This document shows, piece after piece, positions 1 through 64,000 of a stretch of DNA of 64,000 nt (within the stretch, counting starts at the first letter, position 1; the number at the start of each line of letters is the position of its first letter). Below the pieces are notes generated by a model. It was not told the origin of the DNA. It saw only the letters and a list, made by a program, of their open reading frames with translations, and did not search any database. The translations under genes and the position numbers were made by a program. Source of the DNA: a virus. The stretch spans positions 17,293-81,292 of the IMG/VR virus record IMGVR_UViG_3300045918_000320. The stretch is one strand, 5' to 3'.

Positions 1-10
1 TTTTTAACTA

Positions 11-259
11 CTATATCAGACATAATTGACCTCTTATAATTAAAGTTCCCTCTACTCTAATTCTTCGTTTAACTATCATTTGTTGATTAATTGGTATTGT
101 AACTGTGGTACTAGCTGGTACATTATTATATGAGAAATTGTCAGAGTCTCCAGTTCCAGTAAACCCTATATGAGTAAGAGCATTTGATAAATCATATTCA
201 GTAGGAATATCTAATTCCACTCCGTCTACTTCTAATACTGCTACTTTAATTGTTCCCAT
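11..259 (-). CDS. small hypothetical virion-module protein
   Basis: 82-aa ORF with SD (AAGGA) upstream, co-oriented with structural genes. Confidence 0.6.
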   Translation of the reverse strand: MGTIKVAVLEVDGVELDIPTEYDLSNALTHIGFTGTGDSDNFSYNNVPASTTVTIPINQQMIVKRRIRVEGTLIIRGQLCLI

Positions 260-270
260 TTTTATCCTTT

Positions 271-297
271 AAAAGAAGCCTCGTATTTCTACGAGGC
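271..297 (-). terminator. intrinsic terminator after head-fibre gene
   Basis: GCCTCGTA-4nt-TACGAGGC hairpin followed by T-rich tract on minus strand. Confidence 0.6.
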
Positions 298-328
298 CCT
301 TACTTACCCCCCGAAAAGAGTAAGGTGA

Positions 329-1813
329 TTAAGCGTTCTTTTTAACGTGAGATACATTTAAGATCAAATCTGTTGCATTTTTAGCTTCACCAGCTAACCA
401 TACGTTGTTACCAGATCCACTTGGAATAGAAGTTGATAAAGCACTTCCTGTCCAGTAATATTTTGCACCTGCAGTAGCACTAGTTAAAACACCAGCACAA
501 ATAGATTCAACTGCTTTTACGTAAACAATTTGACCTACAGTAACTGCATTCATTGCTATACCTATAGCTTGAGTGTTGTTAGCTAAAGTTGAGTATACAG
601 ATACAGTATCGTTTGCTGACATATAAACTAATTGACCTTTAGCAATTGTTCCACCAGCAGTATAAGGTTGACCTACACTTGCAGCAGCAGCAGCTAATTG
701 TTGTAAAGCAGCTTCTACGTTATCAGTAGAAAAAAAAGATCCAGCATCTGCAATTGGCATATCAACAGCAGAAACTTGTCCTGCTCCTGTACCAAAATCA
801 ATCATAGTATCTTTAATACCTAAAGCTTTTACTCGTAAAGTATCAACATTTATTTCGATAGAAGAAGCATCTACATTTACTGATAGTACTCCTGAAGAAA
901 ATCCTAATCCAGCTCCGGCAGCAGAAGAGTCAATTTGAATATCATTACCTACTTTTACTAATCCAGTAGACGCCGTAATAGAATCAGCAGCATTAAAGAA
1001 TACAAAGTTAATTGCATCTGTACCAATTGTTACTACTGTACCTTGTTGTACAAAAGCTTTACCAGCGTTAGAACCTAATTGAACAGCAGTATACGCACCA
1101 TTGATTTCGTCAATTGGAGTAATAGCATCAAAATCAGTAGCTCTAACTGGAGCACCTGAAGCTTGAACGATATAGATACCATTTTCAGCAGGAGCAACTT
1201 GATCCTTAATTAAAATACGCACTCCAGCTACTAAAGTTACAGTATCTACTACTTGACCAGCAGCAAAAGACGTAGCTAAAGTTCCAGCTACTACAGTAGC
1301 AACAGAAACAGCAGCTTTTGGCTTAAGACCTTGTTGGTAAGATTGTAAAGTTTGTAAATTAACAGCATCTGTACCTGTAGATGGATCTGCTAAGTTAGTT
1401 AACTTAAATCCGCCCATAGATTGAGCACCTGTAAATGCTCTAGTACCATCAGCTTTAGTATAGATAGTGTGGTCATCATCACCTAATCCAGCTAAAGTTC
1501 CGTGATCTAATGCAGCGTTTAAAACTGAAGTATTAATCAATGAATTGATATACCCAGCAGCATCAGTTTGAACAGGTTTTGAAGCATCAGCTACTCCAGC
1601 AGAAGATGAAATAAATTCATTTTCTCTGAAATAACGAGCATCATGAATGTGTTCGTCTGCAGCATCAGCACCATCAACTAAGTGACCTAACTTTGTATCA
1701 GTTAGTTCTTTTGTTGCAGTTTTAAATGATGCAAGTTGTAGAGAGTCCGTTGCAGCCGAGGCTTCTTGATCGAAACCGTCTGCGTTTTTGTAAATTACCT
1801 TAATATCAGCCAT
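329..1813 (-). CDS. head/tail fibre protein with C-terminal capsid-cement (DUF2190-like) domain
   Basis: Ala/Gly/Thr-rich; fibre motifs ADGTRAFTG..LTNLADP..DAVN and RILIKDQ..ENGIY..RATDFD; C-terminal IAKGQLVY..AIGIA pattern. Confidence 0.7.
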   Translation of the reverse strand: MADIKVIYKNADGFDQEASAATDSLQLASFKTATKELTDTKLGHLVDGADAADEHIHDARYFRENEFISSSAGVADASKPVQTDAAGYINSLINTSVLNAALDHGTLAGLGDDDHTIYTKADGTRAFTGAQSMGGFKLTNLADPSTGTDAVNLQTLQSYQQGLKPKAAVSVATVVAGTLATSFAAGQVVDTVTLVAGVRILIKDQVAPAENGIYIVQASGAPVRATDFDAITPIDEINGAYTAVQLGSNAGKAFVQQGTVVTIGTDAINFVFFNAADSITASTGLVKVGNDIQIDSSAAGAGLGFSSGVLSVNVDASSIEINVDTLRVKALGIKDTMIDFGTGAGQVSAVDMPIADAGSFFSTDNVEAALQQLAAAAASVGQPYTAGGTIAKGQLVYMSANDTVSVYSTLANNTQAIGIAMNAVTVGQIVYVKAVESICAGVLTSATAGAKYYWTGSALSTSIPSGSGNNVWLAGEAKNATDLILNVSHVKKNA

Positions 1814-1848
1814 TCTTTCCTCCTATTAGTAGTGTATAGCTACAATAC

Positions 1849-1858
1849 TAGTTGTTAA
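1849..1858 (-). promoter_or_regulatory. late-promoter motif TTAACAACTA
   Basis: exact copy of repeated motif, 36 nt upstream of the start at 1813. Confidence 0.7.
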
Positions 1859-2196
1859 TCTATAATTTCTCCAGTATTGGGATTGTAACTGAATTTATCA
1901 CTTTCTAGCTCGTGATTTTTCATAATATCTCCCATAGCCGCAGTATATAAAGCCTTTTCCTGCGAGTATTTATGGTGACATTCTCCCACTACTCTTTTTT
2001 GTCTTTCTATTTGAGCTTCCATAAGCTTGTATTCTAAAATCATATTCTTAAGTAACTGTTCTTCTACTGCCATTTTTAATTTAGCATTTTCTATAGTTAA
2101 AGGCATAGTTTCTACTTTTAGCCTTTCGTCTATTGTTAAAACTTTACTTACTGGTTCTTCTTGTACTTCTTGCTGTCTTTTACTTACTTTTGCCAT
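1855..2196 (-). CDS. coiled-coil hypothetical protein (possible fibre chaperone)
   Basis: 113 aa, heptad-like E/K/L pattern, GGAG SD. Confidence 0.5.
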   Translation of the reverse strand: MAKVSKRQQEVQEEPVSKVLTIDERLKVETMPLTIENAKLKMAVEEQLLKNMILEYKLMEAQIERQKRVVGECHHKYSQEKALYTAAMGDIMKNHELESDKFSYNPNTGEIID

Positions 2197-2208
2197 AAAA
2201 TCTCCTTA

Positions 2209-2640
2209 TTAAATGAATACTGGTCTTAGTGGATTAATAAATACTTCTCCATTTCCGTAAGATCTACCTACTACTGTAGTTGAAGATGCGGCTGGAGTAT
2301 TAGGTTTTGTGTCAGTAGTAGCTCCGGCAGTATCTAAAAATATAGTAGAATTTAAAGGAAATACATTAAATGCTGGATCGTTAATTATTCCCATAATTAA
2401 AACATCTACTAAATTTCCTGCTGTAACATTATTTAAAGCCATACCAACTACAAATGCATCGTCAGGAGTAGTATTATTATTAGCTAATTTTACTTCTCCT
2501 ATTGCATTATAAGATAGTACATCTGTTCTAACTATATCTTCAGCCGCTATTCTCTGAATAACTAAATACGTAGAGCTATCGGCTGTAATAGCATCTGTAA
2601 AATCTAAAGTGCCTGTAAATGGATTCCATCTATAAGCCAT
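2209..2640 (-). CDS. capsid cement/decoration-like protein
   Basis: AAEDI..VVGMALNNVTAGNLVDV pattern like the C-terminal domain of 329..1813; N-terminal NPFTGTLD. Confidence 0.6.
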   Translation of the reverse strand: MAYRWNPFTGTLDFTDAITADSSTYLVIQRIAAEDIVRTDVLSYNAIGEVKLANNNTTPDDAFVVGMALNNVTAGNLVDVLIMGIINDPAFNVFPLNSTIFLDTAGATTDTKPNTPAASSTTVVGRSYGNGEVFINPLRPVFI

Positions 2641-3378
2641 TTATATTTTCCTAACTCTAGTTAATACTCTTTTTGTAGCATCTGAGTATGTTATTTCTAT
2701 TGTTGTAGCTAAAGTTGAAGTTAAATAATAAGCATATTGCTCTGTTGTAGAAGTAGGATATACTACTTGTATTTCATCAAATTGAATATTAGATAACAGG
2801 GAACCTTGCATTTTTGTATCAATACTCTGCAAGGAATTATTTCCTGTTACTTGGTTAGCCGATGTAGCCAAAGCTCCAGCACCGCTTAGTACTGCTGTAA
2901 CACTATCTTGACTACTATTTAAATTTCTAATATTCTGAGTGTTTGCTGGCTCAGTTTTTTGTTCTAATTCTGTTAGTATAGTATCTTGTTTAGCTAAAAT
3001 ATTATTTAATTGTCCAATTTGAATAGACTGATTAAATGCAGAGGCATCTCCTCCCCCAGAAGTTCCCCCGGAGGCTACGTGAAATCCACTACCAATAATT
3101 TCTACATAAGTAGAATTTGAAGAGTATGTAGTACAAGTAATTTCTAGAAAATCAAATAGAGAAATATCAAAAACTACTTCTTGACTACCTACTATTGTTC
3201 CTATTAATCCAAAAGAATCTTTGCCTTGTATCTTTCCTCTAATTTGAAATATGTTTGTAGATGCAGCATTTATTACCTCAAATTTAGCTTGAGTGTCTTC
3301 ATCAATATCAAATATCCCCAGATTTTTCACTGAGGATACGTATTGATTTATGCCGAATTTACCTGAAGAAGAAGCCAT
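2641..3378 (-). CDS. virion structural protein
   Basis: N-terminal ~100 aa similar to 4795..5487 (KFGI..DIDEDT..GSGF). Confidence 0.55.
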   Translation of the reverse strand: MASSSGKFGINQYVSSVKNLGIFDIDEDTQAKFEVINAASTNIFQIRGKIQGKDSFGLIGTIVGSQEVVFDISLFDFLEITCTTYSSNSTYVEIIGSGFHVASGGTSGGGDASAFNQSIQIGQLNNILAKQDTILTELEQKTEPANTQNIRNLNSSQDSVTAVLSGAGALATSANQVTGNNSLQSIDTKMQGSLLSNIQFDEIQVVYPTSTTEQYAYYLTSTLATTIEITYSDATKRVLTRVRKI

Positions 3379-3396
3379 TTTAACCCTTAATAATTC

Positions 3397-3414
3397 CTAT
3401 AAGTAGTTGTTAAA
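3397..3414 (-). promoter_or_regulatory. late-promoter motif TTTAACAACTACTTATAG
   Basis: 18-bp copy identical to those at 12021 and 22100. Confidence 0.75.
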
Positions 3415-3440
3415 GGTAGGTTTTACCCTACCCTAATGGC

Positions 3441-4784
3441 TTAAATATTGGTAACTGTAGCTCTGAATTTAATTGTGTTAGATACAAATCCAGCAGAGTT
3501 AGCTGAAGTATATTGTACTTGTCCACCTGAAGTTATACTAAACACTACTCCAGAATCATCTCCTACGCCATTTACAGACATTACAAATCCTGTACCTGTT
3601 TGTATACCCATTAGTTCGAAAGTCTCGTATAAGCTTGCTGTAGCGTTTATAGCAACACTTACTTGAGCTTTAAAGCTTCTAACTACTGAACTAGAAAAAG
3701 CTAGACCAGTTACATTTGCCACAGAAGTTACGTTATTAGATGCTGAAAAAGAAGTGTGAGAAATATCCCCTAAAGTAGAAGAAGATCCAATTAAAGAATC
3801 GGCATAAGCTTTAACAGCTTTTGCTGAAGGTAAAGTATCATCACTAGCAGATACGGAACTTAAATCTGTATCTAATACTCCAGAAGCTAACATAGCTACT
3901 GTTAAATTAGAAATTGTATTACTAGAAGCATCAATTGTTTTGTTAGTTAAAGTAGCTGTAGCACTATTTTTTGTAGCATCAGAAGTATTGTCAACATTTC
4001 CTAACGAAACATCAGATTTAGTAAGAGTTACTACTCCGGTTTGTCCGTTTACCGAAACTACAGTATTAGAATTAATTGACTTTTCCCAAATTGAACCAGA
4101 ATAAACTGCCCAATCACCTACTGCAAAAGATATTGCACCTGCACCAAAATTATAAGATCCGGCTACACTTGCTAAATAAACCATACCAGCATTAGCAGCA
4201 GAATCTCCATTTAAAAGTGGAGTAGCTGGAGTAGCTGAAGCATCAAAAGTTCCTTCATAAGTCATTACTGAGTTTGGAAGTTGAGAAGCTGGAACTTTAC
4301 CTCCAGCATCTAGAGTAGCTACACCTGAATTAGCACCTTTTTCAGAAGTGTTAATTTTTAATGCTAAAGCGTCAAATACAGCGTTTTGAGAAGGAGCTAC
4401 ATCTGTAACTGCATCTGCGATACTATCTGCTACTGCAGCAGATTTTGCGGCTGAAGAAAAGTCAGAAATTGTAGCTGCTAATTGAGTACCAGTATGGTTA
4501 GCTCTATTAGTAGCGTCTACATTTGGTACATTTCCTAATCCAACTTGTGCTTTTGTAACACTATGGGGATTAGAAGTATTACTTGTATGCGAAGTTAAAT
4601 CACTTGCATTAGCTTTATTTCCAATTTGAGTTTGAATTGCACTGGTAACTCCGGATAAATATCCAAGTTCAGTGTTAGATACTGCAGAAGATTCAACTTC
4701 TCCAGAAGCACTAATTTGTAATGCTTTACTTGCCGTTTCTGCTGGGAGTTTTAACTTCCCTGTAATTTTAAATGGTGCTGTCAT
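3441..4784 (-). CDS. tail fibre protein
   Basis: NPHSVTKAQVGLGNV, NRANHTGTQ and VVSVNGQTGVVTL fibre repeats. Confidence 0.75.
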   Translation of the reverse strand: MTAPFKITGKLKLPAETASKALQISASGEVESSAVSNTELGYLSGVTSAIQTQIGNKANASDLTSHTSNTSNPHSVTKAQVGLGNVPNVDATNRANHTGTQLAATISDFSSAAKSAAVADSIADAVTDVAPSQNAVFDALALKINTSEKGANSGVATLDAGGKVPASQLPNSVMTYEGTFDASATPATPLLNGDSAANAGMVYLASVAGSYNFGAGAISFAVGDWAVYSGSIWEKSINSNTVVSVNGQTGVVTLTKSDVSLGNVDNTSDATKNSATATLTNKTIDASSNTISNLTVAMLASGVLDTDLSSVSASDDTLPSAKAVKAYADSLIGSSSTLGDISHTSFSASNNVTSVANVTGLAFSSSVVRSFKAQVSVAINATASLYETFELMGIQTGTGFVMSVNGVGDDSGVVFSITSGGQVQYTSANSAGFVSNTIKFRATVTNI

Positions 4785-4794
4785 AGTTTTCTCC

Positions 4795-5487
4795 TTATTC
4801 TATTATTATTTTTCCTACAAACCGAGTATCGGGCGTAATCACTGCATAAATTGTTATATTATTACTTGTATCAATATTTACTGGAGCAATTAATAAATCA
4901 AAACTACTTCCATTATTTTCGTAACAATTTACTACAGGATTTGCTATAGCATGTGTACTAAATGGAATAGTTAAGACATATTCTCCAGAAAATGTAGCCC
5001 AATCTGTTAAAGTAATAGTTTTAACATATTTTGTAGCTAAGCTAGAGCCTCCTCCGCCTACAGATCTAATATCTATAATATTTGGAGAAATGCTAGAAAT
5101 AATTACACTACTATCACTAGAAATTAATTCTAAAGTATCTAATCCTGTTAAATCTCCGTCAGGAGTAGTTATAGTATGTACTCCAGAAGTTAATTGAAAT
5201 CCGCTACCAACTAATTCAACTAATCCGCCTATTGCTGAGAATACTGTACATTCTAATCTGACAAAATCATACATACTAACAGTAAAATCTTTTTGACCAG
5301 ATCCAGTTAGAGTATCAACTATTGTCCAAGTATCCTGACCAGCAATTCTTCCGTATAAAACTATAGTATTACTCGGAGCTGCTCGATTAGTAATTAATCT
5401 TATTTTTGTATCATCCGTAATGTCAATTTCGGGAGCAAATACACTTGCACCTTGTAGGTATTCTTTAATACCAAATTTATTTGACAT
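4795..5487 (-). CDS. virion structural protein, paralog of 2641..3378 N-terminus
   Basis: shared N-terminal domain; position in tail module. Confidence 0.55.
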   Translation of the reverse strand: MSNKFGIKEYLQGASVFAPEIDITDDTKIRLITNRAAPSNTIVLYGRIAGQDTWTIVDTLTGSGQKDFTVSMYDFVRLECTVFSAIGGLVELVGSGFQLTSGVHTITTPDGDLTGLDTLELISSDSSVIISSISPNIIDIRSVGGGGSSLATKYVKTITLTDWATFSGEYVLTIPFSTHAIANPVVNCYENNGSSFDLLIAPVNIDTSNNITIYAVITPDTRFVGKIIIE

Positions 5488-5499
5488 TTTATTCCTTTT

Positions 5500-5922
5500 T
5501 TATTTTACTCTTCTAGAAATTTTATAAACTAACACTTCTAAACTATCAGCTTGCCCAGCTAATAAATTTTGTGTACCTACTGATACTGAAGGATCTTTAC
5601 AAGCTTGATCTAACATTGTTAAAGTAGCTTGTAATTGTTTTAGAATTTCCATATAAAATTCTTTATTTTCCGAAACACCTTTAGTTTTTAATTGAGATAA
5701 AATCTCTGTAGCTTTTTGATTAATTAACATTAAATCTACATGTTCTTCGCCATTTAATCCAATATGTCTTTCAATTAATTGATCGTAAAAATCTTCTGCT
5801 TGTCCGTAAACTTCAGCAAAAAATGCATGGTCGGGGAAGAATGCTACTTTAGCAGCTAAATGGTGAGCTTGTACAGCAAAAAGGTATAAAGCACGATAAT
5901 GAACAGCAATTTGTAACAACAT
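5500..5922 (-). CDS. Dps/ferritin-like four-helix protein
   Basis: AHH..DHAFFAEVY..DQLIER resembles the Dps ferroxidase pattern (H-x11-H..D-x3-ER). Confidence 0.6.
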   Translation of the reverse strand: MLLQIAVHYRALYLFAVQAHHLAAKVAFFPDHAFFAEVYGQAEDFYDQLIERHIGLNGEEHVDLMLINQKATEILSQLKTKGVSENKEFYMEILKQLQATLTMLDQACKDPSVSVGTQNLLAGQADSLEVLVYKISRRVK

Positions 5923-5931
5923 AAAAAGCTC

Positions 5932-6525
5932 CTATATTTTAGCTCTAAGTACTGCTATTTGATTATCTATTGATACTATAAAACTATTATCTCCAGAAAT
6001 TACAGCTTCTCTTACTCTTCTTGGAGTAATACTAGCTTCTAATTCTGCTATTTCTTTTTGTATAGCTTCTTTAGAATTTTTTAATTCTACTACAGCTACA
6101 AAGTCAAATAATTCATCTCTAGTTGGACATGGAATATTCGTAAATCTCCAATCCTGAATTTGTCCATTTACAATATTTATAGAATCATTTTCTGTATCTC
6201 TCAATGCAGATTTATCTTTTAAATATTCTTCAATTAATATTGCTATATCAATTTCTTTTATACAGATATTTTTGTGAGCATTTAAAATTTCTTCTGTAGA
6301 AGGAAATACTTCAAAATAAGTTTCTGTTGCCTGAATAGTTTCGTCGTATGCTGGTAAAGCAGATTCAATTACAGTCTCTCCATTCATTCTAGCCGGTACT
6401 GCATCGTGATGAATTACTTGATCCACAATTCTAGTCTTAGCTATTTTGTCAAATCCTGTAGAAGTGATTACAAAATCTACTCCTTCTTTTAATCCAAATT
6501 GTTCTAATATTTTTTTATAGTTCAT
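5932..6525 (-). CDS. probable tail fibre assembly protein
   Basis: directly downstream of long fibre; C-terminal LEASITPRRVREA..QIAVLRAKI resembles phage fibre chaperones. Confidence 0.5.
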   Translation of the reverse strand: MNYKKILEQFGLKEGVDFVITSTGFDKIAKTRIVDQVIHHDAVPARMNGETVIESALPAYDETIQATETYFEVFPSTEEILNAHKNICIKEIDIAILIEEYLKDKSALRDTENDSINIVNGQIQDWRFTNIPCPTRDELFDFVAVVELKNSKEAIQKEIAELEASITPRRVREAVISGDNSFIVSIDNQIAVLRAKI

Positions 6526-6559
6526 TTTCTATCCTTTGCTGTGTTATGTACTTGTAACA

Positions 6560-9500
6560 CTATTTAATTTTTTCTATTAAGAACGATGTATAAATTTCAT
6601 TTTCCCCATCAGTAAATGCAGCACCTCTACCGTTTGTCTGTGCCCCTATATCTTGTAATTCAAATATACAAGTTTGAGTTATAGTAAATATTCCATCAAT
6701 TGTAGAAGTATTTGCATCTGCTATTGCTGATACTCTACCTAATTTTAAACCTACTGCTGAAGTAGTTCCTGTAGTTATATTTCTAAGTCTTGAACTTAAA
6801 GAAGATGCACCTGCTGAACCTGTATAAAAAGAAACTCCTCCACTAATAGAATAAGTTCCTGCTGCTAATTGAACTTGAGTATTAGTACCGTTTGTTCCTG
6901 TAAATGCTGAAGAGTTTTGTACAATTCCAAAAGGGTCTATTAAAGTATTTATTGGTCTAGCTGAAAAAGATGATAATGTATTTCCACCATTTGTACCTGA
7001 AGTATATTGAGTAGAAATATGTGCAATCTTTGGCATTAAATTAGGTAACGAAACTAAACTAGGTGATTTTGAAGCATTGATTACGAAGTAACCTGAAGTG
7101 TAAGAACTTGCTGCAGCATCTTGTCCAATATACCTTACTGTGCTAGTTAAAAATGGAGAACCTGCATCAATTGTTAATACTCCAGTTACTTCATTATACA
7201 TAACCCGTGTACCAATTTCAGTGTTTGTGCTGAATATTGACCAATCTGTACTTATAGTTGTACTTTTTGCTAAAGCAGCATAAGCATTTACTTGATAAGA
7301 TTTTAATCCAATTCCAATAAATATATCTGCCCTAGCTGGTAAAGCTGAAGTTGATGCGGTATTATATGGTCTTGAAAAGATCTGAATACCGTTTGTATTC
7401 ATAGAACTTGTAGTTTGAGTAGGTGCCGTATTAGCTATGACAGCACTAACACTGTTAGCAGCATAAGTATAAGTATTAAAAGTCCCTATAGCATCCGAAG
7501 TAGTGATAGCAGTACTCTTAAATACAAAACTCATTGTATCTGAACTTACTTGTTGAGTTGGAGAGGCTGTAGCTCCGTTGTCGGCTGTGGCTAGGATATT
7601 TACTTGTGTAAAACCAGTTAAATTAGTGCTAGACCTTTGTAATCTTATTACATCGTTAGCTGTTAATCTTATTGTAGTAGATGCACCAATAAAATAAATA
7701 TTAGATGTATCTTCTACTGCCATTATTCCATTAGGTACTCCAGTAGTAAGAGTTGTTGAGTTTTTTGTTACATAATAAGTAGTAGTACCTGAAGCAGTAG
7801 CATTTGCACTTAATGTAAATGCACAATCTTTTAATGCTTTAAAGCTAGTACCATTCACAGAATCACTAATGACTTGAATTACTCCAACATTTGTATTCTT
7901 GGTTATGTTTAAAACTGGTACACCTGTATTTGTAGAACCAAAAGTTGATGTAGCTGTTAATGCTTCAATCGCTTCTGTATCAGTAGTCTTCATATTCACA
8001 AAAGGGGTTACGTCTACTGAGGTTAAATTAGGTTTACCGACTTTTGAGATAGTGAATTTAGCTTCAAATGTTCCATCTGAACCTGTAGATGTTCCGTTAG
8101 AGTGTGCTCTTATTACATCTCCTGCTTGTAAGTATCCTTGCCAAGAAACTGTATTCGAGTATGATGAGTTCTCCGAGTGAGAGTTAGATAAAACTTCAGA
8201 AGGATTGGCTAGTAAAAATATATTTACAGTTGGTTGAGTTGTATTTTTTGTAATACCGAACTCAGAAACTGTGGAAAAAAGATCTGAGTATGATATACCA
8301 TAAGTTCCACTTGTATTTACAGTAAAATACCCACCTAAAGCAGCATCATCAGTATAAGTAATATCTCCACCAATATTTTGAACAGTATTAGAAAATCTTC
8401 TAATTTTTGTATTAGTACTCCCATACCCATTTGCAGTACGTAGTTGAACACAAGAATCCGACTGACTCCACTGAGGTAAAACATTAGAGAAATTTGCTGC
8501 AATTGACGTTTCTGTGAGTGAGAGATTAAATTGATTTGTCCCTACCGAAACTATAGTAGTATTTCCAGATATTCTTATTTTATCTCCTATATTTACATAC
8601 CCACTCCACGACAGAGTCTTAACTCTCGAAGCCACGTTACTTGATACCGACATAGCCTCGCTAGCTAGTGGATCTGTAGTAAGCACTTGCATATTTTTAG
8701 TAATAAAGAATGTACCGTCAGCAGAATTTACGGAAGCATTTACCGATAAACTCCCTGCTTTATTTACCGTAACCACTGTACCGTTAGCGGCACTATTTAC
8801 TACACTCCACGCATCCCCTTGAGTAATAGTTTGTGTGTCAAACTTTACCGTGTAGGTATCTGTACTCCCTCTAGCACTAGCACCTTCAAATCTCAATTGA
8901 TGAGTTGGGATAGTGATTTTAGAATCAGAAGATACGTTAAGTTGTTTTAGTGAACCCTGTTTAGAGATACTAAATTTAGCTTCTAAAGTACCGTTTGTTC
9001 CTGCCGGAGAACCATTTGTATGACATCTTATAACATCATTTACATATAAATATCTTGTAGTTTGTGCTGTGCTGAATAAGTTAGCAGCGGAGCCGACACC
9101 AATTGCAATTAATTCTGAAGCATTTGTTAGTGAATCCACGTTTGTAGTTGGTTGGGTAGTATTTAAAGTAATACCAACATATGGAGCAGTGTTTACTGCT
9201 TCTACAAACATCATTGAGTACATACCCTCTTCTTTAATTACAAAAGAAGCTCCTAAAGCAGCATCATCAATATACTGAATTGAACTTCCTAAATTTTGAT
9301 GTATATTTGAAAATCTTCTAATTTTAGTATTAGTTGAGCCGTATCCATTAGCAGTTCTTACTGCAATAATACTATCAGGAGTCTGAACTAATTGAGCTGT
9401 AGTAAGAGGGATTGTAGTAGTTGTAGAAGTAGAAGCTGTTAGTCCTGCAATTGGTACTGAAGCAAAGAAAGAAAAAGTCATACCAGAAGTAGCAAAAACC

Positions 9501-11509
9501 GAGCCTGTTACTTTTGTCAATCCAGCATTTGAGCCGTTTTGAATACCAAATGTCATATATGTAACAGATGGCTCAATTAAAGTTTCCCAAACTGACCCAG
9601 AAGCAGTTAATGATGTCATGTGACCAATCATAGATATACTAGGAATTATAGAACTACTTGCACTTGTAGCTGAATTTGGTAAAGATATTCTAGCCTCTAC
9701 AGCAGTAGTAGTCCCAGAAACAAACTTACCTCTAATCTCGTAATTTTCCCCAACTTGTCTCCATTCAAATTCTACAGCAGATGGTGTACCAAATCCTGTA
9801 AATGTTGGAGTATAGCTAGTCCAAGAAGTACTGTTAAAAGTATTCGTTGTAATACTTGTACTAGTTAAAGCTGTGGCTGTTAATTGTACTACAATGTCAT
9901 CTAAATATGATTCTGTATTGGCTTCAACTACTGAAGAAATTGTATAAGACAAACTTAAGCAATTGGCTGGTACATCAAAACTAAATGATTTTCTATTTAC
10001 TAAATCTGAAATTCTAATACCTGTAGATACACCTGTAGCAGCTTGAGATAGAGTAGCTGTTAAAGTAGAAGTATTTAAAGCTGTAATTGTTGTACCAACT
10101 GGAATAGCACTACCTGTAATTACCATACCTACTTTAAGTGTATTAAATGCACTTGTAGTCATTCCTGTAAGAGAGGTAGAAGCATTAGCAGTAGTAGCTG
10201 TTAAAGCTTGAGAGTTAGTAGCTATAGCTTGAGATGCTTTTAAAGTAGTAGAATTAGTTTCATCTGTAATTAATATATTTAAATTACCTGAAGTAGCAGT
10301 TGATACTACATCTAAATTTAATGTTAAGTTTTTACCTCTAAACTTTTTATCTACTGCAATTACTTTTTTGAATGATTTAATTGAAGTAGAGTGTTGTAGT
10401 CTAAATGATTTTGTACCATGAAGTACTATTGGAGTATCTAATATTTCTAAGCCAGTTTGAGTATAATCTGTTAAAGAAGAGTTATCGGCTATATCTGAAT
10501 TTAGTATACTAACATCAGAAATACCTCCAGCTCCACCTACTGCTGATAATAAATTATTTTTAATTACAAAAGTTTCTTGAGTATCTGTAGCAAAAACCAT
10601 CTGACCGTCAGTAGCAGTTAATGCATAAGTAGTTAAATTAGACTTAGTATCTTTTTTTAAGTCTAGTCTAATTGGAGATTGTATACTAGCCCCTGTAATA
10701 GTTTTATTTGTAAGGGTAGCTGTAGCACTATTTTTTGTAGCATCTGAGGTGTTATCTACGTTTCCTAATCCTACCATAGTTTTATCGATACCAGATACAG
10801 TACCAGTAAAAGTTGGAGAGGATATATTAGCTTTTAAATTTAAAGCAGTTTGAGTAGCTGTAGATACCGGTTTATTTACATCAGAAGTATTGTCAACATT
10901 ACTTAAGCCGACATCAGATTTTGTAATTCCTGTAGGTGTGTTAATTACAGGAGAAGTTAAAGTTTTATTTGTAAGAGTTTGTGTATCTGTAGTTCCTACT
11001 ACATCACCTATTACTCCATGCACTCCAGAATTAGCATTTATGTGAGCATAAGCATCAGTTATAGTACTTGATAAATCAGCAGCAATTACTTCTATAGCAG
11101 CTTGAACATTTGTAGCTCCTAATACAGTAACAGTATCATCGTAAATTATTTCAGAGGCTTCATCTTTAGATTGAATTCTTGTATCAACATAACTTTTTAC
11201 TGCTTTAGCAGACGGAAGTGTGTCGTCAGAAGCGGATACAGAAGTAAGGTCAGTATCTAATACTCCTGATGCTAGCATTGGAACAGTAATATTACTTACA
11301 GTATTATTTGCTGCATCTATATTTTTATTAGTTAAAGTTTGAGCTTGATCTGCTGTAATTATTTCTCTTACTGCACCATTTAAATATGCTTTTAAAAGAT
11401 GAGAAGTAGAGTTTACAAATAATGCACCTTCTATATTATCTGAAATATCTGTAGTATTTCCTCTTAATTCTATACCTTTTACAAAATAACGTAAATTGCT
11501 TGTTGACAT
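6560..11509 (-). CDS. large tail fibre/receptor-binding protein (1649 aa)
   Basis: Ser/Thr-rich; VGLGNVDNTSD and QTLTNKT repeats; tandem internal domains (RTANGYGSTNTKIRRFSN twice). Confidence 0.8.
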   Translation of the reverse strand: MSTSNLRYFVKGIELRGNTTDISDNIEGALFVNSTSHLLKAYLNGAVREIITADQAQTLTNKNIDAANNTVSNITVPMLASGVLDTDLTSVSASDDTLPSAKAVKSYVDTRIQSKDEASEIIYDDTVTVLGATNVQAAIEVIAADLSSTITDAYAHINANSGVHGVIGDVVGTTDTQTLTNKTLTSPVINTPTGITKSDVGLSNVDNTSDVNKPVSTATQTALNLKANISSPTFTGTVSGIDKTMVGLGNVDNTSDATKNSATATLTNKTITGASIQSPIRLDLKKDTKSNLTTYALTATDGQMVFATDTQETFVIKNNLLSAVGGAGGISDVSILNSDIADNSSLTDYTQTGLEILDTPIVLHGTKSFRLQHSTSIKSFKKVIAVDKKFRGKNLTLNLDVVSTATSGNLNILITDETNSTTLKASQAIATNSQALTATTANASTSLTGMTTSAFNTLKVGMVITGSAIPVGTTITALNTSTLTATLSQAATGVSTGIRISDLVNRKSFSFDVPANCLSLSYTISSVVEANTESYLDDIVVQLTATALTSTSITTNTFNSTSWTSYTPTFTGFGTPSAVEFEWRQVGENYEIRGKFVSGTTTAVEARISLPNSATSASSSIIPSISMIGHMTSLTASGSVWETLIEPSVTYMTFGIQNGSNAGLTKVTGSVFATSGMTFSFFASVPIAGLTASTSTTTTIPLTTAQLVQTPDSIIAVRTANGYGSTNTKIRRFSNIHQNLGSSIQYIDDAALGASFVIKEEGMYSMMFVEAVNTAPYVGITLNTTQPTTNVDSLTNASELIAIGVGSAANLFSTAQTTRYLYVNDVIRCHTNGSPAGTNGTLEAKFSISKQGSLKQLNVSSDSKITIPTHQLRFEGASARGSTDTYTVKFDTQTITQGDAWSVVNSAANGTVVTVNKAGSLSVNASVNSADGTFFITKNMQVLTTDPLASEAMSVSSNVASRVKTLSWSGYVNIGDKIRISGNTTIVSVGTNQFNLSLTETSIAANFSNVLPQWSQSDSCVQLRTANGYGSTNTKIRRFSNTVQNIGGDITYTDDAALGGYFTVNTSGTYGISYSDLFSTVSEFGITKNTTQPTVNIFLLANPSEVLSNSHSENSSYSNTVSWQGYLQAGDVIRAHSNGTSTGSDGTFEAKFTISKVGKPNLTSVDVTPFVNMKTTDTEAIEALTATSTFGSTNTGVPVLNITKNTNVGVIQVISDSVNGTSFKALKDCAFTLSANATASGTTTYYVTKNSTTLTTGVPNGIMAVEDTSNIYFIGASTTIRLTANDVIRLQRSSTNLTGFTQVNILATADNGATASPTQQVSSDTMSFVFKSTAITTSDAIGTFNTYTYAANSVSAVIANTAPTQTTSSMNTNGIQIFSRPYNTASTSALPARADIFIGIGLKSYQVNAYAALAKSTTISTDWSIFSTNTEIGTRVMYNEVTGVLTIDAGSPFLTSTVRYIGQDAAASSYTSGYFVINASKSPSLVSLPNLMPKIAHISTQYTSGTNGGNTLSSFSARPINTLIDPFGIVQNSSAFTGTNGTNTQVQLAAGTYSISGGVSFYTGSAGASSLSSRLRNITTGTTSAVGLKLGRVSAIADANTSTIDGIFTITQTCIFELQDIGAQTNGRGAAFTDGENEIYTSFLIEKIK

Positions 11510-11527
11510 TTTATTTTCTCCGAATAA

Positions 11528-11995
11528 TTAAGAATTAAGTATACCAATGCCTCTAAATTTAATTAATCCAGAATATAGTCCGGAAGTTAAATTAGAAGAT
11601 TTATATTGTACTTGCCCTTGTAATGTTATATCAAATGTTACTCCAGAATTACCTATACCGTCTTGTTGCAGTATCCATCCTGTACTTGTACGCAATCCTA
11701 CTAATACAAATTCTTCTGCTAATTCAATAGCACCTGAAGTACGATAAATATTTCCACGTACTGCAAAAGATCTAACTATAGTTGGATTAAATTTAAAATC
11801 AGGAATATCTGTAAGTGTTGTAACATTGTTTGCAATAATAGCTGCAGTTTCGAGAATGTCTGAAGTACCTTTTAGGGAATTAAGTACTTTAGTAACTTCG
11901 GCAGCCCATCCAGTAGCATTCTCTCCCCAAGGCGGATTTTCACCATTCTCTGGATAGTCGAATGGAATATTATTTACTGTTAGTGTTATAGCCAA
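11528..11995 (-). CDS. virion protein similar to C-terminal domain of 3441..4784
   Basis: shared NNVT..VRSF..SGVxFxIT..GQVQY pattern. Confidence 0.6.
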   Translation of the reverse strand: MAITLTVNNIPFDYPENGENPPWGENATGWAAEVTKVLNSLKGTSDILETAAIIANNVTTLTDIPDFKFNPTIVRSFAVRGNIYRTSGAIELAEEFVLVGLRTSTGWILQQDGIGNSGVTFDITLQGQVQYKSSNLTSGLYSGLIKFRGIGILNS

Positions 11996-12020
11996 AATAC
12001 ACCTCTCAAAAGGAAATTCT

Positions 12021-12038
12021 CTATAAGTAGTTGTTAAA
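12021..12038 (-). promoter_or_regulatory. late-promoter motif
   Basis: TTTAACAACTACTTATAG upstream of the start at 11995. Confidence 0.75.
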
Positions 12039-12074
12039 ACTCCGAATTAGAGATGTATTTTAGATGAAAATAGA

Positions 12075-12800
12075 TTATTCTGGTAACTTATTGGATTTTT
12101 TAATGTTATCTACTGCCCACATAGGTTTTAAATTACTGTAATGACAAAGCTTATATATTTCTTCTACTGTTTTTGCTGAATCTAGCGGTACATGGTGATC
12201 GATATGAATATTTCCAGCATATACTTCCTCCCAAGACATATTTCCAGTAAATTGATTCTCTATATGTTGTCTAAATTCTCCTTCTGAACACCCTATATAC
12301 TCTACAAATTTACGTTTTGCAGTCCATCCTTTTTTTCTTAATGCGTCATGAGTTCTACATCTACATCTTCTTTTTAAAACAAAAATAGAATCTGATTTAT
12401 ATCTTTCTTTTTGTCTTCTATTTGCATTTTTAAATATTTTTTCCTTATTATTTTTATAATAAGTAATTACTTTTTCTTTAATAATTTCTTTATTTTTAAT
12501 ATACCTTATTTTTGATTTTATTACTCTGCAAGATTTACATTCTGCAAAAAGTCCATTACTATTATTTTTATCTTTGTGAAAATTATCAAAAGGTAGCCAA
12601 TTAGTACATAGACAACATCTTTTAGTATTGTTTTCTAAATTTACTACTACCTCTCTGGGTTTGCATCCACTTAATCTACGTTTTTCTGATTTTCTGCAGT
12701 CATTACATTGATGATGCGGAATTCTTTTTCCAGATTGAGTTTTTACTGAAAGATATTCTATTAATGATTTTTCTATTTTACAAAGATTACAAATTTTCAT
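12075..12800 (-). CDS. HNH/EndoVII-like homing endonuclease
   Basis: N-terminal CxxC pairs; HIDHHVPL..HYSNLKPMWAVDNIKKSN. Confidence 0.8.
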   Translation of the reverse strand: MKICNLCKIEKSLIEYLSVKTQSGKRIPHHQCNDCRKSEKRRLSGCKPREVVVNLENNTKRCCLCTNWLPFDNFHKDKNNSNGLFAECKSCRVIKSKIRYIKNKEIIKEKVITYYKNNKEKIFKNANRRQKERYKSDSIFVLKRRCRCRTHDALRKKGWTAKRKFVEYIGCSEGEFRQHIENQFTGNMSWEEVYAGNIHIDHHVPLDSAKTVEEIYKLCHYSNLKPMWAVDNIKKSNKLPE

Positions 12801-12818
12801 ATTACTCCTAACAGTATT

Positions 12819-12836
12819 CTACTAGTAGTTGTTAAA
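12819..12836 (-). promoter_or_regulatory. late-promoter motif
   Basis: TTTAACAACTACTAGTAG upstream of the HNH gene. Confidence 0.7.
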
Positions 12837-12876
12837 TAAGTCAAGCTTTTGTAGTTATTTTGGTATAAATAAAATG

Positions 12877-12903
12877 AAAAAAAAAGGGAGCCTGACGGCT
12901 CCC
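12877..12903 (-). terminator. intrinsic terminator after major capsid gene
   Basis: GGGAGCC-GTCA-GGCTCCC plus T9. Confidence 0.85.
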
Positions 12904-12932
12904 AAAACTTAAAGAACTTAAGTTAGCAAAGT

Positions 12933-14165
12933 TTATGGATGTGTAATTCCGCTAAGTAATAGTGTTCTACCTATTGCTTTAGAGAACAAAGCTTGATTAG
13001 AATAACATCTTAACTCATATCCAGCATTGTTTGGAGCGATAGTTAAGAAATTATCTGGTAATCCCGGAAGAGAGAAAGTTACATCAGTAGCACCGATTCT
13101 TAAGAAATCTTCAGTAGCTATAACGTAAGCATATCCTTCTTTACAGTAAATAGAAGAATGAATTTCGATTTTTCCAGCTTGGTGGAAGAATTCGATAGCC
13201 ATAGTTCCATTTTCTAATTTCTTAGTTGAATAAGAAGAATCGAAACGTCTTAAAGCAGCTTGATCTTTCATTAAAGAAGCCCAAGTTTTTGGGTTAACGA
13301 TACAGATAGTATCTGACTCTAAACCTTTTTCTACTGGACGAGACATTTTTTTAATAAGTACTTCAAAAGTAAGTTCTCCACCTACGTTTTCTACGTTACC
13401 TTTCCACAATTCGTATTGAGCAGCATTAATATCGAAAAGTGTGCTTGTATTAGATAAGATTTTATGTAATCCAGCAGCTTCTTTTCCGTTAGCTCCGGCA
13501 GGAAGAATAACGTCAAGATCTTGAACAGCAGCAGAAGAAGTTGTAAAAACTACTCTTTTGTTATCAAAATCAATAGAAGAAATTACGAATACACCACGAG
13601 ATGTAGCAAAAGTTGGATCGAAAATTTCAACTTTCATATCTTTAGCTCCAGAGAAAACTCCCGGTGCCCATTCAGCAGCTACGATATCGATTTGTGAACT
13701 AGTTACTGAACCAGCTTTTACAACACCAATATTAGTTTGACCGTACATTAAAGAAACTTCAAGTTTCTTTGACATAGATTCCGCCATTGCTTGAACGATA
13801 TATTTAGTAGCGTTTTCGAAAGCTCTTTGTCCTTTTGCTGGAGCTGATGCCAATAGATCGTAAGCGATTACTGATCTAAGTAACATTTGAGCACCTTTTA
13901 CTCTTGCATGTTTAGTTACAGAAGAGATAGCGTCATTAAGAGCGAAAGCTCCATCATCAGCGTCTGCATAAGTAACACCGTGCTCTAATTGAAGAGCTAA
14001 TGGTTGGTTGTAATAGTTACCCGGCATTTTTTCTCTTGCACCGAATTTAATTAAACCTTGAAGTTTAGATTGAATAGGTATCATGTTTGATACATTGTCT
14101 GCGTACGTTTCTTTTACTAGACCGTTAAGCGTATCTAGGTTTGCTGCACCTGCTGGTAAAGCCAT
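12933..14165 (-). CDS. major capsid protein
   Basis: 410 aa; order portal-scaffold-this gene; strong AGGAG SD; followed by terminator. Confidence 0.8.
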   Translation of the reverse strand: MALPAGAANLDTLNGLVKETYADNVSNMIPIQSKLQGLIKFGAREKMPGNYYNQPLALQLEHGVTYADADDGAFALNDAISSVTKHARVKGAQMLLRSVIAYDLLASAPAKGQRAFENATKYIVQAMAESMSKKLEVSLMYGQTNIGVVKAGSVTSSQIDIVAAEWAPGVFSGAKDMKVEIFDPTFATSRGVFVISSIDFDNKRVVFTTSSAAVQDLDVILPAGANGKEAAGLHKILSNTSTLFDINAAQYELWKGNVENVGGELTFEVLIKKMSRPVEKGLESDTICIVNPKTWASLMKDQAALRRFDSSYSTKKLENGTMAIEFFHQAGKIEIHSSIYCKEGYAYVIATEDFLRIGATDVTFSLPGLPDNFLTIAPNNAGYELRCYSNQALFSKAIGRTLLLSGITHP

Positions 14166-14304
14166 GTGAAATTCTCCTGTTAAATTGTTGTTGACAAAAA
14201 ATTAATTTTGCTATAAACTATTTCAACATTCAGTTGGTTTCAGGGCTAATGCTTGCTGAAACGCCTAGTTCTACTCGGTTTAGTAGCAGCAGAGTTATTC
14301 TGCT

Positions 14305-14322
14305 CTATAAATAGTTGTTAAA
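14305..14322 (-). promoter_or_regulatory. late-promoter motif
   Basis: TTTAACAACTATTTATAG about 140 nt upstream of the capsid start. Confidence 0.7.
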
Positions 14323-14368
14323 ATTATTCAATTTTAGTGTTAAAATCCTGTAATTACTCAAATAAAAT

Positions 14369-14391
14369 AAAAAAAGGGAGCCTAAGCTCCC
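14369..14391 (-). terminator. intrinsic terminator after scaffold gene
   Basis: GGGAGC-TTAG-GCTCCC plus T7. Confidence 0.8.
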
Positions 14392-14420
14392 AATATTATT
14401 ACATATTGTAATTTGTGATA

Positions 14421-15362
14421 CTAGAAATGATCATCCCCTAAAGATTTCCAGAAGTCTCTTGGGCTAGGTTTTTTTGTATCAGTCTTTGGCTCCGGTCTTC
14501 TTCCTGTATCCTGTACTTTTACTGCCTGAGAGTTTTTAGATCTTACAGATTGTATACGTTTATTACGAATTGATTTAACTCTATCAGGAGTTACTAATTC
14601 TTCTAATACTTCATCTGGTAATTTACCCATCATATCACGCATATCTTTTAAATAAGCTTGTTTTACTAGAGGTACAATGTCTTTAGCATCTACATCTATT
14701 CCATTATCAAAAGCTACTGCTAACATTTGAGCCATTTTATTTACAATATAAGGAGAATTAGGTAAATCTCCAGTATCTATTGCTGAAATAATTTCATTTT
14801 GAATATGTTGAGAAGCTTCTTGCTCTAATCTTTCCATTTCAGCTTTTTCTTTAGCTTTAGATAATGAAGTTCTTTCATCTTCTAATTCTTGTAATCTTTT
14901 TCTAGCTTTTTCTAATTCAATTTGCTCAGGAGATTTCATTTCTTCTTCAATTTTTTGTTGAAGAATTAATTCTGCTATTTGTTCTAAATTAATTCCTAAT
15001 TCTGGATGTTTTAAAATTTCTAAAGGATTAGATTTTAAACGCTCAATAAAAGCATTCATTTCAGCATTAGTTTGCTCTAATTGTTTTTTAGCCGCAGCAG
15101 ATGATTGAAATGCTTCTTGGGCAGCAGCTTCCATTTGTAAAGCTTTACGAATACGAGATTCGTCGTTTAAATCAATTTTAGATTTAACTTCTTTTCCATT
15201 TACTTTTAACAAATATTCTCTTTCTAGCTTTTCAATTACTTTTTGCTCTACTGGAGAACTTTCACTACTTTCTGATTCCATTGATTCCAATTCTACTGGA
15301 TCAATAGTATCTGCACTTGATTGTTGAGATGTTGCGGCTGAGTCGCCTGAGTTTTCTGACAT
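14421..15362 (-). CDS. capsid scaffolding protein
   Basis: acidic N-terminus, LKVNGKE motif, coiled coil, C-terminal DFW helix; immediately before the capsid gene. Confidence 0.7.
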   Translation of the reverse strand: MSENSGDSAATSQQSSADTIDPVELESMESESSESSPVEQKVIEKLEREYLLKVNGKEVKSKIDLNDESRIRKALQMEAAAQEAFQSSAAAKKQLEQTNAEMNAFIERLKSNPLEILKHPELGINLEQIAELILQQKIEEEMKSPEQIELEKARKRLQELEDERTSLSKAKEKAEMERLEQEASQHIQNEIISAIDTGDLPNSPYIVNKMAQMLAVAFDNGIDVDAKDIVPLVKQAYLKDMRDMMGKLPDEVLEELVTPDRVKSIRNKRIQSVRSKNSQAVKVQDTGRRPEPKTDTKKPSPRDFWKSLGDDHF

Positions 15363-15430
15363 AAATTTTCCTTGTTTAGCCCTAATTTCCTATAGGGGTA
15401 TAAATATTGGTAGAGGGCGTAATGCTTGCT

Positions 15431-15448
15431 CCAAATATAGTTGTTAAA
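15431..15448 (-). promoter_or_regulatory. late-promoter motif
   Basis: TTTAACAACTATATTTGG. Confidence 0.7.
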
Positions 15449-15468
15449 TTAATAAGTTATAGGAAAGT

Positions 15469-15497
15469 TTGACATAAATTAGGTATTATGCTAACCT
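15469..15497 (+). promoter_or_regulatory. sigma70-type promoter
   Basis: TTGACA-17-TAACCT with TG extension. Confidence 0.55.
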
Positions 15498-15513
15498 AAA
15501 CAAAGAGGTACTA

Positions 15514-15939
15514 ATGATTTATTTTCAGCCAAAAATTATAAAAGAAGAAACTTTAAACATTATTCGTAAAATAGAATCTAATAATGGCAAGGATACAAAA
15601 CATAAGTCTGACGCTTTCGGAGACTATGGCATTAGAATAAACACTGCTAAAGAATTAGGTTATATTATTACAAAAAAGAATGAAAGAAAAGTAGCTAGTG
15701 CTTTTTACGATGAGATTACAAAAAAGTTAAATACAAATAATCCAGAAGTGGTAGTTTACGCTTGGTTGAAAGGAATTTATGGAGCTAAAAAGCAAATAAA
15801 TAAACCTTTATATTATAGACCTATTTCTAGTCATTGGCATGTTAAGAAATATAGAAAGTATGTTAGTTATTACGATAATTTTATTACTGATATAAATAAA
15901 ATATTAACTAATTCCCAATTTACGTCTAAGAGCATTTAA
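15514..15939 (+). CDS. lysozyme/lytic transglycosylase-like protein
   Basis: IRKIESNNG (catalytic ES), AFGDYGI and YAWLKG resemble SLT motifs I-III; GAGG SD. Confidence 0.55.
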   Translation: MIYFQPKIIKEETLNIIRKIESNNGKDTKHKSDAFGDYGIRINTAKELGYIITKKNERKVASAFYDEITKKLNTNNPEVVVYAWLKGIYGAKKQINKPLYYRPISSHWHVKKYRKYVSYYDNFITDINKILTNSQFTSKSI

Positions 15940-16152
15940 ATATTTTAATTTATTTGGATGTCTAAATCCTTCTTCTTGAATTGCTTTATCTGCTTGGATA
16001 GCATCTACTTGTTTTGATGGAGCTTCATCTAAATGATCTCCCGCCATTAAATGCCGTACAATTTTTTCTGTACCTTGTTGCTGAATAGGCTTACTCGGAT
16101 CATATTTTTTAGATAATTCTGGAAATAAATCATACAGTCTTTTAACGTCCAT
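15904..16152 (-). CDS. small probable internal virion protein
   Basis: between portal and scaffold; ends LRRKLGIS. Confidence 0.45.
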   Translation of the reverse strand: MDVKRLYDLFPELSKKYDPSKPIQQQGTEKIVRHLMAGDHLDEAPSKQVDAIQADKAIQEEGFRHPNKLKYLNALRRKLGIS

Positions 16153-16912
16153 ATAATTTCTCTTTCAATTGCTGTGCTTTCATAAATTTTTCAGGATTAT
16201 CGTCGCCTTTACCTAAAGATTCCGGCTCGACCATTTGCTTAACTTCTCCTAATACTGGAGTCATATCAGCTATATCAGATACAGCTCCTACATTATCCCC
16301 TGCTTGAGCTTTATTATAAGCTCCTAAAGCACCTAAGCCCATTCCAGCCACTCCTAGTCCTTTCATTACTGGAGCTAAATATCCTGCAGCTAATTTACCA
16401 TTTTTAAGCAATTTTTGCCATGCTTCTTTTTCAAAAAATCCTACTTGGTGATGATCTCCAAATGCTTTCAGTGCATCCGGTAATCCTGAACCTTTTAGAG
16501 CTGAAGTTGTTTCTTCTAATGGTGCTATAGCTTTAAATCCTTTATTAGCTACTTCGTCTGCATGTCCAAATTCATGCATTTTATTTCCCATTTGTCTACT
16601 AGGAATTTCTAAATTTTCATGAGGTAAATATATTTTATTTTCTGAGAGATTATATTTACCAGCAATGTTATCTGGCAATTTTGTATATTCTACTGGAACT
16701 TGTTCTAATAATTTTTTATTTTCAAAGGCATTTAAAGGATTATCATAATTTTTTCTAACATGTTGTCCTAAACCTGTAGATAATTCATCTCTAATAGTCA
16801 TTGGACTTTTATTACGTAACAAATCTTCTACGGCATCATCGTCGCCTATTTGTAGGTATTTTGCTAAATCATCAAATAACGCTTGACGTTTTTTTGGAAT
16901 GCTTTCGCCCAT
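16142..16912 (-). CDS. probable internal/ejected protein with HExxH zinc motif
   Basis: HEFGH; Gly-rich hydrophobic C-terminal domain shared with 16912..17598. Confidence 0.5.
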   Translation of the reverse strand: MGESIPKKRQALFDDLAKYLQIGDDDAVEDLLRNKSPMTIRDELSTGLGQHVRKNYDNPLNAFENKKLLEQVPVEYTKLPDNIAGKYNLSENKIYLPHENLEIPSRQMGNKMHEFGHADEVANKGFKAIAPLEETTSALKGSGLPDALKAFGDHHQVGFFEKEAWQKLLKNGKLAAGYLAPVMKGLGVAGMGLGALGAYNKAQAGDNVGAVSDIADMTPVLGEVKQMVEPESLGKGDDNPEKFMKAQQLKEKLYGR

Positions 16913-17598
16913 TATTTAACTCCGAGCTTCTTTTTTAATGGATCTAAAACTGGATTATTAGATATTTCATTTTGCATATCTTCGTATCGTACTGGATTTT
17001 CTCTTTTTGTATCGTTTACTAAATATGGAGTCATGTCTGCTGGTTTTAAATTAGATACGTCATCACTACCTTTTCCTAAACCTTCGCTTCCTAGAGCCAT
17101 TTTAGCCTCTCCTACACCGGGTACAAAGTTACTCGCTGTATCTGCTGCATCTAGTCCAGCACCTTTTAAATCGCCAGCCATAGCCTTCTGACCAGCTCCC
17201 ATTATGCCCATCATTCCGCCACCAATAGCTAAAGTTTTTGCTAAAGGGCCTAGCATTGCTAACATTTTTCCAGCTTTTGGAATTCTACTAATTATACCGC
17301 CAGCTTCTGAAGCTTCTTCGGCTAAAGGACTAGCTTTTCTCAATTCACTTGGAATATTTACTTTACTTTTTACCATATCCGGTAAATCTTGTAAATTTTC
17401 ATAAGCTTTACCTTGATTTTTAAAATGAAATGTAGTTTTAGCATTTAGATCTTTATACTGTTCTTGACTTAAAGAACCAGCATCGTAAGCTTGTCTAACT
17501 TTATTTTTAATATCTTGCCAATCAGGAGTACTGGCAGAAGCATCTCCAATTTTTTTGTAATATTGTGATAAATATTTTGCTAAACTATCAAAATCCAT
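16912..17598 (-). CDS. probable internal/ejected protein, partial paralog of 16142..16912
   Basis: shared FDxLAKYL N-terminus and KAxAGD..PxxGExK..ExLGKG C-terminal domain. Confidence 0.5.
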   Translation of the reverse strand: MDFDSLAKYLSQYYKKIGDASASTPDWQDIKNKVRQAYDAGSLSQEQYKDLNAKTTFHFKNQGKAYENLQDLPDMVKSKVNIPSELRKASPLAEEASEAGGIISRIPKAGKMLAMLGPLAKTLAIGGGMMGIMGAGQKAMAGDLKGAGLDAADTASNFVPGVGEAKMALGSEGLGKGSDDVSNLKPADMTPYLVNDTKRENPVRYEDMQNEISNNPVLDPLKKKLGVK

Positions 17599-17780
17599 TA
17601 TAACCTCTTAGTATGATATAAATCACCAATATGATTTCTAAATCCTTTATCAAATTTCGCTTTTTCTTTTTTTATTTTAGGAATAGTTGAAACTTTTTGC
17701 TTAGGTACAGATTCCATTTCTGGTTCTTTAGCTTCTGGTTGTTTAATTCCTAATTTTTCTTTTAGTTTTTGGAATTTCAT
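17598..17780 (-). CDS. small basic protein
   Basis: 60 aa, translationally coupled to portal; begins FQKLKEKLGIK. Confidence 0.45.
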   Translation of the reverse strand: MKFQKLKEKLGIKQPEAKEPEMESVPKQKVSTIPKIKKEKAKFDKGFRNHIGDLYHTKRL

Positions 17781-19813
17781 TATTGTCCGTTTCCTGTTAT
17801 ATTTGCTAAACCTTGTTGCGGAGTAGCTACACCTTGAGGAGGCTCTGCTGGACTCGGCTGATTTGGCATATTTTGATTTGGCATTTGCCCTTGATCTTGC
17901 ATTATATCTCCTGCACTTGGATTTGGTGCTTGTTGCATTTGTCCTTGAGGTGCTTGCCCTTGAGGCTGTTGAGGAGCTGCTATAGGCTGGTATCCTAATA
18001 CTTGTAGTAAAGCTGGATCTACAGTTTGTCCTAATGTAATATGTTCTTGAATATGATTCAAAATTAAAGCTGCATGTTGATCATCATCTCTAATATCTGG
18101 ATCATCTAATAAACTAGCATGTTCTTTAATATGTTCAGCATGGTCGTCAATAGCTAAAGCTTTAATTTGCTTTCCATCCATTAACTTTTCATTTTCCATT
18201 TCAATTTGATTCATTCTTCTAGTATTTCTATCAGTCATTACTTCAAGTTTACCAGTATTAATAACTTGAATATACTGATCAATAGTAAATTCATCAGCTT
18301 TCATTTGTAATAATTGTTCCGCCATTTGAATTCTACCGGCAGTAGTTTTAGCTAAAGGATTTCCCACATCAACTACTACTCTATTTACTTCTTGAATATC
18401 ATCTGATTTAAATTGTTTTAAATATGCTTTATTATTTCTACCAATAATACTAGCTACTCTAGGCTCTGTGGCATAATCTTTTAATACTTCAATTATAGCT
18501 GTACCAACGTCCTCTAAAAGCTGAACGTATTGTTGCTGAAGCCCAGAAATAAATTGAATAGACATCGATTGTACTAATGCCAATGAAGTTCCAGACTTTA
18601 AATTAGCTTCAGGATTACCTCTAGTAACTGAGTTTACTCCTGAAAGTGTTTCCATTAATCCTTCCAACTTATTTACTAAATCAAATGACATTGGATTAGT
18701 GCCAAGTAAATTCATTACTTCAGGTTTTTCCAAACCTTCAATAATATTTAATCCACCTGATAAATTAGACATAGAAACATTAGAACCGGTTTTAACAAAA
18801 ATATTTTGTGTACCAAAAGCTACTTGATTTGAAAAAATAGAAGTATAAACTGTATTCACTGCCTCTTGGAGAGGAATTAAATCGAAGAGGCTGGAATAAC
18901 CCATTGTTGTACCTAGTACTTCATTCGGAGCAATTCGGTATACTGGAATTTGTTTATATGGTAAATCTTGATCTGTTAAAATAACTTTTTCTGAAAGAAA
19001 TACTACTTCTCTACCATTAGGTAAAGAGTCTGTTGGTCTGTGGTAAAAAGTAAATATGGGAACTTCGTCTGTTGCCATTTGTTTATTCATTACTAAAGTT
19101 TGATATTTATCTTTACCGTCTAATCCTAAAATATCATCTTCATATTCTGGAAATTTAGCAATTAAATCATATCTATTTTTAAAATCAATTGTAATCATCC
19201 AATCATGGTTCGTGCTATCTTTAGAAATGTCAAAAATGACTTCAAAGGGGGATAGATTAGAGAATTTAATATCTCCTTCACGAATAACTGTACCGGTTTC
19301 TTCGTCTTCTTCAACGATTTTACCAATACTAGTATCCCATTCCATTTTAATATAACCAGCACCAAGTACAATAGCATATTCCACCGCAGTTGAGATGAAT
19401 CTTTCTAATCTCTTTTCTCTCATATAATAATCTAAAAGTCCAGTAGCAAGTTGAGCTTGTATTAAACTTTTTGGATCAGTATTTGCGGCTCTAGCCTCTA
19501 AAGCTGGTCTAGAAGCGATAGTCATAGTCTTAATGTGTTGAGCAATATTTCTGATATGATTTACTGGAAGGTTAGCTAACTCGCCCTGCTCTCCCCCAAA
19601 AGAAATTTGGTGAGAACCAGCGAAAGATTGAAAAAACATACCATGGTAACTAGCCCAGCATTGTTTAATTTTATCGGAGTAGCCCATAGCTTTAGAAGTA
19701 GCTTGCCACTCTCCAACTTTACCAATTAATACTTCAGCTAAATCAGTACCTTCTTTTTTAGCAAAATATACATTATCGGTTTTTTGTTTTTTTGTAAAAT
19801 TAAAACTATCCAT
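17780..19813 (-). CDS. portal protein (start corrected to 19813)
   Basis: about 677 aa after TerL; LSGVNSVTRG..SGTSLA motif; Gln/Pro tail; ATG at 19813 has a GGAG SD and lies downstream of the late motif at 19843. Confidence 0.85.
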   Translation of the reverse strand: MDSFNFTKKQKTDNVYFAKKEGTDLAEVLIGKVGEWQATSKAMGYSDKIKQCWASYHGMFFQSFAGSHQISFGGEQGELANLPVNHIRNIAQHIKTMTIASRPALEARAANTDPKSLIQAQLATGLLDYYMREKRLERFISTAVEYAIVLGAGYIKMEWDTSIGKIVEEDEETGTVIREGDIKFSNLSPFEVIFDISKDSTNHDWMITIDFKNRYDLIAKFPEYEDDILGLDGKDKYQTLVMNKQMATDEVPIFTFYHRPTDSLPNGREVVFLSEKVILTDQDLPYKQIPVYRIAPNEVLGTTMGYSSLFDLIPLQEAVNTVYTSIFSNQVAFGTQNIFVKTGSNVSMSNLSGGLNIIEGLEKPEVMNLLGTNPMSFDLVNKLEGLMETLSGVNSVTRGNPEANLKSGTSLALVQSMSIQFISGLQQQYVQLLEDVGTAIIEVLKDYATEPRVASIIGRNNKAYLKQFKSDDIQEVNRVVVDVGNPLAKTTAGRIQMAEQLLQMKADEFTIDQYIQVINTGKLEVMTDRNTRRMNQIEMENEKLMDGKQIKALAIDDHAEHIKEHASLLDDPDIRDDDQHAALILNHIQEHITLGQTVDPALLQVLGYQPIAAPQQPQGQAPQGQMQQAPNPSAGDIMQDQGQMPNQNMPNQPSPAEPPQGVATPQQGLANITGNGQ

Positions 19814-19835
19814 TAGTACTCCATGAGTATAAATC

Positions 19836-19853
19836 TCATAAGTAGTTGTTAAT
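19836..19853 (-). promoter_or_regulatory. late-promoter motif
   Basis: ATTAACAACTACTTATGA upstream of portal. Confidence 0.7.
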
Positions 19854-19902
19854 TTCTCGAATTTACTCAAAAACTACGAAAAAATCACAGCTTTAAGCTA
19901 AA

Positions 19903-21321
19903 TTATTTTCTTTTTTTAAATGGATTAAATAAATTTTTAAGCTCTTGATGAAATTCTGGTAACTTAGATACTTGATTTGTCTCCCAGAGTGTTCCCGAAG
20001 GTAAAAAATGACCAGAAGGATACGGATTTTTATTATATTGTACGTTTCTTACAAAATAAATTAAAGCATCTAAAGTATCGAAATGTCCATGCTGAGTATC
20101 TCTATCAAATCCTGTTCTTTTTGTATTCCATGTAGCGTATTTTAAATGGTCTATTAAATATTTACATTTAGGGCTAATTAAAATAGATTCATTTTGAACT
20201 AGTAAACGTAATTTACTTATTGCGGCTTCTTTATTATCTTTTGCTGTAGGAATAAATACTAAATTATATGGTTCTTGAGATAATTCATTTAGTAAAATTA
20301 AATTATTATTATCTGCATATCTTAAATAAGGTTTTGCTAACCAAAGTTCAGATTCTTTTTCAGAAATTCCGGCATGAAGGGATCTAGTAGTTACTTTATT
20401 TCCTTTAACAACGTACTCATCTTCGATTACTACTTTATTTTGTAAAAAATCATAATATCCAAAAATTATTGCTGTAAAATCTTTAAATCCAATATCCATA
20501 GCAACATAACAATCAAAAAATGCAGGTCTAGGTTGTTCACCTATTATTAATTTCATTTTTTCTTCTGTAGCTTCTGGTACTACTGCTGATTCTTGATCTG
20601 TAATCATGATATTTAAATATTCACGTTTAAAATCTACAGAATCGTATCCACCAACTTCTTCAGCAAATCCATCAACATCAGTTCTAGTATATCTAGGGCA
20701 AGAAAATATATCTTTTTTAATCAAAGTTCCATCAAATTCTGCTTTTTTTACAAGCTCCCAATATTCATGTTCCGCAGATTTAGGAAGAGTACTACATAAA
20801 AGCATTTTACCTTTTGTAGTGTTGAGTTTAGGATACAAAACAGATCTTAATCCGTATTTTAATTCATCCATAAATCCGCACTCGTCAACGATAACTAAAA
20901 CCGCTTTTCCACCTCGTTGAGATTCTATTTCTCCAGCATTAAATCCTCCAAGTTCTAGTCTAGCTCCATTTGGAAATAGGTAACAAGATTCTTGAGTTTT
21001 ATATTCCGGCTGCATATCTTGAGGACATGTTTTTAATATTTCTAAAAGAGTAGCTCTAATAATTTTTTTACCTTGATTTAATCTAGGAGAAATATAAATT
21101 ACTGTAGCATTTGGAGACTTTAAACATTTCTCTACTGCAATAGTAACTAGAGAAAAAGTTTTACCCATTTGCCGAGAAAATACTGCAATTAAAGTTTTTC
21201 TTGGAGATTTTGTATAATGTTCGTAAATTTCTTTTTGATTAGCATCGAGTAAGAATTCAGAAATATTTCCAGATTCCCAGATTAATCTTCTAGCTTCTGC
21301 TGGAGTAATATCTCTAGCCAT
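19903..21321 (-). CDS. terL: terminase large subunit
   Basis: Walker A SRQMGKT, Walker B VIVDE, nuclease motifs AMDIG and HFDTLDA. Confidence 0.9.
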   Translation of the reverse strand: MARDITPAEARRLIWESGNISEFLLDANQKEIYEHYTKSPRKTLIAVFSRQMGKTFSLVTIAVEKCLKSPNATVIYISPRLNQGKKIIRATLLEILKTCPQDMQPEYKTQESCYLFPNGARLELGGFNAGEIESQRGGKAVLVIVDECGFMDELKYGLRSVLYPKLNTTKGKMLLCSTLPKSAEHEYWELVKKAEFDGTLIKKDIFSCPRYTRTDVDGFAEEVGGYDSVDFKREYLNIMITDQESAVVPEATEEKMKLIIGEQPRPAFFDCYVAMDIGFKDFTAIIFGYYDFLQNKVVIEDEYVVKGNKVTTRSLHAGISEKESELWLAKPYLRYADNNNLILLNELSQEPYNLVFIPTAKDNKEAAISKLRLLVQNESILISPKCKYLIDHLKYATWNTKRTGFDRDTQHGHFDTLDALIYFVRNVQYNKNPYPSGHFLPSGTLWETNQVSKLPEFHQELKNLFNPFKKRK

Positions 21322-21322
21322 T

Positions 21323-21727
21323 TTAATTCTCCGAATCTTCCGGACTAGATTTTAAAGCTATCTCAATTAATTCTTGAGGAGAGTATTGTTTAACTGTATC
21401 TTTAGACTTAGGTTTTTCGGCTAAATCTTTACCTTTTATTGCTAATAAAGTTTTTGTATATAGCTCTACTAATTTTGCTTCAGAATATTCTAAAGGTTTT
21501 TGTTGGCATTTTACAAAAAGTCTACCTAATTCTATCTTACAAATTTCTTCTTCATTGCTAGCTATAGCAAGGCTATGAGAATTATGTTTAATTAAATCTT
21601 CTAAATGTTTTTTTTTATTTTCTACTTCTTTTAATTGACTTTGTAATACTAAATTAGTTTGCACTAGTCTTTCCGCAAATTCTCTTAATTCTTTTTCTGT
21701 TTTATACTGTGATAAGTCTACTATCAT
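21323..21727 (-). CDS. possible terminase small subunit
   Basis: helical 134 aa directly upstream of TerL; positional inference only. Confidence 0.4.
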   Translation of the reverse strand: MIVDLSQYKTEKELREFAERLVQTNLVLQSQLKEVENKKKHLEDLIKHNSHSLAIASNEEEICKIELGRLFVKCQQKPLEYSEAKLVELYTKTLLAIKGKDLAEKPKSKDTVKQYSPQELIEIALKSSPEDSEN

Positions 21728-22002
21728 TTTTTAAATCCACCTAGAGATTGTACAAATTGATCTTTAGTCTTTATACTCTCTACATTATTTCTTAAATTTG
21801 TTATTTCTTCTTTTACTTTGTTAATTTCTTCAGCCTGAACTTCATTTAATTTCTCAATTTTCTTAATTTCTACTACCTTATTTATTAAATTATAGAAAAT
21901 AATACTAATTGCGATTACTGAATCAGCAAATCCTATAGGTCTAACAATACATTTTATTAAAAATAGACAAGCAATTGTGAAAAAGACATTCTTTTTTGAC
22001 AT
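21724..22002 (-). CDS. membrane protein with coiled coil
   Basis: two hydrophobic segments then charged coil; AAGGAAG SD. Confidence 0.5.
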   Translation of the reverse strand: MSKKNVFFTIACLFLIKCIVRPIGFADSVIAISIIFYNLINKVVEIKKIEKLNEVQAEEINKVKEEITNLRNNVESIKTKDQFVQSLGGFKK

Positions 22003-22099
22003 TTTTTTTACTTCCTTATAAAAAGAGACTGCATGGTAAGTCGTTAACAGCTCGGCTCAAGTATTACTATTGGTAGTCTGACTTGACTTTGAGCACTCT

Positions 22100-22117
22100 C
22101 TATAAGTAGTTGTTAAA
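22100..22117 (-). promoter_or_regulatory. late-promoter motif heading the virion module
   Basis: TTTAACAACTACTTATAG. Confidence 0.75.
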
Positions 22118-22392
22118 AAGGCATAGTTTGGGCTTTCAGTTCTATTTTAGGCATATGTATACTGTAGCGTAACATAAGAGAAGCTACAGGAACTTCAGCC
22201 ATTATATCCAAAATGTTAAATTTGTAAATATATATTATTATAAATTATATTAAATGTCAATAAAAATAATAAGATATAGACAAATACAAAAGATAAATAT
22301 TATTAATTTTACCAAAAAAACATAGTTATTCAGTATTCCACCAAGGAACTTTTAAATTTTAATATATATTTTATATTTTGTCAACTTTTTTC

Positions 22393-22420
22393 TTGACTGT
22401 AAGATATTTTGTGGTATTAT
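22393..22420 (+). promoter_or_regulatory. sigma70-type promoter
   Basis: TTGACT..TGgTATTAT. Confidence 0.55.
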
Positions 22421-22444
22421 TCTTACAAGGTCTTTAATACGTTT

Positions 22445-22477
22445 GGGAGAGATGTCGCACTACACTCTCCCTTTTTT
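22445..22477 (+). terminator. promoter-proximal terminator hairpin
   Basis: GGGAGAG-13nt-CTCTCCC plus T6. Confidence 0.65.
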
Positions 22478-22492
22478 GTTTTTGGGAGATTT

Positions 22493-22900
22493 ATGTTAAT
22501 TAAAATTCAAAAAGGTCAACCTGTTCAAATAACTAATCACTTTTCTAGCACAGAATTTGAATGTCCCTGTACAAATTGTACAATAAATTATGTTGATGAT
22601 CAATTAGTAAATAAATTAGAAGATTTAAGAGTTGATTATGGATCACCAATTAGAATAACTTCAGGATATCGATGTCCAAAACACAATGAAGAAGTGGGGG
22701 GAGTATCTGCTTCTGCCCACCAATCAGGCTTGGCGGCTGATATACAACCTTCAGTAGTTAATGTTGACGAATTAGATAAATTATATGATTTAGCTTATAT
22801 TTCTTTTGACAATATTGGCGATGGTAGACGTTTAAAATTTGTACACCTTGACGTTCGCCCATCTAAACCGGATGGAAAAAAAAGAACTTGGACATATTAA
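22493..22900 (+). CDS. peptidase M15A (D-Ala-D-Ala Zn peptidase), probable endolysin
   Basis: HFSSTEFECPC, ITSGYRCPKHN, SAHQSGLAADI, FVHLDVR; start moved to the ATG with GGGAG SD. Confidence 0.85.
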   Translation: MLIKIQKGQPVQITNHFSSTEFECPCTNCTINYVDDQLVNKLEDLRVDYGSPIRITSGYRCPKHNEEVGGVSASAHQSGLAADIQPSVVNVDELDKLYDLAYISFDNIGDGRRLKFVHLDVRPSKPDGKKRTWTY

Positions 22901-22904
22901 TTTA

Positions 22905-22932
22905 TTGACAAATTAATTATATTTGATATACT
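22905..22932 (+). promoter_or_regulatory. sigma70-type promoter
   Basis: TTGACA..TGaTATACT ending 7 nt before the ATG at 22940. Confidence 0.65.
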
Positions 22933-22939
22933 GTAGCCG

Positions 22940-23305
22940 ATGAAAAAAACTAAAGACTTTACTTCAGAAAATTATGTTAGAATTATAGGTAATGAATCTT
23001 ATAAAAGAATTTTAGATAAAATGTCTAAAACTACAGGTTTAAGTTATACATATTTGGACTTATTATTGCGACAATTTGCTACAGAATTTGCTGACGAAAT
23101 GGCAGTTTCTGAGATTGTATCAGTACCTCTTATGGGTAATTTTAAAATAGTTAGACCGGATGGATCAACTCCTAGAGTTAGATTTTTAGCCGGAAAAACT
23201 TTTATGGAAATTTTTAAAAATGGAGGAACAGATGCGAATAAATCTCTCAGAGAACTCGGTATTATTGCTAAAGGAGCTATTACAGAGCGGAAAGGAGATA
23301 GCTGA
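22940..23305 (+). CDS. HU/IHF-like DNA-binding protein
   Basis: two helices then VSVPLMGNFKI..VRFLAGKTF, matching the HU pattern. Confidence 0.6.
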   Translation: MKKTKDFTSENYVRIIGNESYKRILDKMSKTTGLSYTYLDLLLRQFATEFADEMAVSEIVSVPLMGNFKIVRPDGSTPRVRFLAGKTFMEIFKNGGTDANKSLRELGIIAKGAITERKGDS

Positions 23306-23573
23306 ACAGGCTGATGATAATGTTCAATTATCTTACTATATACAATTAGAAAAACAATTAACTAGACATAATTTTGCTAATTTCAAAAACCATCAAATGG
23401 AATGTCTTTGGTATCTTGCTGACACAGGAAAAATATTAGCAGATACAGCTAAAGAAAATGCAGGAGAAAATGAAATAGCTTTAAAAAAAGCTGAAAAAAT
23501 TTCTGCAGCATATGATGAAATAAAAACGCACATACAAGAAGTAATTATAGCTAACTCACCACGAAAACTTTAA
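23220..23573 (+). CDS. hypothetical protein
   Basis: helical ORF; likely start at 23232 after GGAGG. Confidence 0.5.
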   Translation: MEEQMRINLSENSVLLLKELLQSGKEIAEQADDNVQLSYYIQLEKQLTRHNFANFKNHQMECLWYLADTGKILADTAKENAGENEIALKKAEKISAAYDEIKTHIQEVIIANSPRKL

Positions 23574-23592
23574 TAATTAAGGGGGATTTTTA

Positions 23593-25215
23593 ATGTCAGA
23601 ATTTGATGTTTTTTCAAACAAATTTGCTCAGGATATTTTTTTACAAAAGTATTCTATGGATGGACAAGAAACTTGGGAACAAACCGCACGAAGAGTTACA
23701 GAAGCTGTATGTAATCAGCTAGTAGATAATCAAACAAAAGAAAAAATATTCAAATTAATTAAAGATAGAAAATTTATTCCGGGAGGAAGATATTTATATT
23801 CTGCTGGAAGACCGTTTCACCAAGTAAATAATTGCTTTCTTTTTAGAGCTGAAGATTCTAGAGAAGGATGGGCAGACGCTACTTATAAAGCTACTAGTGC
23901 CTTAATGACAGGAGGAGGAATTGGATTCGACTATTCCGCTCTTCGACCATCTGGTGCAATTATTAAACGAACTGGAGGAACTTCTACAGGGCCTTTAGCT
24001 TTAATGAATATTATTAATGAGACAGGTAGATACGTAATGCAAGGTGGACAAAGACGTTCAGCTATTTATGGATCTTTAAACTGGCAACACGGAGATATAC
24101 AAGCATTTTTAAAATGTAAAGATCATTCTCCAGAACTACGAGCAGCTAAAGAAAAAGATTTTAATTTTCCTCTACCTCTAGAACTTACAAATATTTCTGT
24201 AAACTATGATACAGAATTTTTTGTAGCTATTGAAAATGAAGAGCATCCAAAACATAAACAAGCTAAAGAAATATTTATGCAGAATTTTAGACAAGCTGTA
24301 ACTTCTGCAGAGCCGGGATTTAGTTTTAATTATTTAAAAGATAATGAAACTTTAAGAAATGCTTGTACTGAGGTGACTAGTGAAGATGATAGTGATAAGT
24401 GCAATTTGGGTACTCTATGGATTAATCGCTTTAGAGATCGTAAGGAGTTTGCCGAAGGTGTCAAATTTTCTACTATTTTTCTACTTTGCGGTGGTATTTA
24501 TTCTGACGTACCTAATGACAAAATACGTGAAGTAGGATTAAAAAATAATAGAATTGGATTGGGACTTGGCGGTATGCATGAATGGTTAATGCTTCGTGGA
24601 GAAAAATACGAAGTTACTCCAGAGTTACACAAATGGTTACGAGTATACGAACAAGAGTCTAATTCAGCAGCATTTATTTATGCAAAAGAATTAGGAGTAG
24701 CAGTACCTAAAGGTATTAGAGCTATAGCACCAACAGGCACTATTGGAATTATTGCTGAAACAACTACAGGAATTGAGCCTTTATTCTGTAAATCATACAA
24801 AAGAAGATATTTTAAAGATGGAAAATGGTTAACTCAGTTTGTAATTGATGGATCTGTAAAAAGACTTTTAGATAAAGGTGTAAAGATAGAAGATATACAA
24901 GATAGTTATGATTTAACTTTCCAACAAAGAGTTAAATTTCAAGCTGATGTTCAAAATTATGTTGACATGGCAATTTCTTCTACTTGTAACATGGCTCCTT
25001 GGGGATCTGATGAAAATAATGAAAAATCTTTAGAAAAAAATGCTAAAATTTTATTAAAATATGCAAAGAGACTACGTGGATTTACAGTATATCCTGATGG
25101 ATGTCGTGGTGGGCAGCCTTTAACTAGAGTAGACTTATCCGAAGCTTTAGGTAAAGAAGGGCAAGTATTTGAAGAAAATATGACAGAATGTATAGGCGGT
25201 GTTTGCGGATTATGA
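23593..25215 (+). CDS. nrdJ: class II (B12-dependent) ribonucleotide reductase
   Basis: FIPGGRYL, NNCF, GGGIG, NACTE, APTGTI, C-terminal CIGGVC; no beta subunit nearby. Confidence 0.85.
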   Translation: MSEFDVFSNKFAQDIFLQKYSMDGQETWEQTARRVTEAVCNQLVDNQTKEKIFKLIKDRKFIPGGRYLYSAGRPFHQVNNCFLFRAEDSREGWADATYKATSALMTGGGIGFDYSALRPSGAIIKRTGGTSTGPLALMNIINETGRYVMQGGQRRSAIYGSLNWQHGDIQAFLKCKDHSPELRAAKEKDFNFPLPLELTNISVNYDTEFFVAIENEEHPKHKQAKEIFMQNFRQAVTSAEPGFSFNYLKDNETLRNACTEVTSEDDSDKCNLGTLWINRFRDRKEFAEGVKFSTIFLLCGGIYSDVPNDKIREVGLKNNRIGLGLGGMHEWLMLRGEKYEVTPELHKWLRVYEQESNSAAFIYAKELGVAVPKGIRAIAPTGTIGIIAETTTGIEPLFCKSYKRRYFKDGKWLTQFVIDGSVKRLLDKGVKIEDIQDSYDLTFQQRVKFQADVQNYVDMAISSTCNMAPWGSDENNEKSLEKNAKILLKYAKRLRGFTVYPDGCRGGQPLTRVDLSEALGKEGQVFEENMTECIGGVCGL

Positions 25216-25376
25216 AAGCAACAAAAATGTATAATAAATTTGTAAAAATAAAATGCCCATATTGTGAGTCAGCAGTAAAAGTAGATTTTAATTTTGCTAA
25301 AGAAAATGGCAGAGTATTTTGCGGAACTTGCTGTAAAAGCTTTGATGTAGAAATAGATGATACTGAAGAAGAATAG
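25188..25376 (+). CDS. small zinc-ribbon protein
   Basis: CPYC..CGTC; true start probably downstream. Confidence 0.5.
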   Translation: MYRRCLRIMKATKMYNKFVKIKCPYCESAVKVDFNFAKENGRVFCGTCCKSFDVEIDDTEEE

Positions 25377-25378
25377 TG

Positions 25379-25407
25379 TTGACATATAAAAATTATTATG
25401 ATACAAT
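25379..25407 (+). promoter_or_regulatory. strong sigma70 promoter
   Basis: TTGACA-17-TACAAT with TG extension. Confidence 0.75.
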
Positions 25408-25411
25408 ATAA

Positions 25412-25493
25412 GAGTCTCCTTAAACTTTAGATTAGTTTTAGAGACTCCTTTGGTTAGCCAGCTAGTTGTTCCCTCCTTCTAGCTGGTTTTTTT
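25412..25493 (+). ncRNA. candidate ~80-nt two-hairpin small RNA
   Basis: promoter, GAGTCTC/GAGACTC hairpin, then AGCCAGCTAG/CTAGCTGGTT terminator with CCCTCCTT loop. Confidence 0.5.
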
Positions 25494-26010
25494 ATTTGAG
25501 GTTATATGTTTAATAAATTAAAATTTAGTATAAAAAAAATTATAGACTTAAGAATTATAAAAGTAAAAGTATTAATTACTTCTCATAATTTAGATGCGTT
25601 TGAAGCTTACTTGGATAAACTTCCAGTAGAAGGCTCTTCTATATTTGCTTTAGATATAGAAAGATCTAAGAACTATGGACAAAACCTCTATTCTTGGATA
25701 GATGTAACTAAAATGACAAAAGTAGGTGATGTATATCATATTTTAGATTGCTTAGATAGAAAATTTGTAGTAAGGGTATTGACAGAATAATATAATTGAT
25801 TTATGATTTAAATATAAGTGGAGGGACTTATGGAAATCAAAAAAAATCAAATTTACATTTTTAAAAAGTCGATGGAAATTGTAACAGTAATTAAAGTAAA
25901 TGAAAACAAAGTAGCTTTATTATTTAACGAAACCGAAAAAGAATATGAAGTACTTACAGTAGATTTAAATTTTATGACAGAAGATAAGTTTAAGTATATA
26001 GGAGAATATC

Positions 26011-26745
26011 GTGGACAAAATAGAAAGTTACAACAGGTGGCATAATCCTAATCACGGATTTGAATTACAGCCGGATGTTAATGGAGGCCCTAGAATAACT
26101 ACTGAAAATGGTATTTTGTATCAATCTGAATTTGTAATGCTGCAGGATATTATTGGTACTCTGGACGATATGGATAAATCTAGATTTTCTAGAACGGTAG
26201 ATGCTCTAGAATTAGAGCCGGGATTATATTGTCGTTCTCGACAAGAAAAATCTGAAGACTCAGCTACTAGACGTACAATATCTCAAGACAATATAGATGG
26301 TATAGTTTATGGCGGATTAATTTGTGGTACAGATAGATACAGTAAAGACGTAGCAAAATACGCACTAAAACACTTTGGAATATTTAATAATACTTCTAGA
26401 TTTGTATTACCTCTAAACCCTGGAAATTTCTTTGACTGGTTTTTATCAGGGGGATATTTTATCTTGTCTATTTTCTTTTTACCAGTATTTATTATTAACT
26501 ATTTACTTACTATACATAAAGATAAGAATAATACGAGTTCTAAAAAACTATACCTACTTTGTCTTTATGCTATGCGTAAAACAAAAATTATGAGATATTT
26601 TTATAGACATTTCTGTGAGCATATGGTAGAAATGTATGGAGAGGAATTTATATCTGAAATTTATAAGATATACTATCCAGCCGAGCATCCTTTAAATTTT
26701 TTTGCTAAAGGTATAAAGTATACTAATGGAGTATTTACAAAATGA
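26011..26745 (+). CDS. hypothetical protein with hydrophobic segment
   Basis: 244 aa, GTG start with GGAG SD. Confidence 0.55.
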   Translation: MDKIESYNRWHNPNHGFELQPDVNGGPRITTENGILYQSEFVMLQDIIGTLDDMDKSRFSRTVDALELEPGLYCRSRQEKSEDSATRRTISQDNIDGIVYGGLICGTDRYSKDVAKYALKHFGIFNNTSRFVLPLNPGNFFDWFLSGGYFILSIFFLPVFIINYLLTIHKDKNNTSSKKLYLLCLYAMRKTKIMRYFYRHFCEHMVEMYGEEFISEIYKIYYPAEHPLNFFAKGIKYTNGVFTK

Positions 26746-27172
26746 ATAAGTTAGATAATGAAACACTTTTGGAATTAGTAGAGGTAGATTTTGATAAAAT
26801 CAAATTCGAGAAAGAGAGCGATGGTGGAGTTAGTATTGTTTTTACTGACGAGTCCGAGAAGATCAAGTTGGAAAACATCGCTCTTAGGGCTTTTAAGGTT
26901 AAAAAAGATACTGTTAAAGCTCGTGAGAAAAACCTAGTAAAGCTTATAGAAATTTTATTAAATGAAGCTTTTAGATCTTTAGGAGATGAAGATGTACAAG
27001 TTTAAAAAAGAACCAGATTCTAACAATGAATTTGATATTTCAGAAGTTGTCTTTACTGTAGACGCTAATACTGCAACTGAATTAACTACAGAAATGTTTT
27101 ATTTCCTATTAGCTTGTGGATTTCAAAAAGAATCTATATTAAATTCATTATCAGCTCTTATCGAGGAACACA

Positions 27173-27352
27173 ATGAAGAAGTCTGAATTAATAGAAGCAG
27201 TTCTAAAAGAAAGCATGTCTCTTTGTAATAAAGAGCAAGTAATACAGAATTTAGAGATACTGGAAAGATTAGGAATGAAACCTCCAGTAACTAAAGACTA
27301 TGAAAATTTTGAAGAACATTTTGGTGTAGCGTTTAAATGGGATGAGGAATGA
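27173..27352 (+). CDS. 59-aa hypothetical protein (not in ORF track)
   Basis: MKKSELIEAV..LGMKPP..KWDEE; GAGG SD; fills gap with overlapping start/stop. Confidence 0.55.
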   Translation: MKKSELIEAVLKESMSLCNKEQVIQNLEILERLGMKPPVTKDYENFEEHFGVAFKWDEE

Positions 27353-27642
27353 TTACAAAAAAAGAAGCTTACGAAAATATGATGGGATTTGATTCTCATC
27401 CTCCTGTCACTACTATGTCTTTAATAAATGAGATAGTAGATATTTCTAGTAAGCTTGGTCAGCAAGCTATCTCAATTTATGTACCAATAAAATCTTTAGA
27501 AAAATTTAAAAACTCTTTGCGTAAAAGAGGATTTGGCGTGCAGTATGTTACATTTAAAGCTATGCCCGAAGTAGCATATATAACTATAGTTTGGGATGTA
27601 GCAGATTTTATAGCTAGCGAAGCTGGTAAGGAGATTTAAATA

Positions 27643-28146
27643 ATGTTTTATACTTTTACAGCACTAGCAATATATTTTATTACAAAAATTATTTTAAGAG
27701 ATAGTAGAACTATAAATGTAAAAGTAGTTAGATCTTTAAATGCTCAAGTATTTTCTAATCCTCCTAGACCTAGAAATAATTCTTTAGAGAATGTTGGGAT
27801 AGACTTATATGTAGACCGAGTAGAGGATTGCGGATCTTATTTTAGAGTATATACTGGAGTATGCGTACAGCCGCCAAAAGGATATTATTTTGACGCAGTA
27901 CCTAGATCTAGTATTTATAAAAAAGGCTTGATATTGTATAATTCTTGTGGTATAATAGATCAGTCGTATACAGGAGAGATACAAGCAATGTTTTTTAAAA
28001 CTCCTAATTGCGAAGCTCCGGTAGTTGGAGAAAGATTAATACAACTAATACCTAGAGAAAATTTATTAGTTGAGTTTGAAGAAGTATCGGAATTAGAAGT
28101 TAGCGAGCGTGGGAATAAAGGTTTTGGAGAAAATAGTGGACGATAA
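27643..28146 (+). CDS. dut: trimeric dUTPase
   Basis: GIDLY, PRSS, GIIDQSYTGEI, QLI, RGNKGFG. Confidence 0.85.
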   Translation: MFYTFTALAIYFITKIILRDSRTINVKVVRSLNAQVFSNPPRPRNNSLENVGIDLYVDRVEDCGSYFRVYTGVCVQPPKGYYFDAVPRSSIYKKGLILYNSCGIIDQSYTGEIQAMFFKTPNCEAPVVGERLIQLIPRENLLVEFEEVSELEVSERGNKGFGENSGR

Positions 28147-28615
28147 TCATAAAAAGATTATGAGATTCATGAAATCTAGTTGGACTAATATGAACATTAG
28201 ATGTGGAAAGTATAAACATCTACAAACTAAAAGTAAGTCTAAATCTTATATGGGATTAGAAGTTTTATTTTCTAGAAAAGAATATAAAGATTTTTGTTTT
28301 AGCCACAAAGAGGAGATTCTAAATTTAGAAAAGCCTAGTGTGGATAGAATAGATTCTTCTAAGTCATACTCCCTAGATAATATAAGATTTATAGAATTGT
28401 CCGAGAATATACGGATTAAAAAATATGGTAATCAATATCATGGCGGTCAATTAAGTAACACTAAACGAGGAATAAAGTCTGTAGGAAAAAAATTTGCAGC
28501 CAGAATTACTCATAGATCTAAAGAAAAACATTTAGGAGTTTTTGAGACACAAGAAGAGGCTTACGAAGCATATAAGAAAGAGTATATAAATATCTATGGA
28601 AAGGAACCATTTTAA
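28109..28615 (+). CDS. HNH-AP2 homing endonuclease-like
   Basis: SVDRIDSSKSYSLDNIRFI..EN; C-terminal AP2-like ARI..HLGVFETQEEA. Confidence 0.75.
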   Translation: MGIKVLEKIVDDNHKKIMRFMKSSWTNMNIRCGKYKHLQTKSKSKSYMGLEVLFSRKEYKDFCFSHKEEILNLEKPSVDRIDSSKSYSLDNIRFIELSENIRIKKYGNQYHGGQLSNTKRGIKSVGKKFAARITHRSKEKHLGVFETQEEAYEAYKKEYINIYGKEPF

Positions 28616-29119
28616 AATGAACGAAAAACAAATATTAGAATCTCTGCAGGAAGCAGATAGAGCGTTAAATTTAGCAGTAGTTCGGATAAAGGAATTAGAA
28701 GATCTACTTGCTTTTTATGCTAATCCCCAAACTTGGGAAAGAAATAGTTTTAAGCTAGCCACAGCTATACCTCAAGATACGGATAGCTTAGTAGGATATG
28801 ATGCTCAGAATAAAACACATTACAATTTTGGCGGAGCCAAAGCAAGGAGTTATTTTTATGGTAAAAATTAAAACACTACTAGTATTAGGCTTATTAAGTT
28901 TTAACGCTATATCTGTTGAAATTCCAAAATTTCAATATGGAGATAAAGTAAGAATAAAAAAGTCTGTAACATCTTCTGAGATAGAATTTTATAATCTTCA
29001 TAAAAAAATTGCAACAATTAGAACTTATACTGAGGGAGTATGTATGGCATATTCTATAACCTATAAAGAATACTATATACCTAACGCTACTATCTGTGAA
29101 AAGGATTTGGAGTTAATTA

Positions 29120-29515
29120 ATGGAAAAAAATAGTAGACTACAATTCTGGCATGAAAGAAAATGGCATTGTGATTATTATTTTGATGGATCTGAACATACT
29201 ACAATATTTGCTAAAGGTGGAATTACTTTAGCCGTTCTTGTACCCACTCTAGCTGAGATTGAGGCTATGGAAATAAGTGGAGAGTACGGACTACAACTAG
29301 GTATTGCCAAGTGTCATGAGGATGATAATTTTAATAAAAGAATTGGTAGAGTAGTTTCTACTGGAAGAATGGCAGAAGTAAAAGCGAAGGTACTAGAAAA
29401 ATTTATTTTACATGATCAAATCTACATTACACTTAGAGTACATAATATTGATATACAAATTTATAAAAGATTTGACAAAGAAATAGCTAGAATCGATTGC
29501 GTGGAGATTGTATAA
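29120..29515 (+). CDS. conserved phage hypothetical protein
   Basis: KGGIT..GIAKCHEDDNFNKRIGR motif. Confidence 0.5.
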   Translation: MEKNSRLQFWHERKWHCDYYFDGSEHTTIFAKGGITLAVLVPTLAEIEAMEISGEYGLQLGIAKCHEDDNFNKRIGRVVSTGRMAEVKAKVLEKFILHDQIYITLRVHNIDIQIYKRFDKEIARIDCVEIV

Positions 29516-29776
29516 TGATTGGAATATGTTTATTTAGTATGTCTGTATATATTTTCCTATTAGGATTTGTGGTGTTAAAATGAGAGTATTAATTGATACA
29601 AAAACTGATACTACTTTTATACTTGAGTATGATCATATTACTTATATGGCTACACTTACCGATAAAAAAGGTAATGAGTTAAAGTATAGTTATATACAAG
29701 AACTACCAATAGATTTACACGTATTTCTTGTATTTTTACATAATGAGTTTATAATATTAGACTAGACGAGAGACTG

Positions 29777-30094
29777 TCACTCTTCTTTAACTTTATTTGT
29801 ATCTCTACGACAGCTCTCGCACTTCCTATGCGAACCTCGCTTTAGAGTAATCATATTCGAACAGCCATCAGCGATACATTGTACCTCCTGTCCAATCGGC
29901 TTGTGACCAAGCTTTAAACGTCTACCAGCATCATACTCGGCCTTATGCTTTAGAGCACAGTCAGGACATCTCCTGCCTGACCATCTCCGGCCTTTATCAT
30001 CCAAATATATTATGTTAGTACCTTGCTGCCCTATCAGGGATCTAGTATGCCATTCCCGGCAAAAGGGACAAACAACTCCATCTAGATTATTCAT
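29777..30094 (-). CDS. zinc-finger protein with late-promoter motif
   Basis: four Cys pairs; GGAGG SD; TTAACAACTA at 30110-30119. Confidence 0.65.
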   Translation of the reverse strand: MNNLDGVVCPFCREWHTRSLIGQQGTNIIYLDDKGRRWSGRRCPDCALKHKAEYDAGRRLKLGHKPIGQEVQCIADGCSNMITLKRGSHRKCESCRRDTNKVKEE

Positions 30095-30109
30095 AGTAGC
30101 CTCCAGTAA

Positions 30110-30201
30110 TAGTTGTTAAGCTTACATAATATTGAACCTATAGTTTCGGCTAACCACTTATGCTGCATAGTGTACATAATATAATACTCGTTTAACAACT
30201 A
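30110..30201. promoter_or_regulatory. divergent pair of late-promoter motifs
   Basis: minus copy 30110-30119, plus copy 30192-30201. Confidence 0.65.
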
Positions 30202-30748
30202 CCTGTGGAATATGAATAATATTCTAGTACCCTTCTCTTAGGAACGTGAAATAGAGCTAACCACTCAGGGACGGTCGGGACACAGGCTACCTAGCCCATA
30301 AAACGATTACTGGAATGTCGAAGGTCAGAAGACACCAGCGTAAGGCCTAGCAGAAGAATCTTATTTACCAGAACAACTTCAGATGAAACATAAACTAGTA
30401 ACCCTGAAGTAGATAATCAAGTAACTTTTACAGGGACTAGAGATCTACTTACCCAAATATGACACACTACATAATATTGAATACATAACTCACTATAGCC
30501 TTTATAGGCTGACTACCCTAAAACATAACTCATACTATAGCCCCAAAGCCTAAAATAGCTGTATTAAGCTCTAATAGAGGCTTAGGACATGATACAAGAA
30601 TGCTAAATGAATAATAGACATTACATATTAGATAGTTATGAGAGTGCATAATATATAGATAAGTGTGTGTAGACATAGATATATATATTTTTATTCAGTT
30701 ATAGAGTTACCTACCCCCCTACCCTGCCAACAATATCTGTCACTTGAC

Positions 30749-30826
30749 TTGGCATGACACTTGCATTGCAATCGATAAGCCAAATAAGAAGTGGCATGCT
30801 AATTGTATAAGCAATATTGATGCCAA
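30749..30826. promoter_or_regulatory. four sigma54 (-24/-12)-like boxes in two inverted pairs
   Basis: TTGGCATGACACTTGCA(+), TTGGCTTATCGATTGCA(-), GTGGCATGCTAATTGTA(+), TTGGCATCAATATTGCT(-). Confidence 0.65.
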
Positions 30827-31271
30827 GAATATGTAATCTCTACCCGATAACTACTATTATAAGGTATAGAATATAGGTGCAATATAATTGCAAGTTGCAA
30901 TATGTAAAGTAAACTATACATTATTCGACAAGATTTTAGGGTAAAAAATTAAAGATATTCAAATATAAAGCATATTATATAAACGTAAGATTATATTATT
31001 CAAACACTTGTTTTATTTTAACCTACATATATTTAACACTGTAATGTTAATATATTCAATATATTGCTAATTTACCATAAATCAACACTATAATGTTAAT
31101 CCTACAATATTGAACTATCTATATTAGAAGCTATCAACTTACTTTCAATCAATACAACTACTTTATATTATTCGAATGGTGAAATTATTTTAGAATAATA
31201 ATAGTTTCTAGTTGCTATTTAATGCATCATGTTATATACTAGTATTAAGAAAACAAACGAAAGAGGTATAT

Positions 31272-31466
31272 ATGAATAATTATGAAACAATACTTACCTT
31301 TGAAGAACCTACACTTACTATAATTATTTTAGCCGATGGAAATAATGGCTTTAAATATTACTTAGAATCTTTAGATGGTTACCCTTTAACTAACGTCTAT
31401 AGCTCTGAAAAAAGAGATTTAATAAGTACTATTGAACAGGCTAAGGCATTATCTAAACAATATTAA
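31272..31466 (+). CDS. first early gene, hypothetical
   Basis: GAGG SD; TTGCTA..TATACT promoter near 31212. Confidence 0.55.
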   Translation: MNNYETILTFEEPTLTIIILADGNNGFKYYLESLDGYPLTNVYSSEKRDLISTIEQAKALSKQY

Positions 31467-31701
31467 AAGGGGCATAAAATGCAATTAAAATATAAAAGAG
31501 TATCAAGTTATATTATCGAGACTATTTACGATGATACTACAATTAGAATAGGAAAGGACTATGGCAGTCATGGCAGATGTAAACCATTTTACTATGTAGA
31601 GTCAGATAATAAAGTTATAATGCATGGCTTTACTACTCAAAAAGAAGCAAAGAAGTATGTTTTAACTCAAATAGGGATAGACTTTAAAAAGGCGGTATAA
31701 T

Positions 31702-31968
31702 ATGAAATATGACACTTGGAAACTAGATAACAATGAAAAATCAACTACTTGCGATTGTTGTGAATGTAAAATTGATAGTAATGATGGAATATTAGCCAAA
31801 GGATATAAAAACAATGATTTAGAACTAATCTGCGAAAAATGTAGTGAAGATTTATTTATATGTGATAGATGTAATTATGCTTGTACTGAAAATGAATGTA
31901 GCTATGGACAAGATTTATGCGATGACTGTTGTGATTTAATAGCGGAAAGATATTCCGACAATGATTAA
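31702..31968 (+). CDS. Cys-rich zinc-binding early protein
   Basis: multiple CxxC; starts YDTWKL. Confidence 0.55.
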   Translation: MKYDTWKLDNNEKSTTCDCCECKIDSNDGILAKGYKNNDLELICEKCSEDLFICDRCNYACTENECSYGQDLCDDCCDLIAERYSDND

Positions 31969-32285
31969 AAGGGGGATTTATGGGCTATGTAGCTTTAGAC
32001 AAAATCTATTTAACTAAAAAAGGTAACTTAAGAGCTAAAATATTAATTGAAACTAAAGATAATACGGACAGTCATATTTTAAAGATAACTAATAAAACTA
32101 ATAGCTTTATTTCAGGCAATGGCTATGCTTTTTTTGTAACTTTAATCGATATAGAAAAACAAATTATTAAAATTACTATACAAAATAAAAGCTATAATGC
32201 TATAAAATTAAATCATTTTATTAATGTAGGGGGCAAAATTACAATTGATACTTTAATAAATGAAACTAATATATAAAAATAATGT

Positions 32286-32314
32286 TTGACACAATGAATT
32301 AAAAATGCTATTAT
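32286..32314 (+). promoter_or_regulatory. early sigma70 promoter, repeat 1
   Basis: TTGACACAATGAATTAA..TATTAT. Confidence 0.75.
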
Positions 32315-32346
32315 TAATTATTGAAACAAAAACAAAGGGGAATTAT

Positions 32347-33201
32347 ATGACAAGTTTAAATTTAATTCATTCACCGGCTGACTATTTAACTACAAAATAC
32401 CATACTTTAAATACTTTAGATTTAACTTCTCAATTTAACAGAGTGGGCTTTAATATTGCTAATGAAGGAAAATCAACTTTAAGAATTCCGGTTAATCCTG
32501 AATTAACTAGACTATTTAATACTTATACTCAAGAAAAACAATTAGAGCTAATTAATCAATATAATACTAAAATGACAAGATACAATCAGAGATTAGGACA
32601 TGAAAAGCATTTTATTAGATTTCAATCGAATGAATTAAAAAGTACTCGAAAAGATCATGATTTATACTTAAGAGTATCAAATTCGTATGACGGCACAAGT
32701 TCTTTAAAAGTAAGTTTAGACATTTTAAGACTAGTTTGCTTAAATGGAATGGTAGCCCCAAGAAATATTTTCGAATTTTCAGTATCTCATCGCTCTAAAA
32801 ATATTTATAATGATGCAATTGAGGCAAGTTATAAAATATTAGCTAAAAAAGAAATTATTGACAATCAAATTGAGGCAATGACTTCTAAAGTATTAAATAC
32901 TGATGAGAAATTGCAACTAGTTGATAATATGCTAAAGTTTAGATTTGATGATAGGGAAATAATTATGGCAGAATCTCAAAAATTAAATTTATTAAGACCG
33001 GTAAGACAAGCGGAAATGAATGATAATTTATATCAAAATTTCAATACAATACAAGAAAAACTAACTAAAGGGGCTAGAATTGCTTTATTAGACGAGAATG
33101 GCAATCCTTTTCATAGTACTGTAAGAGCGGTAAGATCTCAAGTTACTGCAGATAATTTTAATGATCAAGCTTGGCAGTTTGCTACTAGTTTAGTTGGATA
33201 A
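32347..33201 (+). CDS. DUF932/DUF945-family protein
   Basis: NSYDGTSS..LRLVCLNGMV; start corrected to the ATG after GGGG SD. Confidence 0.75.
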   Translation: MTSLNLIHSPADYLTTKYHTLNTLDLTSQFNRVGFNIANEGKSTLRIPVNPELTRLFNTYTQEKQLELINQYNTKMTRYNQRLGHEKHFIRFQSNELKSTRKDHDLYLRVSNSYDGTSSLKVSLDILRLVCLNGMVAPRNIFEFSVSHRSKNIYNDAIEASYKILAKKEIIDNQIEAMTSKVLNTDEKLQLVDNMLKFRFDDREIIMAESQKLNLLRPVRQAEMNDNLYQNFNTIQEKLTKGARIALLDENGNPFHSTVRAVRSQVTADNFNDQAWQFATSLVG

Positions 33202-33205
33202 TATT

Positions 33206-33232
33206 AAGAGGGAATTTAATTCCCTCTTTTTT
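33206..33232 (+). terminator. intrinsic terminator
   Basis: AAGAGGGAATT/AATTCCCTCTT plus T-run. Confidence 0.75.
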
Positions 33233-33242
33233 CAAATAAATA

Positions 33243-33271
33243 TTGACACAATGAATTAATTTTGATAAACT
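33243..33271 (+). promoter_or_regulatory. early sigma70 promoter, repeat 2
   Basis: TTGACACAATGAATTAA..TAAACT. Confidence 0.75.
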
Positions 33272-33301
33272 AATTAAGAGAACCAAACAAGAGGGGATAA
33301 A

Positions 33302-33919
33302 ATGAAATTAAAACTTTTAACTAGTAATTCAAAATTAAAAAAAGATTCAATTTTTAACTTTGATATTCCGGCATATAAATCTAGTACCGGATTAATCACT
33401 TGCCCACACGCTAAAGACTGTATTTCTAATTGCTATGCTCGACAAGGTACTTATATTTTTAGCAATGTAAAAGCTAAACATGAAAAAAACTTACAGGCTA
33501 CTTTAGAAAATGATTTTTGCGAAAACATGATAATAGATGTTATTGAATCTAAAGCTAATATAATTAGAATTCATTCAGCCGGTGACTTTTATAATAAAGA
33601 ATATATTTCTAAATGGTTAAAAATTATTGACGCTTTGCCTCATGTAACTTTTTATGCATATACTAAAAGTTTTAAAATGTTTGATGGTATTGAATTGCCT
33701 AAAAATTTTAAAATTATTCAATCTCAAGGGGGGATTTATGAGATTGACGAAAATAAAGCTCATTCTAAAGTTTTTGAAAATGAATCTGATATACCTAAAA
33801 ATTATTCTAAAGCTATAGAATCGGATTTAAATGCGGTATATAATGATAAAATAGCTTTAGTTTACCATGGCAGTAAAAAACATAATGGCAATAGTTTTAT
33901 TAATAAAAAAATAGCTTAG
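33302..33919 (+). CDS. GP88-family (radical-SAM-like CxxxxxCxxxC) protein
   Basis: NSKLKK, TCPHAKDCISNCYA, RIHSAGDFY, FYAYTK. Confidence 0.75.
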   Translation: MKLKLLTSNSKLKKDSIFNFDIPAYKSSTGLITCPHAKDCISNCYARQGTYIFSNVKAKHEKNLQATLENDFCENMIIDVIESKANIIRIHSAGDFYNKEYISKWLKIIDALPHVTFYAYTKSFKMFDGIELPKNFKIIQSQGGIYEIDENKAHSKVFENESDIPKNYSKAIESDLNAVYNDKIALVYHGSKKHNGNSFINKKIA

Positions 33920-33922
33920 TAC

Positions 33923-33951
33923 TTGACACAATGAATTAAAAATGTAATAAT
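33923..33951 (+). promoter_or_regulatory. early sigma70 promoter, repeat 3
   Basis: TTGACACAATGAATTAA..AATAAT. Confidence 0.7.
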
Positions 33952-33968
33952 AAATAAAAGGAGGATTT

Positions 33969-34229
33969 ATGGAATTAAGATCGAAACAAATTAGACAATT
34001 AGTAGGTAACAAATTTTTTACGGTAGAATTTATTAAAAAAGACGGTACTATTCGAGTAATGAATTGTAGATTGAACGTAAAAAAACATTTGAAAGGGGGA
34101 GAATTAAAACATAATCCCGAAGCTTTAAATCATTTAATTGTTTTTGATGTAGTAGCTAAAGAATATCGAACTATTAATTTAAATACACTTTTAAGAGTAA
34201 AATTTAATGGAATTGAACTATCATTTTAA
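33969..34229 (+). CDS. SH3-barrel (WYL-like) phage protein
   Basis: FFTVEFIKKDGTIRVM..VFDV..YRTIN. Confidence 0.65.
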   Translation: MELRSKQIRQLVGNKFFTVEFIKKDGTIRVMNCRLNVKKHLKGGELKHNPEALNHLIVFDVVAKEYRTINLNTLLRVKFNGIELSF

Positions 34230-34244
34230 TACAAGGGGGATTTT

Positions 34245-34799
34245 ATGGGAACACGACACTTAATAATGGTACAATTAGATAATGAATATAAAGTAACTCA
34301 ATACGGTCAATGGGATGGCTATCCTACCGGTACGGGCAAAGATATAGTAGAGATACTAAAAAAGATTGACTTAAACCGGTTTAAAGCTCAATTGAGAGAC
34401 TTTACTTTGTTAGTACCTGAGGACATGGCATTCAATTCAGACATTGAAAATATGCTAGGTAATGACTTTAGTTCAAATTATCCTGAATTGTCGAGAAATA
34501 CAGGGGCTAAAATACTTGAATTAATTTATAATACTAATACAGGGTTAATTTTAGCCGATAATTTAGATTTTGGGAATGATTCGCTGTATTGTGAATGGGC
34601 GTATTGTATAAATCTAGATAAAAATACTTTAGAAATTTATCAGGGATTTAATAAAGATAGCTCTAAAGTAAATTATAGATTTGATAAAAATGCTAAAATT
34701 AGTATGGACTATTCAGCCGTAAAGTTTATAGGGGAATATCCTTTAGAAATGATTAGTGAGTCTTTAATGGAAAGATTAGAAAAAACTTTAGGAGAATAA
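34245..34799 (+). CDS. conserved phage hypothetical protein
   Basis: MGTR..YGQWDGYP..CEWAY motif. Confidence 0.6.
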   Translation: MGTRHLIMVQLDNEYKVTQYGQWDGYPTGTGKDIVEILKKIDLNRFKAQLRDFTLLVPEDMAFNSDIENMLGNDFSSNYPELSRNTGAKILELIYNTNTGLILADNLDFGNDSLYCEWAYCINLDKNTLEIYQGFNKDSSKVNYRFDKNAKISMDYSAVKFIGEYPLEMISESLMERLEKTLGE

Positions 34800-34800
34800 T

Positions 34801-34977
34801 ATGAGTACATTTACTTTTAAGCAATTAAAATTTACATCTAAAATTAAAGCCTGTAAAGATTATATAACAGGGCAAGGGCTAAAGGTTAGTGATTTAAGAT
34901 TAGATGAAACTTATACTATTTTATGGCAAAATGATAATTTCCAATATGCTCATTCTGGAAAATATATAGGAGAATAA
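34801..34977 (+). CDS. 58-aa hypothetical protein flanked by a 16-bp direct repeat
   Basis: TAGGAGAATAATATGA at 34789 and 34967. Confidence 0.55.
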   Translation: MSTFTFKQLKFTSKIKACKDYITGQGLKVSDLRLDETYTILWQNDNFQYAHSGKYIGE

Positions 34978-35391
34978 TATGAAAGTACTATTTAAAAGAT
35001 CGGAGAAGGCAGCTAATAGTTTTAAAATTGAAAGACAATGTTATAACATAAATGAAACTTTTACTAAATATGACAAGTTAACTAGTTTAGATTTAGTAAC
35101 TAAAATAGAAGGTAAGGAATATAGATTTGAATTAAATAGAAATGAGATTTTAGATTTAATTAAACGTCTAAATGATTCTTTAAATGGAGGCTATTAAAAT
35201 GAAACAATTTTTATTTATAACTACAATATTTTTAAGTTTTTGTTTAGGAATGTACTCAATAATTGAAATGGTTCAAATTAAAACAATCCTAAAGCATTAT
35301 CCTAAAGCTAAAATTTCAATGGCAATAGGCATTAAAATAGATAAACCTAAAGGATGTAACAACACTTTTAAATGTAGAGTAGGATAATTTT

Positions 35392-35877
35392 ATGAGAATA
35401 ATAATATTAAGTTTATTTCTAATTGGATGCGGTAAACCTAAAATATTAAGTATTGAACCTAAAATGCAATACTTGATAAATAATTTTGAACAAAAATCTA
35501 AAATACTAGGTAAACCTATCAAAATTGATAACTTGATATTAGAATTTAAAGATACTTATAACAATGAGTCAATTTTGGGACAGTGCGGTATTAAGAATAA
35601 TACTCCTAAAATAACTATTAAAAAGAGCTATTTTGAGGCATCTAATAAGGCATTAAAAGAAATTATAGTATTCCACGAGCTTGGACATTGTTTATTAAAT
35701 AGAGATCATTTAAGCGGATACGATTATGGAAATCATAGATTGTATAGTATAATGAATGCTTATGAGTTTAATGATGAAATGTATAAATTAAATTATGATT
35801 ATTACCTAAAGGAGCTTTTCGGAGTAATTAATTATACTGAAATTCCGACTAGGACAGATTTTATATTTGAAGATTAA
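35392..35877 (+). CDS. lipoprotein Zn-metallopeptidase
   Basis: lipobox LIGC; HELGHCLLNRDH; SIM Met-turn. Confidence 0.7.
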   Translation: MRIIILSLFLIGCGKPKILSIEPKMQYLINNFEQKSKILGKPIKIDNLILEFKDTYNNESILGQCGIKNNTPKITIKKSYFEASNKALKEIIVFHELGHCLLNRDHLSGYDYGNHRLYSIMNAYEFNDEMYKLNYDYYLKELFGVINYTEIPTRTDFIFED

Positions 35878-36171
35878 GATTTAAAACTAAAGGAAAAAAG
35901 GAGGATAAGAAAATGTTAACAGAAATTTTAAGTGGTATAGTCTTAGTAATATTAGCAGTAACCTTGCTTATAGTGGTACTGGCACTATTAGGCTTTGCCT
36001 TTACAGGATTGTTAATTGAAAATAGAAATGTTGTTAGTAAAGCTTTTGGAATATTTATGGGAATTTGGGGGAGCTTTTTAATTACTGGATTGTGCTTAAT
36101 AACTTTACACTGGACATCTATTCCTACAGAGGTTAAAGCTCAATGGAATGGATTTACTAAAGGAGTATAGA

Positions 36172-36390
36172 ATGAATACAGTAAAAAAATATGAAAACAG
36201 AAAACTTTATTTTGATGGAAAATATATAACATTATTAGATATTATTGCAATGTTAAAACGAGGTGAATCTGTTACAGTAGTTAGCCATAAAGACGGTTTA
36301 GACGTTACCAATAGCGTTTTAAAAGAAGCTTTATTATTTTTAAATATAAGTACAGACTCACTAATTGAAATGGTTAAAAAAGGCGAATAA
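36172..36390 (+). CDS. PhaR-like (PHB accumulation regulator) DNA-binding domain protein
   Basis: VKKYENRKLY..KYITL..V..KDGLDVT..L matches the PHB_acc_N pattern. Confidence 0.75.
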   Translation: MNTVKKYENRKLYFDGKYITLLDIIAMLKRGESVTVVSHKDGLDVTNSVLKEALLFLNISTDSLIEMVKKGE

Positions 36391-37146
36391 TATGCTTAAA
36401 ACAATAAGACATTTTGAAGATCAAATATTATTTATAATTATAGCCGGCAATTGTTTAGTATGGCTTTACAGTTTTACACTGGCTCAGTTGTTTAATTATT
36501 AAAACTCCCTAAAGGAGCTTTACAGTTAAACTTTTTTGTGATAGATTTATAAATAGGGAAATACCCTTGGAGGAAATATGAGTAAAATAATTTTAATTTT
36601 AGCAGCAATAAGCATTTTAGCAAGTTGCACCACTAACACAGTAAAAAAGAATATTATTCCTCGGCAAGGATCTAGCCGAAATTAATAATCAAATACCTAG
36701 GAGGTACGTATGTTTACAGGTATTACAAATGCAGAAATGAGAGAGTTTGAAGAATTTCTAGAATCAGAAGCAGCGGATGCTTTAATGGCAGATCCTGATG
36801 TAATAGCTTTTTTTAAAGCTTTACGAGATGAAGTAGTGGATAGCTATTATCCTCCATTGGTTTTGGAGGAAGATGTTGAAGAGGAATATCCGGAGGTGGC
36901 GTAATGAGTGCTAATGCAGCTTATTTAATCACTAAAGTATATTCTAACCTGAAACAAAGAGGAGAAGAAGAATTGGCAATGCCTTTAGAATTATTGTATA
37001 AAAGATACAATAAAGCTCACCAAAGAGATAAAGGAAAAATATTCCAAGATTTTCTTGACTATTGTAATGATTATGATATAAATATAAGAGAAGAACAAAT
37101 TTCAGAAAAGGAAGCGGCATAGCCGCTTCCCCTTGAGGGAGGATTT

Positions 37147-37557
37147 ATGAAATTAATTATACTTTTATTTTTTGTATCTCTGCTGCAAAGTTGTGCTAGC
37201 CATTTAACTAAAGAAGATAAGCAGGCTGTAGTCCGAGTACATACTAGATGTACTCTAGAATTTCTAGACATTTTAAAAACAAATGACCAAAGATTTACTG
37301 CTGAATATTGCCGGAGATTTTTAAGTAAGATAGCCGGTTCAGATCAACATGATGTACCTAAATTAGTATTTAATTATAAAGCTAAAATTAATGTAGCCAG
37401 AATATTAAAAACTGGAACTATAAAAGATATACAAGATTTACCTATTGAGTATGCAACAGAAACGGCTAAACAAATTGATGATACATTTAATGAAACTACA
37501 GAATTCTTTTACGAAAAAGAAATGGACAATAGAATAAATACTAAATTAGGAGTATAG
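37147..37557 (+). CDS. predicted lipoprotein
   Basis: signal peptide with LQSC lipobox. Confidence 0.55.
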   Translation: MKLIILLFFVSLLQSCASHLTKEDKQAVVRVHTRCTLEFLDILKTNDQRFTAEYCRRFLSKIAGSDQHDVPKLVFNYKAKINVARILKTGTIKDIQDLPIEYATETAKQIDDTFNETTEFFYEKEMDNRINTKLGV

Positions 37558-38039
37558 GATGAGAATAATTAAAGCTATAGCACATTTTATAATGAGGATA
37601 TTAGGACTTAGAGTTTATCCTATTGGTAGCTTATTATTTCAAACTCAGCACCATTTATATTTTATCTTAGAAGATTATCAGGAAGGTAGAGCTATTTTAA
37701 TTGACGAATTTGGAATGTTACTGTATATTAAAAAAGAAGATCTTAAAGCCAATTTTGAAGAAGTATTAGCAGTATTTAGAGATGGTAAAATTCAGTCAGT
37801 GAAGGAAATAATAGGAGATACTGTTTACTTAGATAATGAAACGGTAATGCTTTCAGATTTAAACGAAGGGAGTAACTAATGAATTATGTAGAGTATGTAT
37901 TAAGTTTAATAAATGATAAAAACGAAATAGTAGTAGACGATAGATTTAAATTACAAGTAGCTATTACTATTATAAATCAACATGATCATTTAAAAAGAGC
38001 TTTAGAATTAGGTGTTAAAGATAAGGTTAAATTACAATA

Positions 38040-38249
38040 ATGAAATGTACTAATAAAGACGATACTTATTTTTTACAAGATAGCAGTAATGATACTTTTA
38101 TTTCGTATTTTGATTCATTAGTAAATATTTTTGGAGAATGGACTCCTCACAAATATGGAGCATTAGGTACTAGAGGCGGATATTGGGGAAACGAAATTAA
38201 AGTGGAGGTTTTTAGATCTCCTCTAATTATAGTAATATTTAAAGGATAA
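38040..38249 (+). CDS. mini-gene family member (SPLIIVIF)
   Basis: C-terminal family motif. Confidence 0.6.
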   Translation: MKCTNKDDTYFLQDSSNDTFISYFDSLVNIFGEWTPHKYGALGTRGGYWGNEIKVEVFRSPLIIVIFKG

Positions 38250-38252
38250 TAA

Positions 38253-38609
38253 ATGAAATTACACGAATTGGCTAAAGAATTAAACACAAAAGCTACAGAA
38301 TTATTAAAAAAAGCTACAGAGCTTAACATGGAAATTAAATCTGTAAATGCTCACGTAAGCTTAGAGGACGAGCAAACTTTAAGAAATGAGTTTGGAATTG
38401 TTGTATCGGGAGGCTCGCTAATTACTCCTATTGCCTTTGTAAGACGTTTAGGATTGGATGCTAACAATATGATGAGATACGAATTAGTTGAAGCTGAAAT
38501 TTGTGAGAATGGATTTGTAGAAATTAAATCTAGAAAAGAATTTAATAGTCGTACCAGAGCATTCCATGAATTAGGATACAAAAATGGTCATTTAGAAATG
38601 GATGTATAA
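38253..38609 (+). CDS. protein with translation initiation factor IF2 N-terminal-like domain
   Basis: MKLHELAKELNTKATELL..EIKS..VSLEDEQTLR matches the IF2_N pattern. Confidence 0.65.
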   Translation: MKLHELAKELNTKATELLKKATELNMEIKSVNAHVSLEDEQTLRNEFGIVVSGGSLITPIAFVRRLGLDANNMMRYELVEAEICENGFVEIKSRKEFNSRTRAFHELGYKNGHLEMDV

Positions 38610-39145
38610 ATGAAATTTATTTGTAATATAGCATCTTTAGTATCTATGTTTATGTTTGTAGGCTGTACAGCAATTTCATTGCTTACAGCTATTAATTTAG
38701 ATTTTGGTGCGAGTATTGGCTATGGACTTTTAGCTGGTGTTCATTTTGTTCTTATGGTAATATTTGGATATATTTCTATAAAAGCTTAGGGAGTTTTTAT
38801 GTGGAAAATTTTGAATAAAAGTAATGGTCAGGAATTAATATTTAAAACTGATAGCGACTTTTGTCAGTGGTATGACAATACACATTTAGCACAATACGAA
38901 AGCTCAGTAGGTGCTATGGATCAAGCTAAAGATCAGCAAAATGGATACTATATAGGTTTAGGATACTATTTAAACTATATTGATATTCCGGATTACGTAT
39001 CCTATCCGCCTAAAAAAGAAGAAACTAAAACTTGTCAGCATCCCAGAAAATATTTAAATAAAATTAGCAATAGTTTAGAATTTATGGTTTGTCCGGATTG
39101 TAAAGAAGAAGTAAAAGAAGAGCCAGTAGTTAATAAAAATACTGG

Positions 39146-40012
39146 ATGGGAATGGGGATTTTGAAACTGTCACACTCTGCTAAAGATCTTTGGAAAACCT
39201 GCAAATACAAATGGCATTTACATTACCAAAAAAGATATCGCTCTGTCAGAGTTAGCTCTGCATTAGCTTTTGGAAATAGCTTTGACTTAGCTTTAAACGA
39301 ATTATTGCTAACTAAAGATTTGCTAAAAGCTGCAGATGTTTTCTGGAATAGCTGGGAAGAATGGAAATATAAACCACTAATTGATTTTTATAAATCTGAT
39401 TTTAATTCAGATTTATTATCCAAATCAGATCTAGACGAAATTCAAGCAGTAGAGGCAGATGCCGATCTACAGGATCATTTATTAAATTGGTACTCACTCC
39501 GAGCTAAAGGTCTTAGGATGCTAGCAGAATATGATCTTCAGATCATGCCTAGCCTAGCTGAGATCATTTCTATTCAAGGAGAGTTTGAAATACCTATCCC
39601 AAATACAGAACACACTGTAGGAGGTAAATTAGATTTAATAGCACGTATTGGAGAACACACTTATATTCTAGATAACAAAACTACTAGTCAGCCTTATGCC
39701 AAAAATAGTTGTCAAACTAAAGAGCAGACAGCTTTATATGCAAGAGGAGTGCCAGAATACGATTCTAATGTAGGATTTTTAACTATAAACAAAAAAGATT
39801 TTAGAACACAAATTTTGTTAGGGCAAGCTCCTAAAGAATTACAAGAATCTGTAATGCAAGATTTTGTATCTATGGCTACAGAAATTGATAATACTACAGA
39901 ATTTGACAAGAATAAAAAAGGATGTTATTCTTTTGGTAGCAAGTGTCAGTTTTATTCGCATTGCTGGGGAGAAGGATTCAGTGAAAACATTTATGAAGCT
40001 GAAAAAGAATAA
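39146..40012 (+). CDS. PD-(D/E)xK exonuclease (RecB/Cas4-like)
   Basis: LSHS..C, GKLDL..ILDNKT, QTALY, C-terminal C..C..C. Confidence 0.8.
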   Translation: MGMGILKLSHSAKDLWKTCKYKWHLHYQKRYRSVRVSSALAFGNSFDLALNELLLTKDLLKAADVFWNSWEEWKYKPLIDFYKSDFNSDLLSKSDLDEIQAVEADADLQDHLLNWYSLRAKGLRMLAEYDLQIMPSLAEIISIQGEFEIPIPNTEHTVGGKLDLIARIGEHTYILDNKTTSQPYAKNSCQTKEQTALYARGVPEYDSNVGFLTINKKDFRTQILLGQAPKELQESVMQDFVSMATEIDNTTEFDKNKKGCYSFGSKCQFYSHCWGEGFSENIYEAEKE

Positions 40013-40203
40013 TGAAAAGAAATAATTTACATAATTATTATACCGCCCACAGATTATCACATGATATACTATATCTATTAAAAGGATATGCACCTTGGAT
40101 TACAGGCACTTATGTAAAGTATTACGGAAAGGAAACTCACTATCTTATAGATATGGTAACAATAGATAATGCAAAATTATTAAGGATTATTTTTGAAATA
40201 TAA
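40012..40203 (+). CDS. mini-gene family member (AKLLRIIF)
   Basis: C-terminal family motif. Confidence 0.6.
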   Translation: MKRNNLHNYYTAHRLSHDILYLLKGYAPWITGTYVKYYGKETHYLIDMVTIDNAKLLRIIFEI

Positions 40204-40372
40204 AAACACAGAATTATATTTTATCTACAGATCAAAACTCCGATACTGTTTTACAGGTTTAAATTACTTATATGATACTTACGAAATATTAAATCTAACA
40301 AATAATGAAAAAATTTTTTTAAATAGAAAAATATTAATATCTCCTATGCTGAGAGAAATTTATGAGTTATAA
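40193..40372 (+). CDS. mini-gene family member, 59 aa (SPMLREIY), not in ORF track
   Basis: TTG start inside previous member's motif; open frame read by hand. Confidence 0.6.
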   Translation: MKYKNTELYFIYRSKLRYCFTGLNYLYDTYEILNLTNNEKIFLNRKILISPMLREIYEL

Positions 40373-40556
40373 ATTAAAAACTAGTGATTTAGTTTGTATA
40401 TTTTGGGATAAAGATTTTGATATAGGATTTTACGTGCATCTAAATAATAAACATTTATATACTAAAAATAGTTCATTTGTTAGCAATTTACCAAAATATA
40501 AAATAGAATTAATAAGTAGTCCTTTACTTAGAGTAATTTACACTGGAGATTTTTAA
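40362..40556 (+). CDS. mini-gene family member (SPLLRVIY)
   Basis: YKLK N-terminus and C-terminal motif. Confidence 0.65.
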   Translation: MSYKLKTSDLVCIFWDKDFDIGFYVHLNNKHLYTKNSSFVSNLPKYKIELISSPLLRVIYTGDF

Positions 40557-40759
40557 AATGGAAAAAGCAATAAAGACTTACAAAATCATAAATGTATTAA
40601 GTATAATATGTTTAGCTATTTGGGCAGCAGCATTTTTATTTTCAAATAAACCTATAGAAACTATTGACAAGATAATAATAGCTATGTTAGTATTTAAGAG
40701 TATTAATTATAATCTAAAAGAAAATGAATTTTTAGATGAGTTTAAACCGGAGGAAAAAA

Positions 40760-41401
40760 ATGAGTAATTTAATTTTTAAGAAAATGTCAGAAGTAATGAA
40801 AGATGTTGGATCTATTGGTAAAGACCAAAAGAATACAGCTCAAGGATTTAAATTCAGAGGTATAGACCAATTTGTAAATGCTTTGTATCCTGCTTTAACT
40901 AAACATGGAGTATTTATGGCTCCTAGATGTGTTAGAGAAGATCACGAAGTAAAAGATGTTACTAGATCTAACGGAAAGGCTGGAGTAGATAAACATGTTA
41001 CTATTATGATGGAATATGATTTCTTTGCTGAAGATGGATCTAAAGTAACTGTAGGGCCAATTCCTGCTGAAGGATTAGATTCTGGGGACAAAGCTACAAA
41101 TAAAGCTTTATCAGCAGCTTTAAAATATGCTTTAATTCAGACTTTCAGTATCCCAACAGAAGATATGGCTGAAGCAGATTTAGAATCTCCAACTATCGGA
41201 CAACAGTTAGTTGGGAATACCGGATTAACTACTATAACTTTAACTGATTCTTCATTTTCAAAAGGAGGAGCTGTATCAGGAAATACTGATGCTCCTCCTA
41301 AAATGACAGCAGCAGCCGCTACAGCAAAAGCAGTTGAGAAAAAAGTTAGTAGTATGCGAAAAGTAGAAGTTAAAAGTAACGATTCAGATTTAGACTTGTA
41401 G
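40760..41401 (+). CDS. ERF-family single-strand annealing protein
   Basis: KN..QGFKFRGID, EGLDSGDKATNKALSAALKYAL. Confidence 0.85.
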   Translation: MSNLIFKKMSEVMKDVGSIGKDQKNTAQGFKFRGIDQFVNALYPALTKHGVFMAPRCVREDHEVKDVTRSNGKAGVDKHVTIMMEYDFFAEDGSKVTVGPIPAEGLDSGDKATNKALSAALKYALIQTFSIPTEDMAEADLESPTIGQQLVGNTGLTTITLTDSSFSKGGAVSGNTDAPPKMTAAAATAKAVEKKVSSMRKVEVKSNDSDLDL

Positions 41402-42154
41402 GAGTTAAAATAAAAAGGAGTTATTATGCGAGTAGCAATGCTAGGTATAGAAAATGATAAAATAAAAATCGGAGCATTAGAAGAAGTGGAAACTCTGAAA
41501 AAAGCAAGAGAATATATTCAAAATGAATTGAATAATATTCCATCTTTAAAAGACTGTAAGGTAGTAGTATTTGAAGTAGAAGATGATTTTGATATGTCAA
41601 CTCTTATGTTTGATGATGGGGATGAATAATGACTTTAGATGAATTTATTAATGAACAAATAGAAAAAGATCCCGAAGGTTTATTAGACATGCTATTAACT
41701 ATGGCTCTCCAAGAAGGAGATAAATATAGTGCAGAGGATACAGAAAAAGACTTTATGGATGCTGCAGAAAATGCTTTTGAAGTTATTAAATTCATAAATG
41801 CATTAAATAACCAACAGCCGCAATTAGAAGAAGATACTGAAGGATTAGAAGATTTAATATTACAATCAAACAGCAATGTAAAATTGCTACATTAGGAGAT
41901 TAAAATGTCAGAAGTAGGATTATTAAAAGAAGCTAAAAACAAAGACAAGAACGGAAAAACTGTTTTAACAATTGAAGTTACAAATGATATTACTTTAAAA
42001 AAAGGTGATGTTATTTTTCTAAACGATCCAAAAGATTATTTAAACTTTATTGTTAAATCTGAAAAATCTTCAGATAAGCAAAGAGCTTGGGCAGAAGGGC
42101 AGTTAGAAGGATTTGAAACTGGTAAGTTAGGATTTATTAAAAAGAGATTACAAC

Positions 42155-42361
42155 TTGCAAAACGCAAAGAAAACTAGGAAAAAGGGATACTTTTATGTAT
42201 CCTTAGAATATTATAATAGATCATTAAAACGTAAAGTTGAAAATCCAAATAGCTATGACATATATTTTAATGATTATGATAATACTTCTAAATCGTCTAC
42301 ACATTTAGATATTAGAATTTTTTATAAAGGGTTACTAAAAGAAATATTCAAAGGAGTTTAA
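42155..42361 (+). CDS. mini-gene family member (KGLLKEIF)
   Basis: C-terminal motif; start uncertain. Confidence 0.5.
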   Translation: MQNAKKTRKKGYFYVSLEYYNRSLKRKVENPNSYDIYFNDYDNTSKSSTHLDIRIFYKGLLKEIFKGV

Positions 42362-42362
42362 A

Positions 42363-43511
42363 ATGCAAGTTAAAGATTTAAAGAGAGCTATTCCATATTT
42401 ATTTAAAACTAAAATCACACCACTACTAATTGGACTACACGGAAAAGGTAAAACATCTTTTGTATCTGAGTTAGCTCAGGAAATGGATGCTAATTTACTA
42501 GTGGTGCGTTTAGGTACATTGTCAGATTCAGGAGATCTAATTGGTTTACCGGCTCACCTACAAGATTCTTTAGGTAAAGCTATAGAAACTATTTATGTAG
42601 CACCTAGCTTCTTACCAGTAGCTAGAGAAGGATTTGACAATACCAGAAAGACTGTATTATTTCTAGATGAGATTAACAGATGCCACAAAGATTTAATTCA
42701 AGCTATTTTCCAGTTAGTAGAAAAAGGTGAACAGCTAGGGCCTCATAAATTAATTAATACTCACGTAATTGCTGCAGCTAACCCAGCTACAGACGACTAT
42801 TCAGTAATGGATATTTCAGATAAAGCTTTTACAGACAGATTTTGCCACTTAGCTTTCGAGCCTAGCACTCAAGAATTTTTAGATTATGGTAAAGCTAATT
42901 TTAACTCTCCATATTTAAATTTCTTATCTAATAGACCAGAAATGATTAGAAAAAAGAATGATCTAATTATAATTGATTATATTGATCAGTCTGAAAGATC
43001 TGCTGAAAAAATTTGTAGATTGGAATTAGCAGGACTACCTACAGATTTATTTCTAGAAGTAGCTTCGGGGATAGTAGGTACTGAAGCAGCCTCGGCAGCA
43101 GTAGCTTTTTACTTAGAAAATAATGTTAAAATCTCAGGAAATGATATTATTTATAATTACGAATCTGTAAAAGAAAAAGTATTAAAGCACAATATGCCAG
43201 CATTAGCACTTGCTATAGACGAAATTGAAAAGATACTTATTGATAAAAAAGAAGAGCCGAACACTCAGCAAGAAATTGATAATTTTATTCAATTCCTAAC
43301 TGACATTCCTGCAGATCTTTGTATTGGTACTATTATTAATTTTGCTAAAATTGAATCTTGGTCTAATGATGAACTTGTAATTCAAAACTTTTACGGGTAC
43401 GATTCTGGAAAAGGTATTTCAGATACATGTTCTAAATTCCTAGATTATATTCGAGAAATGCGTAAAGCAGGTAAATTAAAATTGCCAGAAGAAAAGAAAG
43501 AAGAAAATTAA
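42363..43511 (+). CDS. MoxR-like AAA+ ATPase
   Basis: GLHGKGKT, DLIGLP, LFLDEINR, AAANP, DRF. Confidence 0.85.
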   Translation: MQVKDLKRAIPYLFKTKITPLLIGLHGKGKTSFVSELAQEMDANLLVVRLGTLSDSGDLIGLPAHLQDSLGKAIETIYVAPSFLPVAREGFDNTRKTVLFLDEINRCHKDLIQAIFQLVEKGEQLGPHKLINTHVIAAANPATDDYSVMDISDKAFTDRFCHLAFEPSTQEFLDYGKANFNSPYLNFLSNRPEMIRKKNDLIIIDYIDQSERSAEKICRLELAGLPTDLFLEVASGIVGTEAASAAVAFYLENNVKISGNDIIYNYESVKEKVLKHNMPALALAIDEIEKILIDKKEEPNTQQEIDNFIQFLTDIPADLCIGTIINFAKIESWSNDELVIQNFYGYDSGKGISDTCSKFLDYIREMRKAGKLKLPEEKKEEN

Positions 43512-43533
43512 TATTTACAACAGGAAAAATTAA

Positions 43534-44706
43534 ATGTCAGTACAACAAGCTATAATAGAATTAATTGTTTCTGGTAATCAATTTTATGCAAGTTTTTTAG
43601 CACAATGTAATAGAAAAATACGTTACGATTTACCAGCTCCGGCTGGTATTTCAGTAACCTCTTCTATTAATTTGTATATTAATCCAACATTATTTGATAA
43701 GTTTACTTTAAAGCAACAACAAGATATTTTAAAGCACGAAATAATGCATTTAATAAACGAACATTGTGGAGTTAAACCTTCAGATGAAAATTTATCAGCA
43801 AAGCAATTAAATATAGCTATGGACTGTGCTATAAACCAATTAGAAGGTATTGAGCAGTCAGTAGATGAGATTGGCGGAGTAACTTTAGAACGCTTTAAAA
43901 AAGCTTGCAGTGAGTTTATAGAACCCGATAGTATCAAGCCTAAAATGGACTTTAGATATTATGGTAGAATTATAAAACAATGTCAGGATAAATTTGACGA
44001 AGAGCAAGCTGGAAAAGAAATAGACGATCACTCCAAAATGGAGAATGATACTGAAGGCGATTCGAGAGAAACTACTTATGGAAAAGAATTCCAAAAGCAA
44101 GTTGTAAAAAATGCTGTAGGTAGAGCTAAAAATGCTGCTGGAAATGTTGGTGGAGATTTACAAAGATTAATTGATCAAATGTTTGCTAGTAAGGTAAACT
44201 GGAAACAGCAATTAACACGGATTGTTTCTAATGCTGTTACAATTAAAAAGACTACTACTAGAACACGTTTAAACAGACGTTACGGATTGATGTCACCCGG
44301 AAAAAAGAAAGATTATGTTCTTAAAGTCGGATATGTTTTAGATACTTCTGGTAGTATGTCTTCTTATAACCTAGCCCAAGGCTGGGGAGAAATTTCTAAA
44401 TTACAATCTCTATTCCCAGAAATGGAAATTATTTTATACGAATGTGATGCAGACGTTCAGCCGGGAAGAAAATTTGATAGGAAATTGAAGCCAGAAGTTA
44501 AAGGTGGAGGAGGAACAGATATGAATCCTGCATTCCAATTAGCTTTAAAAGATGGTGCTGATTTAATTATATGTTTTACAGATGGTGATTTTTACGAAAA
44601 TATAGATAATCCAAATGTACCAGTTATTTTTTGTATCGACGGTAAAAATAGTTATAGCTACCCTTTTGGTAAAGTGTTATGTTTAGGTGAGCATAGAGAT
44701 GGTTGA
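43534..44706 (+). CDS. DUF2201-type metallopeptidase plus vWA domain protein
   Basis: HEIMH..NIAMDCAIN; MIDAS DTSGSM, GGGGT, FTDG. Confidence 0.85.
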   Translation: MSVQQAIIELIVSGNQFYASFLAQCNRKIRYDLPAPAGISVTSSINLYINPTLFDKFTLKQQQDILKHEIMHLINEHCGVKPSDENLSAKQLNIAMDCAINQLEGIEQSVDEIGGVTLERFKKACSEFIEPDSIKPKMDFRYYGRIIKQCQDKFDEEQAGKEIDDHSKMENDTEGDSRETTYGKEFQKQVVKNAVGRAKNAAGNVGGDLQRLIDQMFASKVNWKQQLTRIVSNAVTIKKTTTRTRLNRRYGLMSPGKKKDYVLKVGYVLDTSGSMSSYNLAQGWGEISKLQSLFPEMEIILYECDADVQPGRKFDRKLKPEVKGGGGTDMNPAFQLALKDGADLIICFTDGDFYENIDNPNVPVIFCIDGKNSYSYPFGKVLCLGEHRDG

Positions 44707-44806
44707 TAAATTTATGGACAGTTATGTTGATGAATTTGTCAGGCAATACAGACGTATGAAATATAAAAATAAACCATTAATATATATTATTTACGGATTA
44801 GAATGA
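44699..44806 (+). CDS. mini-gene family member, 35 aa (KPLIYIIYG), not in ORF track
   Basis: open frame read by hand; overlaps both neighbours. Confidence 0.5.
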   Translation: MVDKFMDSYVDEFVRQYRRMKYKNKPLIYIIYGLE

Positions 44807-45087
44807 TTTTAAATACAGACTATTTAGAAAATATTTTTAGAGGTATAGTTCCGGGGCCAGTGATTGTAACTAAAAGTTCTGAGAGAGATGGTTATAGAAT
44901 TTGCATAGTTCATCCGTTCCCTGTATTGCCTTCATATTTTTATATTAATACCATAGAATTACATAGACCAAAATCCGATTTAGTTTATGAATTAGGAATT
45001 AGAGTTAAGTTTAATTCTATATTTAAAAAAGACGTAGAAGCCTTTAAAGCACCATTATTAAAAATTATTTATGGATATAGAGAATGA
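44803..45087 (+). CDS. mini-gene family member (APLLKIIYG)
   Basis: C-terminal motif. Confidence 0.65.
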   Translation: MILNTDYLENIFRGIVPGPVIVTKSSERDGYRICIVHPFPVLPSYFYINTIELHRPKSDLVYELGIRVKFNSIFKKDVEAFKAPLLKIIYGYRE

Positions 45088-45428
45088 TGCAAACTTCCAT
45101 GGACGACTATAACTATGTATCAAAACATTTTGAAGTTGTCCGAAAAAAATATGGCACAGAAATTAACTTCACAATTAGCCCTATAGTAAACGAAAATTCT
45201 CAGCCTTGTATAATTAGTTTTTATACTTTAGTTACTGATTATTTCGGGTATATGGATTTTATATCTTTAGAGGGTATAGAATTGTGGGAAATGCTTGACA
45301 AAGTAAAGGTAATGAATTATGCTCTTACTGTGATGATTCGCAAAGCATTATTTAATTATGGAATAAAGGGATTAAAAGGAGAGAGATTATCCAAAACTCC
45401 TTTATTGAGATTAATTTATGAAGTATAA
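45084..45428 (+). CDS. mini-gene family member (TPLLRLIYE)
   Basis: C-terminal motif. Confidence 0.65.
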   Translation: MMQTSMDDYNYVSKHFEVVRKKYGTEINFTISPIVNENSQPCIISFYTLVTDYFGYMDFISLEGIELWEMLDKVKVMNYALTVMIRKALFNYGIKGLKGERLSKTPLLRLIYEV

Positions 45429-45663
45429 ATTTCCCGGAGAGTATATTGAGTTACTACACGAAGAAACTGGATTAATAGAATGTCTAAATTGGTATGTAAA
45501 AAATGACGATCATCAGTTTTTACTTCTTGACAATATAAGAGATGTTAATTTACTGGCAGTATGGACAGATTTACTAGATTCTAGAATTTTAGCAGGAAAA
45601 TTGTTACCAATAATATTAGGAGAGGAATATGTATCAGAGATTTACAGAAACGCAAAAAGATAA
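45418..45663 (+). CDS. mini-gene family member (GKLLPIILG)
   Basis: motif; its Gly-Glu codons form the SD of the primase-helicase. Confidence 0.55.
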   Translation: MKYKFPGEYIELLHEETGLIECLNWYVKNDDHQFLLLDNIRDVNLLAVWTDLLDSRILAGKLLPIILGEEYVSEIYRNAKR

Positions 45664-47581
45664 AGGTTTATTAGTTCCAGTAGGGACTGATGTATACAAA
45701 TTAATGCGTAACGCTAACAAAGATTATTACACTTCATTTTATAGATATAACGATGAGCACAAAAAAGAATTCGATGCTAAAGGTTCTGTAGCTGGATTTA
45801 AAGGTGTTGTATCTGATTTGCTACCTTGGGATTTCGACAATGAATCAGATCCATCTATTGCTCAAGCAGATGCTTTAGAAATGGTTTACCGGCTAAAGAA
45901 AGACGGATACAAAGAAGAGAATATTAGAATATTTTTTTCAGGTATGAAAGGATTTGAGGTATCAGTACCTATTTCAGAATTGCTTACTCCGGCTGAATTA
46001 AAAAATGTATGTTTAAATTATGCGGAAGGATTAAAAGCTGATACTAGTGTTTATAACGATACTAGAATATTCAGATTACCATTTACTAAACACAATAAAT
46101 CTGGACTATATAAAATTCCTTTAACACTGGAACAATTAGAATCTCTCAGTATTTCAGAAATTAGAGATGAAGCTAAAAGTATAGAAGGATTTGATAAGCA
46201 TGAGATATTAGCAGCTTATAAACCAGCTAAACTTACAGAAAAAATGAGACAATTTAAAGCTAAAACTCCAGAAGTAAAAGTTACTAGAGAATTATTAGAA
46301 TCTATTAGTTTAGAAAATATCGATTGGGGAAAGAAGCCTAGAGATTTAACTCACGAAAAATATTTACTATCTTTAGGTTATTTCTCGCAAGGAAATCGTA
46401 GCGAGGCTTTAATTATTTTAGCAGCTACTTTAAAAAATTTAGGATGGAATGAAACTCAGGTATACTATGCTTGTAAAGCTGCAGCCGATTTACAGGCTAG
46501 CCGAACAGGCGAAGATAAATTTCCTAAAAATGAAATATACAAAAATATTATTGAGCAAGTCTTTGGGCCGAATTGGAAAAATGGTAGCTATTCTGTAAAA
46601 GATAATTCTTTATTGCAGCAATTATCTCTATTAGTTCCGGCTGAAGTGAGAATGACTTCTTCTGAGGATAATATTGTATCTATTACTGAATCTTTTGGAT
46701 CTTTCAGTAGCTATGCAAAAGAAATTGATAAAAATACTATTAAGTTTGGAATAGCCCCTTTAGACGAAAAATTAGTGATGCAGACAGGAAGACTTTACGG
46801 TATTCTAGCAGCTCCGGGAGTCGGTAAGACTACTTTTGGAGTAGACGTTTTAAGAAATACTTCTTTAAATGGTGAGCTTAGTATGTTTGCCAGCTATGAC
46901 ATGTCTTGTCCAGACGTTATTCAAAAATTAATTCAAAAACATAGCCGATTAAAAGCTAAAGATATTTACGCAGCTTTTAGGGATAATGATACAAAACAAA
47001 TAGAAAAATTCTATAAAATGTTAGATGAGAATTACAAAAATGTTACCTTTATTTTTAAAACTGGACAAACTATAGATGATTTAAAGAAATCTATTATTGA
47101 AAGGGAAAAACAATTAGGAGCACCTATTCGGTTAGTAGTAGTAGATTATTTAGAGTTAATTCAATCTAAATTTTCAGATCCTACTCAGGCTAGTATGGAG
47201 TCGATACAAGGACTTAGAGAAATAGCTGTAGGGATGAATAAAGCAGTTATTGTAATGCTTCAGCCGAGTAAAATGGGTACTAGTATAGACGAGCCTATTA
47301 CGTCTTATTCTGCCAGTAAAGGTAGTTCTAGTATTGCCCAAGCAGTTACAGCTATGCTTACTTTACACAGACCGGGATGCAGCTCTAGGACTCCAGAGAA
47401 TGATAATTATATTGGTATAGATTGTGTAAAAAATAGAAGTGGTGGATTATTTAGTTTAGATTTACATTTTGACGGAGCTACAGGAAATATTAGAGCTTTG
47501 GAAACTATTGAAGCTATGACATTGCAGGAATTGCGAGAAGCTAAAAGACAGCAGCATCAGGACGAGGATAGTTTATTTTGA
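45629..47581 (+). CDS. primase-helicase (AEP-like primase plus DnaB/SF4 helicase)
   Basis: WDFD, FFSGMKGF, RIFRLP; AAPGVGKT, VVVDYLE, KNRSG. Confidence 0.85.
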   Translation: MYQRFTETQKDKGLLVPVGTDVYKLMRNANKDYYTSFYRYNDEHKKEFDAKGSVAGFKGVVSDLLPWDFDNESDPSIAQADALEMVYRLKKDGYKEENIRIFFSGMKGFEVSVPISELLTPAELKNVCLNYAEGLKADTSVYNDTRIFRLPFTKHNKSGLYKIPLTLEQLESLSISEIRDEAKSIEGFDKHEILAAYKPAKLTEKMRQFKAKTPEVKVTRELLESISLENIDWGKKPRDLTHEKYLLSLGYFSQGNRSEALIILAATLKNLGWNETQVYYACKAAADLQASRTGEDKFPKNEIYKNIIEQVFGPNWKNGSYSVKDNSLLQQLSLLVPAEVRMTSSEDNIVSITESFGSFSSYAKEIDKNTIKFGIAPLDEKLVMQTGRLYGILAAPGVGKTTFGVDVLRNTSLNGELSMFASYDMSCPDVIQKLIQKHSRLKAKDIYAAFRDNDTKQIEKFYKMLDENYKNVTFIFKTGQTIDDLKKSIIEREKQLGAPIRLVVVDYLELIQSKFSDPTQASMESIQGLREIAVGMNKAVIVMLQPSKMGTSIDEPITSYSASKGSSSIAQAVTAMLTLHRPGCSSRTPENDNYIGIDCVKNRSGGLFSLDLHFDGATGNIRALETIEAMTLQELREAKRQQHQDEDSLF

Positions 47582-47787
47582 AGACAAATGATAATAGATA
47601 TGTCTATTTTTTCACTTATAGTAATGAATCTATAGTGTCTATGTTTTTTGAATGTCAAGAGGAAGATATTAATAGTAATACTTGCTTTAAAAGAAAAGAA
47701 ATTGAAGAGCAAAGAGAGGATTACGATATCTATTTACATTATAAAGCAATACAAAGCCCTTTATTAAAAGCTATTTTGGAAGAATAA
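47578..47787 (+). CDS. mini-gene family member (SPLLKAIL)
   Basis: C-terminal motif. Confidence 0.6.
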   Translation: MKTNDNRYVYFFTYSNESIVSMFFECQEEDINSNTCFKRKEIEEQREDYDIYLHYKAIQSPLLKAILEE

Positions 47788-48008
47788 TGAAATATAAAAA
47801 AGATAAAGTTTGTAGATATAAATTTGTATATTCTAAAGATATTATACAATCTTTGCGAGACTCTATAGACATTACTGGATTTGAAAGTAGTTTAGACTTG
47901 CATTTATATAGAACTGAAGAAATTTACAAAGAAAATAATTACGAAAGTTTTATTAATCATAATGCTCTAATTGCACCTTTATTTAGAATTATTTTAGGAG
48001 AAAAATGA
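47787..48008 (+). CDS. mini-gene family member (APLFRIILG)
   Basis: C-terminal motif. Confidence 0.6.
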   Translation: MKYKKDKVCRYKFVYSKDIIQSLRDSIDITGFESSLDLHLYRTEEIYKENNYESFINHNALIAPLFRIILGEK

Positions 48009-48631
48009 AATTAATTAATCCTTCTGTAACTATAGAAACTGATTTAAACGGAGAGTTTATTTTAAGACATGTAGAAAAGGCTATACGTAATTGCTACAAG
48101 TCTGAGGATAAAATAGGTGAGGATAGCCATAAAAAGCTAATTAAAACTATTTTAGATAGTCACCATTACAGTACTATAGAACACTATACTATTACTGTAA
48201 GAGTAATTTGTAGTCGAGCTTGTATGGCTCAGTGGACTAGACACAGACTAATGTCTTTTAGTATTGAATCTCAGAGATACATAAATTATTCTAGAGGTAA
48301 ATTTGGCGGAGAGATTACGTTTATTCGCCCAATAGAATATTACGATTGGACTGTACAGCAACAATTTAAATTTGATATAGCTATGCAGGATTCTGAAAAA
48401 TCTTATATGGATTTGCTATCTGCAGGGCTAAAAGCTCAGGATGCCAGAAATGCTTTAAATAATGCTACTAAAACAGAAATGGTAGTTTCTGGAAATTTAA
48501 GAGTTTGGAGAGATTTACTAATAAAAAGAGTTGACAAATCAGCACAGTCTGAGATACGATATTTAGCAAAGGAACTTCTTTCGGAATTTAAAAAGGAGAT
48601 TCCTATAATTTTTGATGATATAGAGGTGTAA
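48005..48631 (+). CDS. thyX: flavin-dependent thymidylate synthase
   Basis: HYSTIEH, RHRLMSFSIESQRY, AQSEIR. Confidence 0.9.
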   Translation: MKLINPSVTIETDLNGEFILRHVEKAIRNCYKSEDKIGEDSHKKLIKTILDSHHYSTIEHYTITVRVICSRACMAQWTRHRLMSFSIESQRYINYSRGKFGGEITFIRPIEYYDWTVQQQFKFDIAMQDSEKSYMDLLSAGLKAQDARNALNNATKTEMVVSGNLRVWRDLLIKRVDKSAQSEIRYLAKELLSEFKKEIPIIFDDIEV

Positions 48632-48949
48632 ATGAAACTTTGTAAATCTTGTAATTTAATTACTTCAGATTTTGGCAAAAATAAAGCTAGAAAAGATGGA
48701 CTTAGTTTTTACTGTAGACCTTGTAACCGAAAATTAGAACAAATTAGTATCTCTAAATTATCTAATAAAAAAAATAAACAAGTAGTAGTTAGCTTTGAAA
48801 AAAACTGTCAGAATTGTAATTGGAATTTTGGCGGTAAATGCGTAGTAAAAAATCCCGGACAAATTACAGAAATAGAAAATGATAATATCTGTCATAAATT
48901 TGAAAGATTTGTGGAGAGAGAAATTGACATTGCCGAGTTACATTCATGA
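48632..48949 (+). CDS. zinc-finger protein
   Basis: CKSC..F.KN..RKDGL..YCRPC. Confidence 0.55.
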   Translation: MKLCKSCNLITSDFGKNKARKDGLSFYCRPCNRKLEQISISKLSNKKNKQVVVSFEKNCQNCNWNFGGKCVVKNPGQITEIENDNICHKFERFVEREIDIAELHS

Positions 48950-49167
48950 AAATTAAAAACTCAATACTATTGCAATTGTGGGATCTTTCTTTTTTATTAA
49001 GATGTTCAACGTATTCCGTACCTTATGCTTTGGATTATCATATGTATGTTTATGATTTTGTAGGAGATACTTATGCCTGTAGTCCTATAACTTATTTAGA
49101 AATAAAACAACTACAAAACTGTACCCTTTTAGGAATTATATATGGAAAAGAATTATCAAATAATTAA
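48946..49167 (+). CDS. mini-gene family member (CTLLGIIYG)
   Basis: motif; its Tyr-Gly codons contain the PolA ATG. Confidence 0.55.
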   Translation: MKIKNSILLQLWDLSFLLRCSTYSVPYALDYHMYVYDFVGDTYACSPITYLEIKQLQNCTLLGIIYGKELSNN

Positions 49168-51457
49168 TGCTTTAAATTTTGAAGCAGCTTTAGCAGAAAT
49201 AGAGCAGTTTGACATAATTGCATACGATACGGAAACTACAGGATTAAATGTACGTAAAGATAGGGTAATTGGATTCTCTTTTACCTGTACTCCCAATTCT
49301 GGATGGTATTTACCTTTATGGATATATGAAAAAACTACAGATAAATTAATTGAACGTGGCAATTCTGAAATGGCTATAGAGTTATTAAAAGCTTTAGCTA
49401 AAAAGAAACTTATAATGCATAATGCTAGTTTTGACGTTAGGGTAACAGCTAACTCTCTAGGTATAAATTTACTTAATGCACTTTACGCAGATACACAATT
49501 AATGATTCACACTCTCCGAGAGGAGGGGCCATTTGCATTAAAAGATAATGCAGTGCTTTTAGCAAGGGAATTAGGATTAGACAATCAGGATGCAGCTAAT
49601 CAGGAGCAATTGGAATTAGAGCAAAATGTAAAAGCTAATGGTGGAAAATGGCTGAAGTCAAATAAAGAAATGTTTAAAGCAGACTTAAATGTTTTAGCTA
49701 AATATGCTATAGCGGATACAGATATCACTTTAAGACTTTTTCAGTATCTTCAGCAGCAATTAGAAAAAGAACAGTTATTAGATTTTTTTTACAAAGACGA
49801 AGTAATGCCTCTACAGAAATATTGTACTATCAGAATGGAGCATAGACCTGTTCATTTAGATATGGTAAAATTGGAGCAATTGAATAGAGAAATTGATTTA
49901 GAAATTAAACAAATAGAAACTAATGTTGTAATTGCGTTACTAGCTACTGAGGAAGGTCAGGAATTTAGTAAGCAAAGATTGGCTGAAGAATTTCCTCCAA
50001 AAAATAGTGGAGCTTTCGCACAGGAAGTTTGTAGACTATTCGATTTGCCGATGCCTATGCTAGTTTCGGGAAAATTTCAAATTACAAAAAAGAGTTTACA
50101 ATTTCCTAAAGATTTTTATTTAGAGCCGGATAAACTCAGAGCTATAGAATTTCTAAAAGATACTGAAAACGAACTAATGACTCATGAAATTGACGAAATA
50201 CAAAAGAAACTTTTAATAGCTAAAGAAGGTACAGAACATATTATTAATATTTCTTCTAAACAGCAGCTAGGTAAAATTGTATTTGATTTAATGGGAATTA
50301 AACCTCTGAGTAAAACTGAAAAAGGTTCTCCACAGTTTAATGAAGATTTAGTAGAACATTTAGTAAAAGAATATGGATTTCTTTGGGCTAAGGAATTACG
50401 AGTTTACAATAAACTTTTAAAGATAAAAAGTAGCTATTATGAAAGATTTTTAGATGCTCAGGAAGGTGGAGTATTCTACCCTACTTTTAAACAGCATGGA
50501 ACTACTTCTGGAAGGTTTAGTTCGGATATGCAACAGTTACCAAAGCCTCTAGAGGAAGACAGTGAGGAGGAGCCGGAAGATTCTCGTATCGTAAAGCATA
50601 CAGATGCTGTTCGTACTTTATTTATTCCACCTCCGGGATTTAAATTTTTAGATGACGACTATGAATCTTTAGAGCCTAGAGTATTTGCTGACGATGCTGC
50701 AGATCAAGCTCTAATAGATATTTTTATTAAAAATTATGACATGTATTCTGTAGTAGCTATTGGAGCTGAAAAGTTAGAAGGAGTTTCTGCAGACAAAAAA
50801 GCACCAAATTATTTAAAAAATATTAATCCTAATAAAAGACAGAATGCTAAACCGTATGCTTTAGGAATTCGCTACGGAATGAAAGATTTTAAGTTACACA
50901 AAACTTTAGAAATAGAACTTACTGCGGCTCAAGAAATTATCGAGAATTATTTTAAAGCATTCCCCGGACTAAAAGCCGCTATGGATAAATATTTAAAAGA
51001 AGTAAAAACTACAGGTAAAGTTACTTCTAAGTATGGCAGAGTGCGGCATATTCCTAGAGCTAGGGAAATATACAGAAAGTTCGGGGATGATGTTTTAGAA
51101 TATAAAAATTTAAAGAACTTGGCAATTAAGCATTATACTCCAATTTCTGAATTAAAAGATATCAGAAAAGAATATAATAATTTATTAAATAATGCTTTAA
51201 ACTTCCCAATTCAGGCAGCAGGAGCTAGTATCGTAAATAGAGCTATGATTGCTATGTCTAAGAAATTTCATGAAGAGAAATTAAATGCTTGGGTATGTCT
51301 TCAAATTCACGATCAAATTGTAATAACTTGTGTAGAAAAAGATATTGACAGGGCTAAAGAAATAGTGCAAGATTGTATGGAGAATACAAATAAGCTATTA
51401 ATGCCGTTAATAGCTAAACCAGAAGTGGCTGGAAATTTAGCAGAAGGACATATTTAA
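49142..51457 (+). CDS. polA: family A DNA polymerase with 3'-5' exonuclease
   Basis: YDTETTG, HNASFD, TTSGRFSS, DYESLE, RQNAK..YG, NFPIQ, QIHDQ. Confidence 0.92.
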   Translation: MEKNYQIINALNFEAALAEIEQFDIIAYDTETTGLNVRKDRVIGFSFTCTPNSGWYLPLWIYEKTTDKLIERGNSEMAIELLKALAKKKLIMHNASFDVRVTANSLGINLLNALYADTQLMIHTLREEGPFALKDNAVLLARELGLDNQDAANQEQLELEQNVKANGGKWLKSNKEMFKADLNVLAKYAIADTDITLRLFQYLQQQLEKEQLLDFFYKDEVMPLQKYCTIRMEHRPVHLDMVKLEQLNREIDLEIKQIETNVVIALLATEEGQEFSKQRLAEEFPPKNSGAFAQEVCRLFDLPMPMLVSGKFQITKKSLQFPKDFYLEPDKLRAIEFLKDTENELMTHEIDEIQKKLLIAKEGTEHIINISSKQQLGKIVFDLMGIKPLSKTEKGSPQFNEDLVEHLVKEYGFLWAKELRVYNKLLKIKSSYYERFLDAQEGGVFYPTFKQHGTTSGRFSSDMQQLPKPLEEDSEEEPEDSRIVKHTDAVRTLFIPPPGFKFLDDDYESLEPRVFADDAADQALIDIFIKNYDMYSVVAIGAEKLEGVSADKKAPNYLKNINPNKRQNAKPYALGIRYGMKDFKLHKTLEIELTAAQEIIENYFKAFPGLKAAMDKYLKEVKTTGKVTSKYGRVRHIPRAREIYRKFGDDVLEYKNLKNLAIKHYTPISELKDIRKEYNNLLNNALNFPIQAAGASIVNRAMIAMSKKFHEEKLNAWVCLQIHDQIVITCVEKDIDRAKEIVQDCMENTNKLLMPLIAKPEVAGNLAEGHI

Positions 51458-51470
51458 TTTTAAATATAAC

Positions 51471-51500
51471 TTGACATTAGGGGCATTAGTCTGTTATAAT
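51471..51500 (+). promoter_or_regulatory. sigma70 promoter
   Basis: TTGACA-18-TATAAT. Confidence 0.65.
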
Positions 51501-51519
51501 ATATCTTGGAGGATGTATT

Positions 51520-52038
51520 ATGAAAAATTATAAAGTAGATATAAAAGGGTATGAGGGAATATATCAAATCTCCCGAGATGGAAAAGTTTTCAGTTTAAAA
51601 AATGATTTAGAGTTTAAATTATCAATAGGCACAACCGGATACTATAGAGTGAATTTAAATAATAAAGATAGAGGTAAGACTCATAAAGTTCACAGATTAG
51701 TGGCTTTGCATTTTATACCAAATCCGAATAATTATAAATGTGTCAATCATTTAGATGGGAATAAATTAAATAACGATATGTCTAACTTGGAATGGTGTTC
51801 TCATAAAAGAAATAACAATCATGCTAGAGAATTAGGATTAAACCCAATATTAAGAGGATTGGATTCTCCTTTAATAAAGTCAGTAAAAAGACATGATACT
51901 GGAGAAATATTTTTATCCTTAGATTCTGCTTGCCGAGCTTGTGGTCAATATAGAAATAGATCAGGATTATCTAACCACTTAGCAGGAAGACATCCCAAAT
52001 TTGATGGTACTACTTGGGAATTTGTAAATGAAAACTAA
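51520..52038 (+). CDS. NUMOD4-HNH homing endonuclease
   Basis: DIKGYEGIYQIS..G; VHRLVA..VNHLDGNKLNN..NLEW. Confidence 0.88.
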   Translation: MKNYKVDIKGYEGIYQISRDGKVFSLKNDLEFKLSIGTTGYYRVNLNNKDRGKTHKVHRLVALHFIPNPNNYKCVNHLDGNKLNNDMSNLEWCSHKRNNNHARELGLNPILRGLDSPLIKSVKRHDTGEIFLSLDSACRACGQYRNRSGLSNHLAGRHPKFDGTTWEFVNEN

Positions 52039-52276
52039 ACCAAAAGCTCCTAGAAGACTTAAAGTTAAACCTCCTAAAGCTATTCCTCACGGAAAAATGT
52101 ATAATAGGAAAAAACTTAAAAAGGTAGTAGTATGAAATATTTAAATGTATTATTAATAGTAATTCTTATAAATAGTTTTTATTTGATATACAAATTAAAA
52201 AAAGATATGTTTACTTTAAATCTAATAATACATACTCAAAACGATATGTTAGTAAATAAATGCGGAATCCAGTAAA

Positions 52277-52519
52277 ATGATAGCAGCTATAGGCTCTATA
52301 ATGCTTGCTCTTTGCGGTCTTCCTGAAATGATCCGAACCATTCAGGATAGGAGATGTCATGTTGGATGGCTAATGCTACTATTATGGCTATTTGGGGAAA
52401 TATTATTATTTATTTTTGCTTGCAATACAAAACAATATGTGTTATTAATTAATTATGTCGCAAATATAACTTTTGTATCTGTGATGATTTATTACAAAAT
52501 ATATGGAGATAAAAAATGA
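52277..52519 (+). CDS. PQ-loop/SemiSWEET-like 3-TM protein
   Basis: GSIMLALCGLPE..WLFGE..LLINYVAN. Confidence 0.65.
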   Translation: MIAAIGSIMLALCGLPEMIRTIQDRRCHVGWLMLLLWLFGEILLFIFACNTKQYVLLINYVANITFVSVMIYYKIYGDKK

Positions 52520-52941
52520 GAATTATTTTAGGATTATTACTTTCACTAAATGTTTTTGCCAGTAACACTGCTAGTATAGTTTTGCATGGAACTATTCCGG
52601 CTAAAACAGACGTTACAACTACAGTTACTTCAGTTAACCTATCTGTAGAAGCTAATGCTGTAGATACTGTAATTTCCACTCTAGGAATTAAAACTAATAG
52701 ACCTGCTACAGTATTTATTACTTCTACTAATAGTTTTAATTTAGTTAAGTCTGGATTCGCTACACAAATTCCATATACTCTAAAATTAGGCACTACAACA
52801 GTTACTGCTTCGGCTATTTCATTTCCACAGTTTACGAATACTAATAGAGATTTAAAAATTAGCTATACTGGAGTAGATGGCTACTTAATGGATGCTGGAG
52901 ATTATACAGATACTTTAACCGTAACTGTTACAGCTCTTTAG
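52516..52941 (+). CDS. secreted pilin-like (Csu/spore coat U-like) beta-sandwich protein
   Basis: signal peptide; IPYTL; C-terminal AGDYTDTLTVTVTA. Confidence 0.6.
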   Translation: MRIILGLLLSLNVFASNTASIVLHGTIPAKTDVTTTVTSVNLSVEANAVDTVISTLGIKTNRPATVFITSTNSFNLVKSGFATQIPYTLKLGTTTVTASAISFPQFTNTNRDLKISYTGVDGYLMDAGDYTDTLTVTVTAL

Positions 52942-54107
52942 GAGAGTTTTATGGATAAGTGGTATTTTATAGAAAATAAATATAATCCTAGATTTAATTT
53001 TATTTTATTAGAATCGGAAGGTAAGAGTTATTATTCTAGCATATATGCTAGTGGTTCAGATTGCATAGCTACTGAGTGGGAGCGTATGAATTTACAATAT
53101 TACTTTACTAATAGTAATTATTATAATGTTACCGAATTAGGAAGTTTGGAGCCTGATAGACCTATGACTAGAGAAGATGCTAAAGCTTTCCACCCTGATG
53201 CAGAAGTAGTTGGGGATGGGAGCACTTGGCAAATAGTAGTACCTTTGCCGGAAAAAGAATCTACTGGACTAAATTTTGATGTAGAGTTACTTTTTGGAAT
53301 TTGTTTATTTATTAATATTGTAATTACTATTTACTTGACAATTATTAGATTTCTGATATAACCTTTTTAGGAGAATTAAATGAAAGTACAAGAATTAATT
53401 AATTTGTTACAAAAATTTGACGTAAACCATACTGTCAGATTAAAAATAGGATCTGAATACAAAAATATAGATGATGTAATTACTGGTAGATTTGTAAATA
53501 CTGTAGAATTACTAAATTTTAATGATATTAGTATTGAGCAAGCTGAAGGTGAAACAATGTCTACTATGCTTGCCAAAAATGAAATATCTCCAATTAGAGA
53601 AAAATTAATTGTGAGAGCAATTGGTCAGGAAAGATTTGACGAAATTAGAAATGAAATTACTACGTTTTTTTCTAAACAAAATTCTGAAGAAGAATCTGTA
53701 CCTGAAGTTACTCTTGTAGAGGATATAGAATTTGACGAAGAAGCTGATAGATTATCAGTTGAAAAAGCTAGAGCTGAAATACTTGTAGAAAAGCTATATA
53801 AAGGTGAGGAATTGTCAGATGCTCAGTTAGAAGCTGTATCTGCTGCCAAAAAACTATTAGGAAAAAAAGCTGTATCTGCAATTAAAAAAGCTGTAGAAAA
53901 AGAAGTATAGTTTGAAAGTAGAATTAGATAAAAAAATAATTGACGAGATTGTGGAAGTTTTAGCTGAAGAGTTAGAAATAAAACATTTAGGATTGGAAGA
54001 AGAGGAAGTCTTAATTAGACTTGCCTCTTTGTCTATTGCTATTTATTTAGGTTCTTTACGAAGAGATCCAGATCAGTCTACAAAAATACATTAACAGGAA
54101 GTTAAAA

Positions 54108-55037
54108 ATGGCTTTAGTAAAAGCAATGTCAAAAGCAGAAATTGAGAATTTAATTAAATACAGACAAAAAGGTGAGACTTGGGCTAGCCTTGCTAAAAAA
54201 TTTAAAGGGCATACTCCAAATGCTCTCAGAAAAACATATTATAGAAATATCCGTAAACCTGAAGTAAAGGTGTTAATTTTTGATATTGAAACTGCACCTA
54301 TGCTAGGATACATTTGGGGATTATGGGACAATAACGTAGCTTTAAACATGCTTAAATCTGATTGGTATATTTTATCTTGGGCTGCAAAATGGTTACACGA
54401 TTCTGAAGATAAAGTAATGTATGCAGATCAGAGAAATGCTAAAAATATTGAAGATGATTCTGAAATGTTAAAAGGTATTTGGAAATTATTGGATGAGGCT
54501 GATGTTGTTCTTACTCAAAATGGGATAAGCTTTGATGTCAAAAAATTAAATGCAAGATTTCTTCAACATGGATTTCCACCTCCTAGTAGCTTCAGACACA
54601 TTGATACAAAAATAATTGCTAAAGCTAAATTTGCATTTACTAGCAATAAATTAGAGTATATGACTGATAAGTTAAATGTTAAATATAAAAAATTAAAACA
54701 TGATGAATTTTCTGGATTTGAGCTTTGGAAACAGTGTTTAGCTGGTAACAAAAAAGCTTGGGAATCTATGAAAAAATATAACTGTTACGATGTTTTAGCT
54801 TTAGAAGAATTATATCTTATCTTAGCTCCTTGGGACTCTAGAATTAATTTTAATGTTTTCCGAGATGATTTAGAAACTAAATGTAATGCTTGCGGATGTA
54901 GTGAGTTTAAATCTCACGGGTACAAGTACACAAATTCTGGTAAGTTTAAAAGACTTATCTGTGAAAATTGTGGTGCGGAATTGTCAGAGAAGGCTAACCT
55001 ATTGACAAAAGATAAGAAAAAGTCTCTTAAAAAATAA
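54108..55037 (+). CDS. RNase H-like (DnaQ-type) exonuclease with HTH and Zn ribbon
   Basis: FDIETAP, QNGISFD, HIDT, SNKLEY, YNCYDV. Confidence 0.8.
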   Translation: MALVKAMSKAEIENLIKYRQKGETWASLAKKFKGHTPNALRKTYYRNIRKPEVKVLIFDIETAPMLGYIWGLWDNNVALNMLKSDWYILSWAAKWLHDSEDKVMYADQRNAKNIEDDSEMLKGIWKLLDEADVVLTQNGISFDVKKLNARFLQHGFPPPSSFRHIDTKIIAKAKFAFTSNKLEYMTDKLNVKYKKLKHDEFSGFELWKQCLAGNKKAWESMKKYNCYDVLALEELYLILAPWDSRINFNVFRDDLETKCNACGCSEFKSHGYKYTNSGKFKRLICENCGAELSEKANLLTKDKKKSLKK

Positions 55038-55753
55038 TATTTGACTTGTATCAGCTTTTCGTGTAACATAGACTTATCGGGGGATATTTTATGATACCAC
55101 AAAGTAAAATTAAAGAGATAGAAGCTAAAGAATACGGAGTTATGACAGAAGAGGAAGCTCTTCTGTTAAAATACTGGAATTCGTATAAAGAATCAAATAT
55201 GTGGCATTCTATGATGCTAGGAATTACTGAAGCTCCAGACTGTCTAGAAAAAGCATTAAACTATGCTAGAAAAGGTAAAGAGAGTGTTAAAACTGCTTTA
55301 CGGATTCAAGGACAGCTTTTAATGATGTGGGCAAACAATCAGAACAAAGTATTAGAATTTAAAATAAACGAAGATAAACAAGTTATAAGAGGTATATTAG
55401 AAGACGAAACTGCTACTATACACTATTTAAAATCTCCAGAAGCTAAAGATCCTAAAAATGTAGTAGAGTTTTTAGAAAATAAAAAGATTTCTAAATATAT
55501 GGGTACAATTAGACCTTTGCAAACTAAAGAAGATTTAAAAATAGATACTGAAAAACAGTTAAGAGAGAGAAATTTAGTAATTCCTGCCGGAGCTACTGAA
55601 GAAGAAAAAATTAACATATCTCTTAAAATTCTTGACAATCTTTTTTGGCATGGGAAAATTATAGAAAAAGATTATAATGAAATGTGTAGAAAATTAATGA
55701 ATAAAAAAGCAAAAATAGCTTGATATTTAGTTTTAACTTTGGTAAGATAAATT

Positions 55754-56089
55754 ATGAGTAAGATAAAGCACATTATTTTAACTATAAAAGGGATACAATG
55801 GAAGATTTTTATACAATCTCCATCTTCGTACCGAAGAATGCATGGAAATGATAGTGATGCAATTATGTATCCATCAGATAGAGAATTATACTTTAAAAAA
55901 GATCATTTAAAGTTTGGTACTGTTTGTCACGAATTGTTACACTGTTATATTGCTTCAGCCGGTACAGCTAGTGCTGATATGCAAGCTTCTCAAATGGAAG
56001 AACATATTTGTGAGTTATTGGAAGATCATATTTTTGACTTATTAAATGATGCTAAGAGAGTTATAGATTTTATAGCAAAGGAAAAATAA
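55754..56089 (+). CDS. HExxH mini-metallopeptidase-like protein
   Basis: TVCHELLH..EE. Confidence 0.6.
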   Translation: MSKIKHIILTIKGIQWKIFIQSPSSYRRMHGNDSDAIMYPSDRELYFKKDHLKFGTVCHELLHCYIASAGTASADMQASQMEEHICELLEDHIFDLLNDAKRVIDFIAKEK

Positions 56090-56733
56090 TGTTAATTGGA
56101 ATATCGGGAATTAAAAGAAGTGGAAAAGATACAATAGCTAATGTTTTAATAAAAGACTTTGGCTTTAAGAAAATAGCTTTTGCCGATAAATTAAAAGATA
56201 TCTGTGCTAGAGTATTCGATTTACCTGTATCTGTGTTTCATAGAGATGATTTTAAAGATATGGTGTTTGAAGCACCAGTAATTATAGATGTTGAGCACAT
56301 TAAGAATCTGGTTACTTTGCTAGAGGAGTATACTAGTATCCCAAATGATGCCTACAATGCGTTAATGTCTACAGGATGTAGCAAAACGCTTTATTCACCG
56401 AGAGAAATCTTACAATTCGTAGGGACGGATTTATGCCGAAACTGCGTCAATGATTCGATTTGGCTCGACATCTTTAATTCTATAGTAAAAAATACTGAAG
56501 GTCATGTTGTTGTTTCAGATGCTAGATTTACTAATGAAAGAAATTTAATTAAAAGTTTAGGCGGAACAAATATTCTTGTATCACGTTCTAATTTAAATAA
56601 TAAAGATTCTCACGCTTCTGAAAATGATTTAGGGGATGAGTCTAGTTACGATGTTCATGTAAAAAATGACACTACTAAGGAAAAACTAGAGCATGATATT
56701 CAAATGTGGTATACACTTAGAACAGCTAGATGA
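56089..56733 (+). CDS. deoxynucleoside monophosphate kinase
   Basis: GIKRSGKDT, FADKLK, PREILQFVGTD, DARFTNE, HASE. Confidence 0.88.
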   Translation: MLIGISGIKRSGKDTIANVLIKDFGFKKIAFADKLKDICARVFDLPVSVFHRDDFKDMVFEAPVIIDVEHIKNLVTLLEEYTSIPNDAYNALMSTGCSKTLYSPREILQFVGTDLCRNCVNDSIWLDIFNSIVKNTEGHVVVSDARFTNERNLIKSLGGTNILVSRSNLNNKDSHASENDLGDESSYDVHVKNDTTKEKLEHDIQMWYTLRTAR

Positions 56734-56942
56734 AATTAAAACCTGCAGATCACGTTGCTAGTAATATTTTAGGATTTCCTCAAATTAAATTTTATAGAGA
56801 GCAGTTAAAAAAGTATCCTCTAAAAGGTTCTAAAGTAATTTATTTGCAATATAGGAATTTAATAAGACCTAGCGTATACGATAATAATATTAATTTAAAA
56901 ATGCTGGAAAGCGAATTAATTAAAATATTGGTGGGATTTTGA
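56730..56942 (+). CDS. mini-gene family member (SELIKILVG)
   Basis: MKLKPAD N-terminus, degenerate C-terminal motif. Confidence 0.5.
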   Translation: MKLKPADHVASNILGFPQIKFYREQLKKYPLKGSKVIYLQYRNLIRPSVYDNNINLKMLESELIKILVGF

Positions 56943-57200
56943 AACATAGAAAATTAAAAGAAGGTGATTGGGCTTGGTGCTTATCTCCAGAAGCTACTAA
57001 TATATTATATCATGACGATATAGATACTGCCATGGATTCTACCAGTATGCGATCAAGAGACTTGATGACTACTTGTCAAGAACATAATCAATATAATGAA
57101 ATAGAAGATCCAGATGATTGGTGGGGAATATTTAGTTAAAGTTGATATATTTAAGTCACCATTAATTCACCTAATAGCAGGATATAAAATTGAAGGGTAA
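56939..57200 (+). pseudogene. frameshifted mini-gene family member
   Basis: KLKEGD N-terminus; removing one G from GGGG at 57123-57126 restores ..VDIFKSPLIHLIAG. Confidence 0.55.
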
Positions 57201-57495
57201 TAAAAAATCTAAAAGTGAAGTCGAATACTGGAGAGGAAAATACAAGGAATTATTAAGTGAAAATAAAAGGTTAAAGAAAGATTTAAAAAGATTAAAAAAT
57301 GTAGATTACGAATTTGAAGAGTTTAAAGACGCATTTGAAGATTTTTCAGAAGAAAAAGTAACAAAACGAAAAGAAAACTTGTGTCAAAACTGTATGCGTG
57401 GTAAACTAGTTTCCGTAGATATTCCGGGAAACAGAGTAGTTAGATTATGTAAAATATGCGGTAATAGGGAAACAAAAAGTGAAGATGGGATTTAA
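57190..57495 (+). CDS. coiled-coil plus zinc-ribbon protein
   Basis: ENKRLKKDLKRL; CQNC..CKIC. Confidence 0.6.
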   Translation: MKGNKKSKSEVEYWRGKYKELLSENKRLKKDLKRLKNVDYEFEEFKDAFEDFSEEKVTKRKENLCQNCMRGKLVSVDIPGNRVVRLCKICGNRETKSEDGI

Positions 57496-57588
57496 ACGAA
57501 AAGAACAAAATCATTTCGGCTGTTGGTTACGAATATATAAATCTCCGCTAATGTGTATAATTTATAATAGGGAAACAAAAAGTGAAGA
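57462..57588 (+). repeat. 24-bp direct repeat flanking a mini-gene
   Basis: TAATAGGGAAACAAAAAGTGAAGA at 57462-57485 and 57565-57588. Confidence 0.85.
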
Positions 57589-57595
57589 GATCTAA
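57485..57595 (+). CDS. mini-gene family member, 36 aa (SPLMCIIY), not in ORF track
   Basis: MGFKRKEQNHFGCWLRIYKSPLMCIIYNRETKSEEI. Confidence 0.5.
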   Translation: MGFKRKEQNHFGCWLRIYKSPLMCIIYNRETKSEEI

Positions 57596-57818
57596 TTACG
57601 ATTATGTATTTGGAGTTGGCGGAGAACATTGGGATATGAGCCACTGTATTGAAGAATTATTCTATAATAAGTATAATAACAATTATTTTTATATAGCAAC
57701 TGAGCGTAATAGTCTAGACGAATTAAATTATATAAAAGAAGCTACTTGGAATTCTCCATTAATAAATATAATTTACGATTTAAAAGATAAGAGAGCTTTA
57801 CGTGATACACAAAAATAG
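57582..57818 (+). CDS. mini-gene family member (SPLINIIY)
   Basis: motif near C-terminus. Confidence 0.6.
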   Translation: MKRSNYDYVFGVGGEHWDMSHCIEELFYNKYNNNYFYIATERNSLDELNYIKEATWNSPLINIIYDLKDKRALRDTQK

Positions 57819-58347
57819 CATTGTATACAAAAAAGTTAAATCTAGAACTTATGAAATGATTTTAGCTAAAGATATTGAAGCTGGAATGATTTTACGTGGA
57901 TATGACATTGCTACTAAACAATATCAAGAAATTAAAGTTACATCCTGTTTTAAAATTCAAAATATTCGCTGGAGATTACAATTTCTAGGAACAGATCATA
58001 TTTTTATCTCACCTGACACTTTTTTATTGACAACTAATGGTTTTTGGTGTACTAAAGACTTAGCAGATTATACTGCTTTTAAATTAATAAAAAAAGATAT
58101 GACTATACACCATGGATCTAATACAGTTACTCCAAAAGTTCATATGAAAATTATGGAATCTCCAGATTTCTTTTACGATATTCGTACAGAATCTGAGTTA
58201 CCAGTTTTAGTAGATGGTTTTTTAGTATATTTTAAATGTTCGGAGACAAATAAATATGGATTCCAAAAAGAAAGCGACAGTGATCAGCCTATTACGCAGA
58301 GCTTGGATGAGAAGCAAAGAACGATCAGAGTGCCTGAAGAGAGCTAA
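57802..58347 (+). CDS. standalone Hint-like domain protein, catalytic residues apparently absent
   Basis: KDIEAGM.L.GYD, ISPDTFLLTTNG.W..KDL, FYDIRTE..VDGFLV resemble Hint blocks. Confidence 0.55.
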   Translation: MIHKNSIVYKKVKSRTYEMILAKDIEAGMILRGYDIATKQYQEIKVTSCFKIQNIRWRLQFLGTDHIFISPDTFLLTTNGFWCTKDLADYTAFKLIKKDMTIHHGSNTVTPKVHMKIMESPDFFYDIRTESELPVLVDGFLVYFKCSETNKYGFQKESDSDQPITQSLDEKQRTIRVPEES

Positions 58348-58600
58348 AATTGATAGAGGACTTTACCAGTGCGAATTATGTGTAAAAGGTAAACTTACTC
58401 GCTATTCAGATATGCAAATTGACCATACTGAACCGGCAGTACCATTAACTGGCTGGGAAAGCTTTGACAGCTTTATAGAGCGTTTATTTGTACCTGTAGA
58501 GGGACTACGTGCCATTTGTAAGCCACACCATGAAGAAATAACTAAAGGTCAGACTGAAATACGAAAAACTAATAGAAAATTAAAAAAGATAAAAAAATGA
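58256..58600 (+). CDS. HNH-type endonuclease
   Basis: YQCELC..QIDHTEP..LRAICKPHH. Confidence 0.75.
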   Translation: MDSKKKATVISLLRRAWMRSKERSECLKRAKIDRGLYQCELCVKGKLTRYSDMQIDHTEPAVPLTGWESFDSFIERLFVPVEGLRAICKPHHEEITKGQTEIRKTNRKLKKIKK

Positions 58601-58779
58601 AAAGAACTAGTCATACTTCTTATTATTTTTTCGACCATCCTTCTGATATTATTCCGGTAATTCGCAAACTAGATTCTTATAAGAATGTGACTAGACGCTT
58701 AGGTGGATGGGCATATTACATAAAAGATATTGCTATTAACGCTCCTTTACTTCAGGAGATTTTTAAAGTTGAAAGCTAA
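58597..58779 (+). CDS. mini-gene family member (APLLQEIF)
   Basis: C-terminal motif. Confidence 0.6.
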   Translation: MKRTSHTSYYFFDHPSDIIPVIRKLDSYKNVTRRLGGWAYYIKDIAINAPLLQEIFKVES

Positions 58780-58963
58780 AGATACAAAAAAATATTGTCA
58801 AGTGTGTGAATTTGACGATTTACAATATTGGACAAATTACGATGAATTGGAAGGCTCCACTTACCAGCACCATTTAGCACAATCTGATTTCGAAACTGTT
58901 ATTTTAGATATAGATATTTTTAAAAGCATAATGCTAAAACTAATTTTTAGAGGTATAAAATGA
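58769..58963 (+). CDS. mini-gene family member (SIMLKLIF)
   Basis: TTG start after AGGAG inside the previous member's motif. Confidence 0.55.
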   Translation: MKAKDTKKYCQVCEFDDLQYWTNYDELEGSTYQHHLAQSDFETVILDIDIFKSIMLKLIFRGIK

Positions 58964-59235
58964 ATTTAGAATCGATTCTAAACAAAGTTAAAGATTTCTC
59001 AGGTATTGACTTTATTTTACCAAAAGATCCAGTAACTGGTAAAAGATCTGTTACTCTTTTATTTACTTTAGTTAGCTTTTTATTCTGTATCCTCGCCTCT
59101 AGTCTATTCGCTTACGGAAAGATTAAAAATACAGGTGATTTTAAAGAAATATTTTACGCTTCACTTGCTACTTATTTAGGTAGAAGAATTACTGGCAGTA
59201 AAGGTGAGGTAATAGAAAATGAAAATGCTAAGTAG
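58960..59235 (+). CDS. small membrane protein (holin-like)
   Basis: DPVTGKRSVT then TM helix, YLGRR. Confidence 0.45.
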   Translation: MNLESILNKVKDFSGIDFILPKDPVTGKRSVTLLFTLVSFLFCILASSLFAYGKIKNTGDFKEIFYASLATYLGRRITGSKGEVIENENAK

Positions 59236-59725
59236 AGTATTATTTCTATTTATTTTAGCTTCTGTAATTCAGTGTAGCAGTATTGTTAGATATAGATTTG
59301 GCGAAAAGCCTAGTCCTAAATTAGACGAGTATTTAGCTATGTTTCACGAAGAAATGGATAAACGAGATGTACATTTAGATTACAGAAATATTAGCCTTAG
59401 ATTTACTAATAAATTATCTCATGATAACTATGTTGCCGTATCTTATCCTTTTGTTAAATATCGTTTTGTAGACGTTCTGAGGGGTTATTTTGACCATGCT
59501 CCAGCCGAGGAGAGGGAAGCTATAGTAGTACACGAATTAGGGCATACATTTGGTTTAAAGCATTTAGACGATATGCAATTTTTGTATCCTTTTGCTAAGT
59601 TTTGCCCAATTTCTGTAATGCATTCCTATAGTAATTTGCAAGGATGTTATTTTTCTCAAAGAGAGCAATATTTTAACGAATTAGCTTTTAGAATAAAAAA
59701 ACTTGACGGATCTATAGAAATTTGA
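59219..59725 (+). CDS. exported matrixin-like Zn metalloprotease
   Basis: signal peptide; HELGHTFGLKH; SVM Met-turn. Confidence 0.75.
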   Translation: MKMLSRVLFLFILASVIQCSSIVRYRFGEKPSPKLDEYLAMFHEEMDKRDVHLDYRNISLRFTNKLSHDNYVAVSYPFVKYRFVDVLRGYFDHAPAEEREAIVVHELGHTFGLKHLDDMQFLYPFAKFCPISVMHSYSNLQGCYFSQREQYFNELAFRIKKLDGSIEI

Positions 59726-59768
59726 TATACTATTGTTTTAGGCGGATAAACCGCTAATAGGAGATTTA

Positions 59769-60542
59769 ATGAAACGCATTTTATTATTAACATTAGCTTT
59801 TTTAGCATTAAATATAGGTGCTAAAACTATTACATTAACTAGTCAGAATACTATGTCATTATCAGGGCCAGTGGACGGTCAGTCTATGACAGGTTTAATG
59901 ACAAAATTACAAGAACTAAATAAAATAGAAACTACAGAGCCTATTTATTTAGTAATTAATTCTCCGGGCGGAAGTATTTATGATGGATTTGACTTTATCA
60001 GATTTGCTCAAACTTCGAAAAGAAAAATTAATACAGTGACAGTATTTGCTGCTAGTATGGCTTTTCAAATTGTAGAATCTTTAGGTGATAGATACGTTAC
60101 TAGCTATTCATCTTTAATGTCACATAAAGCTAAAGGTGGATTTGATGGTGAATTTCCGGGACAAGTAGATTCTCGTTATGCTCACATTTTATCTCATATT
60201 ATTGAACAGGATACTGAAGTAATAAAAAGAACTAATGGTAAACAAACTTTGGAATCTTATGCTAAATTAATTCAAAATGAATATTGGGCAAATGCTAATA
60301 AAGCAATTAAGGATGGATTTGCAGATGAGCAAGTTGCAGTATCTTGCGATAAATCTTTAGAAGGTACAAATTCAATACTAGTTAATTTAGGATTTGCTTC
60401 AGCTAATGTTGAATTCTCAAATTGTCCTTTGGTAATTTACCCTATCTCAATTAGAGGTGCTAACGGAAATAGAATTGTAGACGATGCAGATTTACTAAAA
60501 GCTTATAATAAACTTTTTGAACTAAAAAACTTTAAATTTTAG
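59769..60542 (+). CDS. ClpP/S14-like serine protease with signal peptide
   Basis: IYLVINSPGGS, AASMA, LMSH, AIKDGFAD. Confidence 0.8.
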   Translation: MKRILLLTLAFLALNIGAKTITLTSQNTMSLSGPVDGQSMTGLMTKLQELNKIETTEPIYLVINSPGGSIYDGFDFIRFAQTSKRKINTVTVFAASMAFQIVESLGDRYVTSYSSLMSHKAKGGFDGEFPGQVDSRYAHILSHIIEQDTEVIKRTNGKQTLESYAKLIQNEYWANANKAIKDGFADEQVAVSCDKSLEGTNSILVNLGFASANVEFSNCPLVIYPISIRGANGNRIVDDADLLKAYNKLFELKNFKF

Positions 60543-60545
60543 GAG

Positions 60546-60569
60546 AAGGAGCTTCGGCTCCTTTTTTTT
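60546..60569 (+). terminator. intrinsic terminator
   Basis: AAGGAGC-TTCG-GCTCCTT plus T-run. Confidence 0.85.
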
Positions 60570-60779
60570 ATGTATAAACATTACAAATTAATAGAAGGTG
60601 ATTATATAAACTGGATTATGCCAGATGAATATCAGTATTCTTTAAGAGCGGATGTATTAAGTGAAGCTTGGGATACTAGATACGAAATATATTATAATGA
60701 TTCGGATGGAGATCCTCTAATTAAAAATAATATGATGAAAGGTAAACTTTTAAGGATAATTTATGGAAACGAAAACTAA
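60570..60779 (+). CDS. mini-gene family member (GKLLRIIYG)
   Basis: motif; alignable over full length with 62030..62230. Confidence 0.65.
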   Translation: MYKHYKLIEGDYINWIMPDEYQYSLRADVLSEAWDTRYEIYYNDSDGDPLIKNNMMKGKLLRIIYGNEN

Positions 60780-61209
60780 AATAATTATAGTAATTGTAGC
60801 AATAGCTTTAGGATTTGGAGCTGGATATTTTGCTAAACCCTCGTCCGTTAGGACGATCACCGTGGAAAAAATAATAAAAGAACAGTCTAAAGCTGAAGTA
60901 CAAACAAGAATTATTTATAAAGAAAAAACTGTAAAGCCTGATGGAACAGTTACAGAAATTGAAAAAACAGATAATAGTAATTCTAGTACAGATATTACAA
61001 AAATTAATAATGAAAAAAGTACTAGCCAAACTATAAAAAATGATATAGGATTAAATATATCAGCTTTAGCAATAGCTAATAGCAGTAATATTACAGGAAC
61101 TAGGGAGTATGGAATACATATTTCTAAAAGAGTGATTAGTAATATTACAGTAGGTGCTTTTGCTGATACAGAAAAGAAAATAGGAGTTAGCATTGGAATC
61201 AATTTCTGA
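60763..61209 (+). CDS. membrane-anchored protein (possibly spanin-like)
   Basis: N-terminal TM, C-terminal beta strands ending in Phe. Confidence 0.45.
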   Translation: METKTKIIIVIVAIALGFGAGYFAKPSSVRTITVEKIIKEQSKAEVQTRIIYKEKTVKPDGTVTEIEKTDNSNSSTDITKINNEKSTSQTIKNDIGLNISALAIANSSNITGTREYGIHISKRVISNITVGAFADTEKKIGVSIGINF

Positions 61210-61861
61210 GTTATTTAAACATAAATATAGAATATTGCTTTATTTAGATCATAATCCAGAACCTATTCTCGGAGTTAAGTATTTATGTATTAGGGGAATA
61301 GACGGAGATTTAGTTTTTGAAAAACGTAAATTTTACTTATTAAAAATGCCATTATTAAATTTAGTGTTTGGAGTTTAAATGTCTCACGTATACACTGTAC
61401 CTGCTGCATTTAATTGGAGTACATATTCTACTGCTTTAATGTTTGTTAGACATACAAATCCTTGTGCTGCACAGAATTTATCCTTTCTATTTACAAGAAA
61501 ATCAGAACTAAAGAGTAAACTTAAGTTAACTTCTCATAGAATAATTTATACTCAATTGGGAGAAGAATTTACTTTAGATTTGTGTTTATTAAATTACAAA
61601 TTACTAGATATTATTTTTGAAGGTTAAATGTTTATACATTATTATAAATCTATAAATTTACCTACTAGAAGATTTTTTGGAATAGAAACTTCAGAAGATA
61701 TTAAAAATTTAATATTATGGAGTACTAAGGAAGAGTACATTAAATCTGCCGGATTTAAAGTTGATGTAAGTAATAAATTTGATAGTGATTTTAGAAATCG
61801 AATAAAAGTTCAAGTTATATTTGGAGAACTTCTACACTTAATATATTTGGGGGAAAAATGA
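61193..61861 (+). CDS. three tandem mini-gene family members (61193..61378, 61379..61627, 61628..61861)
   Basis: end in MPLLNLVFG, YKLLDIIFEG and GELLHLIYLG. Confidence 0.6.
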
Positions 61862-62029
61862 AAATTGGAGATATTTTTTTAGATAAAAAATCTAATGATT
61901 TATTAATATTTTCTGGTGCTATGTGCGTAAATGAATTTAGAAAAGCTGCCTACTATTTAAAATTTGAAACTAAATATGGAGCTTTTCTTTACCTATCTTT
62001 AGATTCCGCAAAAGAAACTTTAGAGGTAA

Positions 62030-63147
62030 TTGGTGCATTATAAATTAGAAAATGCTGAAGGTATTTTTGTATATATGCCTAGTGAATTTTCTCAATTAAA
62101 AAGTGATGTTTTAGATGAGCGTTATGATAGAGATGTTACGTATTATCACAACAAAATATATGGCTCTACTTATATAATAAAATCAGAAGCTATACAATCT
62201 ACCCTTTTAAGGATAATTTATGAATTTTAAAACTAAGAATAAAATGGCATTTTTTTCTATTAGAGATTTAAAAAGATATATTATTGCTCCATACGGTAGA
62301 TTATTTACTATACGTCCCTATACTGGTTATGCCATAACTTCTGAAATACTTCAAGGACAATTACTAAAAATAATTTATGCCTAAATATCATTATAAAATT
62401 AACATGGGAAATCTTGAAGAAATAATGTACAAAATTGTATCTATAAATTCCTCTCCAAATTGTATTAAAAAAGCTATAGGATTGTCAGCAGAAAATATTG
62501 GAGTAATTTCAGACTTTAATGCTAGTTTAATTTTAAAAGCTGTATTCCGTAGTAAATTAATTAAGGCTATATATGGCTAAATTAAAATATGGAGATAAAG
62601 TGTGGGTATTTAGATACAATATGACTATTAGGTATGCCTTATTGTATCCTTATAACTACAGTATCTACGGAAAATATATGTTAGTTTCACCTTGGAATAT
62701 GGTTAAGTTTGAAGCTATTTGTTCACCTCTAATGAAGGCTATTTATGACTAGACCTAAAATAAATTACAATACTATATGTAGAGTGCTACTTTATAGTAT
62801 GCCTCTTAGAAATGGTTTTCACTATTCTCCAAGACCTTATTCTGAAAAATGGAGTCCTACTTTAATGGGAAAAAGAGTTAGAGTACTTAAAAATAAAATA
62901 TTTGCTTCTCCTTTAATTATGGAAATTTATGACTAGATACAAATTAAAATTAGGGGATAAAGTGCATAGATTATTTTGCATAGAAAATTTTAAATATGTA
63001 GATGATAATTTTTTATCTGATACTGAATTTAAAGGAGAGGATGCAGAACCAGATAGCCTTTTAATTTTTAAACATGAATTTTATAGAGCATCTTTACTGA
63101 GAGAAATATTTGGATATAAAGAAATTATACGAATTGGCAAGATCTGA
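62030..63147 (+). CDS. six tandem mini-gene family members (62030..62230, 62220..62384, 62377..62580, 62573..62752, 62745..62936, 62929..63147)
   Basis: STLLRIIY, GQLLKIIY, SKLIKAIY, SPLMKAIY, SPLIMEIY, ASLLREIF; each start after the first lies inside the previous motif. Confidence 0.7.
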
Positions 63148-63377
63148 GGATACTGAAGAAGACAGATTACAGTCAGTTTACGAATTTATTAAAAAAAATG
63201 AATTAAATAAAGGTTTTTCCCGAAAACCTATTGACTTTTTTTATTTTTGGTATACAATAGGCCATACAAATGACATTACGTTACAAGAGTTTCGTAAAGC
63301 ATTTCCACAAGGCCCTTTTGTTTATTTCAGCATGGATAAGCTGAATATTCCCAAGGAAGAATTCGGGAGAATAAATT

Positions 63378-63830
63378 TTGAATACGAGCGTCAAAAAGCA
63401 GAAAAGAAACGGAAAAAACTCCGTAACAAAAAGAAGTCTATCAAAGTATCCCTATCTAAACCCAAAAATGAATACACGGATTAGGCAAGAGTATTTAGAT
63501 GCGGATTATTTAAATAAGCTATCAGATACAGAATTAGAATTCCTAAATCAATTTTATAAAGAACATTATAATGCTAGTATAGGTAAAGCTGAAGGTGACT
63601 TGGATGGATACCTTTTAGATGTATCAAATCCTAAAGTTCGTAAAGAATTATACCGAGAAAATAATGCTAGAAATAGAGATGTATTTTCTTCTGGAAAAGC
63701 TACGGGTACTTTAATTTATTTAGATAATGTAACTTTGGAAGAAGTTATTGAGGCTAAACAGTATACTGAAGTAGATCATTTTGAAACTGCTATGTCTGAA
63801 TTAATTAAAGGCGAAGATGAAGAGGATTAA
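63378..63830 (+). CDS. hypothetical protein
   Basis: 150-aa ORF; start uncertain. Confidence 0.55.
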   Translation: MNTSVKKQKRNGKNSVTKRSLSKYPYLNPKMNTRIRQEYLDADYLNKLSDTELEFLNQFYKEHYNASIGKAEGDLDGYLLDVSNPKVRKELYRENNARNRDVFSSGKATGTLIYLDNVTLEEVIEAKQYTEVDHFETAMSELIKGEDEED

Positions 63831-64000
63831 GTTAAAAAAAGTAATATTTTGTAACTTAGATGAAGACTCTTTATTTATTATAAAATTTTACACTAGAAAT
63901 GTATATTTAGCTTTTGATATAGATGAATTAAATTTAGATATAGATAGAAAATATATTCTAGATATTAAAGTTTCAGAAGCACCATTATTACGAATATTAT
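63817..64000 (+). CDS. mini-gene family member truncated by window end (APLLRIL)
   Basis: MKRIKLKK..DIKVSEAPLLRIL open to the window edge. Confidence 0.55.
   Translation, partial: MKRIKLKKVIFCNLDEDSLFIIKFYTRNVYLAFDIDELNLDIDRKYILDIKVSEAPLLRIL

Follow-up and report, generated by a model that had tools for sequence, protein, structure and literature searches.

Between the replication genes of one uncultured phage lie some 29 small open reading frames (ORFs) that end in a common motif, which an earlier note, made by reading a stretch of 64,000 nucleotides (the window), took to be either variable heads on a constant docking or targeting helix or a selfish micro-gene family. The questions that this locus raises are whether the ORFs are genes, whether they form one family, and what the shared tail is. 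From sequence comparisons, we consider it fairly probable that the 29 ORFs are real genes, predicted to be translated, that they are a diverged branch of a widespread family, and that their tail belongs to the framework of a fold.

Small genes with a common C-terminus

The contig is circular (81,292 bp, with a 127-bp terminal repeat) and has 30% G+C. A 17-column HMM, consisting of the 10 residues preceding the first Leu and then L-L-x-x-I-[YF]-x, was trained on 27 ORFs chosen by eye from the ORF lists, and was used to scan all 1,906 six-frame stop-to-stop segments of at least 20 aa in the whole contig. The training ORFs scored 12.3 to 23.0 bits, and two pieces outside the training set were also recovered (57105-57197 with 16.3 bits, and the ORF starting at 63817 with 14.3 bits), while the top non-member segment reached 9.0 bits and the top minus-strand segment 8.1 bits. 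The family total is 29 members (28 intact, one frameshifted), the number counted in the earlier note; all are on the plus strand between window positions 38031 and 64000, which agrees with the reported absence upstream of 38 kb. Lengths range from 38 to 114 aa (median 68), against the 35-114 aa given before. In the conserved piece of 17 residues an alternating beta-strand is followed by an amphipathic helix of two turns with a Ser/Ala-Pro cap; the motif ends 0-13 residues from the stop in every member, and overlapping stops and starts couple the genes to their neighbours. The features are listed below in window coordinates, with the HMM score and the leave-one-out (LOO) score in bits.

38040-38249 (+), member, 69 aa, end SPLIIVIFKG; 16.9, LOO 16.1
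40012-40203 (+), member, 63 aa, end AKLLRIIFEI, immediately after the PD-(D/E)XK nuclease gene; next start (TTG 40193) inside its Phe codon; 15.8, LOO 14.3
40193-40372 (+), member, 59 aa, end SPMLREIYEL; 19.7, LOO 19.4
40362-40556 (+), member, 64 aa, MSYKLKTSD... (N-terminal motif), end SPLLRVIYTGDF; 18.6, LOO 18.1
42155-42361 (+), member, 68 aa, end KGLLKEIFKGV, precedes a MoxR-type AAA+ gene; 14.3, LOO 10.3
44687-44806 (+), short member, 39 aa, end KPLIYIIYGLE; 17.6, LOO 10.0
44803-45087 (+), member, 94 aa, end APLLKIIYGYRE; 22.1, LOO 26.5
45084-45428 (+), longest member, 114 aa, end TPLLRLIYEV; 12.7, LOO 12.9
45418-45663 (+), member, 81 aa, GKLLPIILG 14 residues from stop, precedes the helicase gene; 12.3, LOO 12.7
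47578-47787 (+), member, 69 aa, end SPLLKAILEE, first of two immediately after the helicase gene; 16.5, LOO 15.8
47787-48008 (+), member, 73 aa, end APLFRIILGEK; 15.8, LOO 13.6
48946-49167 (+), member, 73 aa, end CTLLGIIYGKELSNN; PolA start (49142) within its Tyr-Gly codons; 13.7, LOO 7.2 (borderline)
56730-56942 (+), member, 70 aa, MKLKPAD... (N-terminal motif), end SELIKILVGF; 13.4, LOO 7.4 (borderline)
56939-57200 (+), frameshifted member, head 56939-57139 (LKHRKLKEGD...), tail 57105-57200 in another frame (...KVDIFKSPLIHLIAGYKIEG), the frames meeting at a G-run near 57121-57125; tail 16.3, outside training
57462-57485 (+), perfect 24-bp direct repeat, left copy (ribosome site, GTG start, two codons)
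57479-57595 (+), minimal member, 38 aa, ...WLRIYKSPLMCIIYNRETKSEEI, between the two perfect 24-bp repeats; 23.0, LOO 14.4
57565-57588 (+), 24-bp direct repeat, right copy
57582-57818 (+), member, 78 aa, SPLINIIYD 13 residues from stop; 20.7, LOO 17.8
58597-58779 (+), member, 60 aa, end APLLQEIFKVES; 16.8, LOO 14.2
58730-58963 (+), member, end SIMLKLIFRGIK; true start likely TTG 58769, 9 nt downstream of AGGAGA; 14.0, LOO 10.3
60570-60779 (+), member, 69 aa, MYKHYKLIEGD..., end GKLLRIIYGNEN, first gene downstream of a terminator-like hairpin; 20.4, LOO 21.5
61193-61378 (+), member, 61 aa, end MPLLNLVFGV; 15.3, LOO 6.1 (borderline)
61379-61627 (+), member, 82 aa, end YKLLDIIFEG; 15.1, LOO 8.8 (borderline)
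61628-61861 (+), member, 77 aa, end GELLHLIYLGEK; 13.8, LOO 8.5 (borderline)
61858-62043 (+), doubtful member, 61 aa, MKIGDIF..., end AKETLEVIGAL; no motif match in the HMM scan
62030-62230 (+), member, 66 aa, end STLLRIIYEF; 22.6, LOO 25.9
62220-62384 (+), member, 54 aa, end GQLLKIIYA; 17.7, LOO 16.2
62377-62580 (+), member, 67 aa, end SKLIKAIYG; 15.3, LOO 16.8
62573-62752 (+), member, 59 aa, MAKLKYGDKV..., end SPLMKAIYD; 20.2, LOO 15.9
62745-62936 (+), member, 63 aa, end SPLIMEIYD; 19.2, LOO 18.1
62929-63147 (+), member, 72 aa, MTRYKLKLGDKV..., ASLLREIFG 11 residues from stop; 15.7, LOO 12.4
63817-64000 (+), member crossing the window end, its last residues ...APLLRILFDVTE encoded at the beginning of the circular contig; 14.3 (scored on the contig's first 141 bases), outside training

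In the leave-one-out analysis 22/27 members kept at least 10 bits, and the other five (48946, 56730, 61193, 61379 and 61628) are borderline. The comparison proposed in the earlier note, of the genome with shuffled sequences and related phages, separates the motif clearly: 20 mononucleotide shuffles of the genome gave a total of 22 hits of at least 9.9 bits (1.1 per genome, against 29 observed), and two related phages with complete genomes and a similar A+T content (35.6 and 36.3% G+C) have zero members, with maximal scores of 8.7 and 7.3 bits. The motif also matches none of the other overlapping gene junctions of the genome and no junction of two A+T-rich relatives.

Codon choice in the tail and the start of the next gene

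The motif is maintained at the protein level. Its Leu codons (TTA, CTT, CTA, CTG and TTG) are used in genome-like shares (TTA in 18/26 versus 16.0 expected, p = 0.41, and in 9/19 versus 11.7 expected, p = 0.21), as the earlier note had argued from their variety; the Ser preceding Pro is TCN seven times and AGY five times, and the Tyr codon is TAT three times and TAC three times where the next start lies outside the motif. In this phage the tail codons also serve as start codon and ribosome-binding site for the gene that follows. The next start falls within the Tyr/Phe codon plus one base in 11/29 members, and the third motif residue is R/K (AGG, AGA, AAA, AAG) in 9/11 of these versus 7/18 of the others (Fisher p = 0.052); in the other members the G, E or K-G after Tyr/Phe comes from purine-rich, ribosome-site-like bases (GGA, GAA, AAAGGA), which on reading the sequences lie 6-26 nt (mostly 9-17) upstream of the next start.

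These features are those expected if the whole motif were a by-product of gene packing, in which the A+T-rich Shine-Dalgarno and start region of the next gene is read in the upstream frame. As a full explanation, however, gene packing is largely refuted by the start-independence of the core and by codon choice, since the conserved Ser, Leu and Tyr are encoded as is usual in the genome. With or without a start overlap, the strand and the core [SA]-P-L-L-x-x-I-[YF] that follows it are the same: a model built from the 18 members with no next start inside the motif gives at least 11 bits to 10/11 of the others, and the reverse model, built from the 11, gives at least 10 bits to 12/18. The lack of matches at other junctions also speaks against it, as does the RNA, for which RNAalifold found no conserved structure (single folds, mean z +0.34). 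We therefore regard this explanation as very improbable. Signs that the following gene has shaped the sequence, through its ribosome site and start, are limited to the R/K within the motif and the G/E behind it; double coding explains in part the R/K and the Tyr-Gly/Glu/Asp ending, not the motif core.

Variable bodies and a related family in other phages

With the last 17 residues removed, pairwise BLAST between members is no better than 20 shuffles, as expected from the earlier description of the bodies as unalignable; the single exception is the pair 60570/62030 (30.4 bits; 40% identity over 63 aa, E = 2e-10), the only one linked by iterative searches. Nevertheless, the bodies resemble a single, Tyr-rich class of coding sequence. 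The coding frame scores best in 29/29 members, and relative to 28 small non-member ORFs the members are rich in Tyr (median 8.7% versus 4.1%, p = 1.5e-7) and in aromatics (17.6% versus 8.8%, p = 2e-8). The N-terminal pattern K-[LI]-x(2-3)-[GSA]-D occurs in 6/30 (8/30 with a looser pattern) versus 0/28 of these ORFs, so that the (Y)KLKxGD start noticed earlier is present, but not in many members.

Neither curated families (Pfam, PHROGs) nor solved structures yielded a match for window members, just as the earlier reader had recognised no named family, and the longest member (45084-45428) has no homologue other than itself among 5.8 billion proteins. Comparable genes occur in a circular 89,370-bp contig whose PolA is 45% identical: 17-21 small ORFs end in [ST]-P-L-x-x-A-L-x-stop and are 28-38% identical to one another along the whole protein (E 1e-5 to 1e-8). 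A 44,345-bp IMG/VR contig contains 25 proteins of the same family in 29 kb. A profile search with an alignment of 13 of the small ORFs from the 89,370-bp contig (A3) found 101 proteins at E ≤1e-3, none with a Pfam domain. This related family, with a consensus of MSKFKVGDRVV...ELExVYNSPLYQAL[LK]-stop and about 20-25 copies per genome, is widespread, so far undescribed and without a curated family. Among 60 aligned sequences S-P-L is invariant, Y, A and L are nearly so, and an N-terminal strand is conserved as well, with free variation in the middle. No members occur in the two complete relatives whose PolA is most similar (68% and 56%), and the family has therefore been lost there or acquired by exchange.

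The window set and the related family look like homologues, the former being a strongly diverged, locally expanded branch. With the tail model of the relative, 27 member tails rank above 454 other window tails (Mann-Whitney p = 2e-12; top score 10.8 versus 4.5), and the reverse test, with the window model on the relative, gives p = 1.5e-5. Twelve window segments have E <10 to the full-length models, and 7 (A3 model) or 8 (106-sequence model) of them are members, which make up only about 30 of the 1,906 segments. With hhalign, ELELEAVYNSPLYQAL aligned in register on NMVKFEAICSPLMKAI (E = 0.0047). No single sequence comparison between window members and the related family is significant (best E 0.03-0.04 over about 2,000 segments, for member 57582), the hhalign probabilities of comparisons between the two sets are 1.8% and 7.4%, and each tail model gives <10 bits to most members of the other genome. 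The doubtful ORF 61858-62043 aligns at its N-terminus with the N-terminal block of the related family. The same slots are also occupied: beside the PD-(D/E)XK nuclease in the window and in related phages, directly after the helicase by two members in contig L114 as in the window, directly before PolA by one member each in the window, G6 and L114, and before the HNH/ClpP-like genes by a run of members in the window and both related-family genomes. The ERF proteins of the window and of these phages share 78-79% identity. An exclusively local set of unrelated heads on a free docking helix does not fit a tail that matches in register a widespread, mutually alignable family in the same slots.

Two further readings of the arrangement can be judged against these data. 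In one, the last residues would act in cis while still inside the ribosome tunnel and adjust termination and re-initiation at the next gene, the bodies being spacers. The tail adjoins the stop and, on reading the sequences, lies 0-26 nt (mostly 0-17) before the next start, its Pro is conserved and the body sequences are unconstrained; but at 30% G+C the bodies still stay open over about 60 codons and have a Tyr-rich make-up needless for a spacer, the related family is conserved over the whole protein including its N-terminus, and the distance from motif to stop varies from 1 to 14 residues, and we give this reading hardly any credence. In the other, the members would be selfish or mobile micro-gene cassettes, whose tail carries the downstream ribosome site and start so that insertion keeps translational coupling. 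The minimal member is indeed a 79-bp insert between perfect 24-bp repeats, in which the downstream gene has its ribosome site, its start and its first two codons; no donor copy is present in the genome. Member 62745 has a 13-bp junction repeat (at 62741 and 62925), and the block 60570-63147 (12 members plus the doubtful ORF) separates two genes that are direct neighbours in relative G001. Yet a long flanking repeat is found in 1/30 only, and it is on this one member that the selfish family offered as an alternative in the earlier note comes to rest; the other 29 share 6-13 bp, compared with a longest shared run of 12 bp in 500 control window pairs. There is no transposase or integrase among the genes checked, and slots conserved across distant phages fit old residents better than recent jumps. 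Mobile cassettes are thus improbable.

The tail as a probable fold framework or a possible docking label

The related family has consistent but sub-threshold matches to Phage_ProQ_C_like (6e-4), Tudor_5 (0.0017), SH3_12, SH3_13, DUF1918 and DUF4314, and in the PDB to YdhK (0.008), ribosomal L24 and PsaE, the SH3-like ones all below curated cut-offs; these point to a fold that is probably SH3-like. AlphaFold models of two window members, with middling to low confidence (pLDDT 75.7 for 62573 and 64.6 for the other), mix helix and strand with no clear barrel, and match no known structure (best Z 2.2); a barrel would not fit into the members of 38 and 39 residues. Because the tail aligns in register with an alignable family that occupies the same slots and has SH3-like matches, it probably completes a single fold, as its last strand and closing helix, rather than being a free tag.

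The main competing role for the tail is that of an address or docking label, gripped in all members by one phage or host partner (a hub such as a protease, AAA+ machine, polymerase or clamp), with the bodies as cargo or specificity heads. This would be compatible with common descent. The tail is always C-terminal and near the stop, and in the related family ends exactly one residue before it in 17/19 ORFs listed; S-P-L is invariant where the middle varies; and the 38-residue member has little beyond the tail. There are precedents in T4, where a capsid-targeting sequence is a shared terminal peptide with one reader (PMC3012670) and gp43, gp55 and gp33 have interchangeable clamp-binding C-termini (PMC2988020). 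However, this phage encodes no sliding clamp; no common reader of the helix was found, and the MoxR/DUF2201 pair occurs as well in both of the complete relatives without the family. Moreover, the conserved positions (Ser-Pro cap, hydrophobic face, Gly end) are all accounted for by the folding needs of a capped amphipathic helix, and the N-terminal strand is conserved too, as a framework would predict. A docking label is, on balance, rather unlikely. From the earlier proposal, a real protein-level motif and variable bodies are retained; a set of unrelated heads on a free, purely local helix is not supported.

In the reading that we prefer, the members would be a local expansion of a family of phage proteins of roughly 65-80 residues. 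The C-terminal 17 residues would supply the final beta-strand of a small barrel, probably SH3-like, and a short closing helix, capped at its start by Ser/Ala-Pro and often at its end by Gly, whose hydrophobic face (L, L/Y, I/L, Y/L) would pack against the barrel. The two ends of the chain would be the constant framework and the middle would be free to vary, so that each genome may carry a set of related small binders with differing surfaces. We infer that the members may be accessory proteins, made early or in the middle of infection, that bind macromolecules of the host or the phage.

The replication arm and its tail-sharing genes

The window is bases 17293-81292 of a single contig of 81,292 bp whose ends repeat 127 bp, which IMG/VR classes as complete with direct terminal repeats, and which has a G+C content of about 30%. 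From about 22 kb to the end of the window the genes of the plus strand are tightly packed, and those identified with Pfam are listed below.

Pfam-identified genes of the plus-strand arm, about 22 kb to window end (window coordinates where quoted)
plus strand: PD-(D/E)XK nuclease
40736-41401, plus strand: ERF recombinase
42363-44706, plus strand: MoxR-type AAA+ protein and DUF2201 protein (vWA and putative metallopeptidase)
plus strand: DnaB-like helicase
plus strand: ThyX
plus strand: family A DNA polymerase (PolA)
just 3' of 51471-51500, plus strand: HNH endonuclease
plus strand: RNase H-like exonuclease
plus strand: dNMP kinase
59219-60542, plus strand: Zn-metallopeptidase-like protein and ClpP-like protease with a hydrophobic, signal-like beginning

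The MoxR-type and DUF2201 genes are 27-33% identical to their counterparts in two complete relatives, and in the relative G001 they lie elsewhere in the genome. The Zn-metallopeptidase-like protein is small, carries a HELGH motif and, like the ClpP-like protease, has a hydrophobic, signal-like N-terminal stretch, as if both were exported; the two genes are kept in G001 and belong to the early arm, not to the head module. At 51471-51500 lies a perfect promoter-like sequence, TTGACA-18-TATAAT extended by TG, and many starts are preceded by purine-rich ribosome sites, which together point to a host that uses sigma-70-type promoters and Shine-Dalgarno sequences. Such features are not typical of Bacteroidota, yet the nearest cultured phage by PolA is Flavobacterium phage immuto (41% identity). 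Uncultured relatives reach 56-70% over the whole PolA protein, and one 306-residue metagenome fragment reaches 80%.

The earlier note had proposed that some 29 small plus-strand ORFs of this arm end in or near one motif, [SAG]-[PK]-L-[LIM]-x-x-I-[YF]-[GED], usually preceded by a beta-like stretch. A 17-column HMM built from 27 of these ORFs was run against every one of the 1,906 six-frame segments that the contig yields. The training ORFs score from 12.3 to 23.0 bits, and two untrained pieces are also found, at 57105-57197 (16.3 bits) and in an ORF crossing the contig junction (14.3 bits), over a background maximum of 9.0 bits (8.1 on the minus strand). In leave-one-out tests 22 of the 27 are recovered at 10 bits or more and five are borderline (6.1-8.8). 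Twenty shuffled genomes give 1.1 hits on average, and no members are detected in two complete relatives (84,509 and 82,265 bp; 35.6 and 36.3% G+C), in which the highest scores are 8.7 and 7.3 bits. The family thus stands at 29 members, 28 intact and one frameshifted, against 1.1 per shuffled genome and 0 in the two relatives, and all its members lie on the plus strand between 38 kb and the window end, none earlier, as the note had it. In every member the motif sits 0-13 residues before the stop; ORF 61858 is a doubtful member. Together the 29 ORFs amount to 5,958 nt, about 7% of the phage genome.

The frameshifted member (56939-57200) is split by a change of frame at a G run near 57121-57125: its head (LKHRKLKEGD...) stops at 57139, and the motif-bearing tail continues in another frame to 57200. 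The frame change may reflect an error of assembly, a dead copy of the gene or a programmed shift.

The variety of Leu codons in the motif had been read as a sign of selection on the protein, and the codon statistics bear this out. Codon choice at the conserved tail positions follows genome usage: TTA encodes the first Leu in 18 of 26 cases (expected 16.0, p = 0.41) and the second in 9 of 19 (expected 11.7, p = 0.21), shares that are both near expectation, while Ser is drawn from TCN (7) as well as AGY (5; p = 0.53 against the genome share). A second use of the same DNA is real but partial. In 11 of the 29 members the next gene starts within the Tyr/Phe codon plus one base, and AGG, AGA or AAG is found two to three codons before the overlapped Tyr/Phe, an arrangement like that of translational coupling, with Shine-Dalgarno sequence and start inside the upstream gene. 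Arg or Lys occupies the third helix position in 9 of the 11 overlapping members versus 7 of the 18 others (p = 0.052); in the latter the G/E/K-G that follows Tyr/Phe is encoded by purine-rich bases resembling the ribosome-binding site of the next gene, and Tyr codons free of start overlap are TAT (3) and TAC (3). Coupling accounts only for this R/K and for the residues after Tyr/Phe, not for S-P-L-L..I-Y nor for the strand, and a model made from the 18 non-overlapping members gives 11 bits or more to 10 of the 11 overlapping ones, the reverse model giving at least 10 bits to 12 of the 18. No conserved RNA structure was found in an RNAalifold consensus, and single folds are no more stable than shuffles. 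The idea that the Ser-Pro codons form an anti-Shine-Dalgarno element was dropped, since 5 members have Lys (AAA) in place of Pro and the choice of Pro codons is unremarkable.

Variable bodies and growth of the set

Once the tails are trimmed, the bodies prove as unalignable as they had appeared by eye: pairwise BLAST scores are no better than those of shuffles except for the pair 60570/62030, which is also the only one connected by iterative searches, and no body homologue was found in the relatives searched (best E = 0.033). The bodies are not a random collection. The coding frame scores best in 29 of 29; their G+C content is 27.0% versus 32.3% in large genes; and Tyr (p = 1.5e-7) and aromatic residues (p = 2e-8) are twice as frequent as in 28 further small ORFs on that strand. 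The statement that many members begin with (Y)KLKxGD holds in part: K-[LI]-x-x-x-[GSA]-D is present at the N-terminus of 6 (strict pattern) or 8 (loose pattern) of 30 members, being absent or decayed in the rest, and of none of 28 small non-members.

Database searches likewise agree with the earlier failure to recognize a named family, as 10 of the 29 members compared with Pfam and PHROGs gave nothing above chance. A word-indexed search of 5.8 billion proteins with the alignment of the window's members returned 4 hits, all of them the window's own proteins, and in a full HMMER scan of 1.84 billion representatives the 9 hits were again all proteins of the window. The longest member, used as sole query, found nothing but itself among the 5.8 billion; member 62030, compared by tblastn with 50,697 phage records, had no match at E ≤ 10; and the ESM Atlas yielded no usable hit for the window's family. 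A DNA pattern of the window type occurs at 62 IMG/VR loci with one match each and with several tails at none of them, while a pattern of the type of the related phages described below occurs at 0 loci and, in a looser version, at 18, none with a tail hit. Among the relatives identified through PolA, no members were detected in seven IMG/VR loci, eight metagenome loci and two whole genomes, nor in Flavobacterium phage immuto, of whose 160 kb the first 50 kb were covered. No description of such a family, nor the string SPLYQAL, was found in the main text of the openly accessible papers searched.

An ORF directly before PolA in the relative G002 (9697-9981 of its locus, L005) encodes 94 residues that contain ...SEIVTAPLSEAKEE... 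and, after it, an extension of 15 residues. In a genome otherwise devoid of members this ORF may be a decayed one; it does not score in any model.

Twelve members and the doubtful ORF 61858 make up the block 60570-63147, whose two flanking genes, one of them the ClpP-like gene, are adjacent to each other in G001. One and the same junction, ...ATT TAT G, links six successive members of this block, and a 13-bp junction repeat flanks member 62745. Elsewhere, the minimal member of 38 residues at 57479 is a 79-bp insert between perfect 24-bp direct repeats (57462-57588), each spanning the ribosome site of the downstream gene together with its GTG start and first two codons; no donor for the insert, in the form of another copy, was found in the genome. 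A long flanking duplication of this kind is seen in only 1 of 30 members. Growth by local duplication and recombination at the common junction fits the data best; a mobile micro-gene cassette, as the insert between direct repeats might be read, is a minor rival.

A terminator-like hairpin (60546-60569; 7-bp stem, TTCG loop, eight T) with AAGGAG in its 5' arm, which the consensus scan does not list, separates the ClpP-like gene from the start codon (ATG) of member 60570. Among the sequencing runs, which are represented by contigs and of which no RNA run was listed as containing the sequence, a pond metagenome run matches all 20 kb of 44001-64000 without a difference and may be the source of the record; a wetland run from another study matches 44001-51193 and 62665-64000, also without a difference, and a third run, again from a wetland, contains two short identical pieces of the same 20 kb. 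Only the pond run, the probable source, extends over the frameshift site and the 24-bp duplication.

A probably related family in a better preserved state

Searching species genomes with PolA led to one contig in a 0.9-Mb MAG (contig 167 of G006), 89,370 bp long with a 99-bp end repeat, 41.5% G+C and a PolA 45% identical to that of the window. Its small plus-strand ORFs, 17-21 of them depending on the pattern used, end in ...ELExhY-x-[ST]-P-L-[YWFLG]-[KQE]-A-L-[KL]-stop; in these tails Pro is encoded by each of its four codons, and the codons for Leu and Ala are mixed. Unlike the window's members these ORFs can be aligned to each other over their full length (28-38% identity, E = 1e-5 to 1e-8). 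Thirteen of them, beginning with MSKFKVGDRVV, form the alignment A3, whose profile retrieves 101 proteins at E ≤ 1e-3 from the collection of 5.8 billion, many on contigs of 80-130 kb and often several per contig. No Pfam domain was found among the 101, and nearly all those with a name are called 'hypothetical protein'. The 30 that were inspected all have the same two ends. Across an alignment of 60 sequences D, S, P and L do not vary, and K, G, V, Y, A and L hardly do. The DNA pattern for YNSPLYQAL found a single IMG/VR contig, of 44,345 bp (L114), which has 25 members of the related family in 29 kb. This family is widespread, is without a curated entry and, better preserved as it is here, fills the replication arms of related phages, each of which has about 20-25 copies.

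The window's members resemble it in several respects. Both consist of small proteins (60-90 aa in the related family) encoded by many copies per genome, singly or in runs between replication genes; both have a C-terminal alternating strand followed by [ST]-P-L-x-x-A/x-[LI], which in the window takes the form [SAG]-[PK]-L-[LIM]-x-x-I-[YF]; and an N-terminal block resembling the K-x-K-x-G-D-x-V of the related family may be recognized in a subset of the window's members. The window's tail differs in its L-L-x-x-I-[YF]-[GED] ending, one to a few residues longer, and the bodies can no longer be aligned, neither mutually nor with the related family.

Direct scores between the two sets are weak. In a comparison of the window's segments (about 2,000) with the family profile, full-length similarity is not significant (best E = 0.039 with the A3 model and 0.03 with a 106-sequence model), and only the enrichment in members among the 12 weak hits is significant (7 and 8 members, respectively); the hhalign probability for the two sets is 1.8% and 7.4%. 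The tails, by contrast with these full-length scores, recognize each other. The tail model of the relative ranks the 27 member tails of the window above 454 other tails (p = 2e-12; top score 10.8 versus 4.5), the reverse test gives p = 1.5e-5, and hhalign places the two tails in register. The genes also occupy the same slots in the window and in the two family-bearing phages: members flank the PD-(D/E)XK nuclease, two directly follow the helicase in L114 and the window, and in all three genomes one precedes PolA and a run precedes the HNH/ClpP-like genes. Because three independent lines (cross-recognition of the tails, the N-terminal block as far as it is kept, and the same slots) agree despite the weak direct scores, we regard the members of the window as quite probably homologous to the related family, and the window's set is best seen as a new, extreme form of a widespread, undescribed family of small proteins.

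The ERF gene has a parallel history. It is 78-79% identical to its counterparts in the two family-bearing phages (22458-22928 of contig 167 and 3866-4318 of L114), whose PolA is only 45-47% identical to that of the window, and no ERF homologue was found in the two relatives whose PolA is 68% and 56% identical. The replication arm of the window is therefore mosaic, with a history in common with the family-bearing phages.

Probable fold and possible roles

Some indication of the fold comes from sub-threshold matches of the related family. In Pfam these are Phage_ProQ_C_like (PF24203; 6e-4), Tudor_5 (0.0017), SH3_12, SH3_13, DUF1918, DUF4314 and UBE2O SH3-C, the best score being 20.8 bits against a gathering cut-off of 27; in PHROGs, a part of Dda-like helicases that we take to be their SH3 domain; and in the PDB, YdhK (4mdw; 0.008), ribosomal L24 and PsaE. 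All are below curated cut-offs and none covers the SPLYQAL helix, but SH3-like or Tudor-like barrels align with the first 55-60 residues or so, starting from the typical F-K-V-G-D-x-V-V hairpin. Since the PsaE alignment extends to the ELE..Y strand, the SPL helix would follow the last strand of the barrel. The 17-residue module of the window would then comprise this last strand, a Ser/Ala-Pro cap and a two-turn helix with L, L, I and Y on one face, often with a Gly end. No SH3-like hit was obtained for the 10 window members scanned against Pfam. AlphaFold models of two members (pLDDT 75.7 and 64.6) are mixtures of helix and strand that do not confirm a small five-stranded barrel, and their secondary-structure summaries both give a C-terminal strand, a short turn and a helix; the first model has no match and no barrel in comparisons with the PDB (VIA-align, Foldseek) and BFVD (best Z = 2.2). 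A 111-residue ORF outside the region of the members (28798-29133) aligns weakly (E = 0.046) to positions 2-62 of the related-family model, without the tail, and may encode another SH3-like protein.

These considerations alter one proposal of the earlier note, that of a library of variable heads on a constant helix. The variable bodies and the constant tail stand; the tail itself does not appear to be free, and would rather be part of the fold of a widespread, alignable family. That the members look unrelated apart from their ending is best put down to extreme divergence of a single fold, together with the second use of the tail DNA as the start region of the following gene. A tail that acts as a tag read by a partner is an unlikely reading, although the helix is unusually constant and the 38-residue member is barely more than a tail. 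No such reader came to light; a clamp of either type is missing from the phage (no hit of PF02916 or PF00712 in the complete genome at E ≤ 1), and the MoxR/DUF2201 pair does not track the members. As a reader, the MoxR/vWA system was rejected, the DUF2201 gene being present in both complete relatives that are without members. A two-copy complex prediction for member 62573 scored 0.00, which weighs neither for nor against self-association.

Known systems with short terminal motifs offer partial parallels. The bacterial clamp-binding consensus is QL[SD]LF, which is not seen here. HbYX-type activator tails have hydrophobic-Tyr-X as their last three residues; only 4 of the 28 intact members (62220, 62377, 62573 and 62745) end one residue after Tyr, the others having 2-14 more. 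According to PMC2988020, gp43, gp55 and gp33 of T4 share a short hydrophobic C-terminal motif for one clamp hub, in tails that are hydrophobic and acidic and attached by a flexible linker. The likeness lies in a short hydrophobic C-terminal motif common to different proteins, and the members differ in a tail that is basic to neutral and preceded by a beta-strand, in a phage without a clamp. The T4 capsid-targeting peptide stands at the N-terminus, brings proteins into the capsid and is cleaved off by the prohead protease. As a short constant terminal peptide on diverse small internal proteins (PMC3012670), it recalls the constant end of these highly diverse phage proteins, whose constant part is instead C-terminal, spans 17 residues with secondary structure, and belongs to genes of the replication arm.

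A broader possibility, to which we give little weight, is that the nearly invariant C-terminal helix (S-P-L-Y-x-A-L in general, S-P-L-L-x-x-I-Y here) is a handle for one partner, a whole clade of 80-130-kb phages then carrying 20-30 small SH3-like adaptors per genome. If so, variable barrels would capture different host or phage targets for one hub, for example a protease or an AAA+ machine, and the set would amount to a previously undescribed kind of adaptor library encoded by phages.

We infer that these proteins are probably a set of small binders whose framework is constant and whose middle varies, and that they would be produced in the early or middle phase of infection. The less diverged relatives (A3 and the second alignment of the related family, A4) provide an alignable entry for structural and binding work, unlike the unalignable copies of the window. 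The copy number, the fixed slots, the constant ends and the free middle make this family a strong candidate for a diversified set of binders directed against the host.

Follow-up and report, generated by a model that had tools for sequence, protein, structure and literature searches.

The C-terminal motif shared by some 30 small phage genes also carries, in its codons, the predicted Shine-Dalgarno (SD) sequence and the start codon of the gene that follows. The genes lie in a 64,000 nt stretch of DNA (the window), which is part of the 81 kb genome of an uncultivated pond phage (31% GC). They are found on the plus strand, code for proteins of 35–114 aa and end in the motif ..(S/A)PLL(R/K)xI(Y/F), and at 12 of the 29 junctions one further base joined to motif codon 6 makes the next start (TAT+G, TTT+G or GGT+G). 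The best explanation is considered to be translational coupling of the ordinary kind, built into a conserved C-terminal motif and spread by duplication and junction recombination, in what is probably a phage-lineage-specific, strongly expanded set of predicted small accessory proteins (probability about 0.6 for the explanation as a whole). Coupling as a mechanism is long established; the novelty lies in how it is arranged rather than in the principle.

Extent and nature of the gene family

The 30 members span 6063 of the 25,978 bases (23%) of a 26 kb plus-strand replication/early module, where they are tiled without gaps as open frames of 35–114 codons, and 10 of them form one unbroken chain. 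An HMM of the C-terminal module gave significant E-values for plus-strand ORFs only from window position 38031 to the wrap-around end. This module consists of a short, strand-like segment and then the motif, and is the sole conserved feature of the family; an N-terminal K-x-G-D motif is common to members and relatives. The features of the left part of the region are as follows.

38040–38249, plus strand: first member of the region, ending SPLIIVIFKG-stop; its tail AAAGGA is the SD for 38253.
40012–40556, plus strand: three tandem members (40012, 40193 and 40362); starts 40193 (TTG) and 40362 (ATG) lie within the sixth codon.
42155–42361, plus strand: member before the MoxR-like ATPase gene; its tail AAAGGAG is the SD for 42363.
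44699–45663, plus strand: members 44699 (a 35 aa mini-member), 44803, 45084 and 45418, from the vWA gene to the primase-helicase gene; start 45418 lies within the motif Tyr codon.
47578–48008, plus strand: two members, from the primase-helicase gene to ThyX; the tail GGAG is the SD for 48005.
48946–49167, plus strand: member before DNA polymerase A (PolA); GGA ATT ATA TAT G makes the ATG at 49142.
56730–56942, plus strand: member ending LIKILVGF-stop.
56939–57200, plus strand: member-like ORF with the N-terminus MKHRKLKEGDW and an apparent frameshift, the C-terminal motif (..FKSPLIHLIAG..) being in the +1 frame at 57105–57200.
57462–57485 and 57565–57588, plus strand: exact 24 bp direct repeat bracketing 79 bp that hold little beyond the motif (BLAST E 1.6e-7).
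57479–57595, plus strand: mini-member of 38 aa, bracketed by the 24 bp repeat.
57582–58963, plus strand: members 57582–57818, 58597–58779 and 58769–58963 (the last with a probable TTG start, and GGAG from motif codons CAG GAG), together with the non-family genes 57802 and 58256.

Searches of Pfam and PHROGs, with 10 members and then with 43, returned no consistent family. A profile of the 43 sequences gave five matches at E ≤ 1e-3 among 1.84 billion representatives, all of them from the window, while a search with one member as a single protein returned only the query itself and the best match among PDB sequences was not significant (E 1.4). One member had no usable feature match in the ESM Atlas, and its model has a pLDDT of 0.38, so the structural rows carry no meaning. 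For one pair of orthologous members, in the related loci L001 and L003, dN is 0.062 and dS 0.665 (PolA of the same pair: 0.090 and 1.069), and the resulting dN/dS of ~0.09 indicates that this member is a real protein.

Predicted start codons and Shine-Dalgarno signals within the motif

The original prediction named 11 genes whose starts would be built from the motif's Tyr or Phe codon. All of these starts (40193 TTG, 40362, 45418, 49142, 60763, 62220, 62377, 62573, 62745, 62929 and 63110 TTG) coincide with base +1 in motif codon 6, and to them can be added a twelfth, GTG 62033, which member 61858 forms within GGT+G. TTA AGG ATA ATT TAT G occurs twice in exactly this form (60750–60765 and 62207–62222), with a TTT G variant at 40180–40195. 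Features of the right part of the region, which holds most of these junctions in one chain, are listed below.

60570–60779, plus strand: single member, from the ClpP-like gene to the membrane-protein gene 60763; the SD and ATG 60763 both derive from AGG ATA ATT TAT G in its motif.
61193–62043, plus strand: members 61193, 61379, 61628 and 61858, the first four of the 10-member chain, with SDs from tail codons (GGAG, GAAGG, GGGGGA); 61858 ends TLEVIGAL-stop, with GAGG and GTG 62033.
62033–62230, plus strand: member of 65 aa from GTG 62033 (TTG 62030 also possible), ending LLRIIYEF-stop.
62204–62222, plus strand: junction CTTTTAAGGATAATTTATG, in which codons L-L-R-I-I-Y read as AAGGA, a 6 nt spacer and the ATG of 62220.
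62220–62384, plus strand: member of 54 aa, ending LLKIIYA-stop; the motif has AAA and no SD for the next start.
62377–62580, plus strand: member of 67 aa, ending LIKAIYG-stop; AAG GCT gives AAGG before ATG 62573.
62573–62752, plus strand: member of 59 aa, ending LMKAIYD-stop; AAG GCT gives AAGG before ATG 62745; alternative start GTG at 62600, with a stronger SD.
62745–62936, plus strand: member of 63 aa, ending LIMEIYD-stop; ATG GAA gives GG before ATG 62929.
62929–63147, plus strand: member of 72 aa, with LLREIF and then 11 residues read out of frame from the next gene; alternative start GTG at 62962.
63110–63484, plus strand: conserved non-family gene with a TTG start from the TTT+G of the preceding motif.
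63817–64000, plus strand: member crossing the window end, finishing ..APLLRILFDVTE and a stop where the genome record begins.

All 12 starts come first among the possible start codons, 1–4 codons past an in-frame stop, with the exception of 62033, where a TTG lies one codon before the GTG. Four of them are the sole in-frame start within the first 30 codons, and the N-termini of PolA and 63110 align to homologues from residues 3 and 6, respectively. The alternative in-frame GTGs downstream of 62573 and 62929 have a stronger SD (-6.4). The residue at motif position 6 (Y, F, G, L or V) tracks the start codon used. Packing is also tight: the gap is ≤3 nt at 28 of the 29 junctions after members, compared with 21 of 34 after other genes, and 23 of the 29 are overlaps. 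An overlap of exactly 8 or 11 nt follows 10 of 29 members but only 1 of 34 other genes.

Where the start lies within the sixth codon, the motif codons usually hold an SD-like run. GG or GAG was found in motif codons 2–4, 6–7 nt 5' of the start, at 11 of the 12 overlapping junctions and at 2 of the 17 others (Fisher p = 2.4e-5). As the junctions are not independent, two likely duplicates were dropped in re-tests, which left 9/10 against 2/17 (p = 1e-4). G-ending R/K/E codons (AGG, AAG, GAG; 4.6%, 12.1% and 17.8% in background codon usage) stand at the third motif position in 6 of 10 overlapping cases and 0 of 8 others, where genome usage would give 0.82 of 10 (P = 3e-5); minus the duplicates this becomes 4/8 against 0/8 (p = 0.08), still above background (P = 0.002). 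A bias toward SD-like bases at synonymous positions had been proposed as a check and was recovered, the summed SD energy of the overlapping junctions being -42.2 against -18.2 ± 4.6, a value reached by none of 2000 resamplings, with the reservation that all these energies were computed with a generic anti-SD motif, which may not be that of the host. The 16 non-overlapping junctions are equally significant (-91.1 against -66.7 ± 6.0; 0/2000 resamplings) and SD strength after family genes is close to that after non-family genes (-4.7 and -4.9), so much of the effect is generic.

The junction at 62204–62222 is identical at 19 of 19 positions to 60747–60765 and has an SD of dG -4.9, where resampling gave -0.5 on average. 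SDs differ from junction to junction: the overlapping class has a modest mean of ~-3.5 kcal/mol, SDs are weak (-2.7 to -2.9) at 40362, 45418, 62573 and 63110, and start 62377 has none (dG +2.0). The second class that had been described, with SDs from codons after the motif, was borne out at 42363 (dG -8.4), 45629 (-7.3), 48005 (-7.3) and 61379 (-5.9). An SD-sequestering hairpin between the Ser-Pro CTCC and the motif GGAG, which translation of the upstream gene would open to expose the SD, was considered and rejected, since folds of 18 junctions gave no significant RNA structure (z from -1.3 to +1.2).

The same register recurs in related metagenomic phages. Among 21 members judged credible by eye in L001, L002, L007, L010 and L011, 16 have the next start at +1/+2 of the sixth codon, with SDs from GAG GAG, AGG AGT or AAG GCA. 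In L001–L003 the F or L codon of the member plus TGA makes the TTG/GTG start of PolA. Homologues of 63110 occur in L004 and L010, and L010 keeps the member-to-TTG junction. These relatives are only 56–70% identical in PolA, with no near relative among the loci found, and orthology of the members with those of L010/L011 was rejected, as the matches are C-terminal only.

These observations can be joined into a simple scheme. With the motif at the extreme 3' end of the gene and no spacers between genes, the initiation region of the next cistron would fall within the motif codons. Polar positions 3–4 (AGG, AAG GCN, GAG, GGA) would supply the SD, and the sixth codon with the next base the ATG, TTG or GTG. 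The upstream stop comes 8–38 nt after the next start, so ribosomes would end a few nt beyond it and could re-initiate. The statistics above show that, within the motif, selection on coupling biases the choice both of synonymous codons and of amino acids. The ~20–25 nt junction (motif end, start and first codons of the next gene) is the most similar DNA between copies, and is probably the substrate of unequal or ectopic recombination, yielding tandem chains and an occasional copy at another gene start. Sequence similarity is what suggests this recombination; in the relatives and contigs compared, no clear-cut member gain or loss was seen in anything close to this phage.

Mobility and alternative explanations

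The original prediction also cast each unit as a plug-in cassette. In its full form, a dedicated mobile element would insert at a gene start, borrow the resident ribosome-binding site and carry a replacement SD and start, so that its insertion would be nearly neutral. The exact 24 bp repeat around 57479 fits this, as it holds AGGGA and GTG, so that insert and downstream gene have one initiation region in common, and its right end lies in the motif Tyr codon. At different gene boundaries, 60570 and 62033 share DNA from just past the start codon to ~17 nt beyond the next ATG. Member numbers also vary at fixed core-gene boundaries: one before MoxR here and three in L011; one, three and none before PolA in L001, L002 and L007, respectively; and four at the vWA/primase-helicase boundary here versus two in L011. 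In L009 the homologues of the membrane-protein gene and of 63378 adjoin, where here the 10-member chain and 63110 lie between them, and it has no member at the ClpP-like/membrane-protein boundary held here by 60570; no members were detected in three complete related genomes. Other observations count against it. A flanking repeat exceeds the null at 1 of 28 members (57479, 24 bp), the other 27 falling within the null distribution, and target-site duplication was rejected as a general feature of the family. Candidate terminal inverted repeats are imperfect AT-rich pairs, none consistently bracketing members. Neither the rest of the genome nor 11 related loci yielded a donor of the 79 bp insert at 57479 (no match >15 nt, only 11–15 nt). 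The paralogues are old: the closest relative of 62033 is 60570 (40% identity, E 4e-10), which is the best pair in the genome and the sole one detectably similar over its full length, and near-identical copies are absent. Non-overlapping junctions, too, show SD bias and tight packing. A dedicated cassette is considered unlikely, and mobility remains only suggested while the dual-coding part of the prediction holds.

Two further explanations were weighed. In a packed AT-rich operon the last codons of any gene might carry the next SD, with nothing specific to the family; TAT+G and TTT+G starts arise easily (TAT makes up 72% of Tyr codons), and duplication could pass the pattern on without selection on the motif. 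The equal SD bias of the 16 non-overlapping junctions and the like SD strength after family and non-family genes agree with this, as does the non-family ClpP-like gene of L004, which likewise makes the next ATG from TAT GGA. Compaction of this kind accounts poorly for a start fixed at one codon at 12 of the 29 junctions in this phage, and at +1/+2 for 16 of 21 members in the relatives, despite near-total protein divergence, for the 8 or 11 nt overlaps, or for SD-like motif codons that follow the overlap class (11/12 against 2/17), and as the whole explanation it is quite improbable. Conservation of a regulatory or recombinational nucleotide signal, the small ORFs not being functional proteins, was already disfavoured and is very improbable. 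Between most copies only the junction is conserved, the 43 members lack Pfam or PHROGs matches, and the one Atlas model is of low confidence; against this stand the low dN/dS of the ortholog pair, the varied codons for Leu/Ile/Met at motif positions 1–2, 30 gap-free open frames in a genome of 31% GC, the N-terminal K-x-G-D motif, and the lack of RNA structure at the 18 junctions.

With coupling inside the motif, and duplication and recombination at the conserved junction, a dedicated mobile element need not be invoked to account for the chains. A 43 nt repeat (77%) occurs at 62722 and 62906, and two members of L002 (m1 and m2) are 44% identical (E 7e-10; tandem duplication), with two L002 junctions sharing 20 identical nt. 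At the population level, contigs of a pond run (X1), which is probably the source, were identical to window 44001–64000, and those of a wetland run (X2) were identical over 44001–51193 and 62665–64000; X2 has no long contig between and so proves nothing there. No gain or loss of members relative to 44001–64000 was seen in the contigs of the two runs. A metagenome scan with the ClpP-like protein returned four loci, none >84% identical (over a fragment), and in no case does a member adjoin the gene.

Comparison with known systems and implications

The arrangement resembles coupled overlapping cistrons of bacterial and phage operons, which also have a start inside the upstream ORF, an SD-like run 6–7 nt 5' of it in coding sequence, and constrained synonymous codons in the upstream gene. 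Work on ccdAB indicates that synonymous changes can have consequences because of the operon context (PMC9555053), and overlaps are described as generally short (PMC2716372). Here, in contrast, the initiation region sits in one protein motif of ~30 paralogues and their relatives, its register is fixed at the sixth motif codon, and the overlaps are 8–38 nt rather than the usual 1 or 4. Unlike phage morons, members have no flanking promoter or terminator of their own, and abut or overlap their neighbours; unlike transposons or MITEs, they show target-site duplication in 1 of 28 copies only and no consistent terminal inverted repeats. T4 internal proteins share a capsid-targeting sequence, and large DNA viruses carry multigene-family 'accordions'. 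The likeness lies in divergent small proteins with a short terminal peptide and in tandem expansion in variable regions; the peptide here is C-terminal, and a link to packaging or host range is not part of the likeness. In some eukaryotic RNA viruses, termination-reinitiation depends on an upstream rRNA-complementary motif (TURBS). The phage motif may act similarly, pairing with rRNA from within the upstream ORF and holding the ribosome near the overlapping stop and start, but TURBS are eukaryotic, pair with 18S rRNA and involve no protein-motif constraint, so the likeness would be one of mechanism only.

Another parallel is offered by the PeSL mobile regulatory cassettes of T4-type phages. 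There, short conserved motifs border small non-essential ORFs clustered between core genes, and motif recombination is proposed to drive their insertion, deletion and replacement (Arbiol et al. 2010, PMC2839356). PeSLs are intergenic promoter and terminator stem-loops acting in transcription; here the repeated element is coding sequence with a ribosome-binding site and start, acting in translation. Promoter-like (Sigma-70) sites are not enriched (44 against 45.8 ± 7.3 in shuffles), and no plus-strand terminator was found inside the chain 61193–63484. Tentatively, and with more doubt than favour, the ~25 nt junction (motif end, SD, start and first codons) could be seen as a coding-sequence counterpart of PeSL linkers. 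Many genes of the module share this junction, so recombination there could copy or remove entire small ORFs, or shift them from one gene start to another, and, if it occurs, would be a translational analogue of the T4-type promoter-terminator linkers. Cistrons would be kept in frame and coupled, and accessory genes could therefore be added before essential genes at almost no cost. If so, the mini-members 57479 (38 aa) and 44699 (35 aa) would be the remnants of such events or their freshly formed products, and the ribosome rather than the protein would in part dictate which residues stand at motif positions 3, 4 and 6.

More generally, the initiation signals of a neighbouring gene can co-determine codon and amino-acid choice in a protein motif, here family-wide and across diverged phages. 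For annotation, this explains why several small family genes are overlooked or assigned incorrect starts. As to phage evolution, it offers a concrete, testable route by which accessory ORFs may enter essential operons without promoters, terminators or spacers.

A family of small proteins with a common C-terminal motif

From window position 38040 to the end, every recognisable gene of this record (81,292 bp, 31% GC, classed as a virus; window = 17293–81292) lies on the plus strand, including genes for a MoxR-like ATPase, a vWA protein, a primase-helicase, ThyX, PolA and a ClpP-like protein. The two ends of the record overlap exactly by 127 bp (window 63874–64000, genome 1–127), which points to an assembly that is circular or terminally redundant, and the ORF of one family member (63817; members are named by start position) spans this overlap. 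The stretch 60500–63500 occurs in one pond and one wetland metagenome run. PolA is at most 41% identical to that of any deposited phage, the best match being a Flavobacterium phage, and relatives in IMG/VR (loci L001 to L011) show identities of 56–70% for PolA and 65–69% for the ClpP-like protein.

Thirty plus-strand ORFs of 35–114 aa share a C-terminal module consisting of a short alternating stretch, the motif (S/A)PLL(R/K)xI(Y/F) and 0–16 further residues. Significant matches of an HMM built from the final 23 residues to plus-strand ORFs were confined to the region from 38031 to the wrap-around end, where members account for 6063 of 25,978 bases and form an unbroken chain of ten at 61193–63147. 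The N-termini of many members carry M-K-Y-K or ..K-x-G-D.., and paralogues are barely alignable apart from their ends; all-against-all BLASTP gave a full-length match for 60570 and 62033 only (40% identity, E = 4e-10). Pfam and PHROGs returned no match for 43 members (relatives included), and of 1.84 billion representatives searched with a 43-sequence profile, the only five proteins to reach E ≤ 1e-3 were all from the window. The orthologous members of L001 and L003 gave a dN of 0.062 and a dS of 0.665 (PolA of the same pair: 0.090 and 1.069), so at least this member evolves under purifying selection as a protein. Two ORFs show unusual arrangements:

44699–44806: mini-ORF, 35 aa (..RRMKYKNKPLIYIIYGLE*), between the vWA gene and member 44803
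56939–57200: member-like ORF, N-terminus MKHRKLKEGDW, own frame ending without the motif

In the mini-ORF, the family N-terminal MKYK is fused straight onto the C-terminal motif. The motif of the 56939 ORF (..VKVDIFKSPLIHLIAG..) is found in the +1 frame (57105–57200), the frames overlapping near a GGGG run; the ORF is either a pseudogene disrupted by a frameshift or a site of frameshifting.

Initiation signals within the motif codons

The original prediction held that the motif is dual-coding, its codons also forming the Shine-Dalgarno (SD) sequence and start codon of the next gene. With all members anchored on the sixth motif codon, 12 of 29 junctions place the next start at the first base (+1) of this codon (the overlapping class):

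ATG from TAT+G (n = 9): 40362, 45418, 49142, 60763, 62220, 62377, 62573, 62745, 62929
TTG from TTT+G (n = 2): 40193, 63110
GTG from GGT+G (n = 1): 62033

All 11 starts named beforehand are among these, and the literal sequence TTA AGG ATA ATT TAT G is present at 60750 and 62207, with a TTT G version at 40180. Each of the 12 is the first start codon, 1–4 codons past an in-frame stop (for 62033, a TTG occurs one codon earlier), and four are the sole in-frame start within the first 30 codons. The N-terminus of PolA can be aligned from residue 3 with six related loci, and the 63110 protein from residue 6 with its L004 homologue, the N-terminus of which is of nearly equal length. At 62573 and 62929 an alternative in-frame GTG, with a stronger SD than that of the ATG, lies 9 and 11 codons downstream, respectively. 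Because the K-x-G-D motif, conserved in relatives, precedes these GTGs, the overlapping ATGs are favoured, though not proven.

Codon choice was compared with genome usage, computed from 34 ORFs of at least 200 aa (AGG, 4.6% of Arg; AAG, 12.1% of Lys; GAG, 17.8% of Glu). Motif position 3 is R, K or E in ten overlapping junctions, and its codon ends in G in six of these (expected 0.82, P = 3e-5) and in 0/8 non-overlapping members. GG or GAG occurs within motif codons 2–4 in 11/12 overlapping versus 2/17 other members (p = 2.4e-5); in one of the latter (58597) it probably serves a TTG located seven bases past the sixth codon. After removal of one of each likely duplicate pair the values were 9/10 versus 2/17 (p = 1e-4) and, for G-ending position 3, 4/8 versus 0/8 (p = 0.08; P = 0.002 against background).

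Synonymous codons of the upstream gene were also redrawn from genome usage, and duplex energies (kcal/mol) to a generic anti-SD were summed. The overlapping junctions reached −42.2 against −18.2 ± 4.6 after resampling (0/2000 as low), and the predicted SD-like bias at synonymous positions is thus present. The 16 other junctions were equally significant (−91.1 against −66.7 ± 6.0), and mean energies were alike after family (−4.7) and non-family genes (−4.9; −1.7 at random positions), so that a bias towards SD sequences in the final codons of genes is a general property of this phage. The family stands out in that its bias sits within a conserved motif and keeps a fixed register. The SDs of the overlapping class are below average in strength, and 62377 has none.

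Members in relatives were selected by visual inspection of regular-expression hits in L001, L002, L007, L010 and L011, dropping spurious-looking rows; L003, closely related to L001 and matching it in gene order in this region, was excluded from the count. The next start lies at +1 or +2 of the sixth codon in 16 of the 21 members retained. In L001–L003 and L007 the protein ends at the motif (..SPLLEELF*), an F, L or V codon plus TGA yields TTGA, GTGA or ATGA, and the SD GGAG is a G-ending Leu or Met codon plus GAG. L010 and L011 carry AGG AGT, AAG GCA and GAG GCT forms, with TAT+G, TTT+G or CTA+TG. The residue at position 6 tracks start codon and offset (an ATG at +1 goes with Y, a TTG with F, and an ATG at +2 with L or V), and the junction preceding the 63110 homologue is identical in kind in L010 and this phage (TTT G giving TTG). 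L004, a relative without the family, uses the same trick between its ClpP-like gene and 63110 homologue (20300–20345), where the C-terminus ..KTYGRSL* provides the ATG from TAT GGA.

Probable recombination at junctions and the cassette proposal

When five whole related records were searched with a profile, nine matches fell in the L010/L011 record and none in three records rated 100% complete (L004, L005, L009) or in one rated 71% complete. At shared core-gene boundaries, member numbers differ between this phage and its relatives:

Before MoxR: one member here, three in L011
vWA–primase interval: four here, two in L011
Before PolA: one here, one in L001 and L003, three in L002, none in L007, L004 and L005
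After ClpP: ten members plus 63110 here; in L009, the membrane-protein and 63378 homologues are adjacent

Tandem duplication is visible in L002, where two members (m1, m2) are 44% identical, and the junction is the most conserved DNA between copies. For 60570 and 62033, 19/19 nt are identical at the junction, followed by an 8-nt match past the ATG, homology beginning just after the start codon; two L002 junctions share 20 identical nt, and a 43-nt repeat (77% identity) joins 62722 and 62906. It is reasonable to infer from these sequences that copies recombined at the junction. One member is framed by a repeat:

57479–57595, plus strand: mini-member, 38 aa, flanked by an exact 24-bp repeat with AGGGA and GTG

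As the repeat carries AGGGA and GTG, the initiation region of this insert is also that of member 57582 downstream. The proposal that each unit is a plug-in cassette landing at gene starts is borne out in part, by the variable numbers at fixed boundaries and by 57479. The evidence stops short of a dedicated mobile cassette, as flanking repeats did not exceed the null for 27/28 members (57479 being unique), no inverted repeats bracket members, and no donor copy of the 57479 insert was found in this genome or in 11 related loci. In L007 (9912–12754), a homologue of the HNH-like gene 51520 (12217–12474) comes after PolA, and behind it the last ~47 PolA residues are encoded a second time (12614–12754), an arrangement resembling a homing-endonuclease insertion in which the 3' end of the target was duplicated.

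Packing and proposed translational coupling

Gaps of at most 3 nt follow members at 28/29 junctions versus 21/34 after other genes, and overlaps of 8 or 11 nt occur at 10/29 versus 1/34. Scans found no promoter enrichment and no plus-strand terminator within the chain, and junction RNA folds were unstructured; a five-pair hairpin, CTCCT..AGGAG (58742–58758; Ala-Pro and Gln-Glu codons of the 58597 motif), was not significant against shuffles (z = −0.47). A GC-rich hairpin seen by eye, GGAGC-TTCG-GCTCC plus T8 (~60547–60569), is absent from the terminator scan's list; it directly follows the ClpP-like gene and adjoins the start codon (ATG) of 60570, a member with hardly any SD (dG −1.7).

As far as sequence can show, the SD and start codon of the next cistron lie inside the motif codons, with codon choice biased accordingly. 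The dual-coding reading is upheld by the starts in the motif, the SD codon bias and the same layout in relatives. As an observation it is real, has statistical backing and is conserved in the related phages. A full-text literature search found no protein motif that keeps a fixed register with the start of the following gene throughout a phage paralogue family, which is weak evidence of absence. The nearest evolutionary analogue is PeSL of T4-type phages, repeated promoter-terminator cassettes that flank non-essential ORFs between core genes and are proposed to mediate shuffling (PMC2839356). The promoter and stem-loop that define PeSL are missing here, and the likeness is therefore one of analogy, not membership. 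The mechanism proposed for the junctions is that of ordinary translational coupling. Ribosomes translating a member would terminate 8–38 nt beyond the next start and re-initiate there, aided by the SD where present, and such coupling may allow a single transcript to sustain expression of long runs of small ORFs as well as of the core gene that follows.
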